DNA from: Candidatus Omnitrophota bacterium
GTDB taxonomy: Bacteria > Omnitrophota > Gorgyraeia > Zapsychrales > Fredricksoniimonadaceae
Reading direction: 5' to 3'
Assembly: GCA_013285735.1 (NCBI GenBank)
Contig: JABDGZ010000003.1
Coordinates: 19,756 to 83,755, forward strand
Length of the DNA: 64,000 bases
This document shows positions 1 to 64,000 of the stretch, piece after piece; within the stretch, counting starts at the first letter, position 1; the number at the start of each line of letters is the position of its first letter. The translations under genes were made by a program, and so were the position numbers. The notes beneath the pieces are model-generated. The model was not told where the DNA came from. It made no database searches and was given only the letters and a program-made list of their open reading frames with translations.

Positions 1-873
1 TATGTGGATGCCCAGCGTAAGCAGCAAACTGTCAAGCTCTTGAAAACCCTTTTGGACCGTGATCAAATGGCTTATCAATTAAGTCAAGACGGGTATGTCG
101 AGGGGACTGGAACCTTACTGGATACCAATAAATTTAAATCGGATTTAGATCAAACCCGTTATTTATACAATCAGGCTCAATTCCAGGCCCAGGATGCTCT
201 TTTGGATTTGGAAGCAGCCTTGCAGATGCCTTTGGGAGAACCTTTGCTATTTCTTGATGATAATGTTCTGATGAAGATATTGGAAAATAACGCGGACATT
301 AATTTCAATAACGTCGATAATGCTGATATGGTATTGGCAGCCTCCCAGGTAGAGGCGAGTAAGGCGGATCAAAAAACCGCTATCGCAGATTTTTTACCGA
401 AGGTATCAGGTAGTGCTGACTATGGTCGTTCTGGTGAATCTCCGGATCATGGCAGTAATACTTATTTTGTTGGTTTGCAGGCTACTGTTCCTCTTTGGGA
501 AGGCGGTGCACAGCAAGCACATCTTAAGGAAGTTAAGGGAGAGATTAAAGAAGCAGAGGAGAATCTTCAGGATGTCAGCCAACAGGAAGAAGTTAATATT
601 GCCAAGGCCCGGGTTGCTATTAAAGAAGCTGAATATCTAAGAGAAGCCAAGGCACAAGAAAAAAAGACAGCTCAAAGGTCTTTGCGTATTGCTTTTCACG
701 CCCAGGAAATTGGTAGCGGCACCGTGCTAGAATTAATGCAGGCTAAGGCGGATTTAGCCGTAGCTGAAGATGAATACAATGAAGCTCAGGTTACCTGGAT
801 CATGGCGCACATTGACTTGCTTCATGCAGAGGGAAAATTAAGGGCGTTGACCAAGAATGGAGATTATACGTGA
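1..873 (+). CDS. TolC-like outer-membrane efflux protein, C-terminal part (5' end lies outside the window)
   Basis: The frame is open from nt 1. The sequence has alpha-helical repeat character (LDLEAALQ, AKADLAVAEDEYNEAQV). A GTGA stop/start overlap links it to the downstream HlyD-type gene and ABC exporter. Confidence 0.6.
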   Translation, partial: YVDAQRKQQTVKLLKTLLDRDQMAYQLSQDGYVEGTGTLLDTNKFKSDLDQTRYLYNQAQFQAQDALLDLEAALQMPLGEPLLFLDDNVLMKILENNADINFNNVDNADMVLAASQVEASKADQKTAIADFLPKVSGSADYGRSGESPDHGSNTYFVGLQATVPLWEGGAQQAHLKEVKGEIKEAEENLQDVSQQEEVNIAKARVAIKEAEYLREAKAQEKKTAQRSLRIAFHAQEIGSGTVLELMQAKADLAVAEDEYNEAQVTWIMAHIDLLHAEGKLRALTKNGDYT

Positions 874-1544
874 GAGTTTTAATAATTTTATTAGCGGCTG
901 TTTTAGTTTGCGGCTGCTCCGGGAAAAAAGATTTTAAACATATGACCTTCTCCGGGACCATGGAGATGACCGAGCACGTGTTGGGTGTCAAGGCAGCTGG
1001 ACGGCTGACAACGCTCAGTGTTACAGAGGGTGATACCGTCAAGAAAGGGCAGTTATTGGCTACTTTTGATCGCTTTGAACAAAATAAGAAAGATTATGCG
1101 CGTGTCGCTGTTCTTTTTAAGAATGGCGGGGCCAACCGGCAGTCCTTGGAAAATGCCCAATTAGCGATGGAAGACCAGGAAGTGATCTCTCCTTTAGATG
1201 GTACGGTTTTAGTCAAAAGCGCTGAGACAGGGGAGATCATCCCTGCCGGAGGCGGGGTGGTGGTAATCGGAGACCCCACGGATCAGTGGGTCAAAATTTT
1301 TGTTTCTGAAGACCTGATGCATCAATTGAGTATCAACCAAACAGCGACGATATCAGTGGATGGAGATGATAGAACATACAAAGGCCACGTGAGTTTCATT
1401 GCTGATAAAGCTGAATTTACTCCGCGTAACGTGCAGACCCCTGAAGAGCGCGTCACCCAAACATTCGCCATTAAAATTGCCGTCGATGACGCGGATGCCA
1501 ATCTCCACGCAGGTGTCGCTGCGGATGTGAAGTTTAATTCATAA
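870..1544 (+). CDS. HlyD-family membrane-fusion (periplasmic adaptor) protein, probable lipoprotein
   Basis: N-terminal signal with a lipobox-like LAAVLVCGC. Lipoyl-like hairpin blocks GDTVKKGQLLATFD and ISPLDGTV. Sits between the TolC-like gene and the ABC ATPase (YbhG/F/S-type layout). Confidence 0.75.
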   Translation: MRVLIILLAAVLVCGCSGKKDFKHMTFSGTMEMTEHVLGVKAAGRLTTLSVTEGDTVKKGQLLATFDRFEQNKKDYARVAVLFKNGGANRQSLENAQLAMEDQEVISPLDGTVLVKSAETGEIIPAGGGVVVIGDPTDQWVKIFVSEDLMHQLSINQTATISVDGDDRTYKGHVSFIADKAEFTPRNVQTPEERVTQTFAIKIAVDDADANLHAGVAADVKFNS

Positions 1545-1554
1545 AGGTTTATAA

Positions 1555-2493
1555 ATGTCCGATATCGCCATCAGCACCGATAAATTGACTAAAAGGTTTG
1601 GAAAATTTACTGCGGTTGATGAGATCTCATTTGAAATCCCTTACGGTTCTATTTTTGGGTTTTTGGGAGCCAATGGCGCTGGCAAAAGTACTACCATCCG
1701 CATGCTCTGTGGTATTTTAGCGCCTACCAGTGGTAACGGAAAGGTCGGCGGCTTTGACGTGCAGACTCAACCTGAGCAAATAAAAACTGTCATCGGATAC
1801 GTTTCCCAGCGTTTCAGCCTTTATTCAGATTTAAATGTCGTTGAAAATTTGACTTTTTACGGCCAGATTTACGGCCTTGAGGGAGCTCTTCTGCACAATC
1901 GGATCAAAGAGGTTTTGAAGTTGACGGGTTTGGATCGTTTCCCGCAGCGTCTTTCCGGTGAACTCTCAGGCGGATGGAAACAAAAATTGGCTATAGCTAA
2001 TGCTATATTGCATAAGCCTAAGATTATTTTCTTAGATGAGCCTACGGCTGGTTTGGATCCTTTATCCCGACGGGCGATATGGGAACTTTTATATCAGTTG
2101 GCTGAAGGAGGCACCTCCTTATTTGTGACCACGCATTATATGGAAGAGGCGGAGCGTTGTAACACCATTGCTTTTATTAGCGATGGGAAGTTGCTGAAAA
2201 TTGGCCAGCCAACAGCTTTGCGCCAAGAACTTCGTGGACAGATTCTGGAAGTGACTTGCCAACCTTTGATGAAAGCGTCCCATCTTTTTTTAACATTAGA
2301 GGGTGTTCGCGGGGTTACCGTGTACGGAACTACTTTAAATTTAAATGTGACTGATGAGAAAGCTGTTGAGGCACGGGTGAAGGAAACCGCGGGTCGTGAA
2401 GGGATTACAATCAGTTCTATTAAACCCATCGCCGCTTCGTTAGAAGACGTGTTTTCAGATTTAGATACAAAAAAAGGAAGTACCGATGCGTAA
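1555..2493 (+). CDS. ABC transporter ATP-binding protein
   Basis: Walker A GANGAGKST, ABC signature LSGGWKQK, Walker B IIFLDEPTAGLD. Confidence 0.9.
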   Translation: MSDIAISTDKLTKRFGKFTAVDEISFEIPYGSIFGFLGANGAGKSTTIRMLCGILAPTSGNGKVGGFDVQTQPEQIKTVIGYVSQRFSLYSDLNVVENLTFYGQIYGLEGALLHNRIKEVLKLTGLDRFPQRLSGELSGGWKQKLAIANAILHKPKIIFLDEPTAGLDPLSRRAIWELLYQLAEGGTSLFVTTHYMEEAERCNTIAFISDGKLLKIGQPTALRQELRGQILEVTCQPLMKASHLFLTLEGVRGVTVYGTTLNLNVTDEKAVEARVKETAGREGITISSIKPIAASLEDVFSDLDTKKGSTDA

Positions 2494-3589
2494 CATTTGG
2501 GCCATTGCTTGTAAAGAATTTATCCACGTGATACGGGATCGCCGCACGCTGGGCCTGCTTATCCTTATGCCCATGATGCAGCTGATGATCTATGGTTATG
2601 GCATCAACACCGATGTTAAGCATCTGCCTGTCTATCTTTACGACCAGGATAAGACCTATTTAAGCCGGCGCCTGGTCGATGCCTTTACTCAAAGCGATTA
2701 TTTTGCAGTTAAAGTACAGGCGACCTCTTTGCAACAGGCCTATAAAGCTTTGGATAGTGGGGCAGCCCAGTCGGTATTGATCATTCCGCCAAATTTCACC
2801 GGAGATCTATTAAAGAAAAAAGGGGCCCAGGTGCAGATGATCATTGATGGTACGGATTCAACACCTGCGACGGTAGCGCTTAATTCCAGTCAGGCGATTG
2901 TTAATGCGTTTATGCAAAATGAAGGATTGATCCCCATTCAGGTATTGCCTATCGATTTTCGTCCACGTCTTTGGTATAACCCTGACCTTAAAAGCACGTA
3001 TTTTATGCTTCCTGGATTGATTGCTTTGGTTTTACAGTTTTTGGTTCCTATGATCACAGCCTCAGCCATTGTGAGGGAGAAGGAAAGTGGTAATATCGAG
3101 CAGCTTTTAGTGACCCCGATCAAACCTTATGAATTGATTTTAGGGAAAATAATCCCTTATTTGTTTATTGGTGCAGTTATTTCTATCAGTATTATTGCGA
3201 CGATGCATTATCTTTTCGTTGTGCCTATCAAGGGCAGTATTGTGACCCTGTTTTTTCTCACCTTGCTTTATTTGATCGTATGCTTAGGCATAGGATTGTG
3301 GGCTTCGACCGTGGCAGACAATCAGCAGCAAGCTGCACAATTAGTCATGCTGCTGGCCATGCCGTCCATTTTACTTTCGGGGTTTATTTTTCCCAGAGAA
3401 TCCATGCCTCTATTGGTCCGGGATATCAGTTGCGTTATTCCTATGACGTATTTTTTGAAAATTGTCAGGGGCATTATCCTTAAAGGCATGAGCTTCTATG
3501 ATCTGCTCGACCAGGTCTGGCCCTTGCTGCTCATGGCGGTGGTAGTCATTGTTTTTAGCATCCGGCGTTTTTCAAAAAGAATGGCGTAA
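2486..3589 (+). CDS. ABC-2 type transporter permease
   Basis: The ATG overlaps the upstream stop. Large N-terminal extracytoplasmic region followed by about six hydrophobic segments, as in YbhS/YbhR-type ABC-2 permeases. Confidence 0.85.
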   Translation: MRNIWAIACKEFIHVIRDRRTLGLLILMPMMQLMIYGYGINTDVKHLPVYLYDQDKTYLSRRLVDAFTQSDYFAVKVQATSLQQAYKALDSGAAQSVLIIPPNFTGDLLKKKGAQVQMIIDGTDSTPATVALNSSQAIVNAFMQNEGLIPIQVLPIDFRPRLWYNPDLKSTYFMLPGLIALVLQFLVPMITASAIVREKESGNIEQLLVTPIKPYELILGKIIPYLFIGAVISISIIATMHYLFVVPIKGSIVTLFFLTLLYLIVCLGIGLWASTVADNQQQAAQLVMLLAMPSILLSGFIFPRESMPLLVRDISCVIPMTYFLKIVRGIILKGMSFYDLLDQVWPLLLMAVVVIVFSIRRFSKRMA

Positions 3590-3603
3590 TAGAAAGGACA
3601 TGT

Positions 3604-3939
3604 ATGTCTAAATTCAAATATTTATTTTTGGGTATGTCGGTGTTCATGATTTATTTAGCTACACGTACCTCCATGCAAAGTGATATGTTTCATCTTCCAG
3701 CGGTGGTGGTCAATGAACCATGGTTTCGTGCGACCCTGGTGGATTTTTATTTTAATATCACCATTATTTCTGCTTGGGTGGTTTATAAAGAGAATAATTT
3801 ATTTAAGTCTGTGCCTTGGATTGTGGCTTTTATTTTATTAGGAAGTATTGCAACAGGTCTCTACGTGTTTTTACAATTGAACGGTCTTAGAGAAGGTCAG
3901 AGCATCGAGGAAGTTTTATGCCGCCGTTCGTCGCGTTGA
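3604..3939 (+). CDS. Small integral membrane protein (DUF1475-like, tentative)
   Basis: 111 aa with three hydrophobic segments. Overlaps the start of the next lipid-cluster gene. Confidence 0.4.
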   Translation: MSKFKYLFLGMSVFMIYLATRTSMQSDMFHLPAVVVNEPWFRATLVDFYFNITIISAWVVYKENNLFKSVPWIVAFILLGSIATGLYVFLQLNGLREGQSIEEVLCRRSSR

Positions 3940-4703
3940 TGTTCCAGGCCTGGGGATTGGCCGCGGTTTTAATGCTGGTCTTTTGGTTGATAGCGGTCAA
4001 GTCCAGGAATGCTGGCTGGGTAGATGTGGGTTGGGCATTAGGCTTGGCGATGTGCGTTTGGTTTTATACGTTCTCAACCGATGGGTTGGCCCTTCGTCAC
4101 TGGCTACTGGCATTGGCAGTGAGTTTGTGGGCCCTGCGGCTGGTCAATCATTTACGTGTACGTTTTGTTACGGAAGGCCATGAAGACAGGCGTTATCAGA
4201 AAATTCGCGCTGATTGGAAAACCAATCAGGATTTTAAGTTCTTCTTCTTTTTTCAATTCCAGGCATTGTTGATAGTTATCTTGTCCACCTGTTGGCTACC
4301 TTCCATGCGTAATGCTCAACCATCCTTGCATTTTTTAGAGATAGTTGGTGTTTTGCTCTGGGTAATAGGTTTTCTGGGAGAATCCATTGCTGATCATCAG
4401 CTTAAAAGTTTTAAATCCAAGCTTTCAAATCGAGGCAAGACCTGCCAGGAAGGGTTGTGGAAGTATTCGCGCCATCCTAATTATTTTTTTGAATGGCTGA
4501 TGTGGGTAGCTTATGCAGTGTTTGCATTAGCCAGCCTAGGGGGATGGATTGCCCTTGTTTCAGTTGTTTTGATGTATTATTTTTTAATGCATGTCAGCGG
4601 GGTCCCGATGGCAGAAGAACAATCATTAAAAAGTCGGGGCGATGAATATAGAAGGTATCAGTCGGTTACAAGCGTATTTTTTCCAATGCCGGTTAGAGAG
4701 TGA
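3918..4703 (+). CDS. DUF1295 family membrane enzyme (steroid-5-alpha-reductase / ICMT-like)
   Basis: Polytopic. The C-terminal RHPNYFFEW block is typical of DUF1295/ICMT-like proteins. Confidence 0.7.
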   Translation: MPPFVALMFQAWGLAAVLMLVFWLIAVKSRNAGWVDVGWALGLAMCVWFYTFSTDGLALRHWLLALAVSLWALRLVNHLRVRFVTEGHEDRRYQKIRADWKTNQDFKFFFFFQFQALLIVILSTCWLPSMRNAQPSLHFLEIVGVLLWVIGFLGESIADHQLKSFKSKLSNRGKTCQEGLWKYSRHPNYFFEWLMWVAYAVFALASLGGWIALVSVVLMYYFLMHVSGVPMAEEQSLKSRGDEYRRYQSVTSVFFPMPVRE

Positions 4704-5439
4704 TATCTCAAAAGAGGCTTTATTGATTAAAATTATACTTGCGGTTTTTGTTGTTGCCATGATTATGGTGGGCATTCAATTAACTAAAATTTACTTTTGC
4801 ACCAAGCAAGTTAATTATAACCTGGCCCCCTGGCAGCAAATTAAACCTGAGGCAAGTTTCAAGGTGCTCTTTGCTGGTGACAGTACGGCGGTTGGAACAG
4901 GACTTAACGATAATTCCCAAAGTACATCAGGGTTGTTCAGCCGGGATTTTCCTCAAGCAGATGTGGAAAATTATAGCCGCAATGGCCTTCGCTTAAGAGG
5001 TTTGGTGGATATTTTAATGACTATTCAAGATAAGAAATTTGACTTGGCTGTTCTTCAGATTGGTGCCAATGATATTCTGGATTTTACGCCGATGACTGAA
5101 ATCCAGGATGATCAGCGTCGTGTTTTAAATTTAACCAAGCATATTGCTTCAAGAATTATTATCCTGCATTCCGGTGATATTGGCCAAGCCCCCTTACTGA
5201 TTTGGCCATTGACTTGGATTTATACCTGGCGTTCCATAAAAGTCAGGGCAATGTATTTGGCCGGTCAAAATGATAGGGTTTCCTACGTTGATATCTATAC
5301 GCTTAATAAAGGTAAAGATTTAAGTCGTGGTTATGCCAAGGATTATTTACATCTGAACGCAGAAGGATATGCCCTCTGGTATGGGTATATTAAAACTCAA
5401 TTACAAAAACTACATTGGCTACCAGAGGGGGGCATATGA
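4642..5439 (+). CDS. SGNH/GDSL-family hydrolase with N-terminal membrane anchor
   Basis: FAGDSTAVGTG (block I GDS), GANDIL (block III), DYLHLN (block V-like). An alternative TTG start at 4723 with an upstream GAGG would remove the 62-nt overlap. Confidence 0.6.
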   Translation: MNIEGISRLQAYFFQCRLESDISKEALLIKIILAVFVVAMIMVGIQLTKIYFCTKQVNYNLAPWQQIKPEASFKVLFAGDSTAVGTGLNDNSQSTSGLFSRDFPQADVENYSRNGLRLRGLVDILMTIQDKKFDLAVLQIGANDILDFTPMTEIQDDQRRVLNLTKHIASRIIILHSGDIGQAPLLIWPLTWIYTWRSIKVRAMYLAGQNDRVSYVDIYTLNKGKDLSRGYAKDYLHLNAEGYALWYGYIKTQLQKLHWLPEGGI

Positions 5440-6479
5440 AATTTTTAGTTCCTTTATCAACGCAATTGATCGAGCGCGGGCTTTTGCCGGATGTGGTTTT
5501 ACGTGAAGGGATACGTGGGCTTTTGCGGCAGAAATTGTTGGACGAGTCCAAGGGCGGAATTGAAGCGGGTCAAGCAAGGTTCATGAAGTTAATTGATCAT
5601 ATGTACGCTGCCCCCATTGCCGTTCATACCCAGGAAGCCAATGAACAGCATTATGAACTACCCACCAAATTCTTTGAATATTGTTTAGGCAAACATCTTA
5701 AATATAGTTCGTGCTATTTCCGTCACGGTAACGAGACTCTGGATCAGGCTGAAGTTGATATGTTGACCATTACCTGTGAACGTGCGGATTTGTCTGACGG
5801 CCAGCATGTTTTAGAATTAGGCTGCGGATGGGGTAGTTTGTCTTTGTTCATGGCGGCCCGGTTCCCGCATGCGCGTATTACTGCTGTTTCAAATTCCAGT
5901 ACACAGAAAGCATTTATCGACGATGAAATCCAGAAGCAGGGGATCAAGAATTTGACCGTCATCACCTGTGATATGAACACATTCAATATTCACGAAAGAT
6001 TTGATCGCATCGTTTCGGTGGAAATGTTTGAGCACATGCGCGGCTGGCCCAAGCTTTTGGAAAAGGCATCTTCGTTTTTAAAATCAGATGGTAAATTATT
6101 TATCCATATTTTTACTCATCGCCGATTTGCCTACCTTTATGATGCTCAAGATGAAGGCGATTTTATAGGTCAGTATTTTTTTACTGGTGGCATCATGCCT
6201 TCAGATAATTTGCTTTTGTATTTTCAGGAACATTTTTTATTGGAAGACCACTGGCAGGTGTCGGGTAATCATTATTCTAAGACCGCCGAGTGTTGGCTAA
6301 AGAATATGGATGCCCACAAGCTAGATATTATGCCTATCCTGCGTAATACCTATGGCGCTAAAGACGCTTTAAAATGGTGGTATTACTGGCGTGTTTTTTA
6401 TCTCTCCTGCGCCGAACTTTGGGGATACAAAAACGGTACTGAATGGATCGTTAGTCATTATCGTCTTAAGAAAAGGTAA
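5436..6479 (+). CDS. Cyclopropane-fatty-acyl-phospholipid-synthase-like SAM-dependent methyltransferase (paralog 1)
   Basis: SAM motif I VLELGCGWGSLS and overall Cfa/mycolic-acid-methyltransferase-like sequence. The ATGA overlap start at 5436 is preferred to 5415. Confidence 0.8.
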   Translation: MKFLVPLSTQLIERGLLPDVVLREGIRGLLRQKLLDESKGGIEAGQARFMKLIDHMYAAPIAVHTQEANEQHYELPTKFFEYCLGKHLKYSSCYFRHGNETLDQAEVDMLTITCERADLSDGQHVLELGCGWGSLSLFMAARFPHARITAVSNSSTQKAFIDDEIQKQGIKNLTVITCDMNTFNIHERFDRIVSVEMFEHMRGWPKLLEKASSFLKSDGKLFIHIFTHRRFAYLYDAQDEGDFIGQYFFTGGIMPSDNLLLYFQEHFLLEDHWQVSGNHYSKTAECWLKNMDAHKLDIMPILRNTYGAKDALKWWYYWRVFYLSCAELWGYKNGTEWIVSHYRLKKR

Positions 6480-6488
6480 TTTACACAG

Positions 6489-7754
6489 ATGCAAACAATA
6501 GCCATCATAGGGACAGGTATTTCCGGTATGAGCGCAGGGTATTTTTTGCGCGATAAATTTGATATCACTTTCTACGAGAAAGAAGATTATGCCGGAGGCC
6601 ATACCAATACTTTGACGATCAAAGAAGGCAATCAGGATATTTATATTGATTCTGCCTTTATGGTCTATAACGAGCCAACCTATCCCTTACTGACCCGGTT
6701 ATTCAAAGAATTAAAAATAGAAACTAAGCCGACGTCCATGTCTTTTAGCGTCCAGCATCTGCCCTCAGGCTTGGAGTATTGCGGCACGGGTTACAATGGT
6801 CTTTTTGCCCAACGCCGGAATATTTTTAATCCTCGTTATGTCAAAATGCTTTTAGAGATAGACCGATTCCGCCGTGAAGCTGATGAGGTTTTAGATAATC
6901 CTTCGTATGTATCCTGTACCCTTGCACAGTACATGCGCAGTAAGGGTTATAGTGAGGATTTCTTGCAGAAATTTTTGATTCCTATGAGTTCAGCGGTATG
7001 GTCAACTCCGGCTAATACGATGCTGGAATTCCCCGTGCAAACACTGGTTCGTTTTTTCAATAATCACCGTTTTTTAAGTTTAGATGGGCAATTGTCCTGG
7101 CGTACTTGTGTGGGAGGCAGCCGTCAATATCGGGAAAAAATCATCACGGCATTTGGTGATCGTGTATGGACACAGCGTGCTGTAGTCAAGATCAGGCGTG
7201 AGGCAGGCAAGGTGGCTGTTACGGATTCAACAGGTCAGGTTTTAATTTATGATAAGGTCATTGTGGCTTGTCATGCTGACGAAGCGTTGGGTTTATTAAT
7301 TGATCCGACTGCTTTAGAATCGTCTTTATTAAGTAAGTTTCCTTATCTGTCTAATAAAACCACCTTGCACACAGATGCTCGTGTTATGCCCAAGCTCAAG
7401 AGTGTGTGGTCCTCATGGAATAACCGGATTGAAAACGGTTCTGACGGACAAGCAAAGACATCAACTATTTATTGGATGAACAGTTTGCAGGGGGTTTCTA
7501 AAAGTAAGAGTTATTTTATTTCCATCAATGATCCAGGGCTGATTGATCCTGCAAGAATTTTGTGGGAAAAGAATTACACGCATCCTTTATACACGGTGGA
7601 TGGTCAAGAGGCCCAGCTTCGTTTGTCAGAGCTTAATCGAAATGGAGTGACATATTTTTGCGGGGCGTATTTCCGTTATGGTTTTCATGAGGATGGGCTT
7701 ATGTCAGGCGTTGAGGCGGCCAGGGCTGTCGCGGGTCGTGAGGTGTGGTCATGA
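6489..7754 (+). CDS. FAD/NAD(P)-binding oxidoreductase (amine-oxidase / desaturase-like)
   Basis: N-terminal dinucleotide-binding fold IAIIGTGISGMSAGYFL. 421 aa, lying between the Cfa-like and DUF1365 genes. Confidence 0.8.
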   Translation: MQTIAIIGTGISGMSAGYFLRDKFDITFYEKEDYAGGHTNTLTIKEGNQDIYIDSAFMVYNEPTYPLLTRLFKELKIETKPTSMSFSVQHLPSGLEYCGTGYNGLFAQRRNIFNPRYVKMLLEIDRFRREADEVLDNPSYVSCTLAQYMRSKGYSEDFLQKFLIPMSSAVWSTPANTMLEFPVQTLVRFFNNHRFLSLDGQLSWRTCVGGSRQYREKIITAFGDRVWTQRAVVKIRREAGKVAVTDSTGQVLIYDKVIVACHADEALGLLIDPTALESSLLSKFPYLSNKTTLHTDARVMPKLKSVWSSWNNRIENGSDGQAKTSTIYWMNSLQGVSKSKSYFISINDPGLIDPARILWEKNYTHPLYTVDGQEAQLRLSELNRNGVTYFCGAYFRYGFHEDGLMSGVEAARAVAGREVWS

Positions 7755-8533
7755 ATTCTTGCCTTTATGAATGTACGATCATGCACGACAGGCAAAGTCC
7801 TCGACGGTATAAATTTGTTCACAAAATCTTTATGTTTTATTTTGATTTAGACGAGCTTCCTCAAGTGTCGGGTTTTAGTTGGCTTTTAGGGTACAATCAA
7901 CGCAGGGTATATGATTTTAGGGACAAGGATCATATCTCTGCTGGTTTTACATCGGTCAAAGAAAATATCCGTAGCTTTTTAAAAACTCAAGGGATTGAGC
8001 AAAAGATACACCGCATTCAATTGTTGACCAACGTACGCACCTTTGGGTATATTTTTAACCCGGTGTCTTTTTATTTTTGTTTTGATGCCCAGGAGAATCC
8101 TGTTTGTGTTGTTAGCGAGATCGGCAATACCTTTGGCGAATTAAAATATTTTTATTTGGGGCCCGATAAAAAAAGTACTAAGTCATTTAATGACCGGCAG
8201 GTCAAATATTATTATATTTCACCGTTTACTGATCTGGACAATCAAATGGATTTTAATATACAGATTCCCGACGATCGGTTGAATATTACTATTGATACTT
8301 TAAAGAATGGGGAGAAATTCTTCTGGTCATCAATGACAGGGCCGCGTAAACCATTAACGACTGTAAATTTGATAGGGTATACGATTAAGTATCCCTGGGT
8401 GACACTCAAGGTGGTTTTTTTGATCCACTGGCATGCGGCTATGCTGCATTTTATCAAAAAGGTGCCGCATCATGCCAAAGAAGATAATCCTTCATTACAA
8501 AGAGAGGTTTTTCGTGCCTGGAACAAAAATTGA
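7751..8533 (+). CDS. DUF1365 family protein
   Basis: ATGA overlap start. N-terminal LYECTIMHDR..P..YKF...FMFYFDLDEL pattern typical of DUF1365. Confidence 0.75.
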   Translation: MNSCLYECTIMHDRQSPRRYKFVHKIFMFYFDLDELPQVSGFSWLLGYNQRRVYDFRDKDHISAGFTSVKENIRSFLKTQGIEQKIHRIQLLTNVRTFGYIFNPVSFYFCFDAQENPVCVVSEIGNTFGELKYFYLGPDKKSTKSFNDRQVKYYYISPFTDLDNQMDFNIQIPDDRLNITIDTLKNGEKFFWSSMTGPRKPLTTVNLIGYTIKYPWVTLKVVFLIHWHAAMLHFIKKVPHHAKEDNPSLQREVFRAWNKN

Positions 8534-8534
8534 C

Positions 8535-9746
8535 ATGACCTTTTCCGAACGGGTGATTGATAGGGTGTTTAGTCCTTTGAAGCTAGGTCAATTGACTATT
8601 CAATGGCCGGATGGCACCCAAAAGATTTATGGCCATGAACCGGATGGGATCACAGCTAAAATCATCGTACGTCGTCATGATTTTTTTAGAAAATGTCTGC
8701 TTTATGGGGACGTGGGATTTGGCGAAGCTTATGTCGACGGGGATTGGGATACGCCGGATTTGACAGCAGTTATTGAATGGATGATCTTAAATGTTGAGCA
8801 TCATCCGACTTTGATGGCAGATGCACCGCGCAATAGCCAGGTCAATTGGTTCAGGCTTTTTAATACCCTGGCGCATAAATTACGCGATAACACGCTCATG
8901 GGCGCTCGTCAGAATATTTCTGCACATTACGATTTAGGGAATGATTTTTTTAAGACGTTTTTGGATGCGTCAATGGCGTATTCCTCGGCATATTTCACCA
9001 ACCCAACACAGTCCTTGCATCATGCGCAAGTAGCCAAATTTGATATTTGGTGTAAAAAGTTAAGGCTTAAGCCTTCTGACAGGGTCTTGGAGATCGGATG
9101 CGGCTGGGGCGGCTTTGCCGTGCACGCGGTCCGTAACTACGGCTGTCACATGACCTGTATCACGATTTCTAAAGAGCAATACGCCTATGTCCAGGAATTG
9201 ATTGCCAGGGAGGGTTTGCAAGACAGGATCAATGTGCAATTTGTAGATTATAGGCATGTGGATGGATTATATGATAAGATTATATCGATAGAGATGGTTG
9301 AAGCCGTGGGCCATAAATTCTTGCCGGTGTACTTTAAGAAAATTCATCATTTACTTAAAAAGGATGGAGTGGTGGGCTTGCAAATGATTTTATCTCCGGA
9401 CCATCGTTATGACAGTTTTCGTAAGAACGTGGATTTTATTCAAAAACATGTTTTTCCAGGAAGTCTTTTGCCCTCTTTAAGGGCGATTCAGAAGTCCATT
9501 CATAGCAGTGGGATTTTGTGTGTCTTTGATTATGAGGATATATCTTTAAGTTATGCGGCTACCTTAAAAATGTGGCGTGAAGAATTCAATCGAAATTATG
9601 CCAAGGTTGTTGCTTTAGGCTTTGACGAACCGTTTATCCGTAAATGGAATTATTATTTATCCTATTGCGAAGCTGCTTTTAGGATGCGTAACATCGCCGT
9701 GACGCAAGTGGTTTTAGCGCGGCCGAACAATTATCTTTTAATTTAA
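8535..9746 (+). CDS. cfa: Cyclopropane-fatty-acyl-phospholipid synthase family methyltransferase (paralog 2)
   Basis: SAM motif VLEIGCGWGGFA and a FLDASMAYSSAYF block as in Cfa. The ATG at 8535, directly after the upstream stop, is preferred to the 8433 ORF start. Confidence 0.8.
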   Translation: MTFSERVIDRVFSPLKLGQLTIQWPDGTQKIYGHEPDGITAKIIVRRHDFFRKCLLYGDVGFGEAYVDGDWDTPDLTAVIEWMILNVEHHPTLMADAPRNSQVNWFRLFNTLAHKLRDNTLMGARQNISAHYDLGNDFFKTFLDASMAYSSAYFTNPTQSLHHAQVAKFDIWCKKLRLKPSDRVLEIGCGWGGFAVHAVRNYGCHMTCITISKEQYAYVQELIAREGLQDRINVQFVDYRHVDGLYDKIISIEMVEAVGHKFLPVYFKKIHHLLKKDGVVGLQMILSPDHRYDSFRKNVDFIQKHVFPGSLLPSLRAIQKSIHSSGILCVFDYEDISLSYAATLKMWREEFNRNYAKVVALGFDEPFIRKWNYYLSYCEAAFRMRNIAVTQVVLARPNNYLLI

Positions 9747-9761
9747 AACCAGGAGAATATT

Positions 9762-9953
9762 ATGACAGAAGAAAAAAATGAAGGCAGTTGCTGTTCATCT
9801 AAAGGGTGTGGATGTGGTTGTGGGAAAGGTTTCAAAATACTTGTTATGTTATTAGTTGGCGCATTTATTTTTGCTTCTGGCATGTGGTTTGCAAAATCTC
9901 ATTGCCATTCAGGTCAAAATTATTGCCCCTTTAGCGCTCCTATGAACAAATAG
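9762..9953 (+). CDS. Cys-rich small membrane protein (putative metal-binding), 63 aa
   Basis: AGGAG SD upstream. N-terminal CCSSKGCGCGCGKG, one TM segment, C-terminal HCHSGQNYC. Its stop is 1 nt from the stop of the convergent CDF gene. Confidence 0.5.
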   Translation: MTEEKNEGSCCSSKGCGCGCGKGFKILVMLLVGAFIFASGMWFAKSHCHSGQNYCPFSAPMNK

Positions 9954-9954
9954 T

Positions 9955-10854
9955 TTAGGAATGTTGTGCCGGTTCAATATGAACCAGCACATCGGCTATG
10001 CCTAGAGATGATTTGATGAGGGCGTCTTTGACTTCATGGGCGATAACATGGGCGTTGTAGACTTGCATATCACCATTGACTTCCACGTGAATATCGACAA
10101 ATAAATTAAGTCCGCTTTTGCGCACCCGGCATTTTTCAATAGCTGCGACCCCGGGGACTCGTCCGGCTATGCTGCGGATGGTTTCCTCGGTCTCAGGGTT
10201 GGGGGCGTAATCCATAATTTCTTTGACGGCATGCCGGAGCATATGGATACCATTAAAAATGATGATCCCGCTGGCGGCAAGGGCCGCCCAATCATCAGCA
10301 CTTTCATAACCCTTGCCTCCGATGATAGCAATGGATATACCGATAAAGGCAGCGATGGATGTCAAAGCGTCCGAACGGTGATGCCAAGCCTCCGTTTTAA
10401 GAGACAGGCTATCGACCGATTCGCCAACGGAAAATAGAAATCTAAAGAGAGTTTCTTTGACGATGATGACTATGATGAGGATGATTAGGGTAAATAATGC
10501 CGGGGTGTGGTGAGGCTGCACAATATCAAGAGAGCTTTTGATAGCAATGCCAATGCCTACCATGACAAGGACTAGGGATGCGGTCATGGCAGCTAATGAT
10601 TCTGCTTTGCCGTGGCCGTAAGGATGGTTTTCATCCGCGGGCAGGGAAGATATCTTAATGCCGCCTAAAACAACCACCGATGAAAAGATATCCAGGGTAG
10701 ATTCAATGCCGTCTGCCAACAAAGCGTAAGAATTCCCTAAAATACCAGTGACGATTTTGATAGCTGCCAGAAGCACATTAGATGAAAGCCCAACCAGTAC
10801 AGTGCTGACACCACGGTCAAAACGGTTTTGAAGTTTAGGATTCTGAGAAGGCAT
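9955..10854 (-). CDS. Cation diffusion facilitator (CDF) family metal transporter
   Basis: Six TM segments plus a cytoplasmic C-terminal domain, with a WHHRSDALTS block. The start at ATG 10854 (MPSQNPKL) is preferred because the 10887 start would overlap the upstream micro-ORF. Confidence 0.85.
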   Translation of the reverse strand: MPSQNPKLQNRFDRGVSTVLVGLSSNVLLAAIKIVTGILGNSYALLADGIESTLDIFSSVVVLGGIKISSLPADENHPYGHGKAESLAAMTASLVLVMVGIGIAIKSSLDIVQPHHTPALFTLIILIIVIIVKETLFRFLFSVGESVDSLSLKTEAWHHRSDALTSIAAFIGISIAIIGGKGYESADDWAALAASGIIIFNGIHMLRHAVKEIMDYAPNPETEETIRSIAGRVPGVAAIEKCRVRKSGLNLFVDIHVEVNGDMQVYNAHVIAHEVKDALIKSSLGIADVLVHIEPAQHS

Positions 10855-10855
10855 G

Positions 10856-10948
10856 CTAATGCTTCGGAGCAGGTGGTTTTCTTGCACCCAAATAAACGAT
10901 GGTTAGGGCAAAAACTACAAAAATTAAAGTTCCAATAATGGCTATCAT
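10856..10948 (-). CDS. 30-aa hydrophobic micro-protein (MIAIIGTLIFVVFALTIVYLGARKPPAPKH)
   Basis: AAGGAG-like SD. TAATG overlap with the upstream small-membrane-protein frame, and a stop 1 nt before the CDF start. A paralogous arrangement sits at 29440-29538. Confidence 0.35.
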   Translation of the reverse strand: MIAIIGTLIFVVFALTIVYLGARKPPAPKH

Positions 10949-11156
10949 TAGTTGTCTCCTTTTTTAATTCTATACATCATCAGTATAACACTTAACCCAA
11001 GCAAAGCAATCCCAATGGCGACGAACCCTACTCTTAATGGTAGGATTAGTTTTTCAAAAAAATAACTGGCAAATCCCACTGTAAGAATGGCTTTCCCATA
11101 TCGCAGATGATTTTGGCGATAAATTCAACTACATTTTGGTCGATAATGAATTTCAC
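10948..11156 (-). pseudogene. Small membrane protein, paralog of 29538-29741, apparently disrupted by a 1-nt frameshift
   Basis: Frame A (GTG 11156) reads KFIIDQNVVEFIAKIICDMGK. Frame B continues AILTVGFASYFFEKLILPLRVGFVAIGIALLGLSVILMMYRIKKGDN. Together they align with FTAKTINDLGKNILSIGFASYFFKELFLPLRIFIGILGIAL of the 29.5-kb copy. The span is 209 nt, not a multiple of 3. It could instead be a sequencing error, or a shorter protein starting at an internal GTG. Confidence 0.35.
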
Positions 11157-11190
11157 GTAAAATTCCTTTCGATTGAATCCGTAGGCGAAA

Positions 11191-11261
11191 GTAGTTTGGG
11201 GGAAACTACGACAGATGGAACGGATGATAGGTTGATTGTAACGGTGTTTTGGGGGAACACC
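11191..11261 (-). promoter_or_regulatory. 5' leader with two similar hairpins carrying CCCCC loops on the transcribed minus strand
   Basis: Plus-strand gtagtttgggggaaactac (11191-11209) and ggtgttttgggggaacacc (11243-11261). Both lie between the predicted minus-strand promoter and the GTG at 11156. Confidence 0.3.
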
Positions 11262-11273
11262 TGTAATAAATAA

Positions 11274-11301
11274 ATTGTAGCAAGTAAGCACGTTTTGTCA
11301 A
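11274..11301 (-). promoter_or_regulatory. Sigma70-like promoter for the micro-protein/CDF operon
   Basis: The minus strand reads TTGACA-16 nt-TACAAT. Confidence 0.4.
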
Positions 11302-11310
11302 ATTGTAACC

Positions 11311-11338
11311 TTGACGGATTTATGGCCTTGGTTATAAT
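11311..11338 (+). promoter_or_regulatory. Sigma70-like promoter for slyD
   Basis: TTGACG (11311-11316), 16-nt spacer, TATAAT (11333-11338), 30 nt upstream of the ATG at 11368. Confidence 0.45.
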
Positions 11339-11367
11339 GATAAAAATTAAAAAAAGGACAAACAACT

Positions 11368-11874
11368 ATGGCTAAAAACGAACCTTCCGCAAAGCAAGGA
11401 ACAGGGAATATTCAGGTGGTTTCTTTTGATTATGTTTTGACAGCTAAGGGTGGCAAGGTTATTGATGCGTCAGCTAAGGGAAAACCTTTGATATTTATCT
11501 CTGGTTTAGGCCAGATCATCCCGGGACTTGAAACTATTTTGTTGGCCATGGAACCAGCGCAGAAGAAAACAGTGACCATCGAAGCCAAAGAGGCTTATGG
11601 GACTTATGATGCAAGTTTGATCTATAAGGTTGACCGCTCTAAATTACCTGCCCAGGAGATTAATGTGGGGGATATGTTTGAAGTCGGCGAAGGGGATCGT
11701 TTTTCTCCGGTCACCATCACGGCCATCAACGGTGATGAAATTACTTTAGATGGTAATCATCCATTGGCTGGAGAAGACCTGACCTTTGCTGTTGAACTTG
11801 TCGAAAAAAGAGTAGCTACTGCAGAAGAGTTAGCTCATGGGCATGTGCATGGGGCGGGCGGTTGTCACCATTAA
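11368..11874 (+). CDS. slyD: FKBP-type peptidyl-prolyl isomerase, SlyD-like, with His/Cys-rich metal-binding tail
   Basis: FKBP core with an insert-in-flap region (GQIIPGLE ... FAVELV). C-terminal HGHVHGAGGCHH. Confidence 0.8.
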   Translation: MAKNEPSAKQGTGNIQVVSFDYVLTAKGGKVIDASAKGKPLIFISGLGQIIPGLETILLAMEPAQKKTVTIEAKEAYGTYDASLIYKVDRSKLPAQEINVGDMFEVGEGDRFSPVTITAINGDEITLDGNHPLAGEDLTFAVELVEKRVATAEELAHGHVHGAGGCHH

Positions 11875-11886
11875 TGGAATATTTTT

Positions 11887-12246
11887 ATGAACGTTGCTGT
11901 GATCGGTGCATCGGATAAGCCTGAGCGGTTTTCCTATCAGGCACTTGGTTTATTAAAACAAAAAGGTCATCAGGTTTTTCCTGTCCATCAACGTCTTAAA
12001 TCCATTGATGGGATGACGGTTTATCCTTCCATCAAAGAGATCACCCAGCCTATTGATACCGTAACCTTGTACGTAGCTGCGGATATTTCTTCAAGTATTG
12101 CTGCAGATATCCTTGGCGCAAAACCCCGACGCATTATATTTAATCCCGGCGCAGAAAATCCAGACCTTGCTCAAAAAGCCAAAGCACAGGGCATCACTAC
12201 AATTGAAAACTGTACCTTAGTGATGTTAAGGGCATCGAATTTTTAA
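11887..12246 (+). CDS. CoA-binding domain protein (YccU-like)
   Basis: NVAVIGASDKPERFSYQALGLLKQKGHQVFPV is typical of the CoA_binding_2 family. 119 aa. Confidence 0.7.
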   Translation: MNVAVIGASDKPERFSYQALGLLKQKGHQVFPVHQRLKSIDGMTVYPSIKEITQPIDTVTLYVAADISSSIAADILGAKPRRIIFNPGAENPDLAQKAKAQGITTIENCTLVMLRASNF

Positions 12247-13442
12247 TGCGGTATCAGCGCGTGTTCATCCTCATTGTTGTCGGGTGGTATTTGATTTTAG
12301 CCCTGGGACATTATTTCAATCAGCGCCCCCTGTGGAATGATGAATGGTGTGTTTTAAATAGCATCATTGATTTAAAACCGGCCCAATTGTTTACCCAGCC
12401 TTTATTAAATGATCAGGCATTTCCCCGTTTATATTTGTGGGTCATTCAGCAATTTTCTAAGCCCTTTAATCAAAGTCTTTTATCCTTGAGGGCTTTTTCT
12501 TTATTGGCCATGATAGGGGCATTTTTTGTTTGGTTCGGTATTTCCCGTCGGGTGTTACGTAATTCGTGGGATTTGATATTGTTCATTGGCTGTTGGTGCG
12601 GTTCTATACCATTGGTCTATTATGCGGCGGAATTAAAACCGTACAGCATGGATGTTTTGATCTCTGGCGTCATAGTTTTATTTTTATTAGACCAAAATAA
12701 GATCCAACATAATTCTAAGGATTACCGGACAATATTATTATTTTTACCCTTGCTGGGCTTATGGTCTTATCCTGCCAATTTCCTTCTTCTTTTCCCACTG
12801 TACAATTTGATCGTGGACTGCATTAATAAACGCCGTTGGCTTGTGGAATTATCATTTTATTTGTTTGGCTATGCTTTTGTATTGGGTTTGGTGTATTGGT
12901 TTGATTTGCGTGTCAGCGTGCAGCATCTATTGGCCGTGTACTGGCACGACTATTTTATTTCTTTTGATTCATGGAAAAATTTTCTTAATACGTTCGGAAA
13001 GGGTATGAATAGTTTAATTGCGCGTCAATTTGCCGAAAATCCCCGATGGATTAAGGTGCCATCCCGGATATTTATTGGGATGGGGGTTGGGTATATGTTA
13101 CTGGCATTCTGGAATCAGTATAAGAAAGATCGTTTTGTGCTGCGTTCGATCATCTCAATTTCTTTTGCTATGTTTTTGTTACAGCTGGTATTGGCCGTGG
13201 TACAGGCATATCCCTTTGCAGTGCCGCGGATGTCATTATTTTTTGCTCCATTGCTTTTATTAATGACAATGATGGTTATGGATTTTATACGTGAACGCAA
13301 TAAGGTTTGGGGCACCATTTTAAAGATTATTTTCGCGGGATATTTAATATTTATTTCGTTGGGGATTGCCTGGGACGTGTTTATAAGAGGAGATTTAGGT
13401 GCGGAGGCAACGCTTTACAGTACACATGTATCAATAAATTAG
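12246..13442 (+). CDS. Polytopic membrane protein, possibly a GT-C (ArnT/PMT-like) glycosyltransferase
   Basis: About 10 hydrophobic segments. The first loop carries PLWNDEW, an Asp-Glu motif like the GT-C first loop. TAATG overlap with the upstream gene. Call is tentative. Confidence 0.4.
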   Translation: MRYQRVFILIVVGWYLILALGHYFNQRPLWNDEWCVLNSIIDLKPAQLFTQPLLNDQAFPRLYLWVIQQFSKPFNQSLLSLRAFSLLAMIGAFFVWFGISRRVLRNSWDLILFIGCWCGSIPLVYYAAELKPYSMDVLISGVIVLFLLDQNKIQHNSKDYRTILLFLPLLGLWSYPANFLLLFPLYNLIVDCINKRRWLVELSFYLFGYAFVLGLVYWFDLRVSVQHLLAVYWHDYFISFDSWKNFLNTFGKGMNSLIARQFAENPRWIKVPSRIFIGMGVGYMLLAFWNQYKKDRFVLRSIISISFAMFLLQLVLAVVQAYPFAVPRMSLFFAPLLLLMTMMVMDFIRERNKVWGTILKIIFAGYLIFISLGIAWDVFIRGDLGAEATLYSTHVSIN

Positions 13443-15106
13443 TTCGCTGCTATTTTCTTTTTGGCAAAAGCGATACAGCTTTTGATATCCCAATAAAAAT
13501 GATCTTCGCCAATCATTTCTATAATTCCAGCTTCTTTCATCACTTTGAATGGTTGGGCATGTACGCCTGAAAAAATGACTTCCATCTTGCTCTTTTTGGC
13601 CTTACGCAGCAAATCTTCTAGGGCGCTGAGACCCGTGGCATCCATGGCAGGAACAAAACGCATGCGCAGGATCAAGACTTGGGGCCGGCGTTTCATTTGA
13701 CTGATGGTATCCCTGAATTTGTCTGCAGCACCGAAGAAAAATGGACCGCTGATTTCAAAAATTTCTATCCCCGATGGAATATTGATGGCATCCAACATTT
13801 CCGGGTCAAGGATCCACTCGTCATTAACGCTGCCTTCGTTGAGATATTTGACTTCGGAAACCTCGATCATACGTTTCATAAATAAAAAAGATGCTAAAAC
13901 GATCCCGACTTCGATGGCGACAGTCAAATCTACCAACACTGTTAGGAGAAAGGTCGTCAGTAAGACCATGATATCGCTTTTGGGGCTGCGGAATAATTTT
14001 GCAAACATGGACCATTCGCCCATGTTATAGGCAACCAGTACCAAGATGCCGGCCAATGTTGCCATGGGGATTAATGCTGCCCATTGACCTAAAAATAGAA
14101 ACATAAACAGCACCGTTAAAGCGTGCACTATTCCTGAAATAGGCGTTTGTCCGCCGTTTTTGATATTTGTTGCGGTACGCGCGATGGCCCCTGTTGCTGG
14201 AATGCCGTTAAACAATGGACAGGCAAGATTGGCAATTCCCTGGGCGATCAATTCCATGTTAGATCGGTGGCGCCGGCCAGTCATCCCGTCGGCAACAACG
14301 GCGGAAAGCAAGGATTCAATGCCGGCTAATAAGGCAATGGTCAAGGCTGATGGTGACATTTTGATAATGAGATCCCAGTTTATGTAAGGGATGTGGGGCA
14401 TTGGAAAAGAGTGGGGAACGTTTCCAAAACGCGTACCGATGGTTTGAATCGGCCAATGAAAAATATGCACGATGGCGGTTGTCACCAAAATCGCGATCAA
14501 TGGTCCTGGCAGGCGGTCAGTGACCTTGCGCCAAAACAGGATAATCAGAACAGTGAGGATGCTGGTCGAAACGGCATAAATATCGAAGGCAGGTATATTT
14601 TGTGCATAAGCTAACCATTTATCTAAAAATCTTTCGGGTGTGTGAGCTAAATGGATTCCAAAGAAATCAGGGATTTGCGATGTAAAGATAATGACAGCAA
14701 TACCGCTGGTAAAACCGATAGTGACCGGAAAGGGGATATATTTAATGACGTCCCCCATTTTGGCAACACCCATCAAGATAAGCATAACTCCAGCCATGAC
14801 AGTAGCTAAGGCCAGACCGTCATAGCCGTATTTCTGGACAATGCCGAAAATAATGACGATAAAGGCGCCTGTAGGCCCCCCGATCTGCACCCGGCTTCCC
14901 GAGAAAGCAGATATCAAGAGTCCTGCGATGACAGCGGTGATCAGGCCTTGTTCGGGTTTGACACCGGAAGCAATGGCAAAAGCAATGGACAAAGGAAGGG
15001 CTACGATACCAACAATAATGCCGGCCCACAGGTCTTGTCCGAATATTTTAGCGGTGTAGCCTTCTTTAAGGACAGTGACTAATTTTGGTTCAAACTCAGG
15101 GTTCAT
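13439..15106 (-). CDS. SulP-family anion permease with C-terminal STAS domain
   Basis: 555 aa. SulP-like TM core (GLITAVIAGLL, GGPTGAF) and a STAS-like tail (ILRMRFVPAMDATGLSALEDL). Confidence 0.85.
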   Translation of the reverse strand: MNPEFEPKLVTVLKEGYTAKIFGQDLWAGIIVGIVALPLSIAFAIASGVKPEQGLITAVIAGLLISAFSGSRVQIGGPTGAFIVIIFGIVQKYGYDGLALATVMAGVMLILMGVAKMGDVIKYIPFPVTIGFTSGIAVIIFTSQIPDFFGIHLAHTPERFLDKWLAYAQNIPAFDIYAVSTSILTVLIILFWRKVTDRLPGPLIAILVTTAIVHIFHWPIQTIGTRFGNVPHSFPMPHIPYINWDLIIKMSPSALTIALLAGIESLLSAVVADGMTGRRHRSNMELIAQGIANLACPLFNGIPATGAIARTATNIKNGGQTPISGIVHALTVLFMFLFLGQWAALIPMATLAGILVLVAYNMGEWSMFAKLFRSPKSDIMVLLTTFLLTVLVDLTVAIEVGIVLASFLFMKRMIEVSEVKYLNEGSVNDEWILDPEMLDAINIPSGIEIFEISGPFFFGAADKFRDTISQMKRRPQVLILRMRFVPAMDATGLSALEDLLRKAKKSKMEVIFSGVHAQPFKVMKEAGIIEMIGEDHFYWDIKSCIAFAKKKIAAN

Positions 15107-15177
15107 TGTGTTATACTCTTTGGAATTTCACGGAAGTTTAATTGTATCTTCATAAGGTTGAATTAGACTAAAAACTC

Positions 15178-16713
15178 ATGCGTGCTGCTGTTATAGATAT
15201 AGGCTCTTCTTCCATCAAGCTTTTGATTGCGGAAAGCCATGGGGATGATGTTAAGATCATTGAATCGCTTAAGAATGTTATTCCTTTAGGCAAGCACGTA
15301 TTTCTCAAAGGTCGTATCCCGCAAACTATTATAAATCAAACTGCTGCCGTATTGCAAAAATATAAAGATTCCCTCAAAGAGTACGATGTCGAAAATGTTA
15401 TGGTCATTGCCACGACCGCTGTACGCGAGTCGCGTAACCGCGATATTTTTCTCGACACAGTCCTTCGTAAGACCGGCTTTAAGATCGATGTATTAAACGC
15501 AGGGGACGTGGTTTATTACATCGATTATTTTCTTAGCCATAAATTAAAAACAACCTACCCGGTGGACAAAAAGAATCTTTTGATTGCGGAATTAGGTGCA
15601 GGCTCTTTGGATATCTCAGTCATGGAAAAGGGCCTTACTTTAATGAATATTGGTTTTCCCATCGGTACCTTACGCCTGTCGCAATTTATGGAAACCCTGG
15701 ATGGATCCATGCAAGAAGTGCATGAGGCCACCGAAGAGTATATCGAGAATGAAGTTTTTTCCCTCAGGAAAAATAATAATAATCTGAACATTGACGATAT
15801 TATCCTCATTGATGAAAATTATTCAGTTTTTATCCAAAATGTATTGCCTAACAAACGCCGCGATTCAGATTTCTTTAAATTTAAAGCTGCTGAAGCCCAG
15901 GAATTATTGGCACGTTTAAAACAGATGAACGTCGAGGAAATTGCTAATACCTATAATGTGCCCGCGGATATTGCTTCTACCATCACAGGGTATGCCATCA
16001 TTCTTAATACCATGTTCAAGCTTAATAAAAGCGAGCATGTTTATATTCTTGAGGCTTCTTTGTCCGAAGCGATCCTGGCCCATTTGCTTTTTAAATTTGA
16101 TGTTAAGGAAGGTGATAATAAGTTAAGCCAACTGGTCTCGGTGGCACATTTTCTTTGCCGTAAGTACGGGATGGATCTAGACCATCTTAAACATGTGGCG
16201 TCGATGACGGACCAACTTTTTAGCGAGTTCAAGGGCATTTTAGGCCTGGAAGAAAAAGACCGTTTATATCTTCTCTTGGCTTCTTATCTGCATGATATTG
16301 GGTCATTTGTCAATAATCGCTCACACCACAAGCACAGCGAGTACATTATCAGTTCCTTAAATTTATTTAGGTTGACCGAGCATGAAATCAATATCATCGC
16401 TTGCATTGCCCGCTATCATAGGCGTTCAGCTCCGTTAAAGACCCATTTATTGTATAATTCATTGGCGTCGGCAGAGCAAATTTTGGTCCAGAAATTAAGT
16501 GCTCTTTTGCGCATTGCCAATTCCTTGGACCGTTCGCACAAGCAGAAGGTTAAAAAGCTGGAAGTTAAGTTTAATGCTGCCGGAGATGCGACTATCGTGG
16601 CGTATACGCACGCTAATTTCTTGTTGGAAAAAGAGAATTTTCTGGAAAAGAAAGAATTATTCGAAGAAATTACGGGTAACAAATTGACGCTGACGGTAAG
16701 GACGCAGGACTAA
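15178..16713 (+). CDS. ppx: Exopolyphosphatase Ppx/GppA family with HD domain
   Basis: N-terminal AAVIDIGSSSIKLLIAE (ASKHA fold). C-terminal HD region LHDIG...HHKHS. TAATG overlap with ppk. Confidence 0.8.
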   Translation: MRAAVIDIGSSSIKLLIAESHGDDVKIIESLKNVIPLGKHVFLKGRIPQTIINQTAAVLQKYKDSLKEYDVENVMVIATTAVRESRNRDIFLDTVLRKTGFKIDVLNAGDVVYYIDYFLSHKLKTTYPVDKKNLLIAELGAGSLDISVMEKGLTLMNIGFPIGTLRLSQFMETLDGSMQEVHEATEEYIENEVFSLRKNNNNLNIDDIILIDENYSVFIQNVLPNKRRDSDFFKFKAAEAQELLARLKQMNVEEIANTYNVPADIASTITGYAIILNTMFKLNKSEHVYILEASLSEAILAHLLFKFDVKEGDNKLSQLVSVAHFLCRKYGMDLDHLKHVASMTDQLFSEFKGILGLEEKDRLYLLLASYLHDIGSFVNNRSHHKHSEYIISSLNLFRLTEHEINIIACIARYHRRSAPLKTHLLYNSLASAEQILVQKLSALLRIANSLDRSHKQKVKKLEVKFNAAGDATIVAYTHANFLLEKENFLEKKELFEEITGNKLTLTVRTQD

Positions 16714-18731
16714 TGGAAATTAAAGAGAAATTTATTCATAGGGATTTGAGTTGGCTGGAATTCAACCGCCGGGTTTTGGAAGAAGCGGCGGATGAGCGCA
16801 ATCCGCTGTTGGAGCGCATTAAGTTCCTGGCTATTTTTACCAGCAATCTCGACGAATTCTTCATGGTCCGCATGTCAGGGGCTAAAAAGCTTGTAGACTC
16901 AGGCTATAATAAACGTGATCAATTCGGGTTTTATCCCCAAGAGCTTTTCACAGAAATCAAAACACGTACCGACGAATTGGTAAAACGTTTTTATGAGGTT
17001 TATCAGGGTTCTGTGCGGGATGCCCTGGAAGGCGAGAAGATTTTCATTAAGAAAACCCTCGACTTGAATCCAGAACAAAAAAAATACGTACAGCGTTTTT
17101 TTGATACAACGCTTTATCCCATCATAACACCCATGGCCGTCGATGGCGGACATCCTTTTCCGGTCTTGCCTTCGCGCACCATTGCCTTTGCGGTCAACAT
17201 CATCCGTTCTGAAAAAAATCATCTGGCGATCATCCCTATCCCCAAATCCGTACCCCGCTTATTGAAAGTCCCGGCGGAAGGAGAGGAATCAGTGTATGTG
17301 TTGATTGATTATCTGATTAAGGACAATTTAGAGCAATTTTTTAAAGGTTATAAGATCAAGGATGCGTCACTCTTTAGGGTTTTACGTGATAGTGAGCTGG
17401 AAGTTGATGAAAGTTATTCTCCCGACTTGCTTAAAGCACTCGAGAAAGAACTAAAAAAACGTTCAAGTGCCAAGGCTGTGTATTTGCAAATGGAAAAGGG
17501 GACTACCCCTGAACTTCTGGAAGTTCTGTGCAGCGGGATTGATTTTCCTAAAGAAGAGGTGGTTTTCACTTCATCTAATTTAGATTTGACCTTTCTTTTT
17601 GATTTGTATTCCTGGACGGATAAACCACAGTTACGCTATGCCAGTTTCACCTCTCGTAAATCTACTCATGAAAATATTTTTGATAAAATTAAAGATGAAG
17701 ATTTTATCATCCACGTGCCTTTCCAATCTTTTTTACCAACCTGCGAACTCATCGCTGCGGCAGCTAAAGACCCGGATGTTTTGGCTATTAAAATGACGCT
17801 TTACCGCACCAATGAAGATTCAGCCATTATCAAAGCGTTGATGGAGGCGGCCAAAAATCGCAAGCAGGTGACCGTGGTCGTTGAGATCAAGGCGCGATTT
17901 GAAGAAGAGAAAAATATTCAGTGGTCACGTGAACTGGAGCAGGCAGGCTGTCATGTGATTTACGGGATTGCCGGACTTAAGATCCATTCCAAGATGACCT
18001 TGATTGTGCGCAAGGAAGAAGGCCGCATCCGCCGCTATGTGCATTTAGCAACGGGTAATTATAATGAAAAAACAGCCACTGTTTATACTGATATAGGATT
18101 TTTTACGGCGAATGATGATTTTGCCCGGGATATTGCCGACGTGTTTAATGTTATCACCGGTTATTCATTGCCCAGCCCCTGGAAGAGGGTTATTTCATCC
18201 CCGCATGATTTGCGTAAATATTTTTTTGAATTGATTGATAAGGAAATAGCTGCCCAGCAGGAACACAAGAACGGCCTGATCATTGCCAAAATGAATGCCT
18301 TGGAAGATACACAAATGATTGAAAAATTGTATGTGGCCTCCCAGGCCGGTGTTAAAATCAGATTAATTGTGCGTGGCGTATGTTCATTAGTGCCGGGGGT
18401 CGCGGGTTTAAGCGAGAATATTGAAGTGCGTAGTATCGTCGGCCGTTTCCTGGAGCACTCACGTATTTTTTATTTCAACAATAATGGTAATGGCCGTGTA
18501 TTTTTGTCCTCGGCAGACTGGATGACGCGTAATTTAGACCGTCGCATAGAGCTTTTGTTTGAAATCACCAAGCCTGAACTTAAAAGCCATATCCAATTTA
18601 TACTGGATAATTATTTAAAAGACACGCGCAAAGCCAGGCTTTTACGGAGCGATCGCAGTTACGGCCGCATCAAAAAAGAAGGCGAAACTTTTGACGTGCA
18701 GGAATATTTTATCAATCATTACACTAGGTAG
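16713..18731 (+). CDS. ppk: Polyphosphate kinase 1
   Basis: N-terminal HRDLSWLEFNRRVLEEA, the two PLD-like C-terminal domains (HSKMTLIVR, EHSRIFYF), 672 aa. Confidence 0.9.
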   Translation: MEIKEKFIHRDLSWLEFNRRVLEEAADERNPLLERIKFLAIFTSNLDEFFMVRMSGAKKLVDSGYNKRDQFGFYPQELFTEIKTRTDELVKRFYEVYQGSVRDALEGEKIFIKKTLDLNPEQKKYVQRFFDTTLYPIITPMAVDGGHPFPVLPSRTIAFAVNIIRSEKNHLAIIPIPKSVPRLLKVPAEGEESVYVLIDYLIKDNLEQFFKGYKIKDASLFRVLRDSELEVDESYSPDLLKALEKELKKRSSAKAVYLQMEKGTTPELLEVLCSGIDFPKEEVVFTSSNLDLTFLFDLYSWTDKPQLRYASFTSRKSTHENIFDKIKDEDFIIHVPFQSFLPTCELIAAAAKDPDVLAIKMTLYRTNEDSAIIKALMEAAKNRKQVTVVVEIKARFEEEKNIQWSRELEQAGCHVIYGIAGLKIHSKMTLIVRKEEGRIRRYVHLATGNYNEKTATVYTDIGFFTANDDFARDIADVFNVITGYSLPSPWKRVISSPHDLRKYFFELIDKEIAAQQEHKNGLIIAKMNALEDTQMIEKLYVASQAGVKIRLIVRGVCSLVPGVAGLSENIEVRSIVGRFLEHSRIFYFNNNGNGRVFLSSADWMTRNLDRRIELLFEITKPELKSHIQFILDNYLKDTRKARLLRSDRSYGRIKKEGETFDVQEYFINHYTR

Positions 18732-18736
18732 TGTTC

Positions 18737-18800
18737 GTCATCCTGAACGAAGTGAAGGATCTTAAAGTTTTTTAAGATTCTTCGCTACGCTCAGAATGAC
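18737..18800. repeat. Imperfect 25-bp inverted repeat (REP-like hairpin, possible ppk terminator)
   Basis: gtcatcctgaacgaagtgaaggatc (18737-18761) against gattcttcgctacgctcagaatgac (18776-18800). The arms are complementary at about 20 of 25 positions with a 14-nt AT-rich spacer. Confidence 0.6.
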
Positions 18801-18810
18801 AGTAAATTTT

Positions 18811-19767
18811 ATGAATTATTACATTGGTCTCGACATAGGCGGTACTAAAATTGCTGGGGCTTTAGTTTCAGCCTCTGGCAGGATTTTGACCCGTACCAAA
18901 ACATCCACACCCAAAAGGGTGAATCCAAAAGATATTTACGCTTCCATAACCGATTCCGTTGAAGAGTTGATCCACGCGGGCGGCATTAAACTTAGCCTTA
19001 TTAAAGGTATTGGGGTGGGGGTTCCTGGTATTGTGGATACCCGTAATCACCATATTTTAGCAGCCCCGAATATCGCGCTTACCGGTTTTCCTTTAAGTGC
19101 TTCTTTAAAAAGGAAATTCCATATGCGGGTGGTCATGACCAATGATGTTAATGCTGGTTTGCTCGGTGAAGCATGGCTAGGTGCGGCCAAAGGACTATCA
19201 CATGTGGTGGGTATTTTCCCTGGGACAGGTGTTGGTGGGGCAGTTATCAGTGACGGTAAATTACTTTTAGGCGCCCAGGGTGCGGCGACGGAATTAGGCC
19301 ATGTGATCGTGAAATTGGATGGTCCGTTGTGCCATTGCGGTAATCGTGGTTGCCTGGAGGCATTGACCAGCCGCTGGGCCATTGAGAGAGACATTCGTTT
19401 GGCGGTTAAAGCCGGAAAAAGCACCATTGTCACAAAACTTAATGATGGCAAATTAGATATGATTAAAAGCCGGATTTTAAAAGAAGCCCTGATTAAGAAT
19501 GACACAGTGGTCAAATCAGTCGTATCCAAAGCGGCCATGGTTTTAGGCAAGACAGCTGTTTCGTTAAATCACACCTTTAATCCCCAAGCCATTATTTTTG
19601 GCGGGGGAGTGATCAAAGCTTGCGGGGATTTTATCCTGCCTATTGTCACTAAAGAACTTAAAGCTGATCCCTTTTTCAAAAAATTCAACACCTGCCGCAT
19701 TCTACCTTCCAAACTTGGCGACGACGCCGTCATCCTAGGCGCCGCCCGTCTAGCGCAACAGCCGTAG
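18811..19767 (+). CDS. ROK-family glucokinase
   Basis: YIGLDIGGTKIAGALV ATP-binding motif and ROK zinc motif CHCGNRGCLE. The ATG at 18811 is preferred because the 18796 ATG lies inside the upstream repeat arm. Confidence 0.75.
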   Translation: MNYYIGLDIGGTKIAGALVSASGRILTRTKTSTPKRVNPKDIYASITDSVEELIHAGGIKLSLIKGIGVGVPGIVDTRNHHILAAPNIALTGFPLSASLKRKFHMRVVMTNDVNAGLLGEAWLGAAKGLSHVVGIFPGTGVGGAVISDGKLLLGAQGAATELGHVIVKLDGPLCHCGNRGCLEALTSRWAIERDIRLAVKAGKSTIVTKLNDGKLDMIKSRILKEALIKNDTVVKSVVSKAAMVLGKTAVSLNHTFNPQAIIFGGGVIKACGDFILPIVTKELKADPFFKKFNTCRILPSKLGDDAVILGAARLAQQP

Positions 19768-20160
19768 AAGTATTGTAAGGAAAAGATTTATTACTCGCTA
19801 TAGCGGGTCCTGTCTCTTCATTGATGTTAAGGTGCTCCTAATTGAAACGCGGACGTCACAGCCTTATAGAACGGTGGTTTCCCTTAATTAGCCCAGAGAA
19901 CCGTTACCGTCCGCCCCATATTCCCTATTTCTTGCTCGGCATTACTTCCTCAACTGTGCGATAACCAAAAAACAGGGAATTTTTCAGAGCCACCCGCCGC
20001 AGGAGCTTTATCAAAAATATATCCTTATATTCCTCAATCGCATGTAAACCTTGCGAAGGCTGATATCGATGTCAGCCGTCCATGCTTGGTAAGAAAATAT
20101 CCCGCCATTAAAAGTATCATTTGTATTGAAGCCGTAGTTAGCAATGGCTATAATGCCAGG

Positions 20161-22089
20161 ATGGCTCAATCGATTGATCCCAAAGGTAATGTCCTCTCCG
20201 CTTCCCTGATCACTGACCACGACACGTATCTTTTCAAAGAAGGCAATCATTTTAAACTGTATGAAAAGTTAGGCGCCCATCCGGGTATTGTCGAGGGTGT
20301 GGCAGGTACGCATTTTGCTGTCTGGGCACCCAATGCCAAGCAAGTTTCTGTGATTGGTAATTTTAATCATTGGGACAGGAACCAGCATCCATTGGCCCCT
20401 CGCTGGGACTCATCTGGGATTTGGCAGGGCTTTATTCCTCAGGTGGGCCGTGGTGAGTTGTATAAGTTTTACATCGTTTCTAATCACAATTATTATCAAG
20501 TTGAAAAGCAAGATCCCTTTGCGATATTCAATGAAGTGGCACCTAAGACAGCATCGATTATCTGGGATTTGGATTATTCCTGGCAGGATAGTACCTGGAT
20601 GAAGGAGCGTCACAAGTATAACAGCCTTGATGCCCCAATGTCCATTTACGAAATGCATTTAGGCTCATGGAAGAGGGTGGTTGAAGAGAAAAACCGGCCG
20701 ATGACTTATCGGGAACTGGCCCAAGAATTACCCAAGTATATAAAAGAATTAGGATTTACCCATGTCCAGTTTTTACCGGTGATGGAACATCCTTTTTACG
20801 GTTCCTGGGGGTATCAGACCTTGGGGTATTTTTCACCGACTAGCCGTTACGGGAACCCGCAGGATTTTATGTTTCTGGTGGATGCTCTGCATCAAAATGG
20901 CATCGGGGTCATTTTAGACTGGGTGCCGTCACATTTTCCTTCCGACGAGCATGGCTTGGCGTATTTTGACGGCACGCATTTATTTGAGCATGATGATCCG
21001 CGTAAAGGATTTCATCCGGACTGGAAAAGTTATATTTATAATTATGGCCGCAATGAAGTGCGGGCATTTTTGATTTCGAGTGCCATGTTTTGGCTGGAAA
21101 AATTCCATATTGATGCCCTGCGTGTCGACGCGGTCGCGTCCATGCTGTATCTGGACTATTCCCGTAAGGACAATGAGTGGATTCCCAATAACAGCGGCGG
21201 CCGGGAAAATGTGGAAGCTATTCATTTTTTGCGTAGGCTTAATGAAACCGCCTACAAAGAACATCCGGATATTCAAATGATCGCTGAAGAATCAACTGCC
21301 TGGGCCGGAGTATCAAGGCCGGTGCATACCGGCGGTCTTGGCTTTGGCATGAAATGGAACATGGGCTGGATGCATGACACCTTGCTGTACATGTCCAAAG
21401 ATCCTGTTTACCGCAAATATCATCACAATGATTTAACGTTTAGTTTTTATTACGCGTTCACCGAGAATTTTGTGCTGTCACTTTCTCATGATGAGGTCGT
21501 GCATGGCAAGGGCGCCCTGGCCGCTAAAATGCCAGGGGATGATTGGCAGAAATTTGCTAATCTGCGTTTACTCTTAGGGTATATGTTCGCGCATCCTGGT
21601 AAAAAGCTGATTTTTATGGGCATTGAAATGGCCCAGTGGAGCGAATGGAAGCATGATCAAAGCATTGATTGGCATCTTTTACAATACGGCCCTCATCAGG
21701 GTATTCATCAATGGGTCAAAGATTTGAATAAGCTTTACCGTAATGAGCCGGCACTTTTTCAACGTGACTTTACGCCCGATGGTTTTGAGTGGATTGACCT
21801 TAATGATTATAATCAAGGAGTTATTAGTTTTTTACGCAAGTCCGCGGATGGCAAGAGTAAAATCGTGGCTGTTTGCAATTTTACACCGATGACCTGGCAT
21901 AATTATACTATTGGAGTTCCAAACCAAGGGTTGTGGAGGGAGTTGATTAATAGTGACGCTGCTATTTATGGCGGCAGCGGCCAGGGCAATTTAGGCGGTA
22001 AGCAGGCTGAGGCTAAACCCTTTCACGGCCGGCCGTATTCCATCTCTCTGACCATCCCACCTTTGGGCATTATATTTTTGAAAATATAG
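20161..22089 (+). CDS. glgB: 1,4-alpha-glucan branching enzyme (GH13)
   Basis: MAQSIDPKG start. GH13 blocks DWVPSHF, GFHIDALRVDAVASM, IAEEST, SHDEV. The 20086 GTG extension is unlikely. Confidence 0.9.
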   Translation: MAQSIDPKGNVLSASLITDHDTYLFKEGNHFKLYEKLGAHPGIVEGVAGTHFAVWAPNAKQVSVIGNFNHWDRNQHPLAPRWDSSGIWQGFIPQVGRGELYKFYIVSNHNYYQVEKQDPFAIFNEVAPKTASIIWDLDYSWQDSTWMKERHKYNSLDAPMSIYEMHLGSWKRVVEEKNRPMTYRELAQELPKYIKELGFTHVQFLPVMEHPFYGSWGYQTLGYFSPTSRYGNPQDFMFLVDALHQNGIGVILDWVPSHFPSDEHGLAYFDGTHLFEHDDPRKGFHPDWKSYIYNYGRNEVRAFLISSAMFWLEKFHIDALRVDAVASMLYLDYSRKDNEWIPNNSGGRENVEAIHFLRRLNETAYKEHPDIQMIAEESTAWAGVSRPVHTGGLGFGMKWNMGWMHDTLLYMSKDPVYRKYHHNDLTFSFYYAFTENFVLSLSHDEVVHGKGALAAKMPGDDWQKFANLRLLLGYMFAHPGKKLIFMGIEMAQWSEWKHDQSIDWHLLQYGPHQGIHQWVKDLNKLYRNEPALFQRDFTPDGFEWIDLNDYNQGVISFLRKSADGKSKIVAVCNFTPMTWHNYTIGVPNQGLWRELINSDAAIYGGSGQGNLGGKQAEAKPFHGRPYSISLTIPPLGIIFLKI

Positions 22090-22120
22090 GCTGCCATTAA
22101 TCTTATAACTAAGTCCAGAG

Positions 22121-22149
22121 TTGACGATGCTTGCTCTTGAGATTAGAAT
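22121..22149 (+). promoter_or_regulatory. Sigma70-like promoter for the wHTH/GH57/malQ unit
   Basis: TTGACG (22121-22126), 17-nt spacer, TAGAAT (22144-22149). GGAGGAG SD precedes the ATG at 22176. Confidence 0.4.
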
Positions 22150-22175
22150 ATTAGTCAGAATATACTGGAGGAGAT

Positions 22176-22439
22176 ATGATGAAAGAAAAAGTTATTGAAA
22201 CAGCAGGAAAGGCATGGCGATTTTTAGGGCAGAACGGGCAAACAAATGTTGCCCAATTGGCCAAGGCGCTTAAAGAGAAGGATGAAGTGGTTCTTCAGGC
22301 GGTAGGTTGGCTGGCCCGCGAGGATAAAATCGACTATACCGTTAAGAACCGCCGCACCTTTGTTTCTTTGGTAGAAGGGGAATTACGTGCTTTTAACACG
22401 GCTGTTTACAATATGCATGGGAAGGTTAAGGGGAGCTGA
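22176..22439 (+). CDS. Small winged-helix protein (DUF2582-like)
   Basis: 87 aa. AGKAWRFLGQNGQTNVAQLAKAL...AVGWLAREDKI matches the DUF2582 wHTH pattern. Confidence 0.6.
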   Translation: MMKEKVIETAGKAWRFLGQNGQTNVAQLAKALKEKDEVVLQAVGWLAREDKIDYTVKNRRTFVSLVEGELRAFNTAVYNMHGKVKGS

Positions 22440-22441
22440 CT

Positions 22442-24889
22442 TTGAACAGATTCGTTTGTATTCATGGACATTTTTACCAGCCTCCGCGAGAGAATCCGTG
22501 GCTGGATGAAGTAGAAGTACAAGATACTGCTTATCCTTATCATGATTGGAATGAGCGGGTGACGGCGGAATGCTATGCCCGTAACGCAGCTGCACGTATT
22601 TTAGATGATAATCGCCGCATTGTTGATATCGTTAATAATTATTCCAAGATCAGTTTTAATTTTGGACCTACCCTTTTATCGTGGATGGAAATTAAAGACC
22701 CTGAAATTTACGCGGCTGTTTTAGAAGCGGACCGGTTAAGTCAGAAGAATTTTTCCGGACACGGCTCTGCGATGGCCCAAGTTTATAATCATATCATCAT
22801 GCCTCTGGCTAATACCAGAGACAAGCGGACGCAAATTATCTGGGGGATTAAAGATTTTGAGTCACGGTTTAAGCGAAAACCTGAAGGCATGTGGCTGGCT
22901 GAAACAGCTGTTGATTTAGAAACCTTGGATTTGATGGCAGAGCAGGGGATTAAGTTTACCGTGTTAGCACCCCATCAAGCCAAACGTATCAAGCAAAGCC
23001 ACCAGGAAATGCTATGGCGTGACGTGTCTGTGGCCAAGGTTGACCCTCGCGTGCCGTATCTTTGTTACCTGCCTTCTGGACGACAAATTTCTATTTTCTT
23101 TTATGATGGGCCCATTGCGCAGGGCGTTGCTTTTGAAGGTTTGCTGAATAATGGTGAAATGTTTGCCCGACGGCTGACGGACAGTTTTAGTGCGACCAAT
23201 CCTAATGCTCAAGTCGTTAATATCGCGACGGATGGAGAGACTTACGGCCATCACCATAAGTTTGGTGACATGGCCCTGGCCTATTGCCTGCATTTTATTG
23301 AAAGTAATCAGTTGGCCCAATTGACCATCTATGGCGAATTTTTGCAAAAATTCCCTCCGACGCAAGAGGTGGAGATTGTTGAGGATTCGTCCTGGAGCTG
23401 CGTGCATGGCATCGAGCGCTGGCGTTCGGATTGCGGCTGTTCAACCGGCGGTCAACCTGGATGGAATCAAAAGTGGCGTGCTCCCCTAAGAGAGTCTTTG
23501 GATTGGCTGCGTGATCAGTTGGCTCCTTTATATGAAGTTCAAATGAAAAGCTTTACTAATGACCCATGGGGTGTGCGGGATAAATATATCGAAGTTATTT
23601 TAGATCGCAGTGAAGAGAATATGGGGCTTTTTTTACAAAACGTCACTGGACGGCCTCTCAAGGAAGAGGAGAAAATTAAAATCCTCAAGCTTTTGGAAAT
23701 ACAGACGAATGCCATGTTGATGTACACCTCCTGCGGCTGGTTTTTTAATGAGGTTTCCGGTCTTGAGACGGTGCAGATCCTGAAATACGCGGCACGTGCG
23801 ATCCAATTGGCCAAGGATGTCGCTGCTGTTGATTTGGAAGAAGGTTTTATCTTTCGTTTGAATAATGTGATCAGCAATGTGCCTGAATTAAAAGACGGTG
23901 CCCAGATTTACCGCACCATGGTCAAGCCTTCTGTCGTCGATCTTTTGCGCGTGGGTGCTCATTACGCCATGACATCTTTATTTGAGCAGTATACGTCTAA
24001 AACAAATATGTATAGTTATACCGTTAAAAGCGAGCAGTATGATCTTAAAGAGGCCGGGCGCCTGCGTTTGGCCGTAGGCCGTGCGATGGTGCGCTCAAAA
24101 GACACCTGGGAGCAGGCCACTGTTTGTTTCGCGGTGCTGCATTTAGGCGACCATAATTTTATCGGTGGGGTGGATTATTTAAATGCCGATGAGTTTGCCA
24201 AGATGCGTACCCTCATGACGAACGCTTTTTTAGAGAGTGATATTCCCAGTGTCATCGGGGTCATTAAAGATTATTTTAAATATCATAATTACTCGCTCTG
24301 GCACCTGTTTAAAGAGGAGCAGCAAAAAATCCTTAATCAGGTTCTAGGATCAACGATGGATGATATTGAAACGAGTTTCCGTCAGATTTATGATCATCAT
24401 TATCCTTTAATGCAGATCAAAAATGAAATCAGTTTGCCCCTGCCGCGCATGCTGATGACGGTCGTGGAATTTGTCCTTAACCGTGATATCAGCGTTGTTC
24501 TCGAGGCTGAAGATGTGGACATTAACCGTTTTAGGCAATTAATCGAAGAGATGAAACGCTGGTCTTTTAAGCGTGACCAGGCTAATTTTTCCTTTTTGGC
24601 GTCCCAGCGGATCAGCAGCCTGATGAAACGTTTTTCTGATAATCCCGAAAATATTCAACTGATGGAAAAAATCATTATTATCCTGGAACTCTTGACACCG
24701 TTGAGCCTGGACTTGGACCTTTGGAAAACCCAAAATACCTATTTTGCCATGGGACGTAAAATTTATCCGGACATTGTTTCTCAGGCAGGGACTGATGAGC
24801 TGGCAGCACGCTGGGTGAAACACTTTGAACACTTAGGCGATATTCTTCAAGTGAAGGTCACCTCACCACTTTTAGCTGGTAAATCATAA
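22442..24889 (+). CDS. Glycoside hydrolase family 57 protein with long C-terminal (DUF3536-like) region
   Basis: TTG start. N-terminal CIHGHFYQPPRENPW, then GHGSAMAQVYNHIIMPL and TDGETYGHHH, the GH57 catalytic blocks. 815 aa. Confidence 0.85.
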   Translation: MNRFVCIHGHFYQPPRENPWLDEVEVQDTAYPYHDWNERVTAECYARNAAARILDDNRRIVDIVNNYSKISFNFGPTLLSWMEIKDPEIYAAVLEADRLSQKNFSGHGSAMAQVYNHIIMPLANTRDKRTQIIWGIKDFESRFKRKPEGMWLAETAVDLETLDLMAEQGIKFTVLAPHQAKRIKQSHQEMLWRDVSVAKVDPRVPYLCYLPSGRQISIFFYDGPIAQGVAFEGLLNNGEMFARRLTDSFSATNPNAQVVNIATDGETYGHHHKFGDMALAYCLHFIESNQLAQLTIYGEFLQKFPPTQEVEIVEDSSWSCVHGIERWRSDCGCSTGGQPGWNQKWRAPLRESLDWLRDQLAPLYEVQMKSFTNDPWGVRDKYIEVILDRSEENMGLFLQNVTGRPLKEEEKIKILKLLEIQTNAMLMYTSCGWFFNEVSGLETVQILKYAARAIQLAKDVAAVDLEEGFIFRLNNVISNVPELKDGAQIYRTMVKPSVVDLLRVGAHYAMTSLFEQYTSKTNMYSYTVKSEQYDLKEAGRLRLAVGRAMVRSKDTWEQATVCFAVLHLGDHNFIGGVDYLNADEFAKMRTLMTNAFLESDIPSVIGVIKDYFKYHNYSLWHLFKEEQQKILNQVLGSTMDDIETSFRQIYDHHYPLMQIKNEISLPLPRMLMTVVEFVLNRDISVVLEAEDVDINRFRQLIEEMKRWSFKRDQANFSFLASQRISSLMKRFSDNPENIQLMEKIIIILELLTPLSLDLDLWKTQNTYFAMGRKIYPDIVSQAGTDELAARWVKHFEHLGDILQVKVTSPLLAGKS

Positions 24890-24895
24890 GGTCAT

Positions 24896-26407
24896 TTGAG
24901 TCGCATGCATAAAAACAGAAGCGGTATTTTATTGCATATCACCTCCTTACCCTCCAAATATGGCATAGGGGACATGGGATCTTTTGCCTATGCGTTTGTC
25001 GATTTTTTAAATTCCAGTGGCCAAAAGTATTGGCAGATACTGCCTATCAATCCTACAGATGGTATTAACGGTAACTCACCGTATAGCTGTTCTTCAGCTT
25101 TTGCCGGAAATCCGTTACTCATAAGCCCTGAGATGATGGTCATTGAGAATTTTTTACAGGCTTCAGATCTTAATGTTCCAATTCCTTTTCTTGACCAACG
25201 TGTGGAGTATGCCAAGGTGGCACCTTTTAAAGAGAAGCTTTTTAATATTGCTTTTCGTCGTTTTCAAAAAAGGACGGACCGTCATGATTTTAATGATTTT
25301 GTCCGTGCCCAGCATTATTGGCTTGAAGATTTTGCTTTATACACCGTTATAAAATCTGTCCATGGCGGGTTGGGCTGGAATGATTGGCCCAAGGATTTAA
25401 AGAACCGTCAGCCTCGGGCATTGGAAGAATTCGCCCAAAAGAATTCTTTAGCTCTAGAGAAGGTTAAGTTTATCCAGTATTTATTTTTCCGTCAATGGCA
25501 TAAACTCAAGAATTATGCTAACAATAAAGGTATAGCTATCATCGGAGATATCCCCATTTATGTTAATTATGATAGTGTGGAGGTTTGGCGGCACCCATCT
25601 TATTTTAAACTTGATAGCGAAGGGCATATGAAATTTATCAGCGGTGTGCCTCCTGATTATTTTTCCAGGACCGGCCAACGCTGGGGGAATCCGGTATATA
25701 ACTGGGCGCAATTGAAAAAGGTCAAATACAGCTGGTGGGTCGAGCGCATCGCGCATGATTTGCAGTTGTTTGATTACTTGCGCATTGACCATTTCCGGGG
25801 ATTTGCCGGTTTTTGGCAAATACCTGCACATGAAAAATTAGCTGTTTTCGGCCGATGGGTCATGGGGCCAGGGGCATCCTTTTTTAAGGTGCTGTCCCGT
25901 CGTTTTAAGCATCTTCCTATTATTGCCGAAGATCTGGGAGAAATCACGCCGGATGTCATTGAGCTTATGGAAAAATTTGGTTTTCCAGGCATGAGGGTAT
26001 TATTGTTTGCTTTTAATGGAGATATTAGTACCAATCCGCATGTGCCTGCTAATTATCCGGTACATTGTGTCGCCTATAGCGGCACCCATGATAATAATAC
26101 TATCCAGGGATGGTATCGCCGGGAGGCCAAGCCGCATGAAAAAGCTAACTTGCATCAAGTGTTGGGCGTAAAATTTACACCTGGGAATTTGCATTGGACA
26201 ATGATTGAAGTATTGATGAAGTCTCGGGCTGAAACAGTCATTATCCCAATGCCTGATTTTTTAGGTTTAAAGGAAGATGGGCGTATGAATACGCCAGCCA
26301 CCAAGGTCAATAATTGGCAATGGCGGCTAAAGGCAAAAGCGTTGACATCGAAATTAAGCAAGAAAATTGCCCGTATCACGAAAAAAACAGGGAGGGTGAA
26401 TGAATAA
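24896..26407 (+). CDS. malQ: 4-alpha-glucanotransferase (amylomaltase, GH77)
   Basis: SGILLHITSLPS, GDIPIYV, LRIDHFRGF and GTHDN blocks of GH77. Confidence 0.85.
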   Translation: MSRMHKNRSGILLHITSLPSKYGIGDMGSFAYAFVDFLNSSGQKYWQILPINPTDGINGNSPYSCSSAFAGNPLLISPEMMVIENFLQASDLNVPIPFLDQRVEYAKVAPFKEKLFNIAFRRFQKRTDRHDFNDFVRAQHYWLEDFALYTVIKSVHGGLGWNDWPKDLKNRQPRALEEFAQKNSLALEKVKFIQYLFFRQWHKLKNYANNKGIAIIGDIPIYVNYDSVEVWRHPSYFKLDSEGHMKFISGVPPDYFSRTGQRWGNPVYNWAQLKKVKYSWWVERIAHDLQLFDYLRIDHFRGFAGFWQIPAHEKLAVFGRWVMGPGASFFKVLSRRFKHLPIIAEDLGEITPDVIELMEKFGFPGMRVLLFAFNGDISTNPHVPANYPVHCVAYSGTHDNNTIQGWYRREAKPHEKANLHQVLGVKFTPGNLHWTMIEVLMKSRAETVIIPMPDFLGLKEDGRMNTPATKVNNWQWRLKAKALTSKLSKKIARITKKTGRVNE

Positions 26408-27008
26408 ACTGCAATCAACCTTGGTCATTGTGTTGATTTTAATCGGAGCTATCGTTGGTGCGAAGATTTATTTTGCGCCTAAAAAAGTTGAAATCAATTT
26501 ACAGTCGGCCCGTGCCAAAGGCAATCCGCAGGCCCGTGTTAAAATTGTGGAATTTATTGATTTTCAATGCCCGGCTTGCGCCTATGGTATAAATTTTCTA
26601 AAGACATTTTTTGAACAACATCCTAATGATCTTTATCTGCAGGTAAGGTATTTTCCTTTAACCAATATGCATCATCATGCCATGCTCAGCGCTCTTTACA
26701 GCGAATGTGCCTCTCGCCAGGGAAAATTCTGGGAATTGGATGATCTGATGATACCTCAACAAAGCCAGTGGGCGCAATTGATCAACCCCGATCCTGTTTT
26801 TCAGTCGATGGCAGGACAGGTGGGGATGGACATGACTCAGTTAAACGCCTGCTTGGCCTCAGATGACGCGCGTAAAGTCATTAATGACGAAAAATCCCTG
26901 GGGCAGTCCATGGGGATTTCTTCTACACCGACGTATTTTATCAATGGTAAAATGGTGGTGGGCGCTAAATCGATGCAGGATGAACTAAAGAATTATTTCC
27001 CCAATTAA
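26400..27008 (+). CDS. DsbA-like thiol:disulfide oxidoreductase with N-terminal anchor
   Basis: FQCPAC thioredoxin-fold active site and an N-terminal TM/signal segment. Confidence 0.7.
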   Translation: MNKLQSTLVIVLILIGAIVGAKIYFAPKKVEINLQSARAKGNPQARVKIVEFIDFQCPACAYGINFLKTFFEQHPNDLYLQVRYFPLTNMHHHAMLSALYSECASRQGKFWELDDLMIPQQSQWAQLINPDPVFQSMAGQVGMDMTQLNACLASDDARKVINDEKSLGQSMGISSTPTYFINGKMVVGAKSMQDELKNYFPN

Positions 27009-27025
27009 TCTTAAGGTTAATCCTT

Positions 27026-27463
27026 ATGTTGTTTCTTCTTCGTATCATCATCGGCAGTGTTTTCATAGTCTCGGGGTTAGGCAAGCTTCTGGCCCCGTAT
27101 CAGAATTTCTTGTATGTGATCCAGGCCTATCAGTTATTACCTTCATGGGCTGAGGTTTTAGTCGCCCAGATTTTTCCGTGGCTAGAATTGATCGTCGGAG
27201 TTTTTGTTGCTTTAGGCTTGTGGACATCTTGGAGTTTAAGAGGGGCAGGGATTTTATTCGGTATTTTCGTGGTGGTGGTGGGACAGGCGCTGATACGGGG
27301 TTTACCACTCGAGAATTGCGGCTGTTTCGGTGAGTGGATCCATTTAAAACCGCAGACGGTCATCGTCATGGACAGTTTAAGTCTTTTGCTGACCTTGGTA
27401 TTGTTGCGCAACCTTTCATCTGTCCAAAAATTCAGTTTGGATTCTCGTTTTGATCAAACATGA
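27026..27463 (+). CDS. MauE/DoxX-like membrane protein
   Basis: 145 aa, four TM segments, a CGCFG motif, adjacent to the DsbA-like gene. Confidence 0.55.
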   Translation: MLFLLRIIIGSVFIVSGLGKLLAPYQNFLYVIQAYQLLPSWAEVLVAQIFPWLELIVGVFVALGLWTSWSLRGAGILFGIFVVVVGQALIRGLPLENCGCFGEWIHLKPQTVIVMDSLSLLLTLVLLRNLSSVQKFSLDSRFDQT

Positions 27464-28929
27464 AACAAATTTTTCTTTTATTGGTTTTGCTGATGGTTTT
27501 TTCCATTCAATCCTGGGGTGGGGATATGATCAAGGAACCGAATGTGGCCGGCGGTTTTTATAGTGCTGATCCTAAAGAACTTTCTGATTCGATCGATTAT
27601 CTTGAACAGTCAACCGGCCCAGTACCGACGGACCGGAAGGTGGAGATAGCCATTGCCCCGCATGCCGGGTATCCTTACTCGGGACCTGTTGCCGCTTATA
27701 CGTACAAGGCCATTGCACATAACCATTACAAGACGATCGTGATCATTGGTCCCAGTCATTTTTTTCCTTTTGAAGGTATTTCTGTTTGGCCCAAGGGTGG
27801 ATTTAAAACGCCGTTAGGAATAGTCCCTGTCGACGAAGATTTTGCCCAGGCACTTTTGAAAGAGAGCCCTAGTTTTAAATTTTTGCCCCAGGTCTATGAG
27901 CGTGAGCATGCCATTGAGGTTGAGTTGCCATTTTTACAAAAGACCTTTGGGAGCGTGTCGATTGTGCCTATTCTGATGGGGGACCCTGACCCTCAGGTTT
28001 GCAGGGATTTGGCTGTAGCGTTAGACAAGCTCATTGGTCAGCGTGATGATGTTTTGATTTTGATCTCTTCGGATATGTCGCATTATTATACTTACGATGT
28101 GGCTAACCGCATGGATGCTTTGACCCTGCAAGCCATCCAGGCGATTGATCCTGAGAAATTTTTTGAAGGCAATGTAAGTCGTAAAATGGAAATGTGCGGA
28201 TTTGTCCCCGTGACCACCGCATTGATCTATGCCCGTTTGCGGGGGATTCGACACGTGGAAGTCTTAAAGCATGCTAATTCCGGGGATACATCAGGGGACA
28301 AAAGTAGAGTGGTGGGTTATTCGTCGGTGATTTTTTATAATGATCTTTTAGGCCAGCCAGAATCTCAAGAAAGTCAAGTGAAGGCGTTAAACTCAGCAGA
28401 AAAAAAAGAGCTTTTGAAAATCGCCCGCCATAGCATTGAAACCTTTGTTAAAACCGGCAAGATACCGGATATTGCCGTTAAGGATACGAGGCTCAATGAA
28501 TATGAGGGGGCCTTTGTGACCATCCGCAAACAGGGGGCGTTACGCGGTTGTATTGGTAATATTATTGGTCAGGAGCCTTTATATGAAACCGTGCGCGACA
28601 TGGCCGTGGCTGCAGCTTCCCAAGACCCGCGTTTTACTCCCTTGACCGTGGCGGAATTAAACAGTATCGACATTGAAATTTCTGTTTTATCCAAACCACG
28701 CCGTGTCAAAGACGCTTCAGAGATCCAATTAGGAAAGCATGGGGTGATTGTCAGCGATGGACAACATCAGGGTATTTTCTTGCCTCAAGTGGCAGATGAA
28801 ACCGGATGGGGCAAGGAAGAATTTCTGTCGCAACTATGCAGTCAAAAAGCCGGCTTGCCGCCGGACGCCTGGAAAGACCCCAAGGTCGCCCTATACGTCT
28901 TCACCGCCGATGTTTTTGCGGAAAAATAA
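27460..28929 (+). CDS. Memo-like (AmmeMemoRadiSam protein B) fused to AMMECR1 (protein A), with predicted signal peptide
   Basis: N-terminal MKQIFLLLVLLMVFSIQSWG. Memo motif APHAGYPYSGPVAA. AMMECR1 motif GAFVTIRKQGALRGCIG. Confidence 0.8.
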   Translation: MKQIFLLLVLLMVFSIQSWGGDMIKEPNVAGGFYSADPKELSDSIDYLEQSTGPVPTDRKVEIAIAPHAGYPYSGPVAAYTYKAIAHNHYKTIVIIGPSHFFPFEGISVWPKGGFKTPLGIVPVDEDFAQALLKESPSFKFLPQVYEREHAIEVELPFLQKTFGSVSIVPILMGDPDPQVCRDLAVALDKLIGQRDDVLILISSDMSHYYTYDVANRMDALTLQAIQAIDPEKFFEGNVSRKMEMCGFVPVTTALIYARLRGIRHVEVLKHANSGDTSGDKSRVVGYSSVIFYNDLLGQPESQESQVKALNSAEKKELLKIARHSIETFVKTGKIPDIAVKDTRLNEYEGAFVTIRKQGALRGCIGNIIGQEPLYETVRDMAVAAASQDPRFTPLTVAELNSIDIEISVLSKPRRVKDASEIQLGKHGVIVSDGQHQGIFLPQVADETGWGKEEFLSQLCSQKAGLPPDAWKDPKVALYVFTADVFAEK

Positions 28930-28944
28930 GAATAATGAGGAAAT

Positions 28945-28969
28945 GTCATTCCCGCGAAAGCGGGAATCC
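28945..28969. repeat. Short GC-rich hairpin element (gtcattcccgcgaaagcgggaatcc)
   Basis: 8-bp stem attcccgc/gcgggaat with a GAAA loop, directly after the upstream stop. A partial inverted copy (tttcgcgggaatgac) lies at 29721-29735. Confidence 0.6.
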
Positions 28970-28980
28970 ACAATACATCA

Positions 28981-29436
28981 ATGAATATTCAACTTCGTAA
29001 TAAGTTAATTTCTATCTTCGTCATCCTGTGGCTGGTTATTTTTTATTATGAATCAACCTGCTATTACTACCTACAGCCATTGTTCAATCGTGAATTGCCC
29101 AGGATGAAATTCCTTTTCCCACCGGCGGGCTGGATCATGTTTTACAACATTGGGGATAATTTCGGGTATACGGAAGTGTATGGTGTTAAAAACGGTAATC
29201 CCCAACTCATTGATCCCCATCAAATCTTACAGACCCGTGCCATCGGCTATGATAATATAAACCGTAACGCCTTAATCACGGTGCTTTCGCCAGGCATGTC
29301 GGATTCATTTTGTCCATTTTTAAAACGCAGATTTCCTTATTTTGAAAAGTTTTTAGTCACCTACGTCGAGTATCCACATCTGACCGAACAGCCTCTGGAG
29401 CGAACACAGACAGTTGTTTACGCATGCGGGGAATAA
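28981..29436 (+). CDS. Membrane-anchored protein of unknown function (151 aa)
   Basis: One N-terminal TM segment. I recognised no motif. Confidence 0.5.
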   Translation: MNIQLRNKLISIFVILWLVIFYYESTCYYYLQPLFNRELPRMKFLFPPAGWIMFYNIGDNFGYTEVYGVKNGNPQLIDPHQILQTRAIGYDNINRNALITVLSPGMSDSFCPFLKRRFPYFEKFLVTYVEYPHLTEQPLERTQTVVYACGE

Positions 29437-29439
29437 GTA

Positions 29440-29538
29440 TTAATGTTTTTGGGGGTGTTGATTTTGGTGTTTTTGTGACCAAAGCATCCATATCCCAAGG
29501 CCGAAGAAAACTACAGCTGTCATTATGATGAGTTCCAT
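29440..29538 (-). CDS. 32-aa hydrophobic micro-protein (MELIIMTAVVFFGLGIWMLWSQKHQNQHPQKH)
   Basis: AAGGAG SD and a TAATG overlap with the upstream 67-aa gene. Same architecture and the same C-terminal KH as 10856-10948. Confidence 0.35.
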   Translation of the reverse strand: MELIIMTAVVFFGLGIWMLWSQKHQNQHPQKH

Positions 29539-29741
29539 TAGCGGACTCCTTTTTTATCTATAAGATAAATGCTCCATAAAATTAAGGCTATGCCCAGTAT
29601 ACCAATAAAAATACGTAGTGGCAAGAATAGCTCTTTGAAGAAGTAGCTGGCAAAACCAATGCTGAGGATATTTTTACCTAGATCGTTAATAGTTTTGGCG
29701 GTAAAATCCCAAGTGCCTTCTTTCGCGGGAATGACATACAA
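29538..29741 (-). CDS. 67-aa small membrane protein (paralog of the frameshifted 10948-11156 copy)
   Basis: TTG start lying inside the hairpin-repeat remnant. GKNILSIGFASYFFKELFLPLRIFIGILGIAL is conserved with the other copy. Confidence 0.45.
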   Translation of the reverse strand: MYVIPAKEGTWDFTAKTINDLGKNILSIGFASYFFKELFLPLRIFIGILGIALILWSIYLIDKKGVR

Positions 29742-29749
29742 AACATATT

Positions 29750-30985
29750 ATGAAAAATATTTGGAATACATTGTTTTTGGAAGAACGGCCGTCTATTGGG
29801 TTGTCGTTTTTTAGGATTTTTGTGGCCTTGACTGTCGGGCTGCATGTGATTCCGTCGTTTTTTCATTTGGATGATAATTATCTCTCCACGGCGTTTAAGA
29901 CATTTAATACTGATTTCTTTCCGCAGGCCTTTGTTAATTGGGTGCAGCAGAGCCCGGACGTTTTGGTTATTTTTTTCGTTTGGGCTTTTGTCATTACCTG
30001 GTTTTGTTTTCTCATCGGATTGTTTTCGCAGATCAGCTGTATTTTAATGACAGTTTGTTGTTATTATTTTTACGCGCTTAATTGTTTTCATATCGGCACC
30101 CTTTCATGGGATATTTTGTTGGTGACGCTTTTTTTGATGTGCGTGACACCGTATCATGGGGATTATTTTTCTCTTGATGCTTTGCGCCGAGGAGATACGG
30201 ATGCCTGGCGGCGAACGCGTCCGTTTTTTATCCAGCGGTTATTACAGCTACAAACAGCATCCACGTTTTTTTTCACCGGCCTTTATAAGATTACCGGGGA
30301 TGGCAATTGGATCACTGGTAATCCCATCTACTATTTGATGAATTATCCTTCAGAAGGGGTGACCAAGCATTTTCTGCTGAAAGAATGGATGGCCGTACAC
30401 CCCACTTTTTGTTATGTGACTGGCCTCATGATTGTGGCGACAGAGTTAACGATGCCGTTTCTGCTTTTTATTCCTAAGACCCGGCGTGCAGCGATTATTC
30501 TTGGATTGTGTTGGCAGATTCTGCTGGTTTTGACCCTGGATGTCCCTACGATCTTTATATTTTTGTTCCCGGCACAGATGCTCCTGTTTATCCATCCGCA
30601 AAAAATTATAGGCTGGATTGTCGCCCGTCGTCGCATTAATGCGAACAGTCCTCGGGCGATCATCATCTACGATGGGGAGTGTGGGTTTTGCCGTTCCAGT
30701 GTCAGGGTCGTACAAGTGATGGATTTGTGGGATAAGCTTGAGTATCTGCCAGGCCCCAAGGGCATGAGTGAGATGCGTCTTAATTTTCCGGACGGAAAAA
30801 CTTTTGGAGGTTTCTTTGCTTTCCGACAGCTTGCATGGCTTTGCCCCATGCTTTATCCGATGATACCAATCGTTTATTTTCCAGGCGCAGGGATTTTAGG
30901 GCCTTTTGTTTATCGATGGGTGGCCCATAACCGTTATTTATTTCCTGTTTTTCATTCCTGTGCCGATGGAAAGTGTCATTTATGA
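29750..30985 (+). CDS. HTTM-domain (vitamin-K-carboxylase-like) membrane protein fused to a DCC1-like thiol-disulfide oxidoreductase domain
   Basis: N-terminal SIGLSFFRIFVALTVGLHV and a polytopic HTTM-like region. C-terminal IIYDGECGFCRSSV (the DUF393/DCC DGxCxxC motif). Confidence 0.7.
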   Translation: MKNIWNTLFLEERPSIGLSFFRIFVALTVGLHVIPSFFHLDDNYLSTAFKTFNTDFFPQAFVNWVQQSPDVLVIFFVWAFVITWFCFLIGLFSQISCILMTVCCYYFYALNCFHIGTLSWDILLVTLFLMCVTPYHGDYFSLDALRRGDTDAWRRTRPFFIQRLLQLQTASTFFFTGLYKITGDGNWITGNPIYYLMNYPSEGVTKHFLLKEWMAVHPTFCYVTGLMIVATELTMPFLLFIPKTRRAAIILGLCWQILLVLTLDVPTIFIFLFPAQMLLFIHPQKIIGWIVARRRINANSPRAIIIYDGECGFCRSSVRVVQVMDLWDKLEYLPGPKGMSEMRLNFPDGKTFGGFFAFRQLAWLCPMLYPMIPIVYFPGAGILGPFVYRWVAHNRYLFPVFHSCADGKCHL

Positions 30986-32094
30986 TTTCCGCATCGAATA
31001 TCCCCAGAGTGATTTGGATCCACACCATTGTGATTATAGCTATCGGGCTTCTTGCTCTTTATAGCGCTTCATTCAATAATGATGTGGTTGGCCTTTCCGT
31101 ATTTTATGATCAGCTTTTTTGCGCCGGGCTTGGGATTTTGTTGATGCTGTTATTAAGTAACGGGGATTACCGCAAATTTTTTGACGTGGCATATATTGTT
31201 TATGGTATTAGCGTGGTTTTTTTAATTTTGGTGCTTGTCATGGGGCGTCAAGCCTTAGGTGCCACACGATGGTTTTCAGTCGCTGGTGTAAGTTTCCAGC
31301 CTTCTGAATTCAGCAAGCTGGCCATTATCTTTTTTTTAGGCCGTTATTTCTCACAGCGTGCTCCTAAATTATCTTTTGATTTTTCCAGTTCCCTGCGTGA
31401 TCTTTGGGCTGATTTGATTTGGCCCCTGATATTGATAGGTATTTCAATGGCCCTTATTTTTAAACAACCGGATTTGGGTACTGCTATTTTAGTGATGGGT
31501 ATTTTTTTAATTATGCTTTTTGCCAGCGGTCTGGCCTTGAGGTTTTTTTGGGCGCTGCTTGGAGTTTTGGCTTTATTGATGCCTGTGGCATGGCACTTTT
31601 TAAAGACGTATCAAAAAGATCGGCTTTTAGTTTTTCTTGATCCCAGCCTTGATCCTTTGGGGGCAGGGTATACGATTACTCAATCAAAGATCGCCGTGGG
31701 TTCTGGCGAGCTTTTTGGCAAGGGCTGGCTTTCCGGTACACAAAATCAATTAAATTTTTTACCGGAAAGGCATACTGATTTTATTTTTTCTGTCATTGGT
31801 GAGGAATGGGGCCTTTTGGGCGGGATTGTGTTGGTCTATTGTTATGGCGTTATCATTTACTGCGGTTTTAAAATTGCCCGGCATAACAAAGATCCTTTTG
31901 GGCAATTGGTGGCTGTTGGTATCGTCAGTATTTTGGCCATGCAGGTGGTGATCAACATCGGCATGGTCATGGGGCTTTTGCCGGTGGTTGGAATTACCTT
32001 ACCGTTAATCAGCTATGGCCGCACCTCTTTTATGGTTTTTGCAATATTGATTGGGTTTTTATTGAATTTGAGTAAAAAACGAACCATTTTTTAA
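30982..32094 (+). CDS. rodA: Rod-shape-determining SEDS protein RodA
   Basis: FtsW/RodA/SpoVE family blocks (QPSEFSKL, TDFIFSVIGEEWG, PLISYGRTS). ATGA overlap start at 30982. Confidence 0.8.
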   Translation: MISASNIPRVIWIHTIVIIAIGLLALYSASFNNDVVGLSVFYDQLFCAGLGILLMLLLSNGDYRKFFDVAYIVYGISVVFLILVLVMGRQALGATRWFSVAGVSFQPSEFSKLAIIFFLGRYFSQRAPKLSFDFSSSLRDLWADLIWPLILIGISMALIFKQPDLGTAILVMGIFLIMLFASGLALRFFWALLGVLALLMPVAWHFLKTYQKDRLLVFLDPSLDPLGAGYTITQSKIAVGSGELFGKGWLSGTQNQLNFLPERHTDFIFSVIGEEWGLLGGIVLVYCYGVIIYCGFKIARHNKDPFGQLVAVGIVSILAMQVVINIGMVMGLLPVVGITLPLISYGRTSFMVFAILIGFLLNLSKKRTIF

Positions 32095-32139
32095 AACCAC
32101 CTCTGGACTTTTTTCTGTGCAATCGGTATAGTATTTGGT

Positions 32140-32589
32140 ATGAAGCATTTCCGTAAAACAGTGAATAAGCAAATAGGTGAAATTTTAGTTGAGCGAGGTG
32201 TTCTTTCAAAGGCTAAACTGGAAGAAGTCCTTGTTTTTCAAAAGGAAAAAGGTGTTTTATTTGGCGAAGCATTAGTCCAGATGAAATTAGCCACTGAAGA
32301 GGACGTGGTACAGGCGTTGACTTGTCAGTATGGATTTCCCTATCTTCCTTTAGCTAATTATGAAATTGGCCCAGACGTGGTCGCGACTGTTCCTGTGAAG
32401 GTATGCAAGCAGTATTGCCTGGTTCCTATTGATAAAATTGGGCGCAGTTTGACCTTGGCCATGGCTAATCCTTTAAATGTCCAGGCCTTGGAAGATGTCG
32501 AGAAGGTTACCGACTGTTCCGTGCAGGCATTTGTCAGTACTGCAACCGAAATTAACAGTGCCATCAATCGTTATTACGAAACGCGCTGA
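32140..32589 (+). CDS. Stand-alone MshEN / T2SSE_N domain protein (149 aa)
   Basis: QIGEILVERGVLSKAKLEEVLVFQ fits the 24-residue MshEN c-di-GMP motif except for its first residue. The rest resembles GspE/PilB N-terminal domains (PLNVQALEDV). Confidence 0.7.
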   Translation: MKHFRKTVNKQIGEILVERGVLSKAKLEEVLVFQKEKGVLFGEALVQMKLATEEDVVQALTCQYGFPYLPLANYEIGPDVVATVPVKVCKQYCLVPIDKIGRSLTLAMANPLNVQALEDVEKVTDCSVQAFVSTATEINSAINRYYETR

Positions 32590-34313
32590 TGCTGCCCACT
32601 CAAGAAACTCTTAAAGAAATCCTTCTGCGGGACCACCTGATAACCCCTGAAGATCTCAACCGGGCCATTCAAGAACAGGAGCGGTCCGGCGGGGAATTAA
32701 GCCGTATTCTTTTGAGGCTTAAGTTGATTGCGGAAGATCAGTTGAGCGTTGTTTTAAGCGAAGCTCTGCAATTGCCTCTGATTAATTTAAATTTGTTCCG
32801 GATTGATCCCTCGCTTTTAAAATTAATCCCTAAAGAAACAGCCGAAAAATCGTTATTGATCCCCATTTCCAAGCTCAATGATCAGCTGACCATTGCCATG
32901 GTTGATCCTTTGGATATATTGACGATCGACAATATCAAAGCCATGACTTCCATGTCGGTCAGTGTTATTTTAGCGCGTCCCCGCGAAATGCGCGCTGCCC
33001 TTGAGCGCAGTTACGCAAACAATAATTCTTCGGACCTCGAGGAGATTTTTCAGGATATTAAAGAAACGAAAGAGGCAGAACGCCTCGAGCTGGTCAAAGA
33101 TCAATCTCAGCCTAATAAACGGGTGGTTGAGAATCTCAGTGAAGAAGCTCCGATCATCACATTGACAAATACGATTATCCAACAAGCGGTGGCGGCCAAG
33201 GCCAGTGATATATTCATCGAGCCTATGGAAAATTGCCTGCGCATCCGTTATCGCGTCGATGGTTTTATCCGGGAAATCGACCGCATGTCCAAGGATCTGC
33301 ATTTTCCCCTGATCTCCCGTGTTAAAGTTATTTCAAGTTTGGATATTGCTGAACACCGTCTTCCTCAAGATGGGAGATTCCGGATCGTGACCGATGATAA
33401 CAAAGAGGTGGATTTTCGCGTCAATGTGCTGCCCACGGCCATGGGGGAAAAAATTGTTTTGCGTATTTTGGATAAGAACCAGGAAATGGCGGATATTGAT
33501 AAGTTGGGCTTTGAACCTGATTCCTTGAGCCGATTAAAAGAGTGCTGCCAGAAACCTCACGGCATGATTTTGGCCTGTGGTCCGACGGGAAGCGGAAAAA
33601 CTACGACCTTATATGCGATCCTAAAATATATCAATTCTCCGGGACGCAATATCGTGACCGTTGAAGATCCGGTGGAATTTCAAATGAAAGATTTTAATCA
33701 GGTTAATATCCGCACGGAGTTTGGCTTGTCCTTTCCTGCGGCTTTGCGTTCTATATTGCGTCAAGACCCGGATGTGATTTTGATCGGTGAGGTGCGGGAT
33801 TCTGAGACCCTGGATATTGCGGTCAAGGCCGCCCTGACCGGGCATTTAGTGGTTTCTTCTTTGCACACTACGACGGGGCCAGGCTCTATTACCCGGATGA
33901 TTAACATGGGGGTAGAACCATTTCTAATCACTTCCTCAGTGGTGGTTATTGTGGCCCAGCGCCTGGTGAGGCGGGTGTGTCAGAAGTGCCGTGAGCCGTA
34001 TACAGTTTCTGACGATGTTATCAAAGAATTTCATCTTAACGAATTAATACCTGATCAAAAGTGGCAGTTCTATAAACCCAAAGGCTGCGATAAATGTTTG
34101 AATACCGGCTATAAGGGACGGGTTGGAATTACCGAAACCTTGGTCTTGAGCAATAAAATTAAAGAATTGATCTTAATTTCAAGTTCTGAGGCCCAGATCA
34201 AGAATGCGGCACGTGCGGACGGCATGAAAACGATGCGCGAAGATGCTGTGATCAAAGCTTCCCAGGGATTGACGACACTCGAAGAAGTGATCCGTTTAAC
34301 AGCACCTGATTAA
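32589..34313 (+). CDS. PilB/GspE-family secretion ATPase 1
   Basis: Walker A GPTGSGKTT, Asp/His boxes, tetracysteine CQKC...CDKC, N-terminal MshEN-like domain. Confidence 0.9.
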   Translation: MLPTQETLKEILLRDHLITPEDLNRAIQEQERSGGELSRILLRLKLIAEDQLSVVLSEALQLPLINLNLFRIDPSLLKLIPKETAEKSLLIPISKLNDQLTIAMVDPLDILTIDNIKAMTSMSVSVILARPREMRAALERSYANNNSSDLEEIFQDIKETKEAERLELVKDQSQPNKRVVENLSEEAPIITLTNTIIQQAVAAKASDIFIEPMENCLRIRYRVDGFIREIDRMSKDLHFPLISRVKVISSLDIAEHRLPQDGRFRIVTDDNKEVDFRVNVLPTAMGEKIVLRILDKNQEMADIDKLGFEPDSLSRLKECCQKPHGMILACGPTGSGKTTTLYAILKYINSPGRNIVTVEDPVEFQMKDFNQVNIRTEFGLSFPAALRSILRQDPDVILIGEVRDSETLDIAVKAALTGHLVVSSLHTTTGPGSITRMINMGVEPFLITSSVVVIVAQRLVRRVCQKCREPYTVSDDVIKEFHLNELIPDQKWQFYKPKGCDKCLNTGYKGRVGITETLVLSNKIKELILISSSEAQIKNAARADGMKTMREDAVIKASQGLTTLEEVIRLTAPD

Positions 34314-34316
34314 TTT

Positions 34317-35981
34317 ATGGATACGACCCAGCAACGCATTTTAAAAACTCTCAAAACTCTGCCGAACATCAATCCGGTGGATGTGGATGCATTGATAGAG
34401 GCCCAGCAAGATAAAAATGTCAATTTAGTCAGGGCCTTGCTCAAGCAGGGGATCATCTCCGAGCAGGATTTGTTGGTTCTTTTGATGCGTGAGTTGCACG
34501 TGCCTTCCATTGACCTGACCCAATACCGTTTTGATGAACGTCTTAAAAGCATTATTGGAGAAAAGACGGCGCGCCAGTATCTGGTAATGCCCTTATCAAT
34601 GCTAGGGCAAACCCTGACAATAGCGATGGCTGATCCCTTAAATGTATTTATCCTGGATGATTTGCGTAATCTGACAGGTAAGGACATTGAGATGGTGATT
34701 GCGACCGAAAGTCAGATCCTGCGTGGTATTGACCAATTTTACAATTCATCTTCTACGGGCCTGGCTGATTTTGGTTCGAATGTGCAAACTGAACAGGATG
34801 AGGCGTTGGCCGTGGAAGAAGCGCCGGTTATCCGCATTGTTAATTTGGTTATCAAGGAAGCATTGCGTCAAAGGGCGTCTGACATTCATATTGAACCGCA
34901 AGAGTTGGGGATGCGTGTGCGGTTTCGTATCGACGGTATATTGCAGGATATATTAACCATCCCCAAGGAAAGTAAAAATGCCGTTGGCGTGCGCATTAAG
35001 CTCATGGCAAATTTGGATATCACTAACACCCAGACCCCGCAGGACGGCCGTTTTAAAATGAAGGTGGGAAAACAGGAAGTGGATTTCCGGGTATCGATGC
35101 TGCCGACGACCTTTGGCCAGAAAATCGTCATGCGTGTGCTTGATAAGAATAATCTTTCAGTGGGCTTATCCAAGTTAGGGTTTTCCAAAGAGGCGATGAC
35201 TGTTTTAGAAGCGTCTATTTATAAACCTTACGGGATGATCCTGGTGACAGGCCCCACCGGCAGCGGTAAATCAACAACCTTGTATTCTTTGATCAGTAAA
35301 TTAAATACACCGGAGCGGAACATCATCACCATTGAAGAACCAGTGGAATATTTAGTGGATGGCCTGACTCAAATTGAAGTAAAATCAGATATCGGGCTTA
35401 ATTTTGCGACGGGCTTACGTGCAGTTTTGCGTCAGTCACCGGATGTGGTGATGGTGGGCGAAATCCGGGACGCGGAAACGGCGGACATTGCGATTAAAGC
35501 TTCCCTGACAGGTCAGTTGGTCCTTTCAACCTTGCATACGAATAGCGCGGCAGGTGCGGTGACCCGTTTGGTGGACATGGGCCTTGAGCCTTTTTTAGTG
35601 GCCTCCAGCCTCGTTTTAGTTTGTGCCCAGCGGTTGTGCCGGCGCATTTGTGATTCTTGCAAAAAACCGATGGATATCAATCCGGACATGTTGCAAAAGA
35701 TACAGCATAGGCTTAAACCCGGTACGGTTTTATATGAAGGCAAGGGTTGTGAGCGTTGCCGGGGCACTGGGTATAAAGGCCGTGTGGGTGTGACGGAAGT
35801 CCTGCAAATAGACGATAATATCCGTGATATGCTTCTTAAAAGAAAAACGTCCATGGACATAACCCGCTACGCCCAGAAAAATCAAGGGATGAAATTGCTT
35901 TTTGATGATGTCGTTGATAAAATGATTGCAGGAGAGACTACACTGACAGAAGTCTTTCGCGTGGCTTCTGAAGATGAATAG
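34317..35981 (+). CDS. PilB/GspE-family secretion ATPase 2
   Basis: Walker A GPTGSGKST, tetracysteine CDSC...CERC, N-terminal MshEN-like domain. Paralog of the upstream gene. Confidence 0.9.
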   Translation: MDTTQQRILKTLKTLPNINPVDVDALIEAQQDKNVNLVRALLKQGIISEQDLLVLLMRELHVPSIDLTQYRFDERLKSIIGEKTARQYLVMPLSMLGQTLTIAMADPLNVFILDDLRNLTGKDIEMVIATESQILRGIDQFYNSSSTGLADFGSNVQTEQDEALAVEEAPVIRIVNLVIKEALRQRASDIHIEPQELGMRVRFRIDGILQDILTIPKESKNAVGVRIKLMANLDITNTQTPQDGRFKMKVGKQEVDFRVSMLPTTFGQKIVMRVLDKNNLSVGLSKLGFSKEAMTVLEASIYKPYGMILVTGPTGSGKSTTLYSLISKLNTPERNIITIEEPVEYLVDGLTQIEVKSDIGLNFATGLRAVLRQSPDVVMVGEIRDAETADIAIKASLTGQLVLSTLHTNSAAGAVTRLVDMGLEPFLVASSLVLVCAQRLCRRICDSCKKPMDINPDMLQKIQHRLKPGTVLYEGKGCERCRGTGYKGRVGVTEVLQIDDNIRDMLLKRKTSMDITRYAQKNQGMKLLFDDVVDKMIAGETTLTEVFRVASEDE

Positions 35982-36002
35982 CTTAGCTCAAGGAGAATTG
36001 AC

Positions 36003-36431
36003 ATGGATGCTTATAAAGTTTTGTTAGGAGAAATTTTAATTCAACGTAAAAAAATTACCCGCGAGCAGCTGGACGCAGCTTTGAGTACTCAGAAGGAAAA
36101 AGGCGGATTTCTTGGTGAAATCCTTGTTAACTTAGGGCTTTTGGATGAACGGGATATTGTCGTGGCCTTAGTCGTGCAGTGCGGTTTGCCATACATCGCC
36201 GTCAATAAATACACCATTGACCCCGAGATCGTGCGTTTGATCCCTAAGGAAGTTGCCCAAAAAGAAAAAGTAATTGCTTTAGACCGCATCGGCGAGATTT
36301 TAAGTGTGGTGATGATTAATCCTTTGACGGATGACAAGAAATCTTATTTAGAATCACTGACCAAATGCCGTATCGCTACCTTTATTTCGACTAAATCAGA
36401 AATTGAAGAAGCCATTGCGCGTAATTATTAA
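36003..36431 (+). CDS. Stand-alone MshEN / T2SSE_N domain protein (142 aa)
   Basis: LLGEILIQRKKITREQLDAALSTQ is a partial MshEN motif. Paralog of 32140-32589. Confidence 0.7.
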   Translation: MDAYKVLLGEILIQRKKITREQLDAALSTQKEKGGFLGEILVNLGLLDERDIVVALVVQCGLPYIAVNKYTIDPEIVRLIPKEVAQKEKVIALDRIGEILSVVMINPLTDDKKSYLESLTKCRIATFISTKSEIEEAIARNY

Positions 36432-36439
36432 AAGGATCC

Positions 36440-37657
36440 ATGCCCACCTATAAATATACCGCCCGCGACCAGGAAGGCAAAAGTGTTGATGGCAGGATTT
36501 CCGCGGACAATGAAGCAATGATCGTTGCTGAACTGCGTAAACGTGACCTGATTATTTTAAGCATTGCGGAAGAAAAAGAATCGGTTTTTAAGAAATCAAG
36601 CACTAAGCCTAAAGCTACCAAAAAAGTCAAACCCGAAGATTTGGTTATTTTTACCCGTCAGTTTGCCACCATGGTTGATGCGGGGATACCTATTTTACAA
36701 TCTTTGGAAGCGTTGAGCGAACAAACCGCTAATCCCAATTTTAAAGCAGCCCTTGTTACCATCCGCGAAGATATACAGACAGGCAGCAGCCTTTCTGACG
36801 CATTTGAAAAGCATTCTAAGATATTTGATCAGTTGTATGTAAATATGATTCGGGTCGGTGAAAGCGGTGGCATGCTCACGGATATTCTTGAGCGGGTGGC
36901 TTCGTATTTGGAAAAAAGCGAGCGACTCCGTCAGAAGGTGCAGGGAGCCCTGATTTATCCGGCGGTGGTTGTGAGCATGGCCGCCATGATCACGGTTGGA
37001 TTGCTCGTTAAGGTTGTCCCTACCTTTGCCCAGATTTATTCATCACTGGGGCAAAAATTACCAGCCATGACCCAGATGCTGATTGATTTTAGTAATTTAC
37101 TTCAACACGATTTGCTATTTCTGGTAGCTGGCGGTTTCGCTATTGTATTTCTTTTTAATTGGTACAAAAAAACACCTGCCGGCCATATCCAGGTGGACAC
37201 CTTGCTTTTAAGGATGCCCGTATTTGGAGAATTGATTTGTAAAGTTTCGGTGAGCCGCTTCTGCCGGACCTTTTCCACCTTAAGCCAAAGCGGAGTGCCT
37301 ATTTTAGAATCTTTAGATATTGTCGGAAGAACTTGTGGTAACAGGGTGATCGAAATTCTGGTCGATGACATCAAGACCAGCGTCAAGGAAGGGAATAGCA
37401 TTGCTGATCCTTTGTCTAAAAGTACTATTTTTCCTCTGATGGTCACCCGGATGATCGCCATCGGGGAGAAGTCTGGCCAATTGGATAAAATGTTATCCAA
37501 GGTAGCTGAATTTTATGATGAGCAGGTGGATGTGGCCGTTGAGGGTTTAACTAAATTAATTGAACCTTTGATTATCGGGTTTTTGGGAATCGTGGTTGGC
37601 TTTATCGTCATCGCCTTGTTCATGCCAATTTTAAACATGACATCAGCGATGAAATAA
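36440..37657 (+). CDS. PilC/GspF-family platform protein
   Basis: Two T2SSF repeats (FTRQFATMVDAGIPILQSL and FCRTFSTLSQSGVPILESL) and three TM segments. Confidence 0.9.
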   Translation: MPTYKYTARDQEGKSVDGRISADNEAMIVAELRKRDLIILSIAEEKESVFKKSSTKPKATKKVKPEDLVIFTRQFATMVDAGIPILQSLEALSEQTANPNFKAALVTIREDIQTGSSLSDAFEKHSKIFDQLYVNMIRVGESGGMLTDILERVASYLEKSERLRQKVQGALIYPAVVVSMAAMITVGLLVKVVPTFAQIYSSLGQKLPAMTQMLIDFSNLLQHDLLFLVAGGFAIVFLFNWYKKTPAGHIQVDTLLLRMPVFGELICKVSVSRFCRTFSTLSQSGVPILESLDIVGRTCGNRVIEILVDDIKTSVKEGNSIADPLSKSTIFPLMVTRMIAIGEKSGQLDKMLSKVAEFYDEQVDVAVEGLTKLIEPLIIGFLGIVVGFIVIALFMPILNMTSAMK

Positions 37658-37661
37658 AATA

Positions 37662-38672
37662 ATGAGGCGTATGCGTTTATTGTTTACTGTTATTTTAAGT
37701 ATAATTCTTTTGAATGGCCGCGCTTGGGCTCAAGAGGAAAATGTCAGCATAGCTGCCTCTGCCTTGCAGGGGGTATTGTCTAATTTAAAACAGAGTGTCG
37801 AAAAATTGAGTTTAGACAATGATCAATTAACTGCCAAAGATAATTATATCAAACAGCAGGTTTTACAGTTGCAAGCGCAGTTAGGCCAGCTTGAGGCCCA
37901 AGGCAATGTTTTAAATACAGCGGCAGTAAAATTGCAGGATAAGAATACCCGTCGGGCTAGAAAAATCGCTCAGATGGAAGCAACAAATTTTGATCTTGAT
38001 AATCGCACCCAGAAAGCCGAAGCCAGCATTAAATTAATCCAGAAGTCTTTGGATGCAGGGTACCAGGAAGATCAAAGATTGCTTTTGCAGCTTAAGGGCA
38101 TGACAAATATTTTGCCAGAGGCTCCCAAGGCCCAACCCTTGGAATCCCCATCCGCGAACCGCCGCCAAAAAGAAAAGTTAAGATTGATGAAAATGGTTTA
38201 TGACAGCCAGCAGCGGCAGGAATTGCTGCATGAATCAATTTTGGAATTTCAAAAAAATACGGCCCTCTTGCCCGCGGCCAGTGCCTTGGCGCATCAGCAA
38301 AATTTAAAAGAACAGATTAAAGATTTAGAAGCTGAGATAGCGGCCTATCCGCAAGAAAAGTCTTTAGGGAATTCAGAGGTGGCTAATCAGTGGGATAATA
38401 CTCAGCTTAGACAACTAGAATTGGAGTTGAAAGTCCTTGAGAGGAATTATGCGCAGCTTAAAAACTTGATGGAAGAAATGGGTAAGAAAGTCCAAGGTTC
38501 CCAGATGACGGTCAGTGAGAATGTTGAAGGCCAAAAATTACAGGGTAGCATGGATGATTTAAGCCGCCAGAGCGAGGGTCTAAGGGCCAGTTTAGATGAT
38601 TTACGCACCCAAATGATAGACTTGGACAAACGCAAATCCCACCTGGAAGCAATGATCCAGCAGTTGCCTTGA
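37662..38672 (+). CDS. Exported Gln/Leu-rich coiled-coil protein
   Basis: Signal peptide ending in AWAQE. Long heptad-like Q/L/E/K-rich sequence with no recognised domain. Confidence 0.5.
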   Translation: MRRMRLLFTVILSIILLNGRAWAQEENVSIAASALQGVLSNLKQSVEKLSLDNDQLTAKDNYIKQQVLQLQAQLGQLEAQGNVLNTAAVKLQDKNTRRARKIAQMEATNFDLDNRTQKAEASIKLIQKSLDAGYQEDQRLLLQLKGMTNILPEAPKAQPLESPSANRRQKEKLRLMKMVYDSQQRQELLHESILEFQKNTALLPAASALAHQQNLKEQIKDLEAEIAAYPQEKSLGNSEVANQWDNTQLRQLELELKVLERNYAQLKNLMEEMGKKVQGSQMTVSENVEGQKLQGSMDDLSRQSEGLRASLDDLRTQMIDLDKRKSHLEAMIQQLP

Positions 38673-38803
38673 TTTCCGAACCAAAGCTCATGGTTCGGAG
38701 AAATACTTGCCTTTTAGATAATCCAATGCTATATTTATTTCCGAACCAATAATAGTGGTTCGGAAATATTTATATATAAAATGAGGCATATATGGTTCGG
38801 AAA
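38673..38803. repeat. Two palindromes TTTCCGAACCA-N7-TGGTTCGGA(A/G)A plus a third half-site covering the Fic start codon
   Basis: IR1 at 38673-38703 is imperfect. IR2 at 38737-38767 has perfect 12-bp arms (atttccgaacca / tggttcggaaat). The half-site tggttcggaaa lies at 38793-38803. Confidence 0.55.
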
Positions 38804-39838
38804 GTTCGATTAATTGAAGGTAGTGGTCTTAAAAAGGATGTTCAAAGGTTACGGGGCAGGTTCGGAAATTTGATCAACGTGACCAATGCTGAATGGTATT
38901 CTTTGTTTAAAGATGAGATACGTAATTCGATTGCCATTGAAGGTGTTTTTGCCAATCGGCAAGAACTCTTGGATGTCTTAGAACATAATAAACGTACCAA
39001 TAAGCAAAAAGCAGCTGCCATTTTAGGTTATTTTGAGGCCGCCAGTGCTATGTATGAGTACGCTAATAATCAGTTCAAAGAAAATGAATTTATTTTGCGT
39101 ATGGCTGATATTAAACAGGTTCATACCTTGCTGATGCGTTATGAAAAAGATTTGGGGACTTTTATAGGCACAGTCGGTGATTTTCGTAAGAATGATATTC
39201 AAGTTGCTCAAGCGACATTTAAACCTATTAATATGTTTCATGTCCGTGAGGCAATGGAGTTGCTGATCAAATGGTTTAATGAAAATTCAAAGAAGAAAGT
39301 TTATGATGATGTGACCTTGGCTGCGATGACACATGTTTGGTTTGAAACAATTCATCCCTTTAGTGATGGTAATGGGCGTGTGGGTAGAATCCTTTTGTCG
39401 TATATTCTTATCGGTCAAGGATTGGTTAATGTTGCTATCAAAGGGATTTCTAAACAAGAACGGGAAGCATATTATAATATTTTAGAAAAATCCGACCCTT
39501 GTTTTAATGAAATTCACCGCTTGATTGAGAAAAATAAGAAATTTACTTCTACGGGTATCAATAAAGTCATTAAAAAAGAGGCGTTTACACCATTTACTCT
39601 AATGATTTCGGGATTATTGAAAGAAGCTATTAACCGGCTGGAGGGTGGCAGGTTAACTAATTTGAACAAAGAGGCGATATTGCCGCTTCGTGATTTAGCC
39701 AGGATGTATGATTATTCCCAGGATTATCTGCGTAATTTAATTAACCGTGGTCAATTGAAAGCACATAAAAAAGGTAAGCTTTGGTATGTGCGTGTGCAAG
39801 ATTTAGCGGGGTATATCAATTTAGTTTCAGAAAAATGA
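38792..39838 (+). CDS. Fic-family (AMPylase-type) protein, class II, with C-terminal excisionase/MerR-like HTH
   Basis: Fic motif HPFSDGNGRVGR. N-terminal inhibitory-helix motif SIAIEG, matching (S/T)xxxE(G/N). The C-terminal LRDLARMYDYSQDYLRNLINRGQLKAHKKGKLWYVRVQDL resembles HTH_17. Confidence 0.85.
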   Translation: MVRKVRLIEGSGLKKDVQRLRGRFGNLINVTNAEWYSLFKDEIRNSIAIEGVFANRQELLDVLEHNKRTNKQKAAAILGYFEAASAMYEYANNQFKENEFILRMADIKQVHTLLMRYEKDLGTFIGTVGDFRKNDIQVAQATFKPINMFHVREAMELLIKWFNENSKKKVYDDVTLAAMTHVWFETIHPFSDGNGRVGRILLSYILIGQGLVNVAIKGISKQEREAYYNILEKSDPCFNEIHRLIEKNKKFTSTGINKVIKKEAFTPFTLMISGLLKEAINRLEGGRLTNLNKEAILPLRDLARMYDYSQDYLRNLINRGQLKAHKKGKLWYVRVQDLAGYINLVSEK

Positions 39839-39984
39839 TTTTGTTTTATTGGGAGGGGAAATCTTTCTACTGCAAGAGATGGTTCAGTTCGTAAAATTAT
39901 TGTAAATCACCAGGGAATGTGTTAAATTTAAATTACAGTTTAAGATTTTTAACCCCCATTTAGATTAATATTTTAGAGGTTATT

Positions 39985-40407
39985 ATGAAGCCAAAATTTG
40001 AAATAGCAGACGGCTGGATTATGGTTCCGGTTCATTTGAAGGTTTATCCGCTACAGGCTGTTCATTCTTCTGGATATGCCTTTATGGATCGGGCCCACGT
40101 CAGGCTTGAGGAAGAAAAGAAGGATGTTGTAGCTGTTTGGCTTAAGCCTAAGAATGACAAACATGATTTGCAGAAACTGGCCTTGGAATTTTCTGATGAA
40201 TTGTTGAATTATGCGCATTATTTTAGCAGTTTGAAGGCCAATGCAGAGAATATGAAGGTCTTATTACAAAGGGCCCTTTTTTCAGCTTCTCCATCAATCG
40301 TTAAAGAAGCAGAAGAAAAAGAGATTGAAAACTTGATCAAGGAGCTTGAAGCTGAAGAAAAGCAAGCAAGCTCGAAGACAAAGACAACGCCTAAGTCGCG
40401 AAAATAA
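39985..40407 (+). CDS. HxsD-like protein (His-Xaa-Ser system accessory protein family, tentative)
   Basis: 140 aa. VYPLQAVHSSGYAFMDRAHVRLE and FSDELLNYAHYF...MKVLLQRALF resemble the LLNDYxLRE-type family (TIGR03976). Sits directly upstream of the HxsB-like rSAM gene. Confidence 0.5.
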   Translation: MKPKFEIADGWIMVPVHLKVYPLQAVHSSGYAFMDRAHVRLEEEKKDVVAVWLKPKNDKHDLQKLALEFSDELLNYAHYFSSLKANAENMKVLLQRALFSASPSIVKEAEEKEIENLIKELEAEEKQASSKTKTTPKSRK

Positions 40408-40420
40408 TAAAACTTTTCTT

Positions 40421-41800
40421 ATGACACAAACCGCACAATCTTCTATCTTGCCGTTTAACGCTGAAAAAATTAATGATAAATATTTGGTGACCAACATGAT
40501 GGGGTGTTGGGATGCTTTGAATGAAGGTGAATTTCGTCAACTCAACAGCCTGCGCGTTGAGCAGGGAGGGGCGTTATTTAACCGTTTATTAGAGCGTGGA
40601 TTGATCGTCGATGAAGATAATATACGCCGTGTCATTGGCGGGTATAGGAATTTAAACGCGAATCTTTTTACAGATACAAGTCTTCATATCGCTGTTGTGA
40701 CAAAGCGCTGTAATCTGCGTTGTACCTATTGTCATGCCGAAGGTGGAGCTTCTTCTGAGGATATGTCCCTTGAGACAGCCTCCCGCGTCTTGCAATATCT
40801 TTTTGATGTGCGCAGCAACTCAGTGACACTTGAGTTTCAAGGTGGAGAGCCTTTGCTTAATTGGCCGGTGGTAAAATTCATGACCGAGCATGCGCGTCAG
40901 TTCAACACCCTGGGAAAGAACCTTAATATTGTTATTGTGACCAATATGCTGCTCATGGATGATGAGAAAATGCGTTTCTTTGCTGATCATGATGTGATGG
41001 TATGTACGTCTTTGGATGGTCCAGCAGATATCCATGACAAAGCGAGGGTCGATGTTGCAGGGCGCGGGACACATGCCCAATTGGTCGAAAAAATTGAGCG
41101 TTTTGCCAAGCAATTCGGACGTAAGGTGCATATGTTACCAACAATAACCAAGCATTCATTAGCCTACCCTGAGCGGATCATTGATGAATACCTGCGTCTG
41201 GGACAAAGCGAAATTCCTTTAAGACCGGTCAATAAAATAGGCTATGCCTGTGGCAATTGGGAAGATGTTGGATATACAGCCGAAGAATTCAATGTATTTT
41301 ATACTAAAGCAATGGCGTATATTATGAAATTAAATACATCAGGAACCTATATCAGCGAGCGGATGGCCAGGACCATTTTAACCAAGGTCCTGCTCAAGAA
41401 AGACCCAGGTTATGTTGATATGATGAATCCCTGCGGGGCTGGGCGTGCGGTGATGTCTTACGCACCGGATGGAGGATGTTACCCTACGGACGAGGCAAGG
41501 ATGTTAGGTGATAATATTTTCCGGTTGGGGAATATCAAGGATGAAGATTATGATAAAATGCTTAATAAGGAAAATTTGTTTTTTCTTTTAAGTGCCGGCT
41601 GTTCTGATTTGTGGAATTACCGTTCTGTTTATAGCCCCTGGCTTGGTGTTGATCCTGTGGTGAATTATGCGGTAGAAAAAAATGTTATACTAAAGGGAAG
41701 CTCACGTTTGCAACAGGTGTTGAAGCATCAGTTTAAAACGGTTTTTTCTTATCTGCTGGGTGATAAAAAGCATGCGGAAGTTTTTCAACGCTGGTTATAA
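40421..41800 (+). CDS. Radical SAM/SPASM peptide maturase, HxsB-like
   Basis: N-terminal ILPFNAEKINDKYLVTNMMGCWDALNEGEFRQL, then LHIAVVTKRCNLRCTYC (CxxxCxxC). C-terminal Cys-rich SPASM-like region MNPCGAGRAVMSYAPDGGCYP. The ATG at 40421 is preferred to the TTG at 40346. Confidence 0.75.
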   Translation: MTQTAQSSILPFNAEKINDKYLVTNMMGCWDALNEGEFRQLNSLRVEQGGALFNRLLERGLIVDEDNIRRVIGGYRNLNANLFTDTSLHIAVVTKRCNLRCTYCHAEGGASSEDMSLETASRVLQYLFDVRSNSVTLEFQGGEPLLNWPVVKFMTEHARQFNTLGKNLNIVIVTNMLLMDDEKMRFFADHDVMVCTSLDGPADIHDKARVDVAGRGTHAQLVEKIERFAKQFGRKVHMLPTITKHSLAYPERIIDEYLRLGQSEIPLRPVNKIGYACGNWEDVGYTAEEFNVFYTKAMAYIMKLNTSGTYISERMARTILTKVLLKKDPGYVDMMNPCGAGRAVMSYAPDGGCYPTDEARMLGDNIFRLGNIKDEDYDKMLNKENLFFLLSAGCSDLWNYRSVYSPWLGVDPVVNYAVEKNVILKGSSRLQQVLKHQFKTVFSYLLGDKKHAEVFQRWL

Positions 41801-41812
41801 GGGGAGTTCCTG

Positions 41813-42088
41813 ATGAAAAAGAAAATAAAAAGTAAGGTCATTAAAAAAAAGATCCCGCTAACCAAGTCCCTTGGTGAACTGATGAAGGACGAAGACGGTT
41901 TTGTCAGCAAGGAAACTATTTTAAAGGTGGGGTTATCCACCGTCGCAGCACTGGGAATAGCCGGTGCTTTGACAGATATTAGTTCCGGGACGGATGTCAC
42001 AACGCATTCTAATACAGTTTCTCCTGATCCATCTAATGGGCCAAACTGTGCCACACACCACAATGTTACGACACACACTTCATATTAA
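41813..42088 (+). CDS. 91-aa candidate precursor peptide (HxsA-like position) with Lys-rich N-terminus, hydrophobic segment and Thr/His/Asn/Ser-rich tail
   Basis: GGGGAG SD 7 nt upstream. Sequence reads MKKKIKSKVIKKK...LKVGLSTVAALGIAGALT...DVTTHSNTVSPDPSNGPNCATHHNVTTHTSY. The VTTH(S/T)(N/S) unit occurs twice. Confidence 0.5.
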   Translation: MKKKIKSKVIKKKIPLTKSLGELMKDEDGFVSKETILKVGLSTVAALGIAGALTDISSGTDVTTHSNTVSPDPSNGPNCATHHNVTTHTSY

Positions 42089-42116
42089 TTCTATAAGGAA
42101 AATCTTGCTTGTGGGG

Positions 42117-42860
42117 ATGGGTATGAATTATCGCTACGTTTTGTTTTTAGCTTTTTTCTTTGCAGCAAGTTTACCAGTTCAAGCACAACAAAACGATAGC
42201 AGCCCGGCTATGTCAATGGCTTCAGGAGGGTATGCATTGCCTTCCGAGGAAGATTATATTTCCAGACTTCATTTGTATGATTTTCAAGCTGCCCTTAAAG
42301 ATCCATCGATTTGTGCTCAAGATCAAGATTGCCTAAAAAAAATTAAGGTAATCAACACTTTAGAATGCATTATTACTGCCTGTGGCAAGGATGCTGCTAA
42401 GGAATCTGAAGCTTGCGTTTCAGAAAAATTTAATGATTTAAGATTGGATCAAAAGGAAAAAATTTCGACAGATATTTGCGCTTGGGTCAAATCCCCATCT
42501 GCCGCAACCCGCAATAATTTAAAGAATGATGCAGAAGATCGACTTGAGGATGAGAATTTAGTTTTAGCTCAAGCCTATATTTCAGCGATGAACGGATCAG
42601 GCGATGCGTGCCAGCAAACAGTCAAAGACTATATGGGGCCCTATGGTCCTAAATGGGACCGTCAGTGGTATGCCATTTTATCTGAATGCCGTATCCTTTC
42701 TCATCAGCGCAGTGTAGATCAAGAAAAGAGTGATTATTTAGCCTGGTATAAGGTTGAACAGGGAACCGGTCAATGCGCTGGTATTATCAATGAAGAGATG
42801 CGCAGTGCTTGCTCCAATGCTGATGCCCCCTCGCCAATAGCCCCACCTCATGAAGAATAA
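42117..42860 (+). CDS. Secreted Cys-rich protein of unknown function
   Basis: Signal peptide MGMNYRYVLFLAFFFAASLPVQAQQ. Ten Cys in the mature part. The 41994 ORF extension overlaps the precursor gene and is discarded. Confidence 0.5.
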   Translation: MGMNYRYVLFLAFFFAASLPVQAQQNDSSPAMSMASGGYALPSEEDYISRLHLYDFQAALKDPSICAQDQDCLKKIKVINTLECIITACGKDAAKESEACVSEKFNDLRLDQKEKISTDICAWVKSPSAATRNNLKNDAEDRLEDENLVLAQAYISAMNGSGDACQQTVKDYMGPYGPKWDRQWYAILSECRILSHQRSVDQEKSDYLAWYKVEQGTGQCAGIINEEMRSACSNADAPSPIAPPHEE

Positions 42861-44091
42861 ATTTCAACCCAAGGTTGGTATTTATTTTTCCCATTATGAG
42901 TGTCTAGGGCACACCACTCGCGTAATGGCTCTTAGTGAACTAATTAAAGTAAAATACCCTCAAAGTGATCTTTTTGTCATTCAGGCTGGGCTGCCGCAAA
43001 AACATACTCAGTTAGATAATTTGTCTCAAGTTTTTACCTTGCCGCACCCCTTTATGAATAGACAACATTTTCGCCAAGCTCTTAATGCTAGTAATATTGA
43101 TAGTGTGTTGCGTTCAAAAATTTGTAGCAAGATCATTCATTCTCAAAATCCAAAGCTTTTTATTACGGAAACCTTTCCTTTGGGGCATGACGCCTGCCGC
43201 TATGAATTGATTCCATCGCTTGTAGATGCGGCGCGTGGTGGTTCAAGAATCTGGTCCATTGCCGGATATCCTCTGTTGACAGGTAAATCCCAGAATTGGA
43301 AAAATAAAGTCATGGGTCTATATGAAAAGATCTTTATTTGTTGCCCTCAAGAAGAAAAGATTTGGCTTCGTGAGTTTATGCCAAATTCAAAACAGAGAAT
43401 TGAACATCAGGAATTCTTTGATCGATATGCAGCAAAAATCAATTTTATAGGATACTTCTTGCCTCAAGGTCAATTGATTCATGACAAAATTACTAAATTT
43501 AACAGTACTGAAACCAAGTTTAGTCATAAGGTCTTGGTGCTGCGTGGTTCAGGTGCTGTCTATCCTAAATTGATTGCCCAGGCTATTCTCGCCAGTGATG
43601 ATTTGCCCGAATATTTTGAGATGACGATTGTCACTGGTCCTGCAACCACGAATGATGAATGGCAATTATTTAATCGTTTAATGCATAAAAAGCGTTTGAA
43701 TAATGTAAAATTATTACGTGTGGTGAGCCATTACGAAGATCTTATTAAAGTCGCCAGCGTTTGTGTTGCCACTTCAGGTTATCATACTTCAGCCATGCTA
43801 TTGAAGTACCGCAAGAGAGCTGTATTGGTGCCCTTTGAGGGCTATGATAAAACCAATTTTTATGAGCAAAAAGCCAGAGCTGCGATGCTTAAAGAAAAGA
43901 TTGGAGCGCAGGTTATATCGATCAAGGAGCTAAACGCCAAGAACTTGCTCAAGGCCATCTTGATTGCAGCTCAACAGAAAGAAAGTAAGCAGATTTTATC
44001 TAAAGGTTTTTTTGGGGCATCAAGCCGCTTGAATCAAGCGCTGACTGAGCTTTTTGGGCGATCGCAGGGTCAAATAAAGGATCAGCTTTAA
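42850..44091 (+). CDS. GT-B-fold glycosyltransferase-like protein (COG4671/GT28-like), paralog A
   Basis: LGHTTR, FITETFPLG, GYPL, RGSGAVYP, TGPATTNDE and SGYHTS blocks are shared with 62164-63378. Confidence 0.6.
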   Translation: MKNKFQPKVGIYFSHYECLGHTTRVMALSELIKVKYPQSDLFVIQAGLPQKHTQLDNLSQVFTLPHPFMNRQHFRQALNASNIDSVLRSKICSKIIHSQNPKLFITETFPLGHDACRYELIPSLVDAARGGSRIWSIAGYPLLTGKSQNWKNKVMGLYEKIFICCPQEEKIWLREFMPNSKQRIEHQEFFDRYAAKINFIGYFLPQGQLIHDKITKFNSTETKFSHKVLVLRGSGAVYPKLIAQAILASDDLPEYFEMTIVTGPATTNDEWQLFNRLMHKKRLNNVKLLRVVSHYEDLIKVASVCVATSGYHTSAMLLKYRKRAVLVPFEGYDKTNFYEQKARAAMLKEKIGAQVISIKELNAKNLLKAILIAAQQKESKQILSKGFFGASSRLNQALTELFGRSQGQIKDQL

Positions 44092-45025
44092 AGGCGCTGC
44101 CGTAGGCACGTAAGGACATGGCTCGACAGCCTCCAAGACAGGTCTCAATTACGGGACATTGTTGACATAGAGAGGGAAGATAATCAGTGGTGTTAAGCCG
44201 TTGAACAAAGGGGTGTTCCCAAGCTGCTTTGAGGGAATTCCCCAAATTTTCTTCAATAAAATAGCTTGGTTTGTAGTATCCTTTGGCACTGTAAACGATT
44301 CGTAGATGCCCCTCATCGAGTTTAGCGCCTAAAAATATTTTTTGACCAACATTTAAATTTCCTGTAACACATAGCGGGATTGGATTAGAAATAAATACAC
44401 GAATGCCTTGTTGTTGGGCTTTGAGGATCTTGATCGATAATTTTAGATAGAATTCATGATCCATCTGTTTGATCTCTTCATTAGGATGATCGATGGGGCG
44501 TTGCAAGAGCCACGCAGAAGGATTAATTTTGGTAATGAGAGGCAGAAAATCTTCAAATGATTCTACCTTGCTTGGCGTCAGGACGGTTGCAATCCACACG
44601 GTTGGAAGATGGGCTTTTAGTGTAAATATATTTCTTATCTTTTCCAGAAAAGGGAATTTAGTGTGTGTGTAGGCGGCATTAGTTTTTTCGTTATATCCTT
44701 GTACAGAGATGTGAGCCACATCAACTGTTGAAATGATGGTTTTCATTAATGCGGGAGAAATATTTTCTGCAGTGGTATTAATGATAGTATCTAATTTTTT
44801 TGATTTAACGTAGGTTAGAATTTGACCGATATCAGGATGTAGCAGTGGTTCGCCGCCAGTGATACGAATGGCCTTAACCCCGGATTGTGAGACATCATCA
44901 ATGGTTTTTATGATATCCTTAAGAGGGACATCCGGAATTCTTGGGCCAGTGCAATAAGGACATACTTGACGACAGCGTCCCGTTACTTCAAGAATAATTT
45001 CGATGGGTAATGATGGGCGATTCAT
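44000..45025 (-). CDS. Radical SAM/SPASM protein (possible HxsC-like partner)
   Basis: GRCRQVCPYC cluster motif, GGEPLLHP, and C-terminal CQQCPVIETCLGGCRA (SPASM). Confidence 0.8.
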   Translation of the reverse strand: MNRPSLPIEIILEVTGRCRQVCPYCTGPRIPDVPLKDIIKTIDDVSQSGVKAIRITGGEPLLHPDIGQILTYVKSKKLDTIINTTAENISPALMKTIISTVDVAHISVQGYNEKTNAAYTHTKFPFLEKIRNIFTLKAHLPTVWIATVLTPSKVESFEDFLPLITKINPSAWLLQRPIDHPNEEIKQMDHEFYLKLSIKILKAQQQGIRVFISNPIPLCVTGNLNVGQKIFLGAKLDEGHLRIVYSAKGYYKPSYFIEENLGNSLKAAWEHPFVQRLNTTDYLPSLCQQCPVIETCLGGCRAMSLRAYGSAFKADPLFDPAIAQKAQSALDSSGLMPQKNL

Positions 45026-45083
45026 GTTTTTTATTAATCAGGTTAATATATTTTATCTTAACAGAGTTTAGATTTTTTACCAT

Positions 45084-45872
45084 ATGTTCGCAAGTAAGTA
45101 TCTTTTATACCGGATTCTAGGTAATGATATTCCTCTTCGTCATCAAAAAGGACAGACCTTGAGAAATTTAAGGAGGATCCTTGAGGGTGAGGAAGGCTTA
45201 AAGGGTTTGAAAATGCGATGGCTCCTCAATCGAATCGCAGATCAAGAGGTGCAAGCGCAGATTATTAAATTGTTAGACAAATATCAACAAAAATATGAGG
45301 TGATCCCATTCAATTTGGGAAAATTTAAGCGCATCCCCGTAGATGACCTAAAATCGCGCACGGCAGAGTTGATTGGTCTTAATCAAGCACGCAATAAAGT
45401 ATTACGTCAGGGGCAGAAATTAGCCGAATGGACGATGGTTTTTGACGGGAATTGTTTTTTGACATCTCAGGCATGGCAGGAAATTATTCAAGCCATTGAA
45501 AGTGATCAAGCATGTCGATATGGAGTGGTTGCAATGATTCGCATCATCAAGGGGAAGCCTGCTGTTTTGAGTGAACCTCAATTGATGTTTCGTTTTGATG
45601 CGAATGAGAAATTTGATGAAGCTTTTGAATATGGACAGGACAGTAAGATTGAATTATTGCGGCGATTAAATGTATCAGGCGTATGGGATCAGTGGAGTGA
45701 TTCTCTAAAGAAAACTAGAAAAAAGCACAAGATTGAAGGTAGTGTTTGCTATGCAGGTCATGTGCTGCGTTTGCCTTCAGGCAATGAACTAGCGGAAAAA
45801 GATATTAAAATTCGCAAACAACTACGCGATCGCGGAATCATTCATTTGATGAATAGAATTGATCAATGGTAG
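45084..45872 (+). CDS. Unknown protein with GT-A-like remnant motif
   Basis: YRILGNDIPLRH at the N-terminus. GLNQARNKVLRQGQKLAEWTMVFDGNCF resembles the GT2 N.ARN...D.D region with DxD replaced by DGN. Weak call. Confidence 0.35.
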   Translation: MFASKYLLYRILGNDIPLRHQKGQTLRNLRRILEGEEGLKGLKMRWLLNRIADQEVQAQIIKLLDKYQQKYEVIPFNLGKFKRIPVDDLKSRTAELIGLNQARNKVLRQGQKLAEWTMVFDGNCFLTSQAWQEIIQAIESDQACRYGVVAMIRIIKGKPAVLSEPQLMFRFDANEKFDEAFEYGQDSKIELLRRLNVSGVWDQWSDSLKKTRKKHKIEGSVCYAGHVLRLPSGNELAEKDIKIRKQLRDRGIIHLMNRIDQW

Positions 45873-46771
45873 AAAAAATAATTTTCATCCTTATGTTGAT
45901 GATAGGACTTCTCACTTCGTATACGGATTTGAGAGAAAAGAAAATTTATAATCAACATTTGATGATCGGCTATGGGTTAGGGTTTTTAGCCTTAGCTTAT
46001 GCAGTCATTGTTTGGCATGAGGATATTGTTGTTCATCTGATCAATGTTTTAGTTGCTGCATTAATTGGGTTTCTCATGTATCGTTGGGATTTGTGGAGGG
46101 GCGGAGATGCTAAATTATTCACCCTTTACGCTTTTCTCATGCCGACACCAACCAATCATTTACTTCCCTTTGCCAATAGTGTGGCCTATTTGTTTGCTAG
46201 TTCATTTATCGCGGGGATGATGATCCTAACGCCTGTATTTTTAAAGGATATTATTGTTAATTATCGAAACCTTAAAGCAGATTTATTGTCTCTTCCCAAG
46301 CGCAAGGCCTTATTTGAATCGATGATGCAAATGACCATATATTCTTGGATATTACTCCCCTTATTTAATATACTCAAAATTGTCAATCCAGTGATTATTT
46401 TCACCATCTTGTATATCATTTTTAATCATAGTTATTCGTTCAAGAAAAAAGTGCCCCAACATTATATATTCGGATATTTTAAAAGAATTTTCTTTAGGCT
46501 ATGCGTGGCCGTCCTATTGGGAGTTTTGTTGCGTTGTTGGCTTTCACCACAATCTTTAACTCTTTTATCCATAATACGTTATATACTAATGATTACATTA
46601 TCTTGCCTATGCTCAGTGATCCTTAAAACCACATTTGATTATTTTAAAGATTATCAAGACCGTGTTCCTTTTGCGCCATTGCTTTTAATAGGATGTTTGC
46701 TTAGTTATACGCCTTTTTTAAAAGATGTTATTCATGTCATGTCACTTCGCAATTTATTGTTCTCACCTTAG
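45866..46771 (+). CDS. A24-family (prepilin peptidase-like) aspartic membrane protease
   Basis: The two catalytic-Asp contexts, YTDLREKKIYN and WRGGDAKLF. Polytopic, with extra C-terminal TM segments and no N-terminal methyltransferase domain. Confidence 0.6.
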   Translation: MVEKIIFILMLMIGLLTSYTDLREKKIYNQHLMIGYGLGFLALAYAVIVWHEDIVVHLINVLVAALIGFLMYRWDLWRGGDAKLFTLYAFLMPTPTNHLLPFANSVAYLFASSFIAGMMILTPVFLKDIIVNYRNLKADLLSLPKRKALFESMMQMTIYSWILLPLFNILKIVNPVIIFTILYIIFNHSYSFKKKVPQHYIFGYFKRIFFRLCVAVLLGVLLRCWLSPQSLTLLSIIRYILMITLSCLCSVILKTTFDYFKDYQDRVPFAPLLLIGCLLSYTPFLKDVIHVMSLRNLLFSP

Positions 46772-46822
46772 ACGAGGTAGTTGTTAGTTGCTTTTAGTAT
46801 CATTCAATTCTATACTTTATAT

Positions 46823-47821
46823 ATGAAGAAGATTGAAGGTATGGATGCTCTCACCATTGATGAGATATCGTCCCTTTGGAGCAGAAATGATTATGTCAAG
46901 GGGATGACAGCTGCCGATATAAGACGGCATCTGACCTGGAAATACCATCCTGACTATGCTTGTGTTTTTGTGGAACGTCTAGATAGAACTGTTGTAGGAA
47001 CCTGTGGATATATACGGACAACCCTTTTATCAAGGCGCGGTGATCTTGAATGCCGATGGGGGATGGATTCATTGATCGATAAGGACCAAAGAGGGTTAAA
47101 CACAAATGCTTTTTTAAAACTTATGCGGGTGCCGCTTCGATTTAATGATGTTTCTCGCCAAATACTTTTATGTTTTCCCAATCATGTAGTGAGAAGTACT
47201 TATTTAAAAATTGGAATGCGTCCACTGGGAGATTTTGCCCGATACCGATATTTATTGAATCGGTCAGAATCTTCAGCCCCATCAAAGTCTCCAGTTAGAA
47301 ATATGAAGGATATTTTATCCTTTACATGGAAAGATGGTTTTTTTGATCCGGCAATCGGTGAATTATCCTCAAGGTTAAGTAAGAAATTTTTATTTCTTCC
47401 TAAGCGAGACATGAGGTATCTTAGGTGGCGTTATAATGCATGTCCTACCTATCAGTATAAGGTTTTAATTGTTCATAAAAATGATTCGGTCGAAGGTTTT
47501 TTGGTGCTTCGTATTAGAAAAGAAGGTTCATTATTAAGAGCAAGCATCATTGATCTTTTATGCGATCCGGATAACCGTGACCTTATCCATGGTATGTTTG
47601 ATGAAGTAAACCACTACTGTAGGGAGCGAGAGGTCGATCACATCGTCGTTACTATTAATCATGCTGGCTTTGTGGATGCCTTAACACAGATCGGCTATGT
47701 TAAAGAAATGAGTATAGATTTGTTTTGCTGGGCTAAGGACAAAATCTTACTACAGCAACTTGAACAATCTTCTAGGGGAATTCATATAACCGCAGGGGAT
47801 GGTGATTATGACATGGAGTGA
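46823..47821 (+). CDS. GNAT-like acetyltransferase (tentative)
   Basis: LRWRYNACPTYQYKVL...GFLVLR...IIDLL...REREVDHIVV...LTQIGY pattern of GNAT-type proteins common in surface-polysaccharide loci. The ATG at 46823 is preferred to the TTG at 46781. Confidence 0.4.
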   Translation: MKKIEGMDALTIDEISSLWSRNDYVKGMTAADIRRHLTWKYHPDYACVFVERLDRTVVGTCGYIRTTLLSRRGDLECRWGMDSLIDKDQRGLNTNAFLKLMRVPLRFNDVSRQILLCFPNHVVRSTYLKIGMRPLGDFARYRYLLNRSESSAPSKSPVRNMKDILSFTWKDGFFDPAIGELSSRLSKKFLFLPKRDMRYLRWRYNACPTYQYKVLIVHKNDSVEGFLVLRIRKEGSLLRASIIDLLCDPDNRDLIHGMFDEVNHYCREREVDHIVVTINHAGFVDALTQIGYVKEMSIDLFCWAKDKILLQQLEQSSRGIHITAGDGDYDME

Positions 47822-48780
47822 TCATGATTCTAGATGTAGATGAAAAAATATTGATTTCGAAAGAATTGCGAAAATATTTCAGAGGTATTCATGAAATCCA
47901 TAAGATCAAAGAGAGTTCTTGGAGCAGTGTTTATCATATATTGACCACCAATAGGATACTTTTTTGCAAGGTTGGGCCGTTAGCAGGTGCCGTGACCCAT
48001 GAGTATCAGATCCTGGCCTTTTTGAGGGCTCAAGGCCTGCGGTGTGTTCCTGAAATTCTCAGTTATTCTGAAATTGGAGGCAAGGCTTTGTTGGTGACGC
48101 GTTTTATCAAAGAGACAGGCTATTATAATGTTAGAAAATTAGCTGAGAATTTTGCCAAAGTCCATGCGTTGAAACACAAAGATGAAACTTGTAAGAATTT
48201 TCCAATTGAATTTATCTTAGGAATGGAAAATGAGCTTTCGGATCTACAGTATATATGGGGTAAGGAAAATCCCAAACGGGTTCGTCTGATGAATAAGCTT
48301 GGTGATGCCTTGAAGCAGATGAGAGTTTTATATAAGAAACGTAAGCAGTTATTTGCCCAAGAGCCTTTGCGTTTAATCCAAATGGATGCTCAAGATGTGG
48401 TAATCCCTTCTGTCAATGAAATGTATTTGGTAGATTGGCATCTGGCAAGATATGGTGATCCGGCATGTGATTTAGCCCGGTTGTTTATCTATGAACAAGA
48501 CAAGACTAAAAAATTTGACCGTGATGAATTTATTAAGATGTACGCAAGGGGTATACCTGTTAACGATTCTTTATTATGGAGAATCAACTATTTTCACCTA
48601 GGAAGTTTAGTTGCGATGTTATTATATTCCTTTGGAGATAGTGTCAATTTGGTCCGTTATAAGTCTTCTCCTTTGGTTGTTCAACAATCTGAAAAGGATT
48701 TTTTTAGGAGATTATTAGATAAGAAGATAGAAAATAATTTTGATCAAATATATTTGATGCTTGAAAGGTTGGGGCATTGA
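47818..48780 (+). CDS. Aminoglycoside/choline-kinase-like phosphotransferase (APH family)
   Basis: LIQMDAQDVVI...YLVDWHLARYGDPACDLARL matches the kinase catalytic-loop and DxD/DLA region. GTGA overlap with the upstream gene. Confidence 0.6.
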   Translation: MIMILDVDEKILISKELRKYFRGIHEIHKIKESSWSSVYHILTTNRILFCKVGPLAGAVTHEYQILAFLRAQGLRCVPEILSYSEIGGKALLVTRFIKETGYYNVRKLAENFAKVHALKHKDETCKNFPIEFILGMENELSDLQYIWGKENPKRVRLMNKLGDALKQMRVLYKKRKQLFAQEPLRLIQMDAQDVVIPSVNEMYLVDWHLARYGDPACDLARLFIYEQDKTKKFDRDEFIKMYARGIPVNDSLLWRINYFHLGSLVAMLLYSFGDSVNLVRYKSSPLVVQQSEKDFFRRLLDKKIENNFDQIYLMLERLGH

Positions 48781-49472
48781 GTAAGATTGCACAGGTATTA
48801 TTTACCAGAGTTCCAGTTCCAGGAAGAACAAAAAAGCGTTTAATGCCATTTTTAACACCACAACAAGCCGCAGACCTACATGAGGCGATGATATACGACA
48901 CCCTTCATGTGATGCAACGGGCGAAAGCTGATTTGTTGATCTGTTATGAGCCTTCGATAAAGAAGGTCTTTTTTGAGGAATTAGTTAGGAGACAATCTAT
49001 TTATCCTCAACGGGGAAAGCTTTTATCTAAGAAAGTCATCAACTGTTTTGTTGATATGCATGAAAAAGGATATAAGGGTGGGCTTCTACTTGTTTCAGAC
49101 ACCCCAACCGTGCAAACATGCTATTTGCAAAAGGCCATCCGCGTCCTTCAAGAACCACACCCGGTCGTCGCGATTGGACCTTCCCATGATCGTGGTGTAT
49201 ATTTGATTGGAACAAATCGTCTTGATCAACTTAAATACCTTGAGAAAATACCATGGAGTAAAAGCTCGATACTCGAGTTATTATTGGCGAATATCCGTGA
49301 AACAGACCTTAGTTTAAGATTTTTACCTGTTGTTAAGGATATTGATGAAAAGCAAGATGTTTATTGGCTGTTAAGCGAGTGTGCGCGGGTATCCAAAGAT
49401 GAGTTAAAACATGTGAAAAGTTTTTTTCGGAAACAGGGTAAATCTATATTTAGTTTAGTTTCTGATGCCTGA
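48777..49472 (+). CDS. DUF2064 family (GT-A/nucleotidyltransferase-like) protein
   Basis: VLFTRVPVPGRTKKRLMPFLTPQQAADLHEAMIYDT is the typical DUF2064 N-terminus. TTGA overlap start. Confidence 0.6.
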   Translation: MSKIAQVLFTRVPVPGRTKKRLMPFLTPQQAADLHEAMIYDTLHVMQRAKADLLICYEPSIKKVFFEELVRRQSIYPQRGKLLSKKVINCFVDMHEKGYKGGLLLVSDTPTVQTCYLQKAIRVLQEPHPVVAIGPSHDRGVYLIGTNRLDQLKYLEKIPWSKSSILELLLANIRETDLSLRFLPVVKDIDEKQDVYWLLSECARVSKDELKHVKSFFRKQGKSIFSLVSDA

Positions 49473-49482
49473 GGAGGCCAGG

Positions 49483-50316
49483 ATGGTTGGTGTCAATAAA
49501 AAGCCCATGAAGATCAAGGAAGTGCTAGATGCCTATGGTGGTTTTGTTAGGTATTTTGGAACCACCGAATTGATGCAAAACATGGTGGCCTATGTTGATC
49601 CGAAGAAGCCCCTTCAGATTTTGGCTTGCTGTGGCGGAGGGGATCAATCTTTGACATTTTTAGGACATTGTCAGAAGGGTACAGAAGTTTATGCCTTTGA
49701 CCTGAACCCGGCACAATTATTTGTACTGGCATGTAAAGCTGTTTATTTAGAAGACACAAAGCTTAAAGTATTTGACCCTACATTTGACAGAATCAGTCGG
49801 CTGCATTTGGGCAGAATAAGGAAATTACCCAGAAATGTACAAAAGATCACAAAATTAGTTAATTTGAGAGGGAACAAGAATATTGACCTCAAAGAGGATT
49901 TCAGGGAAAAATTTGGGTTTGAGATCGATTCAGGTCTATTCGATTTTAAACCACAGTCGCTGCACTGGGTAAAAGACAGGCGATTTATGGCAGCTATCCG
50001 AAAGCAGTTGCATCATTTGAATTTTATCCGTGAAGATGTTTTATATATTTCTGATTGGTTTGCCAAAGGATCCTTGGATGTCATTTACTTATCAGATATC
50101 CCATTACATAACGCCATTCCGTACTATTTAGAACGTTTAAATACGCTAATATTGCGTTTAAAACCTGGTGGCCTTGTCATGGGTAACACCGAAGATCTCA
50201 ATGAGCTTGACCGTAATCCAACGATTATGGAAATTTTATTGAATTACCAGGATTTGTTTGGATTAAAATTAGTCGGGCAACGAAAAAAATCCTTATGTCT
50301 TCGCCGCAATCAATAG
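49483..50316 (+). CDS. DUF3419 (BtaA-like, SAM-binding fold) protein
   Basis: ILACCGGGDQSLTFL and AFDLNPAQLFVLACKAVYL resemble DUF3419. GAGGAGG SD precedes the ATG at 49483. Confidence 0.5.
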   Translation: MVGVNKKPMKIKEVLDAYGGFVRYFGTTELMQNMVAYVDPKKPLQILACCGGGDQSLTFLGHCQKGTEVYAFDLNPAQLFVLACKAVYLEDTKLKVFDPTFDRISRLHLGRIRKLPRNVQKITKLVNLRGNKNIDLKEDFREKFGFEIDSGLFDFKPQSLHWVKDRRFMAAIRKQLHHLNFIREDVLYISDWFAKGSLDVIYLSDIPLHNAIPYYLERLNTLILRLKPGGLVMGNTEDLNELDRNPTIMEILLNYQDLFGLKLVGQRKKSLCLRRNQ

Positions 50317-51674
50317 CGCTTCTTTATTTGGATGGACAACAAGAGACCACGCCGATGGCCTTGGTTGAGGCTATTGTATTATTAGAGAGACAGGGAGTTG
50401 ATTTTTCATTATATGAGCCTGCTCTTGAGAATGAAACAGATTGGGAGGCTGCTTTATTAAAGACATTTTTACGGATTCGAGAGAAAGTTATATTGATTTC
50501 TTTTTCTAGCGAGAATCATTTTATTGCTGTTGGCTCCCTGATTTTTTTAAGTAAACACATAGATTTGTTACAGGGTAAAGAAGTGCATGTTTGTTTGCCT
50601 GCCCTTGGATTGTTCGAAAAACTGCCGTTTGAGCGTGCGCATGTTATCTTCCATAAGCGTTTGTTGAATGAGTTGGTTCGGGAACTTTTTTTTAGCCCAG
50701 AAGAATATCAAGAAAAATATGTTCAAGAAATGGTTGCGGTCATGAACAGATATGGCTATTCAGGGAGAATTGTTTCTGGGGCCTTGAATCCTGATTGCAG
50801 GTATCATTGTGCGTTTTGTTTTTCCAGAGAATCCGCGGGAGGGCGCGGCCCCAATTCCCCACGCAGGATGGATCGTATTATGCAGCTAATGGATGTTGCT
50901 GAAATTTCTGAGGCTAAGTTTTTTAAATTTACTGATCCCAATTTTATTCATGATACAACGGGTGTGGCAGGGTTTATTGACCACTATCGGGTTAAATCTT
51001 ATCGTACGCCATGGCATTGCAGCGCAAGGTTGGATTTGTTGAATAAGAATAAAGAGATCTATGAACAAATGGTAAGCAATGGCTGTGAATATATATTAAT
51101 GGGCGTTGAACATGCGGTCAGCCGCATTGGTTCTTCTTTGAATAAGGGTGAAGATTCCAGACATGAGCTTGCAGAATTCTTGAAGCATTGGGACCGAAAG
51201 ACAATCCTTAGCCTATCTTTTATGACTGGTTTTAAGAATGAAAGCACTGACGACAGTCTGCTTAATTTGGATTTTATTAAACGCCTTAGGAAAATTAAAG
51301 GGATTCGAGCGTATTTAGGATATTACATGCTTTTTCGTCAGGAAAAGATCCAAGATTCTGAAACGAATTATTTAATAGGTTTAATTTATTTGTTACGCAT
51401 GGTTCCATCAGGAAAGACGCTTTCGTTAAAGTATGCTAGGAGTTTGTTAAGTCATTGTATTGCTAATCCTTTTTTTAGTTTTTACTATCTGACCGTTAAT
51501 GGGGAAAGTTTAAAGATCATACAAGGGATCATGCAAACGTTTGAAGAAGATCAAGATCTTAAAGACTGTATGCCGGAAATGAAACGTTTTTTACAAGAAG
51601 CGCCTGAATGGATTAAGCCTGTCCAAGATGCAAGTTCTCTTCGTGAGCTCAATAATGTCCTTTTGTATGGATAA
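50295..51674 (+). CDS. Radical SAM protein with N-terminal Rossmann/B12-binding-like domain (tentative class B)
   Basis: CRYHCAFC cluster motif at about residue 168, preceded by an alpha/beta-like region. 459 aa. Confidence 0.7.
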   Translation: MSSPQSIALLYLDGQQETTPMALVEAIVLLERQGVDFSLYEPALENETDWEAALLKTFLRIREKVILISFSSENHFIAVGSLIFLSKHIDLLQGKEVHVCLPALGLFEKLPFERAHVIFHKRLLNELVRELFFSPEEYQEKYVQEMVAVMNRYGYSGRIVSGALNPDCRYHCAFCFSRESAGGRGPNSPRRMDRIMQLMDVAEISEAKFFKFTDPNFIHDTTGVAGFIDHYRVKSYRTPWHCSARLDLLNKNKEIYEQMVSNGCEYILMGVEHAVSRIGSSLNKGEDSRHELAEFLKHWDRKTILSLSFMTGFKNESTDDSLLNLDFIKRLRKIKGIRAYLGYYMLFRQEKIQDSETNYLIGLIYLLRMVPSGKTLSLKYARSLLSHCIANPFFSFYYLTVNGESLKIIQGIMQTFEEDQDLKDCMPEMKRFLQEAPEWIKPVQDASSLRELNNVLLYG

Positions 51675-51685
51675 GGAGTTCTTTA

Positions 51686-51784
51686 ATGAAAAAACTTGAA
51701 GGGAAGTACGGAGTTCTATTTCTTTCTCCGACATATGCGTTTTTAAGTAAAGAAGCAGTTAGTGCTACACAACAGTTGGCATAA
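51686..51784 (+). CDS. 32-aa small ORF (MKKLEGKYGVLFLSPTYAFLSKEAVSATQQLA), candidate peptide
   Basis: AAGGAG SD 7 nt upstream of the ATG. Lies in the only sizeable intergenic gap of the rSAM locus. Confidence 0.3.
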   Translation: MKKLEGKYGVLFLSPTYAFLSKEAVSATQQLA

Positions 51785-51861
51785 CTAATAGGGGCAGGTC
51801 AATATTTCATAAGCGCAATATTTGGTTGAATCCAGGATTGTGTTTTGAAAAGTTAAAGAAA

Positions 51862-53445
51862 ATGGAAATGAGTAAATTAATAAAAAGACCAAACATCGCA
51901 TTAATTCTTAGCGCAGTCAGTGCGATGGGATTCTTTATAATTTATGTTTTAACTTATAAAAGAGGTGTCGGAATTACAGCAGATGGTCCAACCTATATAC
52001 ATATGGCAAGGTGTTTAAATAGTCTGGATCTATGTGATAAAAATCATTTAATTCTAAGTGTTAATGAATGGCAACATTTCCCTCCTCTATTTCCGTTTGC
52101 TTTGGCGACTATCCATTGGTTGGGTGGCCCAGATCCCATCTTAGGTGCACGTTTCTTAAATGCTATTCTTTTTAGCGTAAATATTTTTATGTTTGGGTCA
52201 TTGATTTATAAGAATACAAAAGATGCTTATCTAACCTCTATAGGTGCATTATGGATGTTAATGAAAATTGATATTTTGAGTATTCATACCGCAGCCATGT
52301 CAGAACCTTTATTTATAACCTTTATGCTTTCTTGGGCGTTATTATTTTTAGATTATTTTACGACACGAAGAGTCGTTTCCTTGTTGGGATTTTCGTTGGC
52401 AGCTGCGTTAGCCTGTATGACACGATTTGCCGGCATACCTTTAGTTTTAACAGGGCTTCTGATGCTTTTACTCGAAAAGAAGAAAAATGAAAAGAATTCA
52501 TTTTCACCAACATTCATTTTTATGATTGTTAGCTTATCACCCTTAGTTTTGTGGATGGTAAAGAATTACCTAGAAATAGGTCATTTTGTAGCTGTAGATA
52601 GAGGAGTTTCTCTTCATTCATTCTCATTTCAAGGCCTACATTGCTCTTGGCCAATTAATCATTCCAATTTCACATATATCGCGTTGGTCTTGATTTTTAT
52701 TCTGATTTATCTCGGCTGGCGTATTTGGATAAAAAGAACTTCTGCAGCAGAAGATGCATCAACTTCTTTGATGTCATTCATGCATACAATTATAATTTTT
52801 ATCTTCATCTATATTATTTTTTGGGGTATTGTCGGGATGTCTGTTCAATATAAAGCAACACCAGGCAGGTATTTTCTTCCACTTGAAATTTTTGGGATCA
52901 TTCTGTTTTTTATTCTAGTCCATTTATTCTTGTCAATGACAGAAGGCTATAAATCTTTGAAATTTTGTTTTGTTTTTTTTCTCTTGCTGTACTTTGTTGG
53001 AATTAATTCTCTGAGTGCTGTGCCATGGTTTGAATATAGGTATAATATTGGAATGGAGTATGACGGACAGGATTGGGACAGCTCAGAGATTATTACGGAA
53101 ATCCAAAACATTCCATCAAATATGATGATATATACAAATAACCCTTGGATACTTTATGTAAGAGGGAACAGGAGATTGCTTCAAATCGTTGGCTTATCGC
53201 AAAAGTCTAATACATTGTCAACATTACGTTTATATTCTGACTGCTATTCTATAAAAAGGATGACACAAGATTTGTATGACAAGAAAGGGCTTATAGTGTA
53301 TTTTTATTCGATGCCTGATTGGTATAGAGAGGATAAAGATTTACCCAACATTATTTCATTAGACGAACTTAAAAAGATCCTTCCTTTGAAATTACTATAC
53401 AAAGTGTCTGATGGTGTAATATATGGTTGGAATGAACAAAAATGA
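51862..53445 (+). CDS. Polytopic GT-C-like (ArnT/PMT_2-like) membrane glycosyltransferase, tentative
   Basis: More than 10 TM segments. The first loop carries ITADGPTYIHMARCL. C-terminal soluble domain. Start ATG at 51862 (MEMSK). Confidence 0.45.
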   Translation: MEMSKLIKRPNIALILSAVSAMGFFIIYVLTYKRGVGITADGPTYIHMARCLNSLDLCDKNHLILSVNEWQHFPPLFPFALATIHWLGGPDPILGARFLNAILFSVNIFMFGSLIYKNTKDAYLTSIGALWMLMKIDILSIHTAAMSEPLFITFMLSWALLFLDYFTTRRVVSLLGFSLAAALACMTRFAGIPLVLTGLLMLLLEKKKNEKNSFSPTFIFMIVSLSPLVLWMVKNYLEIGHFVAVDRGVSLHSFSFQGLHCSWPINHSNFTYIALVLIFILIYLGWRIWIKRTSAAEDASTSLMSFMHTIIIFIFIYIIFWGIVGMSVQYKATPGRYFLPLEIFGIILFFILVHLFLSMTEGYKSLKFCFVFFLLLYFVGINSLSAVPWFEYRYNIGMEYDGQDWDSSEIITEIQNIPSNMMIYTNNPWILYVRGNRRLLQIVGLSQKSNTLSTLRLYSDCYSIKRMTQDLYDKKGLIVYFYSMPDWYREDKDLPNIISLDELKKILPLKLLYKVSDGVIYGWNEQK

Positions 53446-53457
53446 GTTAAGAAATAA

Positions 53458-54633
53458 ATGTACAAGACACTAAGACATGTAGATCATTTTATTGCCAAAA
53501 TACTATATTCTTTCCGATGGTTTTTTTTACTGAGATCGGTGGATCGAAGTAAAATGCCACGTATTAAGAATATTTTGTGTATAAAGCTGTGGGGATTGGG
53601 AAATTTAACTATCATTTATCCTCTCATTCTAAAATTAAAAGAAAAATATCCAGAGGCAAATATAGTATTCATTACCTTTGATTTAAATAAGGGACTGTTA
53701 GAGAACAATGGGGCCATAAGTAAAATACTATATGTAAATTTTTCTAAGAACATTCTTAATTTGCTAAAGCAGTTTATATTTTTGCTGAGAGTATTAAGGC
53801 ATGAAAAGATCGATGTAGTCATTAATTTTGAGAATATTAATAATGTATCAGCTTTTTTTTCTTATCTAATTCAAGCTCCGATACGAATTGGTCGTACGCA
53901 TAAGTATGATGGTATATTTTATACGCATCCGGTAATCCCATCGAATTCACAACATATATCACATCAATTTCAATCACTTTTAGAACCTTTGGGCATTACT
54001 AGCAGTTTTGGTTATGCCCACCTTTCTGGTACAGATAATGATAGGATCAAAGTTGAATCACTTTTGGAAGGTTTTGAAGTTGATGAATTTATATGCATTC
54101 ATCCAGGGACAAGTAATAATTTCAAAGGTAAAAGATGCAGTAAGAGATTTTTCTCAGATTTAACGTTGCAATTTATTTTACAACAACGGATCCCAGTTTT
54201 TTTCATTGGTAAAAACATAGATGAGAATTTATCAGAAGAAATAATCAAGATGCTCCCAAATAAATTTAAAGTCATTGATCTTACAAACCAATTAACGATA
54301 GGACAGCTCATAGAGCTATTGCGAAGGAGTCGACTACTTGTTTCAAATGACACAGGACCTGCTCATATGGCAGCTTCATTGGGCGTCAACGTAGCTGTCC
54401 TGTTTGGTCCCACTTCACCGCAGCAATACCAACCGTTAAATACAAATAGCTTAGTTTTTTATAAAAACTGTCCGTGTGGATCTAATCGGGGTGTTTCATA
54501 TGATAACAAAATGTGTACCTATAATTCTTTTTGTTTGGACTTTTCTCCTCTGGAAATTCATCAAGCTATATCTAAGAAATTCTTCATAGAACAGAAAATT
54601 ATTAAAAATGAACATGCCAGGAATTTAATTTGA
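53458..54633 (+). CDS. Glycosyltransferase family 9 (heptosyltransferase-like)
   Basis: LWGLGNLTIIYPLILKLKEKYPEANIVFIT and NDTGPAHMAASLGVNVAVLFGPTSP. Confidence 0.8.
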   Translation: MYKTLRHVDHFIAKILYSFRWFFLLRSVDRSKMPRIKNILCIKLWGLGNLTIIYPLILKLKEKYPEANIVFITFDLNKGLLENNGAISKILYVNFSKNILNLLKQFIFLLRVLRHEKIDVVINFENINNVSAFFSYLIQAPIRIGRTHKYDGIFYTHPVIPSNSQHISHQFQSLLEPLGITSSFGYAHLSGTDNDRIKVESLLEGFEVDEFICIHPGTSNNFKGKRCSKRFFSDLTLQFILQQRIPVFFIGKNIDENLSEEIIKMLPNKFKVIDLTNQLTIGQLIELLRRSRLLVSNDTGPAHMAASLGVNVAVLFGPTSPQQYQPLNTNSLVFYKNCPCGSNRGVSYDNKMCTYNSFCLDFSPLEIHQAISKKFFIEQKIIKNEHARNLI

Positions 54634-54649
54634 AAGAAGTTAATGAACT

Positions 54650-56098
54650 ATGTTTGTCGAAATTAATTTTAAATCTCCATCCGTCGAAGTCAAAGATCAA
54701 CTTAAATATGATATATTTCAAGAGAAGGTGGGGATCGCATTCTTTGATTTGAGAGGCTTGCCAGTAGTTGTTGATGTTCAGGAAGTTTTAAATTGTTATA
54801 CCCAGCAAGGAGTTAGGGCATTATCTAATTTATGTCTTGGATATGCTTGTATTATTTGTGACGGACATCATCAAAGAGTGATATTTGCTTCTGATAATAC
54901 CGGGCATACAACTTTTTTTTATCAGGTCATCGGTAACAGAATTCAAATTTCTGACTCACTAAGTCCTTTAAACTTGTCTTGTGATGCGATGATTGATCGG
55001 CAATCATTTCAAATGTATCTTGAGTGTGGTTTTGTCCCTGGAGAGCGAACCATCTACAAAAATATCTTTAAATTACCACCTGGGGGGTATCTTACGATTG
55101 AAAAGGGACGTATTCATCGAGGGAATTACAGTGAGATTCCTCGGGTCATCCGACGACGAGTTGCTTCTTTAAAAGAAGAATTAAAAGAGAGCTTGGTTAC
55201 GAGTGTGGCAAGGACATTGTTAAAGCCAACAGGAGTCATGCTTAGTGGTGGATTTGATTCTTCCTTTCTTTGTCAAATAGCCCAAGCTTATGATAAGCAA
55301 GTCAGGACCTTTACGATTGGGAGTTGGGACTATAATCCACAGACCTTAGATCAAGGTATACGAATGGCCAAGATTTTAGGCACTCAACATGAAGTTATTG
55401 AAATAAGCATTGAAGAGTATTTATCTTCGTTGCCGTTGACAGCGTTGGCTATGGATGAGCCTGTATTAGATTTGGATACGGCTTTTATTTATCCAGCCCT
55501 TAGAAGAATGCCTGCTAAGATTGAATATTTGTTGCATGGAGTTGGCAGTGATCAATTAATCGGTAATCTTTTTGGTCAAATGAGAAAATTGGTTACGTCA
55601 AAGGCCCTAACTAGTTCTTCAGTATTCGGTAGGTATAAGGCTATTGCCAATTTAGATCGAAGGGCTGGGTTATTTTTTATAAGGGAAAAGATTCCGCAAG
55701 AAGTTCGATTGCATTATAGACTAAGTTCTAGGAAAGGGGCGCGCTTGATATTTCCTTTTTTGGAACCATCAATGGTCCGTCTTGCCTTACAAATGCCTAA
55801 TATATTAAGGAAAGATAAACAATTATTAAGGTCACTGGCCCCAACGCTCAATAAAATATTTGCGGTACAAATGAAAAGTAAGGTGACGGGGCAGATACCT
55901 GGTCAGTTAAAGGATTTAACATTGAAGGTCTATGGCAATGGCATCATGCAAAGCCGCTTATTGTGCGATCTGGTTGGGAAATCTCGTTTATCAGTTATTT
56001 TCTCATCCAGAAAGAAAGACGAAGCTTTGAGGCTGGTTGTATTTAGTTTATGGGTTAAGAAAAATCTTCGACATCAAGATCATTTGTCAGCAGCTTGA
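54650..56098 (+). CDS. Asparagine-synthetase-like ATP-dependent amidoligase lacking the N-terminal Cys nucleophile
   Basis: PP-loop MLSGGFDSSF. The N-terminus is MFVEINF, not MCG. Confidence 0.75.
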   Translation: MFVEINFKSPSVEVKDQLKYDIFQEKVGIAFFDLRGLPVVVDVQEVLNCYTQQGVRALSNLCLGYACIICDGHHQRVIFASDNTGHTTFFYQVIGNRIQISDSLSPLNLSCDAMIDRQSFQMYLECGFVPGERTIYKNIFKLPPGGYLTIEKGRIHRGNYSEIPRVIRRRVASLKEELKESLVTSVARTLLKPTGVMLSGGFDSSFLCQIAQAYDKQVRTFTIGSWDYNPQTLDQGIRMAKILGTQHEVIEISIEEYLSSLPLTALAMDEPVLDLDTAFIYPALRRMPAKIEYLLHGVGSDQLIGNLFGQMRKLVTSKALTSSSVFGRYKAIANLDRRAGLFFIREKIPQEVRLHYRLSSRKGARLIFPFLEPSMVRLALQMPNILRKDKQLLRSLAPTLNKIFAVQMKSKVTGQIPGQLKDLTLKVYGNGIMQSRLLCDLVGKSRLSVIFSSRKKDEALRLVVFSLWVKKNLRHQDHLSAA

Positions 56099-56126
56099 TT
56101 ATGTTGGTCAGGATAGGTTTTGAATT

Positions 56127-57161
56127 ATGAAATGTGATCAAAGAGAAAAAGAAATTTTAGCAAGAATTGAAAGCGACCTGCGTCATGTTTTTGCCCCATC
56201 CACCAAAGATAAACAAGTGCGTTTTGGTGGTGTGTGGGAAAGTCAAATTGAGGATTTGTCTAAAACTTTTATTCATGAAGATTTTTCGGTCGATGCCCAG
56301 GTGCTTCGAAAATTTCAACATCTCCAGGTATTTTTTTCGGATATGCCGACAGACCGGTTGTTTTTAAAAAAAATCTTACGAGGGGAAAATGCGTTACAAT
56401 TCAAACGAGATTTAATTGAATTAGTAGGCCTTTTTGAATTAGCTAAACAAACGCGTTTTCAAGACACTGGTATTTTGGATCTCTTAAAGCAATATCCCTG
56501 TAATCGAGTGGGAGATCCAAATGTTTTTATTTATGAGGGGTATCAGTATACAAGAAGATGGATCATCCGCATTTGGCACTTGTTGTTGTTTAAACATTAT
56601 TTGCAACCACGCTTGGAGACTGATTTTTGTTTATTGGATGTCGGCAGCAATTACGGAGTTTTTAACTATTTGATTAAAAAGGAATTTCCAAAGTCTTCGC
56701 AGATTTTAGTAGATTTTCCTCAGACCCTGGCGTTAGCGCATTATTATTTGGGAATATCATTCCCCAAAGCTAGAATAGCCAGTTATAAAGAATTAGCTAA
56801 GCTGGATGTGATTGATCGCAACTTTATTAAAGATTTTGATTTTATTTTGTTACCAACTTTTTTATATAAAAAGATCGCCCCACAGACGCTGGATGTATTT
56901 TGTAGTATTTCATCGTTATGGGAAATGTCGCGGGGATGGTTTGAATATTATATAAATGCTGAACCTTTTTCGAGTGTGAAATATTTCTTTTGTATGAGCA
57001 ATCAAGTTAAGTCGGTTTATTTTGACAAAGAATTGACGATTCTTGATTATCATTTGAGGGAGTTTAAAAAATTATATTTTCAAATCGCTCCTTCTTTCTT
57101 ACCCCCCAAAGAGCCAGAAACGCCCTATTTTGAATATATTGGGCAGAGAATAGGAGTTTAA
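56127..57161 (+). CDS. Class I SAM-methyltransferase-like protein (putative sugar O-methyltransferase), tentative
   Basis: LLDVGSNYGVFNYL resembles SAM motif I. 344 aa. Confidence 0.4.
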   Translation: MKCDQREKEILARIESDLRHVFAPSTKDKQVRFGGVWESQIEDLSKTFIHEDFSVDAQVLRKFQHLQVFFSDMPTDRLFLKKILRGENALQFKRDLIELVGLFELAKQTRFQDTGILDLLKQYPCNRVGDPNVFIYEGYQYTRRWIIRIWHLLLFKHYLQPRLETDFCLLDVGSNYGVFNYLIKKEFPKSSQILVDFPQTLALAHYYLGISFPKARIASYKELAKLDVIDRNFIKDFDFILLPTFLYKKIAPQTLDVFCSISSLWEMSRGWFEYYINAEPFSSVKYFFCMSNQVKSVYFDKELTILDYHLREFKKLYFQIAPSFLPPKEPETPYFEYIGQRIGV

Positions 57162-58210
57162 TTATCGAAAAATTAATTAATCAAATTAATCACGTTTGGT
57201 TATTCTTTACGGATCGATGTAACCTGGGCTGTGGGTATTGTTTTTATAAATATAGGACCCAACAACAGGTGATTTCTTTAAAGACTTTTGGGCACATTGT
57301 AGATTTTATCCGTCCTGTAGCTCCAGCGGAATTTGTATTTTCTGGTGGAGAGCCTTTGATGGATGCCGACAGGCTTAAAGAAATGATACAGGTTATTGAT
57401 CAGGAAAATCTCGCCCGGTATATTTCCGTACAAACTAATGCCACCTTATTGGATGCAGCGTTGATGCAGTTTTTCTTAGAACGGGGCGTTAATTTGGAGG
57501 TTGGTATTGATGGTGATGAACCAACAACGCAACGCAACCGGCCAGGTATTGGTCCTTATTTTTATAAGGATATTGTCCGTGGCGTTGAACTTGTCTTAGG
57601 TTCTAAAGGGTTTTTTACGACGACCATGGTTGTGCATCCAACCGGAGTCTCGAAAATGTTTGAAAATTTAAAATATTTAGCTGCCATGGGATTAACGTCT
57701 ATTGAAGCGCATCCAGCTTTTCTTGAAGTTTGGAATAAAGAATCATCAGATATATTTGTGGATCAATATCGTCAGATATGCGCTTGGGAATTAAAAGAAG
57801 GGAAGCATGGATTAATCGGTCGTGGTTATAGCAAGTCTTCCCCAGGAAGCTGGGATTTATTATCTGTTCCTAGCGGTAAAATTCTGACGAATTGGCTTTT
57901 ACTTTCATTTCCTGAAGAAGTTCGTGAAGAATTGTATGTCATGGATTTTAGTCAAAACGCTTCAGGAGACCTCTTGCCGCAGGGGGAACGTTATTTTAAA
58001 GCATTAGATTCATTTTTATCTGAACATCCTCGATGTTCTTATCGAAGTATCAGTAATTTTAATGCGATGCAGGCGGTTAAAACATCAGCAGGAGCTCGTT
58101 TTGAAGAAAGGGTCAGGAATTATATTGACCTTTGCGAACGCATAGAGACTATTGATCAAAAAATTATGGGAACAAACTTATGGCGAGCGTCAGGTACGAA
58201 AGTATATTAG
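57161..58210 (+). CDS. Radical SAM protein with no canonical start codon upstream of its cluster motif (ATT 57161 or ATC 57164 proposed)
   Basis: The frame is open from 57134. It reads IIEKLINQINHVWLFFTDRCNLGCGYC, with no ATG, GTG or TTG before the Cys motif. AGGAG sits at 57152-57156. The ORF-track start at 57269 would delete the CxxxCxxC motif. Confidence 0.6.
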   Translation: MIEKLINQINHVWLFFTDRCNLGCGYCFYKYRTQQQVISLKTFGHIVDFIRPVAPAEFVFSGGEPLMDADRLKEMIQVIDQENLARYISVQTNATLLDAALMQFFLERGVNLEVGIDGDEPTTQRNRPGIGPYFYKDIVRGVELVLGSKGFFTTTMVVHPTGVSKMFENLKYLAAMGLTSIEAHPAFLEVWNKESSDIFVDQYRQICAWELKEGKHGLIGRGYSKSSPGSWDLLSVPSGKILTNWLLLSFPEEVREELYVMDFSQNASGDLLPQGERYFKALDSFLSEHPRCSYRSISNFNAMQAVKTSAGARFEERVRNYIDLCERIETIDQKIMGTNLWRASGTKVY

Positions 58211-59289
58211 TCGAACAAGCATTAAGTCGTGAATACGCATCCGAATTGGATACTGTTCTCAAAGGAATGGCGGGTTTAAATGATATTAAACCGTTGATTC
58301 GTGAATTTGAGAAAGTTTTTGCCAAATATATCGGTGTCAAAGAAGCAGTTGCTGTTAATTCCGGAAGTGATGCTTTAAAAATGGCGTTGTTGGCGGCTGA
58401 TGTTGGTCGTGGAGATGAAGTTATTGTTCCTAATTTGACCTATCAAGCTGTTGCATTAGCGGTATGTTATTGTGGCGCAAAGCCAGTAGCTGTTGATGCC
58501 ATGAAAGAAGACCTAGAAATTAATCCTGAATTAATTGAAAAAGCTATCAGTAAGAAAACAAAAGCGTTAATTGCCGCCCATATGTTTGGACGTCCTTGTC
58601 AGATGGATAGGATTAAAATGATTTGTCAAAAAAAGAATATTATTTTAATTGAGGATGTTTGTCAGGCTGAAAGTTCCCGTTACAAAGGACAAATGTTGGG
58701 TAGTTTTGGAGACATGGCCGTATTTTCTTTTTCATATTATAAACCTTTGTCATCATGTGGCGGCGGAGGGGGCATGGTTGTCTGTTCTGAAAATAAATCT
58801 AAACGTATTCGACGATGGATGCAAGATTGGCAAGATGATGGGGAATTGTTAAAAACAGGGCAGCGGTTTGCGCCCATGGCCCTCATGGATTTAATCGCTT
58901 TGCGCGTTAAATTTTTTCATTTAAAAGAAATTATTAAGTCACGGTATCAAGCAAAAGCTTTATACGAGAAAAAACTTGGCGGTATCAAGGGTTTGACAAT
59001 CTTTAAAGATCAAGCGCAAACAGAAAGCGTTGCACAAAATTTTGTCATATGTGCTCAATCCCGAGATCTTTTATTTGATCAATTGATTAAGCAAGGGGTC
59101 ATGGCCCAAAAGGCATATTTGCCGTTACATCGAATGGCGGCATTGAAAGGGATTAAGAAGAAATTTCCGGTCAGTGAATGGTATGCTGATACGGCCTTAC
59201 ATCTTCCACTACATTCGTTTATGAGCCAGGATAAAATCGAGCATGTTGTTGCCTGTTGTCAGTCTTTTTTAAGAAGTCAAAATTTATGA
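58180..59289 (+). CDS. DegT/DnrJ/EryC1/StrS-family PLP-dependent sugar aminotransferase
   Basis: FEKVFAKYIGVKEAVAVNSGSDALKMAL, HMFGRPC, and SFSYYKPLSS (Lys region). An alternative start lies at 58267. Confidence 0.8.
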   Translation: MASVRYESILVEQALSREYASELDTVLKGMAGLNDIKPLIREFEKVFAKYIGVKEAVAVNSGSDALKMALLAADVGRGDEVIVPNLTYQAVALAVCYCGAKPVAVDAMKEDLEINPELIEKAISKKTKALIAAHMFGRPCQMDRIKMICQKKNIILIEDVCQAESSRYKGQMLGSFGDMAVFSFSYYKPLSSCGGGGGMVVCSENKSKRIRRWMQDWQDDGELLKTGQRFAPMALMDLIALRVKFFHLKEIIKSRYQAKALYEKKLGGIKGLTIFKDQAQTESVAQNFVICAQSRDLLFDQLIKQGVMAQKAYLPLHRMAALKGIKKKFPVSEWYADTALHLPLHSFMSQDKIEHVVACCQSFLRSQNL

Positions 59290-60257
59290 TCATTGATATC
59301 ATAGAAATGAAACAGCGATATTTAAAGCGGATTGCTGGGGCCCGTGATAAGAAAATTTTCATCGGTCCTGAAGTTGTAACTTTAAATATTAATACTTCAT
59401 GTAATCTTAATTGTCGTTTTTGTGGGCCTCAAGTTTCTCCTAATTCAGCTTTTTTGAATAAAAATATCGTTTTTAGATGGAAAAAAATTTTAGGGATTGT
59501 TCGTGATTGTATTGATTTGAAAGTTGATCAGATCGTTATCATGGGAACAGGGGAGCCAACAATTGACCCTTTGTTTCGACATATGATGCGCAAATTAGAG
59601 CAACAGCCTGTCTATGTCAAACTTTTCACAAATGGGACATTTCCTTCAGAGTATTGTTCTGATGTGATCAAAGGAGATCATGTAGTTATTAATTTGAGCA
59701 CGGTCGATCGACAACAGTATCATGATTTGCAAGGAGGAGATTTCTTTAACAATGTGGTGGCTAATATTAAGCATCTGGTCGCCTTGCGCGATGCGTACAA
59801 GCCAAGATTTCTTATTGAAATCGCTTATATTGTGAATGCCGCTAACATTAATCAAAAACAAAAAATGCAGGAATTGGCGTCTCAGCTTGGTGTCAACGCA
59901 GTTCATTTTAGAAAAATGGCCGTGAGTGATTATAACCGAGAAATCGCCTTACCTGATGGTTCTCCAGATGCTGTGGAAAAGAGGACTCCCTCTTTATGCT
60001 TAAGTGGTTGGTTTAATTTAGTTTTAAAATTAGATGGAAAGACCAGTGCTAGTACCTGTACCAATATCCATGGTCTACATTTTGGTGATATTGATAAATT
60101 GTCATTAAAAGAGATTTGGTTTTCACAGCATATGATGAACGTGAGACTTTTGGGTGGATTTGGCCAAATCCAAAAAATGTTTAAAGCTTGCCAAACTTGT
60201 TCTTTTTACGTTGAAAATGTTCAGCGAATACAAGATATGTCAGGAATCACATTATGA
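59286..60257 (+). CDS. Radical SAM protein
   Basis: CNLNCRFC motif, GTGEPTIDP, C-terminal CQTC. ATGA overlap with DegT. Confidence 0.8.
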   Translation: MIIDIIEMKQRYLKRIAGARDKKIFIGPEVVTLNINTSCNLNCRFCGPQVSPNSAFLNKNIVFRWKKILGIVRDCIDLKVDQIVIMGTGEPTIDPLFRHMMRKLEQQPVYVKLFTNGTFPSEYCSDVIKGDHVVINLSTVDRQQYHDLQGGDFFNNVVANIKHLVALRDAYKPRFLIEIAYIVNAANINQKQKMQELASQLGVNAVHFRKMAVSDYNREIALPDGSPDAVEKRTPSLCLSGWFNLVLKLDGKTSASTCTNIHGLHFGDIDKLSLKEIWFSQHMMNVRLLGGFGQIQKMFKACQTCSFYVENVQRIQDMSGITL

Positions 60258-61222
60258 AAATAAACCCGACTAAAATTAGGCTGGATGCCTCAACAGTTTG
60301 CCAGTTGAAATGCCCGTCTTGTTCTAATGCTCTTGGTTCTATTGATCAATCGCTGGGATCTAAGCATTTAAAATTTGTGCATTTTAAGCAATTGTTGGAA
60401 TCAAATCCATGGATACGCACTATTGAGTTGAGTAACTGGGGGGAGATTTTTTTGAATCCTGAGTTATTGGAGATTGCAAAGTATGCCTTTGAAAAAAACG
60501 TTATGCTCAATGCTGCCAACGGTGTTAATCTCAATACCATTCGGGAAGAAATGTTAGAGGCGTTGGTCAAATATCGATTTGGTGTAATCACGTGTTCCAT
60601 TGATGGGGCAAGCCAGGAGACCTACAAGATTTATCGAAAGAATGGTGATTTTGAGGTTGTTATAGCTAATATTAAAAAGATTAACGCATATAAGGTTAAA
60701 TATAACTCCCCGTTACCTAAATTACGTTGGCAATATATTGCCTTTGGGCACAATGAGCATGAGATCTTGAAGGCTAAGAAAATGGCTATTAAATTAGATA
60801 TGAAATTTCATTTGAAACTGGCATGGGGGGCAGGTTTTTCACCTATTAAAAGTAAAGAAATGATAAAGATGTTTTCCGGTTTAGATATCCTTAACAGAGA
60901 TGAATACCAAAAAAAATACGGCAAGTTTTATTTATCTGAAAGCATTTGCTCCCAAATGTGGATTCAGCCCCAGATTAATGCTGATGGGCGGGTATTGGGA
61001 TGCAGCGTAAATTACTGGGGAGATTATGGCAATGCGTTTAAGCAGGATCTTAAGGGAATTCTTAATAATGAAAAAATGAATTATGCCCGAGCCATGTTGC
61101 TTGGGAAAAAAGAATCCAGAGAAGATATTCCCTGTACAAAATGTCTTTGCTATATAGAAATGAAAAAGAATAATACGTGGTTATTTTCCAGGAGACAAGG
61201 TAATGAAGCCATTACTGGATGA
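60254..61222 (+). CDS. Radical SAM protein
   Basis: CQLKCPSC motif and NWGEIFLNP. ATGA overlap with the upstream rSAM gene. Confidence 0.8.
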   Translation: MKINPTKIRLDASTVCQLKCPSCSNALGSIDQSLGSKHLKFVHFKQLLESNPWIRTIELSNWGEIFLNPELLEIAKYAFEKNVMLNAANGVNLNTIREEMLEALVKYRFGVITCSIDGASQETYKIYRKNGDFEVVIANIKKINAYKVKYNSPLPKLRWQYIAFGHNEHEILKAKKMAIKLDMKFHLKLAWGAGFSPIKSKEMIKMFSGLDILNRDEYQKKYGKFYLSESICSQMWIQPQINADGRVLGCSVNYWGDYGNAFKQDLKGILNNEKMNYARAMLLGKKESREDIPCTKCLCYIEMKKNNTWLFSRRQGNEAITG

Positions 61223-62216
61223 TATTACGATTGAAATAACCAATCATTGCCAGCTTCATTGTCAACATTGTGGGATTTGGGCTGAGCCTGAGCGTCATGA
61301 AATGACAGCCGCCATGATTGTGCGTTCTATCAGTGAACTGCTTGGCAAATATCAGATTAAATTTGTCTCTATCACAGGTGGTGAGCCTTTTTTAAATCGT
61401 AATTGTGGGCGGCTCTTAAAGGCCTTGTCTATTTTAAGAGAACGTCGCGATATTAATGGTTTTGGGGTGTATAGCAATGCGGCTTACTTTGAGGGTGTTC
61501 GTCGGGTTTTGACCAATTATATGCCTTATGTGCGGGGGATGCATATGGGGATAAGTGTCGATGGTAACCCGCAGACGCATGATGTGTTAAGAGGCCAAGG
61601 TTTCTATCAAAAGACTTTTAAAACCATTGATTGGATCGTGGAAAATTTCAAGAAGCATATTATTTTAGAATTTAAATTTACGATTAACAGTGTTAATTAT
61701 GCGGATTTGTATGATGTTTATCAACTAGCCCGTCGTTATGATGTACGTTTTTCGCCGAAGATCATGGAGTCATCAGTGAAAGATTATTACCACCGTCATC
61801 AAATGCCCAATACAGATGCATTAGCTGCATTGTCCAAGGATCAAATTAAGCAGGTAAAGTCCCAAATTAATCAGATGCTCAAGGATGATTATCATGGTGT
61901 AGATCGTCAGATGGTTGAGGCAAGTATGGTGTTATTAGAAGGAGGTCGCCAATGCATCCGTGCCTGCGAAACCCCAGCACGTTCATTGTTCATTACTTCC
62001 AGACGAGAGGTTTTTCCTTGCTTATATATGTCATCAGCAGGATTTTTATCTAATCAGGGAGCCTTACCCGCTGCATTGGATGAAGTAAGATCAATGCATG
62101 CTCAAAATGCAGCTCAAGGTCAATGTCCTGGATGCTTTGCCTACCATGGATTCTTAAAGAAATTCAATCTAGCTTATCTTCAAGTACCCAACGTGCAGTC
62201 GTCTCAGCACCGTTAA
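61203..62216 (+). CDS. Radical SAM protein with SPASM/twitch-like C-terminal Cys cluster
   Basis: CQLHCQHC motif, TGGEPFLN, and C-terminal CIRAC...C...CPGC. Confidence 0.8.
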   Translation: MKPLLDDITIEITNHCQLHCQHCGIWAEPERHEMTAAMIVRSISELLGKYQIKFVSITGGEPFLNRNCGRLLKALSILRERRDINGFGVYSNAAYFEGVRRVLTNYMPYVRGMHMGISVDGNPQTHDVLRGQGFYQKTFKTIDWIVENFKKHIILEFKFTINSVNYADLYDVYQLARRYDVRFSPKIMESSVKDYYHRHQMPNTDALAALSKDQIKQVKSQINQMLKDDYHGVDRQMVEASMVLLEGGRQCIRACETPARSLFITSRREVFPCLYMSSAGFLSNQGALPAALDEVRSMHAQNAAQGQCPGCFAYHGFLKKFNLAYLQVPNVQSSQHR

Positions 62217-63378
62217 ACCAACTTGCAGGTGCAGATTTTGGTTTAGGGCTTTTCAATTTATTTCTGATCGCTTGGGCCAAGGTCTGTGCATTGAGTTTAT
62301 CATATTCAATCACCTGGGCTTGAAAACGTTCTTGCATCAGATGCGCTCGTGCCACCTGATCGTTGGTGGTGGTTTTAAGGAGTGTATTTCTTGAAAGAGT
62401 ATTTTGATAGGGCACCAAAATAGAAGGTGTGCCAAAGCGCATCAATTGCACGGAGGTATTATAGCCACATAAACTGATCGAGACTTTGCAGTCTTGAAAT
62501 AATTGATCTAGATGTTCTGTTTGATCAATGAGGGTGATGCGGGCTAAATCTTTGGGTTTCAAACAGGATTGAAAGAGAGCTTTTTCTTCATCTGTAGTGG
62601 CTGGACCTGTGCTAATGATCATATGGATATTATCTTTGATCAGGCGTTGAGCTTCAATCGCACAGGTGATGATATTTGGATAAACAGCTCCACCCCCACG
62701 AGAAACAACGATCAACGGTGCTTTCTTATCAAATTTAGGCAAAGGTTTTTGTTTAACCATCACCTGTTCGGGAAAAACATAGCCGGTGTATTTAATTTTA
62801 TCTTTAAGATCATCCATGATTCTTTGATACATATCAGCCAGGACAGGGGATTGAATGCTTTGATGGATATAGGTGTTTTCAAGTTCCTGAGGCGTGTGAA
62901 TTAAAAAGGCATCATATAAAGCAAAGATGGCCCGATGAATCGCAGCAAACGATTTATCTTGAAGTTTATTTAAATCAATAATTAAGGGATATCCAATACT
63001 TGAAATTATTTTTGTCCCTTTCTTGCGTAAGAATTTTAAAGTGGGCAATAATTCCGCAGCATAAGCTAGGCGGCCAAAAGGGAAGAATTCAGTGATGAAG
63101 ACATCAGGTTTAAACGCTGCAGCTGTCCGTAAAATAAATTTGGCGCGCTCAGAAGATGAATGCGGTATGACATGACTCTGAAAACTTTCCCTGGTATCAA
63201 AGGGGCTTGGAATATCTTTGACAATTGCCCCTTTAGGAAAACGAATAAAGGGTTGAATTTGACCACCTTGCAGGATCAAAATATCTGATTTATGACGACA
63301 AAAAGCAGTGGCTAAGGATATGCTTCGGGTCGTATGACCTAAGGTTTGTTTGTGGGTGTAGTGAAATAAAATTCGCAT
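62164..63378 (-). CDS. GT-B-fold glycosyltransferase-like protein (COG4671/GT28-like), paralog B
   Basis: LGHTTR, FITEFFPFG, GYPL, RGGGAVYP, TGPATTDEE and CGYNTS blocks are shared with 42850-44091. Confidence 0.6.
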   Translation of the reverse strand: MRILFHYTHKQTLGHTTRSISLATAFCRHKSDILILQGGQIQPFIRFPKGAIVKDIPSPFDTRESFQSHVIPHSSSERAKFILRTAAAFKPDVFITEFFPFGRLAYAAELLPTLKFLRKKGTKIISSIGYPLIIDLNKLQDKSFAAIHRAIFALYDAFLIHTPQELENTYIHQSIQSPVLADMYQRIMDDLKDKIKYTGYVFPEQVMVKQKPLPKFDKKAPLIVVSRGGGAVYPNIITCAIEAQRLIKDNIHMIISTGPATTDEEKALFQSCLKPKDLARITLIDQTEHLDQLFQDCKVSISLCGYNTSVQLMRFGTPSILVPYQNTLSRNTLLKTTTNDQVARAHLMQERFQAQVIEYDKLNAQTLAQAIRNKLKSPKPKSAPASWFNGAETTARWVLEDKLD

Positions 63379-63411
63379 CGTGTAATCCTAAGTAGTATAC
63401 TAAATTATCAA

Positions 63412-64000
63412 ATGAGCGCACGTATTTTTATTAGAAATGATGATGTTGCTACGCTTGAGCCGAGATTTCAATTCTTTTTTAAGGCGGCCTTTGAACGTGA
63501 GATCCCGATTGTTCATGCTGTCATTCCAGGGAAAATGGACCCGGCGTTGGTCGCATTTTTATTGCGTTATAAACAAGAACGTCCAGATTTAATTGACATT
63601 GTCCAGCATGGTTGGATGCATACCAATCATGCCGTTCAAACGGGCGCTAAATATGAGTTTGGCCAAGCGCGTCATTCTCAATATCAAGAGGAGGATATTC
63701 ATCAGGGCCTTCAACGGATGGAAGAGGCTTTTGGGAAATGCTGGACTTCTGCCTTTGTTCCGCCTTATCATGGTTATAATGAACAAACTTTAAGAATCCT
63801 TGAGGGCAAGGGATTTCAAATTTTCTCAGCTAATTACGGTGGTTTAGCGTCTCATCGTATGAAAAATTGTCCTACCCATATTTCCTTCACGGATTATGTA
63901 AGAGGACAAAAGCTCATCAAGCAGGCAGATTTGATAAAAGGGCAGCTGTTGAAAAGCCTTGTGTCTTGCCCAATAATAGGAATTTTAACTCATCATGAAG
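63412..64000 (+). CDS. Polysaccharide-deacetylase-like protein, N-terminal part (runs off the window; not in the ORF track)
   Basis: The ATG at 63412 is open to the end of the window. Reads MSARIFIRNDDVATLEPRF...VQHGWMHTNH...PPYHGYN, an RxDD and His-rich metal-site pattern like NodB/DUF2334-type deacetylases. Confidence 0.5.
   Translation, partial: MSARIFIRNDDVATLEPRFQFFFKAAFEREIPIVHAVIPGKMDPALVAFLLRYKQERPDLIDIVQHGWMHTNHAVQTGAKYEFGQARHSQYQEEDIHQGLQRMEEAFGKCWTSAFVPPYHGYNEQTLRILEGKGFQIFSANYGGLASHRMKNCPTHISFTDYVRGQKLIKQADLIKGQLLKSLVSCPIIGILTHHE

Follow-up and report, generated by a model that had tools for sequence, protein, structure and literature searches.

A type IVa pilus motor operon with paired PilB ATPases and stand-alone MshEN proteins in Omnitrophota

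Results

The window analysed here is a 64-kb stretch of DNA from the metagenome-assembled genome (MAG) of an uncultured Omnitrophota bacterium. Positions 32140-38672 belong to an ordinary type IVa pilus (T4aP) operon, of which they form the motor half. Six ORFs on the forward strand encode two stand-alone MshEN proteins (N1 and N2), two PilB-type ATPases (B1 and B2), the platform protein PilC, and an exported coiled-coil protein (CC). The ORFs and their Pfam domains confirm the gene order given in a first-pass annotation of this DNA. The gene for RodA lies immediately upstream and may be co-transcribed with N1.

Table 1 Features of the pilus locus and its surroundings in the window (Pfam MshEN cut-off, 23.1 bits)
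Feature	Position	Strand	Length	Description
RodA	30973..32094	+		SEDS glycosyltransferase; 45 bp upstream of N1; Pfam FTSW_RODA_SPOVE 339.9 bits
N1	32140..32589	+	149 aa	Stand-alone MshEN; Pfam MshEN 71.9 bits
N1 half-motif 1	32170..32241			Residues 11-34
N1 half-motif 2	32257..32328			Residues 40-63
B1	32589..34313	+	574 aa	PilB-type T4aP assembly ATPase; Pfam MshEN + T2SSE 444.6 bits
B2	34317..35981	+	554 aa	Second PilB-type ATPase; Pfam MshEN + T2SSE 438.2 bits
N2	36003..36431	+	142 aa	Second stand-alone MshEN; Pfam MshEN 50.6 bits
N2 half-motif 1	36021..36092			Residues 7-30
N2 half-motif 2	36108..36179			Residues 36-59
PilC	36440..37657	+	405 aa	PilC/GspF-family inner-membrane platform protein; Pfam T2SSF x2, 232 bits
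CC	37662..38672	+	336 aa	Exported coiled-coil protein; signal peptide by reading
Hairpin	38736..38768	+		Terminator-like; 13-bp stem; 64 nt past CC stop codon
Peptidase_A24	45866..46771			Prepilin-peptidase family; 29.4 bits (cut-off 26.5)

CC is rich in Q, E, K, L, N, and A (58 %) and begins with what reads as a Sec-type signal peptide (MRRMRLLFTVILSIILLNGRAWA followed by QEE); its Pfam matches are confined to generic coiled-coil families. Of 51 testable loci from related genomes, 46 have an exported Q/E/K/L-rich ORF immediately after pilC, which identifies CC as a conserved operon member; in relatives it is flanked by pilC and the pilin gene. The hairpin beyond CC has the longest stem in a terminator scan that returned 16 sites against a shuffle expectation of 16.0; it likely marks the end of a truncated operon in the source genome, on evidence that we grade as weak.

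Genes for a pilin or pseudopilin, a secretin, PilM, PilN, PilO, PilP, or PilT were absent from the window, as judged by a six-frame prepilin regular expression, tblastn with Omnitrophota PilA, PilM, PilN, PilO, PilP, and PilQ and both ATPases as queries, and Pfam searches of most larger ORFs. The first-pass annotation had reported these absences, other than that of PilP, correctly, although it overlooked the Peptidase_A24 gene.

T4aP are near-universal in Omnitrophota (PMC10066038). The arrangement rodA-N1-B1-B2-(N2)-pilC recurs in approximately 80 species genomes across the phylum, all of which were retrieved with N1 as bait, so that the universality of N1 is in part a consequence of this choice. 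RodA is encoded upstream of N1 in most of 80 related loci and directly adjoins it in most of those; in locus L087, the operon comes after a complete mreB-mreC-mreD-pbp2-rodA set. Of 44 related genomes, 35 encode a canonical type IVa pilin (…GFTLVEIMIVVAIIALLAAIAIPNLLRAK…) and/or PilM downstream, in the same orientation and at a distance of no more than 6-7 kb. Several of them contain pilN, pilO, a pilP-like gene, and pilQ as well, and precomputed matches to N_methyl, PilM, and PilO are present in locus L085. The first-pass view of a self-standing, pilin-less module thus does not hold, since type IV pilus genes lie in the same operon in relatives.

The gap in the window is a recent insertion of foreign DNA. 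The DNA that follows CC encodes a Fic protein, a His-Xaa-Ser (Hxs) radical-SAM cassette, and a radical-SAM/glycosyltransferase island. This insert is confined to a shallow sub-clade with N1 proteins at least 83 % identical, within which the cargo varies (Fic, Hxs cassette, toxin-antitoxin genes, TonB-type receptor). Loci L005 and L010 are intermediates in which pilM still follows CC. The source genome's own PilM (P0277) is encoded in a pilM-pilN-pilO-pilP-like-secretin (pilQ) cluster from the same sample, SRR8422745. Judged by its contig-length signature, this cluster apparently resides outside the window on the same 114,261-bp contig as N1; the major pilin gene of the source genome was not located.

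These observations bear on whether the ATPases, PilC, and CC could constitute a pilin-independent device on their own, for example for type II secretion or another form of export. The pilus genes missing from the window and the terminator-like hairpin would fit such a device, as would the top NCBIfam match of PilC, which is GspF (413.2, just under the cut-off of 424) ahead of Myxococcus-type PilC (410.2) and Thermus-type PilC (405.5). We nevertheless consider it very improbable: the pilin-less state is restricted to the sub-clade with variable inserted cargo, pilin and/or pilM directly follow in most relatives and pilM in the intermediates, and the source genome retains pilMNOPQ. Moreover, GspC, GspG-K, GspL, and GspM genes are absent, and T4aP PilB is the top-scoring assignment for each of the two ATPases.

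B1 and B2 share 39 % sequence identity, and each finds its best match in the PilB model TIGR02538 (B1, 621.3 bits, below the cut-off of 675.65; B2, 586.7 bits). Geobacter PilB (5TSG/6OLJ) is the best PDB match of B1. B2 forms its own clade in a neighbor-joining tree; the two ATPases are old paralogues that always occur in the same order. Both are predicted from their sequences to be catalytically intact, inasmuch as Walker A and B, the Asp box, the Arg fingers, the γ-phosphate His, and the tetracysteine motif are invariant in both proteins. In B1, these motifs and the His box are invariant across 75 orthologues. The His box reads TGH in B1 and TGQ in B2, the latter in 66 of 66 orthologues as well as in L085 and L087.

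The clade-wide change from TGH to TGQ affects a residue of the His box that lies packed at the interface between subunits, and it raises the possibility that the two motors are antagonistic. B1 would then extend the pilus, B2, a PilB derivative, would stand in for PilT as a retraction or alternative motor, and N1 and N2 would act as c-di-GMP-dependent selectors of the motor that engages PilC. Myxococcus/Geobacter-type clusters have the order pilB-pilT-pilC, and B2 takes the slot that pilT has there. Consistent with this idea, PilT-like ORFs are absent from the window and from 10 kb on either side of approximately 85 loci, and a stand-alone MshEN gene adjoins each ATPase. However, B2 is a full-length PilB-type protein that, unlike PilT, possesses the ATPase N1 domain and a tetracysteine Zn motif. 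Its score with the PilT/PilU family is 188.4 bits (cut-off 319.1) versus 586.7 with PilB. In addition, approximately 30 % of operons lack N2 but none lacks B2, and we know of no PilB-type ATPase that drives retraction. Antagonism is therefore improbable. By analogy with PilB and TfpB, two extension ATPases that serve one pilus in Acinetobacter baylyi (PMC11656802) and provide a precedent for two ATPases on one platform, B1 and B2 most likely divide the labor of extension or form a mixed assembly.

Mutational studies of MshE identify the residues on which c-di-GMP binding depends: G11L abolishes binding, whereas G40I weakens it 72-fold and Q61A 12-fold, and the non-binder XpsE carries G11V, G40L, and Q61V (PMC5013675). 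In the MshEN domain of B1, position 3 of the two half-motifs is K/Q and S, and the Gln of motif 2 is replaced by G, A, or S. The corresponding residues of B2 are L/I/V and D/V/E, the motif-2 Gln has become Glu in 64 of 66 orthologues, and none of the other three MshEN domains in the module is as degenerate. The NCBIfam c-di-GMP_motif model does not match B2; it cannot separate B1 from N1 and N2, because the B1 N-domain also passes the cut-off (44.4 bits; cut-off 38). Judged by these residues, both ATPases have apparently lost the c-di-GMP sensor of their own N-domain throughout the phylum.

The residues lost from the ATPases are retained in N1 and N2. Both proteins consist of a full-length MshEN domain and match MshEN only in Pfam, in agreement with their first-pass assignment as stand-alone domains, and the motif quoted there, QIGEILVERGVLSKAKLEEVLVFQ, corresponds to N1 residues 11-34. 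A five-residue spacer, KEKGV, separates the half-motifs of N1. The position-3 Gly of N1 is kept in 80/81 (half-motif 1) and 81/81 (half-motif 2) orthologues, and the position-24 Gln in 76/81 and 81/81, respectively; N2 keeps both residues in both half-motifs in 46/46 orthologues. N2 had been described as the more degenerate of the two, but it scores higher than N1 on the c-di-GMP_motif model (58.6 vs 50.2 bits) and its second half-motif is closer to the consensus. N1 is not a chance ORF, since its homologues at 81-100 % identity form more than 120 clusters, with a length of exactly 149 aa in nearly all, and its gene order recurs across the phylum. An AlphaFold (AF2) model of N1 (pLDDT 92.6) aligns in Foldseek with the c-di-GMP-bound form of MshE (5HTL) at a TM score of 0.80-0.86 and also matches c-di-GMP-bound PilF GSPII-B. 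N2 is a dispensable operon member: it is missing from 19 loci, in which the B2-PilC gap measures 22-135 bp.

Position 1 of the four stand-alone half-motifs is Q/H, L, L, and F/Y, and the turn Gly at position 10 is usually missing from one half-motif each in N1 and N2. The absence of the canonical Arg from position 1 is not disqualifying, because R, K, or L is tolerated there experimentally and a hydrophobic residue favors high affinity (PMC11731258). Motifs nonetheless do not guarantee binding, since Thermus PilF GSPII-A fails to bind c-di-GMP although its motif is close to the consensus, and restoring its consensus brings no rescue (PMC12002112).

This natural non-binder, together with the missing Arg, fits an alternative in which N1 and N2 serve as additional N-domains with a structural role that is independent of a ligand, and in which Gly and Gln help to fold the four-helix bundle. 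They would have arisen by fission of a PilF-like multi-GSPII PilB, or would be precursors to fusion into one, and would join B1 and B2 non-covalently to build an N-terminal ring for docking to PilM/PilC. The best PDB match of N1 is indeed Thermus PilF with its three GSPII domains, its top matches in the 50 % library are ATPases with two to seven MshEN copies, and its gene ends in a stop codon that shares 1 nt with the start codon of B1. We regard this alternative as unlikely. The residues kept in N1 and N2 and lost from the well-folded ATPase N-domains are the ligand-contacting ones, and folding alone fails to explain their retention because B1 and B2 fold without them. N1-B1 fusions were found in none of 80 loci, and N1 and N2 are more similar to each other (37-38 % identity) than to the adjacent ATPase N-domains (23-33 %).

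A further argument against a purely structural role comes from GGDEF-family, HD-GYP, and REC-GGDEF genes embedded beside N1 or N2 in several lineages. A HAMP-(GAF)-GGDEF-family gene directly precedes N1 in 19 of 80 loci and in L085 and L087. Its product has a degenerate active site (RF[G/A][D/E]HEF, SDTEF, GDNQF) without an RxxD I-site and is probably not a cyclase. Intact neighbors occur in one lineage each and are absent from the window: a REC-HD-GYP protein with intact HD and GYP motifs takes the N2 slot in L087, and a REC-GGDEF protein with intact GGEEF is encoded just before N2 in L056.

Discussion

We favor, with a probability of roughly 0.6, a reading in which this T4aP motor/platform operon encodes N1 and N2 as c-di-GMP receptors acting in trans on ATPases with binding-deficient N-domains. 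Comparison with relatives suggests an ancestral layout of (mreBCD-pbp2-)rodA, (HAMP-GAF-degenerate-GGDEF), N1, pilB1, pilB2, (N2), and pilC, followed by the exported coiled-coil gene, pilA, and then pilM-pilN-pilO-pilP-like-pilQ or minor pilins. Foreign DNA that entered after the coiled-coil gene would have split off pilMNOPQ in the sub-clade of the source genome. The interpretation offered in the first-pass annotation is thus partly supported.

The two paralogous PilB hexamers, catalytically competent by prediction, would act through PilC to drive pilin polymerization. Their N-terminal MshEN domains appear to have kept the C-terminal docking subdomain and lost the c-di-GMP-binding residues. 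The pattern of retained residues makes N1 and N2 the best candidates for c-di-GMP sensing within the module, and their most likely role is to sense c-di-GMP on behalf of the motors, in trans. As receptors or adaptors on the motor or the PilM/PilC platform, N1 and, in operons that have it, N2 would supply the extra ligand-binding GSPII/MshEN domain, and may gate pilus assembly by the local level of c-di-GMP.

In the FimX-PilZ-PilB system, c-di-GMP controls PilB in trans by way of the PilB N-domain, and structure 7LKO is among the fold matches of N1. Thermus PilF and other multi-MshEN PilBs carry extra GSPII/MshEN domains in cis, whereas N1 and N2 of Omnitrophota are separate proteins. In one multi-MshEN PilB (P0197), the distal MshEN is intact and the proximal MshEN lacks the signature. 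The unusual part of the Omnitrophota system is the architecture of its motor, in which paired PilBs and separate sensor-domain proteins are conserved across the phylum.

Tandem PilB-type ATPases flanked by stand-alone MshEN proteins

The six open reading frames proposed in the first-pass annotation lie on the forward strand exactly where it had placed them. They are tightly packed and encode, in order, the stand-alone MshEN protein N1, the PilB-type ATPases B1 and B2, a second stand-alone MshEN protein (N2), PilC, and the exported coiled-coil protein CC; a single base is shared by the stop codon of N1 and the start codon of B1. Pfam assigns MshEN alone to N1 and N2, MshEN plus T2SSE to B1 and B2, and two T2SSF domains to PilC, and returns nothing meaningful for CC. 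Reading of the CC sequence reveals a Sec-type signal peptide and a composition rich in Q, E, K, and L. Assignment of CC to a known family was rejected because its matches were generic coiled-coil models only. Exported coiled-coil proteins of this type occur in 46 of 51 operons. Promoter and terminator scans of the window gave counts that did not exceed shuffle expectation.

Features of the window and of related Omnitrophota loci (L-numbers; positions within each locus)
Feature	Position	Strand	Remarks
Polyphosphate and glycogen cluster	15178-26407	+	
rodA region	30973-32139		
N1, MshEN-only	32140-32589	+	149 aa
B1, PilB-type ATPase	32589-34313	+	574 aa
B2, PilB-type ATPase	34317-35981	+	554 aa
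N2, MshEN-only	36003-36431	+	142 aa
PilC	36440-37657	+	405 aa
CC, coiled-coil protein	37662-38672	+	336 aa
Fic and Hxs insert	38792-42088	+	
Fic-HTH protein	38792-39838	+	first gene of the DNA inserted right after CC
HxsD-like protein	39985-40407	+	His-Xaa-Ser system
HxsB radical-SAM maturase	40346-41800	+	379.6 bits, cut-off 370
HxsA-like peptide	41813-42088	+	91 aa; His-x-Ser/Thr repeats
Radical-SAM-rich island	42850-63378		20 kb
Radical-SAM/SPASM gene	44000-45025	-	in island
Peptidase_A24 gene	45866-46771	+	301 aa; 29.4 bits, cut-off 26.5
Radical-SAM/SPASM gene	50295-51674		in island
Radical-SAM/SPASM gene	57269-58210		in island
Radical-SAM/SPASM gene	59256-60257		in island
Radical-SAM/SPASM gene	60254-61222		in island
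Radical-SAM/SPASM gene	61203-62216		in island
Flp-like N-terminus	L005:16950-18299	-	
REC-GGDEF and GGDEF-AAA_16-HEAT genes	L056:13919-18963	+	
Flp-like N-terminus	L079:16654-19179	+	
Flp-type protein	L084:1062-2186	-	about 374 aa
HAMP-GAF-GGDEF-family gene	L085:8589-10004		
MshEN-only variant	L085:10001-10639		212 aa
Elongasome operon	L087:2198-7329		
HAMP-GGDEF gene	L087:9135-10019		
REC-HD-GYP gene	L087:13873-14937	+	

Conservation across Omnitrophota

Sequences identical or almost identical to N1 are found in metagenome assemblies of Candidatus Omnitrophica/Omnitrophota, and N1 homologues form more than 120 clusters at 81-100 % identity, nearly all of exactly 149 aa. A scan restricted to one genome per species yielded 99 relatives, 80 of which were kept; all 80 are Omnitrophota MAGs, some of which carry the wrong label 'uncultured Planctomycetales'. 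The order rodA, N1, B1, B2, (N2), pilC is essentially invariant in these 80 loci. When each product is compared with its counterpart in the window, the median identities differ little (RodA 63 %, N1 62 %, B1 59 %, B2 58 %, N2 57 %, and PilC 60 %). Selection on N1 and N2 is therefore as strong as that on the enzymes, and the two proteins are not decaying fragments. N2 is truly missing from 19 loci, in which B2 and pilC are separated by 22-135 bp.

Annotation pipelines label the small N1-type proteins 'hypothetical protein' or, wrongly, 'PilB'. A 50 %-identity library, which carries no taxonomy, contains many short MshEN members; a profile built from divergent stand-alone members matched only proteins named Omnitrophica. 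Other Omnitrophota encode a stand-alone variant of 212-221 aa (in locus L085 and proteins P0391-P0405 and P0127) in the same slot before two PilBs; this variant apparently carries an insertion behind the four-helix bundle. In most loci, rodA lies directly upstream of the T4aP operon; in L087, that position is occupied by the whole elongasome operon mreB-mreC-mreD-pbp2-rodA.

The window contains the motor half of a split T4aP operon

A six-frame regular-expression search for prepilin signals and tblastn with Omnitrophota queries detected no pilin, minor pilin, or PilA/M/N/O/P/Q in the window. Secretin, PilM/N/O/P, and PilT were likewise not found there by regular expression, tblastn, or Pfam analysis of most larger ORFs. 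The absence of pilus genes from the 64 kb, as first noted, is therefore real. The description of the module as pilin-less did not survive comparison with relatives. In most of these, pilC is followed by the exported coiled-coil protein and then by a textbook type IVa pilin (…KGFTLVEIMIVVAIIALLAAIAIPNLLRAK…), after which come PilM, PilN, PilO, a PilP-like protein, and secretin, or else minor pilins. Of the 44 loci whose sequence extends at least 3 kb beyond pilC, 35 carry PilM and/or an ORF resembling a pilin within 6-7 kb. Pilin and PilM genes also follow in L085, a distant locus. Neither is seen in L027 or in the sub-clade to which the window belongs (L001-L004, L007, L009, and L014), where N1 is at least 83 % identical.

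Intermediate arrangements exist. In L010, pilMNOPQ directly follows CC, and in L005, CC is followed by a 3.5-kb insert and then pilM. The cargo inserted after CC varies between close relatives; in the window it consists of the Fic-HTH gene, the Hxs system, and a long radical-SAM/glycosyltransferase island. A PilM search led to P0277, whose source signature equals that of N1 (longest contig 114,261 bp; ncbi, jgi, and lgn). A contig from the same sample (SRR8422745) encodes P0277 together with PilN, PilO, a PilP-like protein, and a secretin with STN, Secretin_N, and Secretin domains. This piece does not overlap the window, and the pilMNOPQ genes of this genome, in which pilC remains adjacent to the motor genes, apparently lie outside the window on the same 114,261-bp contig; its pilin gene was not located. 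The first-pass annotation had itself named a complete T4P or T2SS gene set of the same operon, immediately beyond the window, as grounds for abandoning its view; the pilin and PilM genes of relatives, together with this genome's pilMNOPQ, effectively provide one. The window thus holds the motor half of a split T4aP operon, and the term 'pilin-less module' should be dropped. Published work already describes T4aP clusters as near-universal across Omnitrophota and reports their expression in V. archaeovorus (PMC10066038).

We also considered a type II secretion system. B1 and B2 score 560.0 and 569.7 bits with the NCBIfam GspE model (cut-off 630.25), and PilC scores 413.2 bits with the GspF model (cut-off 424). 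Gsp pseudopilins, GspL/M, and GspC were found neither in the window nor in relatives. This candidate was ruled out, as relatives have PilMNOPQ and a T4a pilin and both ATPases are best classified as PilB.

Genes surrounding the module

The Hxs cassette that follows CC in the window is also found after CC in L002 and L007. The 20-kb island beyond it is unusually rich in radical-SAM/SPASM enzymes and also encodes GT28-like and GT9 glycosyltransferases, a DegT aminotransferase, an asparagine-synthase-like protein, and a DUF2064 protein; G+C content falls here from about 0.44 to 0.33-0.40. Within the island, approximately 7 kb downstream of the module, is a gene of the prepilin leader peptidase family (Peptidase_A24) that had been overlooked. 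Its product has no NCBIfam match. Because the catalytic GGDAK motif is kept and the PilD-type N-terminal methyltransferase region is missing, the protein looks TadV/FlaK-like by sequence. A homologue of 50 % identity is encoded near the operon in L014.

In L084, a locus from the same sample as the window, a divergently oriented gene directly upstream of this genome's pilM encodes a Flp-type protein. The gene caller placed the start of this protein at a later Met and so missed the real N-terminus, a class III signal of the Flp type (MNKRG|QSIVEYALIAILVILGIV); a Cys/Pro/Asn-rich domain comes next. Similar N-termini occur on proteins of 108-826 aa inside the T4aP operon of four more loci (L005, L079, L051, and L068). 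The L084 protein may be an atypical pilin or an adhesin displayed on the pilus, and is a candidate substrate of the A24 peptidase.

On the other side of the module, the rodA region is preceded by a DCC/HTTM-like membrane protein and a Memo-AMMECR1 fusion bearing a signal peptide. Farther upstream lie genes for Ppx/GppA-HD, polyphosphate kinase, a ROK kinase, a GH13 branching-type enzyme, GH57-DUF3536, and GH77 4-alpha-glucanotransferase, an ordinary housekeeping cluster for polyphosphate and glycogen.

Two ancient PilB paralogues

With TIGR02538 (PilB), B1 scores 621.3 and B2 586.7 bits. Both values are under the equivalog cut-off of 675.65, yet this is the best-scoring family for both, and the closest solved structures are PilB/PilF from Geobacter, Myxococcus, and Thermus. 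By these measures the two proteins are PilB-type but divergent. Scores with the PilT/PilU model TIGR01420 (B1 185.5, B2 188.4 bits; cut-off 319.1) and the TfpB model NF053534 (444.4 and 445.0 bits; cut-off 850) fall far short of the cut-offs. PilT and PilU are about 350-400 aa in length and lack the N1 domain and tetracysteine motif, whereas B1 and B2 are about 560 aa and each have an MshEN domain and CxxC…CxxC. Family scores and architecture thus rule out B2 as PilT or TfpB.

B1 and B2 are 39 % identical. In a neighbor-joining tree, the ATPases group by their place in the operon: all first copies belong to one clade and all second copies to another, including those of the distant loci L085 and L087. 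The tree was midpoint-rooted, as the local set contained no suitable single-MshEN outgroup ATPases. The split by operon position argues that the duplication is old and the gene order fixed. Across 75 B1 and 66 B2 orthologues, there is no variation in Walker A, the atypical Walker B with its catalytic Glu, the Asp box, Arg fingers, the His that contacts the γ-phosphate, or the tetracysteine Zn motif. The sole fixed difference among the motifs compared is in the His box, which is TGH in every B1 protein and TGQ in every B2 protein; TGH is found in 14 of 14 other PilB-type ATPases of the local set with a readable His box. The first His corresponds to H413 of Geobacter PilB, which packs against H420 around T411 where packing units meet; H420 contacts the γ-phosphate (PMC5424180). 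Given the invariant catalytic motifs and the TGQ substitution at the interface His, B2 probably has ATPase activity, with a changed contact between subunits.

No PilT gene was found within 10 kb on either side of any locus, and a literature search that included PMC10066038 gave nothing on PilT in the phylum. The two ATPases may divide labor in the manner of PilB and TfpB, two extension ATPases that serve one pilus (PMC11656802), may form a mixed hexamer, or may act as antagonistic motors. A more elaborate scheme is a c-di-GMP-gated two-motor switch in which the ligand-binding MshEN domain, released from the ATPase as the free protein N1 or N2, would decide according to local c-di-GMP whether B1, or B2 with its altered His box, engages PilC/PilM, with B2 serving as a retraction or alternative-mode motor in a phylum that perhaps has no PilT. 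We consider this scheme unlikely.

Free MshEN proteins retain key residues of the c-di-GMP signature

N1 and N2 exceed the cut-offs of Pfam MshEN (PF05157; 71.9 and 50.6 bits against 23.1) and of the NCBIfam c-di-GMP-motif model (NF053729; 50.2 and 58.6 bits against 38). The higher score of N2 with the latter model indicates that its initial description as the more degenerate of the two undervalued it. B1 also passes this 53-residue model (44.4 bits), and B2 has no match. The consensus half-motif RLGxx(L/V/I)(L/V/I)xxG(L/V/I)(L/V/I)xxxxLxxxLxxQ specifies 11 positions (Wang et al. 2016). The 24-residue motif originally quoted corresponds to residues 11-34 of N1; a five-residue spacer and a second half-motif (residues 40-63) follow. 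The N2 half-motifs span residues 7-30 and 36-59 with the same spacer. Strict matching gives 9 and 6 of 11 positions for N1 and 8 and 9 for N2; relaxed matching gives 10 and 9, and 8 and 10, respectively. Both proteins retain Gly3 and Gln24 and never have Arg1, and the turn Gly at position 10 is usually missing from one half-motif of each. In many stand-alone members, the second half-motif reads LLGE…Q.

Key half-motif positions in orthologues (first half-motif, then second)
Protein	Gly3	Gln24	Position 1
N1	80/81, 81/81	76/81, 81/81	Q/H, then L
N2	46/46, 46/46	46/46, 46/46	L, then F/Y
B1	K/Q, then S	motif 2: G/A/S	R, then E
B2	L/I/V, then D/V/E	motif 2: Glu in 64/66	K/R, then S/G/P

The alignments show that the free MshEN proteins keep predicted ligand-contact residues that both ATPases have lost. 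In V. cholerae MshE, G11L abolishes detectable c-di-GMP binding, and G40I, Q61A, and Q32A reduce it 72-, 12-, and 9-fold; the natural non-binder XpsE has G11V, G40L, and Q61V (PMC5013675). Position 1 is Lys and Leu in GSPII-B of Thermus PilF, where K167L still binds, and the consensus was widened to R/K/L (PMC11731258). Because GSPII-B tolerates these residues, the missing Arg1 does not disqualify N1 and N2. GSPII-A of PilF has a near-consensus motif, yet does not bind (PMC12002112).

An AF2 model of N1 (pLDDT 92.6, pTM 0.83) reveals two subdomains, an N-terminal four-helix bundle (helices 12-18, 24-37, 41-47, and 53-64) and a C-terminal alpha/beta (N1E-like) subdomain. Foldseek aligned the model with c-di-GMP-bound MshE (5HTL) over 139 columns with a TM score of 0.80-0.86 and an rmsd of 2.2 Å. 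Further matches of the model are GSPII-B of PilF and, in Xanthomonas PilB, the N-domain that binds PilZ. P0197, one of the natural PilBs with multiple MshEN domains, has an intact distal and a degenerate proximal MshEN, the same partition in cis.

c-di-GMP genes next to stand-alone MshEN genes

Genomic context in other Omnitrophota links the stand-alone MshEN genes to c-di-GMP signaling. In L085 and L086, a HAMP-GAF-GGDEF-family gene overlaps the start of the 212-aa MshEN-only gene, and PilB, PilB, PilC, pilins, and PilM/O follow. L087 and L088 have the order mreB-mreC-mreD-pbp2-rodA, a radical-SAM gene, HAMP-GGDEF, MshEN-only, PilB, PilB, REC-HD-GYP, and PilC. The overlap of the HAMP-(GAF)-GGDEF and MshEN genes involves their stop and start codons in both L085 and L087. 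The HD-GYP protein of L087, with intact HD and HHExxDGxGYP motifs, fills the slot of N2 between pilB2 and pilC. A GGDEF-family membrane gene encoding 471-493 aa separates rodA and N1 in 19 of 80 loci (L023-L026, L029, L030, L032, L033, L035, L037, L039, L040, L046, L047, L049, L054-L056, and L063).

These N1 neighbors score 78-100 bits with Pfam GGDEF. Their signature is degenerate in 21 of 21 copies (RF[G/A][D/E]HEF, SDTEF, or GDNQF), and none of the 21 has an RxxD I-site. A diguanylate cyclase beside N1, as the Pfam GGDEF hits in L085 and L087 might imply, was rejected on these two features; the neighbors are probably not cyclases. L056 encodes two proteins between B2 and N2: a REC-GGDEF protein (148.5 bits) whose GGEEF is intact, and a GGDEF-AAA_16-HEAT protein of 1,383 aa. 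Among the loci examined, intact REC-GGDEF is confined to L056 and intact HD-GYP to L087. The window itself contains no GGDEF-family, HD-GYP, or REC-GGDEF neighbor genes.

Comparison with known systems

The region is that part of the Omnitrophota T4aP operon which encodes the motor and platform, with two conserved, intact PilB paralogues. PilB-type ATPases, the PilC platform, and, in relatives, a T4a pilin, PilM, PilN, PilO, a PilP-like protein, and secretin are shared with the T4aP of Myxococcus xanthus, Geobacter, and Thermus. Unlike those systems, Omnitrophota have two tandem PilB paralogues instead of pilB and pilT, one or two stand-alone MshEN genes, and an exported coiled-coil protein between pilC and pilA; in addition, both ATPases of the window fall short of the PilB equivalog cut-off, and the operon of this genome is split.

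N1 resembles the MshEN (GSPII) receptors of MshE, PilB, and PilF (5HTL, 8PDK) in fold, the two spaced half-motifs, Gly3, hydrophobic positions, and Gln24. It differs from them in that the domain of N1 and N2 is free-standing rather than fused to an ATPase, position 1 is never Arg, the turn Gly is often missing once per protein, and the adjoining ATPases carry degenerate copies akin to XpsE. We infer that N1, and N2 where present, probably bind c-di-GMP and would exert their effect in trans, with the motors or PilM/PilC as targets.

Such an arrangement would be functionally analogous to the extra GSPII domains of Thermus thermophilus PilF, the best PDB sequence match of N1. PilF likewise has several MshEN/GSPII domains per motor (three in cis), split into binders and non-binders. 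All of them reside in one polypeptide, whereas the putative binder of Omnitrophota is a separate protein and the cis domain is degenerate. Conceptually, N1 and N2 may also resemble FimX-PilZ of Xanthomonas and Pseudomonas, a separate c-di-GMP sensor that acts through the N-domain of a PilB that does not itself bind c-di-GMP. The parts are unrelated: an EAL-domain sensor and a PilZ adaptor in one case, an MshEN paralogue in the other, and no PilZ or EAL gene is found in the Omnitrophota module. PilB and TfpB of Acinetobacter baylyi provide a precedent for two phylogenetically distinct PilB-type ATPases in a single T4aP machine; neither B1 nor B2 is a TfpB orthologue, and the B1 and B2 genes are adjacent and in fixed order throughout the phylum.

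Taken singly, the elements are known: Omnitrophota have T4aP, MshEN serves as a c-di-GMP receptor, MshEN domains can be degenerate, and PilBs can be multiple. The searchable literature contains no description of a phylum-wide tandem PilB pair with stand-alone MshEN genes, a binding signature split between free and fused domains, and an exported coiled-coil protein, and nothing was found on stand-alone MshEN or paired PilBs in Omnitrophota. The idea that the free MshEN proteins are c-di-GMP adaptors is worth testing.

Omnitrophota are widespread, ultra-small, and probably host-dependent, and T4aP are thought to be central to their attachment to larger cells. Should the free MshEN proteins prove to be the c-di-GMP sensors of two sensor-blind PilBs, they would constitute a natural dissection of the role of the PilB N-domain and of the control of extension by c-di-GMP. 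The ligand-binding module and the motor would then be separate polypeptides that can be independently expressed, mutated, and mixed. This would add a third, trans route by which c-di-GMP controls PilB, besides built-in MshEN and FimX-PilZ, and a second, phylum-wide case of two extension-type ATPases on one pilus.

Follow-up and report, generated by a model that had tools for sequence, protein, structure and literature searches.

An Omnitrophota locus rich in radical-SAM genes as a putative expanded relative of HxsA3-type HXS systems

The locus analyzed in this work (positions 39985–63378 of the window, i.e., the whole 64-kb stretch of Candidatus Omnitrophota bacterium DNA that was studied) appears to represent an expanded and so far undescribed relative of the HXS anti-phage system, which was characterized recently. 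On balance, we favor the view that it is an Omnitrophota-specific expansion of the HxsA3-type HXS relatives and that its product is a 91-aa protein, not a free polysaccharide. The best reading of the sequences is a radical-SAM (rSAM)-matured, A24-cleaved membrane peptide, which is probably glycosylated. The initial annotation of this DNA, whose overall interpretation was partly supported, had left two options, a heavily tailored, perhaps glycosylated, ribosomal peptide or an unusual surface glycan; the former fits better, because the conserved core includes a GT-B glycosyltransferase, an rSAM-DegT-rSAM-glycosyltransferase block lies directly beside that core in distant relatives, and no polysaccharide-export genes are present. 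Its statement that no characterized pathway had such a composition needs revision, as a 2026 study identified canonical HXS as an anti-phage system that blocks phage DNA entry via an rSAM-matured periplasmic HxS effector (PMC13128918), and NCBIfam models already exist for the HxsA3 and HxsD-like variants. The locus described here differs from standard Hxs/HXS systems in lacking both HxsC and a peptidoglycan-binding domain. Computation established which gene families are present, that the small protein is conserved, which genes occur together, and that the protein's leader and the A24 gene are linked.

The first 7 kb constitute a module encoding an HxsD-like protein, HxsB, the 91-aa protein, a GT-B glycosyltransferase, a second SPASM rSAM protein and an A24 peptidase (features are on the forward strand unless marked as minus). 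This core is kept in about 20 related loci, with HxsB identity as low as 39% (synteny was seen in L003–L007, L010, L015, L023, L026, L029, L033, L053, L091, and L092), and the combination of Hxs-like genes, 91-aa ORF and A24 gene was retained, with synteny, in all Omnitrophota-type relatives inspected, in agreement with the peptide-maturation reading proposed earlier. The designation of the module as Hxs-like was confirmed for HxsB (40421–41800, motif CNLRCTYC), an rSAM/SPASM-type maturase exceeding the TIGR03978 cutoff (379.6 versus 370 bits), but the remaining components fell short: no HxsC was found in the NCBIfam search of the locus, the HxsD-like small protein (39985–40407) reached 30 bits with TIGR03976 (cutoff 50), and the 91-aa protein reached 20.4 bits with the HxsA3 model (cutoff 65). 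Homologs of the HxsD-like protein (74–86% identical) bear precomputed Pfam PF27806 HxsD matches, and in all relatives its gene immediately precedes HxsB. Among many Omnitrophota MAGs, HxsB is 80–89% identical, which equals the conservation of the neighboring PilC, and in several genomes the core retains its genomic position. An alternative TTG start of HxsB is located at 40346. Two further proteins of this region had no family match, i.e., a secreted Cys-rich protein (42105–42860; 10 Cys residues, signal peptide; start taken as called in L008), with 33–42% identical, syntenic homologs in L003–L006, L010, and L015, and a 262-aa protein specific to this genome (45084–45872), for which family, PDB and locus-homolog searches were all empty.

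The 91-aa substrate protein (41813–42088), a distant relative of HxsA3 previously noted as a precursor-like ORF, is strongly conserved, its homologs forming 209 clusters with invariant alignment columns. Its Lys-rich leader (41813–41899) terminates in an invariant KDEDG and is followed by a hydrophobic membrane helix and a 35-aa tail. The tail of this particular protein carries H-x-N, Cys, H-x-N-V-T-T and a C-terminal H-T-S-Y, and the elements invariant across the family are H-x-N, Cys, H-T-N and a C-terminal H-x-S-Y. A profile search revealed a broader family, with 82 representative clusters that share the leader, of which 77 have D[ED]xG within the first 60 residues; 55 of the 81 short members end in Tyr, mostly as H-x-S-Y. 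No second ORF of this type was found in the 64-kb window. A24 cleavage is predicted before F30 (position 41900), between KDEDG and FVSKE, an invariant site whose likeness to the Flp-prepilin leader lies in a short motif. The protein has in common with Flp pilins a Gly at −1, an acidic residue at +5 (in Omnitrophota) and a mature size of about 62 aa; unlike pilin α1-N helices, it has Lys at +4 and +9 past the cleavage site, and Pfam Flp_Fap gave no match even at E ≤ 10.

The suggested A24 protease was recovered as an aspartyl peptidase-like membrane protein (45866–46771) passing the PF01478 cutoff (29.4 versus 26.5 bits) and carrying the motifs SYTD21L, GGD81AKL, and VPFAP. Its homologs occur in 33 HxsB loci, and its catalytic motifs align with those of the A24-like protein encoded in HxsA3 loci. 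In bona fide HxsA3 loci (HxsA3 104 bits, HxsC 309 bits), the leader is the same and the A24-like protein has both Asp motifs. The presence of the A24 gene tracks the acidic-Gly leader: within 27 loci, 22 had both, four had neither, and one was an exception (in L092, the leader is present and no A24 gene lies within 10 kb). This tally includes two hand-corrected regex misses and three loci added later; the raw count (18/0/2/4) gave a Fisher p = 0.0014, although the counts are not independent, as the loci are phylogenetically related. Three of the four loci with neither feature have Sec-type signal peptides, and the remaining one, L027, has a Gly-less leader.

Both proteins annotated earlier as COG4671-like glycosyltransferases proved to be Glyco_tran_28_C-like GT-B enzymes. 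The core one (42850–44091; 33.8 bits) is cytoplasmic, and its AF2 model (pLDDT 83.7) gave MurG and GT1 natural-product glycosyltransferases as the best Foldseek matches; the modeled fold thus places it as a GT-B enzyme nearest MurG and GT1, and does not reveal the acceptor. Its family comprises 54 clusters, every source-named one being from Omnitrophota, and it is present in at least 11 related loci. The adjoining rSAM protein (44000–45025, minus strand; CRQVCPYC; PF04055 57.7 bits) has a C-terminal CX2CX5CX3C of the SPASM/twitch type, with PqqE as the top NCBIfam match (62 bits) and the best PDB match, and the mycofactocin maturase at 41 bits. It is not HxsC, which is missing among the 25 best NCBIfam matches. 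Homologs 28–71% identical are found in relatives with a Tyr-ending precursor; such an rSAM gene is present in all of the approximately 15 Tyr-ending-precursor loci and missing in L034 and L089, where the precursor ends in GK, these two being the only negative loci for this link.

All seven rSAM ORFs reported for the locus were found at their positions and with their CxxxCxxC motifs. In the whole window, ORFs of at least 200 aa contain eight CX3CX2C motifs, and the eighth (in the other 40 kb, outside the locus) is a PilB zinc finger. The PF04055 gathering score was passed by six of the seven, the remaining one being 50295 (27.8 versus 29.5 bits), whose motif is kept in a 61%-identical homolog. 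Related loci contain 3–8 rSAM genes beside the core; seven such genes are typical for these loci and not peculiar to this genome. All genes from 45084 to 62216 run in the same direction and packing is tight throughout, but the claim that most junctions are 4-base ATGA, GTGA or TTGA overlaps was overstated (4 of 22).

The 3′ part of the locus starts with an rSAM gene paired with DegT (57161–58210; CNLGCGYC; 61.3 bits), in which no ATG, GTG or TTG occurs from the upstream stop (57131) to the Cys motif, only ATT, ATC and ATA; the putative start is a non-canonical ATT at 57161 or 57176. Its product best matches PapB (82 bits) and anSME, and homologs, each adjoined by DegT, occur in L002 (72% identity) and in L007 and L053 (33%). 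The DegT/DnrJ/EryC1 sugar aminotransferase (58180–59289; PF01041 261 bits) is 48–51% identical to core-adjoining proteins of L007 and L053. Two rSAM/SPASM genes with PF04055 and PF13186 follow, i.e., 59286–60257 (CNLNCRFC; near-core homologs of 37% identity in L092 and 27% in L007) and 60254–61222 (CQLKCPSC), and then the rSAM gene 61203–62216 (CQLHCQHC; 55.8 bits; 30% in L007, 24% in L053). The second GT-B (62164–63378, minus strand; 32.2 bits), a paralog of the core enzyme, is 28–34% identical to core-flanking glycosyltransferases of L007, L053, and L033. In L006, a GFO/IDH/MocA oxidoreductase-DegT fusion fills the corresponding place.

The 46.8–57.2 kb block looks like a strain-variable tailoring add-on resembling a typical LPS/glycan set. 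Its GC content is lower (0.33–0.39, with the window minimum of 0.33 at the GT-C-like gene), and the nearest relatives (L003, L005, and L010) have neither the DegT block nor the genes of this block within 10 kb of the core, which speaks against a fixed 23-kb pathway. The protein 46781–47821, called GNAT-like before, had no match in Pfam, NCBIfam or PDB, and was weakly similar (25%) to an L089 protein that has a faint Acetyltransf_1 match. HMM searches recovered the expected APH-family kinase (47818–48780; PF01636 39.6 bits), a DUF2064/TIGR04282, CofC-like nucleotidyl/glycosyl-transferase (48777–49472; PF09837 60.2 bits; TIGR04282 135.8, cutoff 134), a GT9 heptosyltransferase-family protein (53458–54633; PF01075 84.9 bits), and, in the 3′ part, DegT. 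The Cys-less AsnB-like ligase was likewise recognized as an Asn-synthetase-type ATP-dependent amidotransferase/ligase whose N-terminal glutaminase Cys is missing (54650–56098; PF00733 74.6 bits), and the methyltransferase gene as a NanM-type sugar O-methyltransferase (56127–57161; TIGR04371 92.4, cutoff 44). The presumed GT-C enzyme is a polytopic, PMT/ArnT-like membrane protein (51826–53445; LA_3751/2 24.7 bits), but its PMT and PMT_2 matches were below gathering scores, and the DUF3419 match was weak (16 bits): the respective methyltransferase-like protein (49465–50316) has just weak Methyltransf_25 and DUF3419 matches. The latter is paired with the rSAM 50295–51674, a class-B-like enzyme with CRYHCAFC at residue 168, which matches core regions of PhpK, HpnJ, and HpnR and has no detectable B12 domain. 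Homologs of the methyltransferase-like protein are 76% identical in L002 and, following the core, 35–37% in L003, L004, and L010; those of the rSAM are 61% identical in L002 and 28–29% in L003 and L010, and a 50%-identical amidotransferase adjoins the 50295-type rSAM in L002. The tie of the block to the peptide is only an indirect one, via L002 and L003.

As for the chemistry and the biological role of the locus, we infer the following route. HxsD and HxsB would bind the conserved N-terminal region of the 91-aa protein, and cytoplasmic HxsB may modify the H-x-N and H-x-S motifs of its tail, by analogy with E. coli HxsA, in which SHRSS undergoes a +8 Da change that depends on HxsB/HxsC (PMC13128918). 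The PqqE/MftC-like second SPASM rSAM could act on the invariant C-terminal Tyr, and both GT-B enzymes might add sugar to the Thr/Ser/Asn-rich tail. The rSAM-DegT pair would provide an amino sugar by anaerobic oxidation followed by transamination, with the remaining rSAMs helping to make or tailor the sugar. Upon insertion into the inner membrane, the protein would be cut after Gly29 by the A24 peptidase, in parallel to TadV/CpaA, which cleave Flp prepilins, leaving a helix-anchored peptide of about 62 aa with a modified periplasmic or surface tail. The 46.8–57.2 kb block could add strain-specific decoration, by means of the kinase and nucleotidyltransferase, the methyltransferase-like protein and rSAM, GT-C, GT9, amidotransferase and O-methyltransferase.

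It is conceivable, though rather unlikely, that two unrelated neighbors are present, i.e., an Hxs-like peptide module (39985–46771) and an ordinary LPS/O-antigen/surface-glycan island (46781–63378) using rSAM sugar tailoring. The GT9, ArnT/PMT-like GT-C, DegT, AsnB-like, NanM, and kinase plus nucleotidyltransferase genes form a typical glycan set, the GC content drops, genes 46781–49472, 51826–54633, and 56127–57161 have no homologs in the nearest relatives, and a 151-bp gap occurs at 51674–51826. Nevertheless, the rSAM-DegT-rSAM-GT block abuts the core in the distant relatives L007, L053, L026, and L033, the methyltransferase-like gene and the 50295-type rSAM come after the core in L003 and L010, and co-directional packing as well as several core-flanking rSAM genes in relatives argue against such a division. 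An O-antigen locus was set aside, as the Pfam search of the locus found no polysaccharide export or polymerization genes (Wzx, Wzy, Wzz, initiating transferase, ABC exporter) and the core itself includes a GT-B. The findings that the initial annotation had named as arguing for an ordinary glycan locus (every rSAM belonging to a well-known housekeeping or sugar family, a gene set not conserved together in any relative, an unconserved 91-aa ORF) were not made.

The preferred peptide reading also has to be weighed against other roles of the product. Unlikely, in our opinion, is an anti-phage barrier as in canonical HXS, in which a modified His-rich periplasmic tail, anchored by a helix and not by a peptidoglycan-binding domain, blocks phage DNA entry: HxsB and HxsD are homologous to those of that system (PMC13128918) and a SoFic-type defense gene (PADLOC, 120 bits) lies immediately upstream, but PADLOC finds no system-level match, HxsC and the peptidoglycan-binding domain are missing, and the core is as conserved as its housekeeping neighbors and keeps its position, which differs from sporadic defense islands. 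Moreover, with no more than three His motifs and no basic character, the tail does not lend itself directly to the electrostatic DNA-binding model. Quite improbable is a modified Flp-like pilin polymerized by type-IV-pilus ATPases and platform; MshEN, two PilB-like ATPases, a second MshEN and PilC are indeed encoded directly upstream in the window and in L003, L005, L010, L011, and L012, with neither a pilin nor a prepilin peptidase among them, and the Flp-like leader features and mature size would suit a pilin. However, this adjacency is confined to one closely related subclade (no pilus genes neighbor the core in L004, L006, L007, L026, L053, L091, and L092), and the Lys residues past the cleavage site and the empty Pfam Flp search oppose it. 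That the locus serves to make a RiPP which is secreted and diffuses away (antibiotic or signal) seems very improbable: the precursor, several SPASM rSAMs nearest RiPP maturases (SCIFF, PapB, AmcB), a GT1-like glycosyltransferase and a protease are in keeping with it, but neither an exporter nor an immunity gene was found, the predicted mature product still bears a hydrophobic helix, and RiPP clusters seldom show phylum-wide conservation with so little sequence variation.

The region 39985–63378 comprises 23 closely packed genes, 21 of which lie on the forward strand, and is an expanded, Omnitrophota-specific relative of the HxsA3-type HXS systems. The CX3CX2C motifs reported by the initial annotation for seven radical SAM (rSAM) ORFs were present in all seven, and six of them reached the gathering score of Pfam PF04055; the remaining one, 50295–51674, scored 27.8 against a gathering score of 29.5, and the motif is kept in its 61%-identical homologue. 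Counted over all ORFs of 200 aa or more in the 64-kb window, the motif occurs eight times, seven times inside the locus and once as the zinc finger of a PilB ATPase, a clustering that is far from chance. Pfam and NCBIfam searches also bore out HxsB, the A24 peptidase, two GT-B glycosyltransferases, GT9, DegT, the APH kinase, the DUF2064/TIGR04282 protein, a NanM-type O-methyltransferase and an asparagine-synthetase-type domain without N-terminal Cys. The proposed GT-C protein did give a match, but under the gathering score, the DUF3419 assignment shrank to a weak match of 16 bits, and the product of 46781, thought to be GNAT-like, matched no family. Sequence searches of the PDB yielded no match for the core glycosyltransferase (42850–44091), 46781 or 45084, and only remote PqqE and anSME matches for two rSAMs.

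Four-base overlaps, believed earlier to form most of the gene junctions, were found at only four of them. Six others overlap by 1–34 bases, and the gaps do not exceed 28 bases, with the exception of one 151-base gap and a 58-base divergent region. Each GT-B gene overlaps its convergent neighbour (44000–44091, 92 bases; 62164–62216, 53 bases), and the former overlap is kept in relatives (80 bases in both L003 and L004, two of the HxsB-neighbourhood loci fetched for comparison). Promoter and terminator scans gave signals at chance level, and therefore operon boundaries could not be placed; Rfam detected no RNA family in the entire window. It should be added that, in the rSAM frame at about 57161–58210, the stretch from the upstream stop to the Cys motif (57131–57220) is devoid of ATG, GTG and TTG. 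Its ATT overlaps the TAA of the preceding gene (TAATT), and coupled re-initiation at a non-canonical codon may take place there. A pseudogene was rejected, as the frame is intact over 358 codons and 72% identical to a homologue in L002 that begins with GTG.

The protein encoded at 40346–41800 scored 379.6 bits with the HxsB model TIGR03978 (cutoff 370). Its HxsD-like neighbour reached 30 bits with TIGR03976 (cutoff 50), has a motif (ELLNYAHY) similar to LLNDYxLRE, and its 74–86%-identical homologues carry precomputed Pfam PF27806 HxsD matches. HxsB homologues of 80–89% identity occur in many MAGs, those with names being Candidatus Omnitrophota or Omnitrophica, and the window sequence itself was found only in Logan contigs of run SRR8422745 and in one NCBI/JGI contig. 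For the comparative analysis, 21-kb HxsB neighbourhoods (L003–L007, HxsB identity from 85% down to 51%, and later L091 and L092) and a further 80 metagenome loci (89% to 31%) were used. A core module recurs in every locus with HxsB identity of at least 39% and sufficient flank: its members are the HxsD-like protein, HxsB, a small protein (87–107 aa), a GT-B (about 400 aa), a second rSAM bearing CX2CX5CX3C at its C-terminus and an A24-like membrane protein, while a secreted Cys-rich protein (about 250 aa) is a usual, not constant, member. In the same genome pairs, HxsB (83–85% identity) and the neighbouring PilC (83–88%) are equally conserved. In relatives, three to eight rSAM genes, B12-dependent and MiaB-like types among them, lie no more than about 20 kb from HxsB, so that seven is typical of the family.

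The small protein (41813–42088, forward strand, 91 aa), which is the putative substrate, has 209 homologue clusters, and among the top 120 of them the stretch KSLGxLMKDEDGFVSKETILKVGLSTVAALG is almost invariant; the tail is variable except for H-x-N, N-C, H-T-N-[VI]-T-T and a C-terminal H-[TS]-S-Y. A Lys-rich N-terminus is followed by the acidic-Gly site, a hydrophobic segment (mean Kyte-Doolittle value about 1.9 for the best 15-residue window within 30 residues past the motif) and a short tail rich in His, Thr, Ser and Asn. A profile search of 1.84 billion representatives retrieved 82 clusters of small proteins of like architecture, 77 of which have D[ED]xG within the first 60 residues; the C-terminal Tyr, mostly as H-x-S-Y, is found in 55 of the 81 short members. 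The hydrophobic segment of the same profile was matched by 33 repeated stretches of P0298, a 4220-aa protein, probably a compositional or repeat artefact. No second ORF of this kind, nor any other HxS-rich ORF, was found in the window.

The gene at 45866–46771 encodes an A24 peptidase (PF01478, 29.4 bits, gathering score 26.5) with the catalytic motifs SYTD21L and GGD81AKL and a C-terminal VPFAP, and both Asp motifs, D21 and D81, are conserved in relatives and in the protein of the metagenome locus L085. An HMM built from the Omnitrophota A24-like proteins found homologues adjoining HxsB in 33 loci, including bona fide HxsA3 loci at HxsB identities of 31–38% (HxsD 76, HxsD-like 61, HxsC 309 and HxsA3 104 bits). 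In these bona fide loci the HxsA3 proteins have the same leader (F-[IL]-N-D-E-E-G-N-I-T-R-N-K) ahead of a membrane helix, and HxsA proteins of loci without an A24 gene have ordinary Sec signal peptides. Among 24 loci with enough flank, a regular expression for the leader and the A24 gene were found together in 18, the A24 gene only in two, neither in four and the leader only in none (Fisher p = 0.0014), counts that overstate independence, as these loci are related to one another. Both loci with only A24 proved to be misses of the regular expression, and two additional loci, L089 and L091, have leader and A24 alike. L027 has a leader without the Gly (FLKDKKNTFSK), and the search detected no A24 homologue in it. 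A true exception is L092, in which a leader is present and no A24 gene lies inside 10 kb; a Peptidase_U32 gene (14388–15281) is located near its core. From these data we derived an operational definition of HxsA3-type loci, namely an acidic-Gly leader, a membrane helix and a clustered A24-like membrane protein, all of which the window has (leader KDEDG↓FVSKE, helix, and the gene at 45866–46771). The computed co-occurrence leads us to predict that the A24 peptidase cleaves after the leader Gly.

The leader resembles those of Flp prepilins, for example Caulobacter PilA (FLKDESG↓ATAIEYG). Like Flp/Tad prepilins, the small protein combines a short Lys-rich leader ending in acidic-x-Gly with a hydrophobic segment past the cut and a small predicted mature product, and its peptidase, like TadV/CpaA, is an A24 enzyme without a methyltransferase domain. 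However, Flp_Fap (PF04964) had no matches at E ≤ 10 in the window protein and nine relatives, and membership in the Flp family was therefore rejected. Moreover, the post-Gly FVSKETILK has charged residues in contrast to the AxxIEYGLI motif of Flp, no Tad genes are present in the locus, the peptidase (about 300 aa) has a membrane region beyond that of TadV/CpaA, and the tail, unlike that of Flp, is a putative rSAM target. Judging by the leader, we propose that the small protein would be handled like a prepilin without being one.

The minus-strand SPASM rSAM (44000–45025) has its best family and PDB matches with PqqE and the mycofactocin maturase, both far under the cutoffs (62 versus 381 and 41 versus 265 bits). 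As in the MftA/MftC and PqqA/PqqE pairs, a SPASM rSAM gene here adjoins that of a small precursor, whose C-terminal Tyr is invariant; unlike in those systems, there is no PqqD/MftB-type partner but the HxsD-like protein, and the precursor retains a membrane helix. The enzyme occurs in every locus with a Tyr-ending precursor; L034 and L089/L090, where the precursor ends with Gly-Lys, do not have it, a pattern that suggests, on thin evidence, that it may act on the C-terminal Tyr. The small proteins of this Gly-Lys-ending sub-family (L089/L090, 3240–8751; L034, 11358–11675) also lack H-x-S-Y, and in L089 the gene is followed by those of a ketoacyl synthase and an acyl carrier protein, a hint of a different, possibly lipid-type, tail modification.

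The assignment of the minus-strand rSAM as HxsC was considered and rejected, since it gave no TIGR03977 signal and true HxsC or HxsC4-like enzymes are separate genes in distant relatives. No HxsC was present among its top 25 matches, the best of any kind reaching 62 bits, and the highest TIGR03977 score among all rSAMs of the window was 38.5 bits (57134–58210; cutoff 267.9), compared with 309–338 bits for the true HxsC of L085 and L054. In the distant Omnitrophota-type loci L053, L027 and L091 an HxsC4/HxsC-like rSAM is retained and a HxsD-like small ORF sits between HxsD and HxsB; the clade of the window has lost both.

The canonical HXS system (HxsD-HxsB-HxsC-HxsA), shown in 2026 to be an anti-phage system, is reported to lie in Pseudomonadota in 99.7% of cases; HxsB, HxsC and HxsD mature the Sec-targeted, peptidoglycan-binding HxsA, which undergoes N-terminal processing by a protease that was not identified and gains 8 Da on an SHRSS motif (PMC13128918). 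The locus resembles it in an HxsB above the equivalog cutoff with the HxsD-like gene directly upstream, in a substrate gene adjoining the rSAM genes, in His-x-Ser-type motifs of the substrate and in the expected order of cytoplasmic rSAM maturation, N-terminal processing and export. It differs in the lack of HxsC and in a 91-aa substrate without any Pfam domain, a peptidoglycan-binding one included, and without a Sec signal peptide, which has two H-x-N and one terminal H-x-S-Y motif instead of about five tandem HxS repeats. Furthermore, the A24 peptidase, the GT-Bs, the second SPASM rSAM, the secreted Cys-rich protein and up to five more rSAMs go beyond the canonical set, and, in contrast to the Pseudomonadota-bound HXS, the locus is conserved and syntenic in Omnitrophota. 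The closer counterparts are HxsA3-type systems (NF038309 HxsA3, NF038315 HxsD-like), seen in gut and other metagenome loci (L085, L065, L037 and L052), which share with the window the F-x-[NDK]-D-E-[ED]-G leader followed by a membrane helix, HxsB, HxsD (in the window the HxsD-like protein) and a clustered polytopic A24-like protein with both Asp motifs. Unlike the window, they keep HxsC (309 bits) plus a second small protein that is HxsD-like, and the tails of their HxsA3 proteins are long, with 12–19 HxS repeats; the GT-B, the 44000-type rSAM and the additional rSAM/DegT genes are missing from them. With NF038309 (cutoff 65) the small protein of the window scored 20.4 bits, its L053 relative 42.1 and the L085 control 104.1. 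No account of this system or of the A24 link turned up in the literature, which was searched for A24 or prepilin peptidases together with radical SAM or RiPP and for Omnitrophota together with radical SAM or pilin.

Downstream of the core, the locus ends in a 3′ block composed of the rSAM at 57161, DegT, three rSAMs and the second GT-B. Its counterparts adjoin the core in L007 (33%, 51%, 27%, 30% and 34% identity), L053, L026 and L033; a relative of the rSAM at 59286–60257 (37%) lies near the core of L092, and L006 has a fusion of a GFO/IDH/MocA oxidoreductase with DegT at the corresponding place. By analogy with BtrN-type logic, the rSAM beside DegT parallels oxidise-then-transaminate routes and would supply the keto intermediate anaerobically, which the L006 fusion fits. 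The pair 49465–51674 (methyltransferase-like protein and class-B-like rSAM) follows the core in L003 and L010, and in L002 it accompanies an AsnB-like gene, GT2, GT-C and a relative of the 57134 rSAM; for its rSAM (50295–51674), a metagenome scan (alignment A1) gave no relatives and a scan of a genome collection one 6.3-kb Omnitrophota contig. The segments 46781–49472, 51826–54633 and 56127–57161 occupy the lowest-GC part of the window (0.33–0.39) and, when contigs of the window itself are set aside, had no counterpart in the fetched loci but for two weak matches (28% to GT9 in L029 and 25% to 46781 in L089). The GC minimum of the entire window (0.33) falls on the GT-C and GT9 genes at 51826–54633, consistent with recent acquisition of that segment. 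On gene content and synteny, three parts can be distinguished in the locus: a core conserved among relatives, a tailoring block of rSAM, DegT and GT genes with wide linkage to it, and an island of decoration genes that varies between strains.

The initial observation is real, and the region is not the ordinary O-antigen or capsule locus that the initial annotation named as its alternative: the 23 proteins, searched with Pfam and NCBIfam, include no flippase, polymerase or chain-length regulator (Wzx/Wzy/Wzz), ABC exporter or initiating phosphoglycosyl transferase. The variable DegT, GT, O-methyltransferase, amidotransferase and GT-C genes near a gene for a small surface-directed protein recall pilin and flagellin glycosylation islands; unlike in these, no PglL/PilO/PglB-type oligosaccharyltransferase was identified and the rSAM content is far higher. 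The modelled core glycosyltransferase (pLDDT 83.7) is a GT-B nearest to MurG and GT1 natural-product enzymes, and a fold search returned generic GT-B matches (MurG, GT1, UDP-sugar epimerases), so the acceptor is not deducible from the fold. That the core merely adjoins an unrelated ordinary glycan island is plausible for the block at 46.8–57.2 kb and not for the 3′ block. A diffusible RiPP is unlikely, as no exporter is encoded and the helix stays on the predicted product. The gene content (precursor, HxsB with an N-terminal extension, protease) fits the general definition of a RiPP cluster, in which modification and release would follow.

Two further roles come from the neighbours and from the canonical system. 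In the window and its closest relatives the core is directly preceded by genes for pilus ATPases and a platform protein, with no pilin or peptidase gene among them, and this suggests that the small protein might be a pilus subunit. In the set (32140–38672) each of two PilB-like ATPases follows a stand-alone MshEN protein, and PilC and a secreted coiled-coil protein come next; the same genes are found upstream of HxsD in L003, L005, L010, L011 and L012. This adjacency is, however, restricted to one subclade, and pilus linkage was down-weighted as a general feature. An anti-phage role as in canonical HXS is possible, with a SoFic-type gene upstream of the core in its favour (38792–39838, Fic and HTH, PADLOC SoFic model, 120 bits). 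This gene is inserted between the pilus genes and HxsD only here, and not in L003, L005 or L010. A simple transfer of the model is opposed by conservation of a housekeeping kind, by a tail that is short and not basic and by the missing HxsC; PADLOC matched the core only with generic viperin-type rSAMs, and hence recognised no known defence system.

A bolder interpretation of this relative of HxsA3-type systems, which we consider rather unlikely, is a new envelope molecule, a hybrid of a RiPP and a type IV/Flp pilin. The peptide would be cross-linked or otherwise altered by several rSAMs, with new chemistry at H-x-N and the C-terminal Tyr, receive an rSAM-made amino sugar, be cut free by its dedicated prepilin-type peptidase and either be displayed on the membrane or polymerise from it; in the ultra-small, host-dependent Omnitrophota it would be core to their surface biology. 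If true, this would also supply the protease logic that the wider HxsA3 branch still lacks. Irrespective of it, a Flp-prepilin-like leader with a dedicated A24 peptidase offers a testable processing mechanism for a large HXS branch and bears on the N-terminal processing of HXS effectors. Almost no members of Omnitrophota have been cultivated; in this phylum the system is housekeeping-like in conservation and has grown to three to eight rSAM genes plus glycosyltransferases, which suggests radical chemistry as yet unexplored on a small membrane protein and possibly a surface structure that defines these nanobacteria. Gene families, conservation and co-occurrence are results of the computation; cleavage, the chemistry of the rSAMs, glycosylation and the biological role are inferred. 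The hypotheses offered are a cut after Gly29, action of the 44000-type rSAM on the terminal Tyr and formation of an amino sugar by the rSAM-DegT pair.

Outside the locus, a Memo-AMMECR1 fusion with an apparent N-terminal signal or hydrophobic segment is encoded at 27460–28929; next to it there is no gene for the rSAM that would complete the AmmeMemoRadiSam trio. In the relative L004, HxsD is present in a second copy that, together with three additional rSAM-type genes behind it (4530–9988), lies directly upstream of the HxsD-HxsB pair, bringing this locus to seven or eight rSAM genes in 20 kb.
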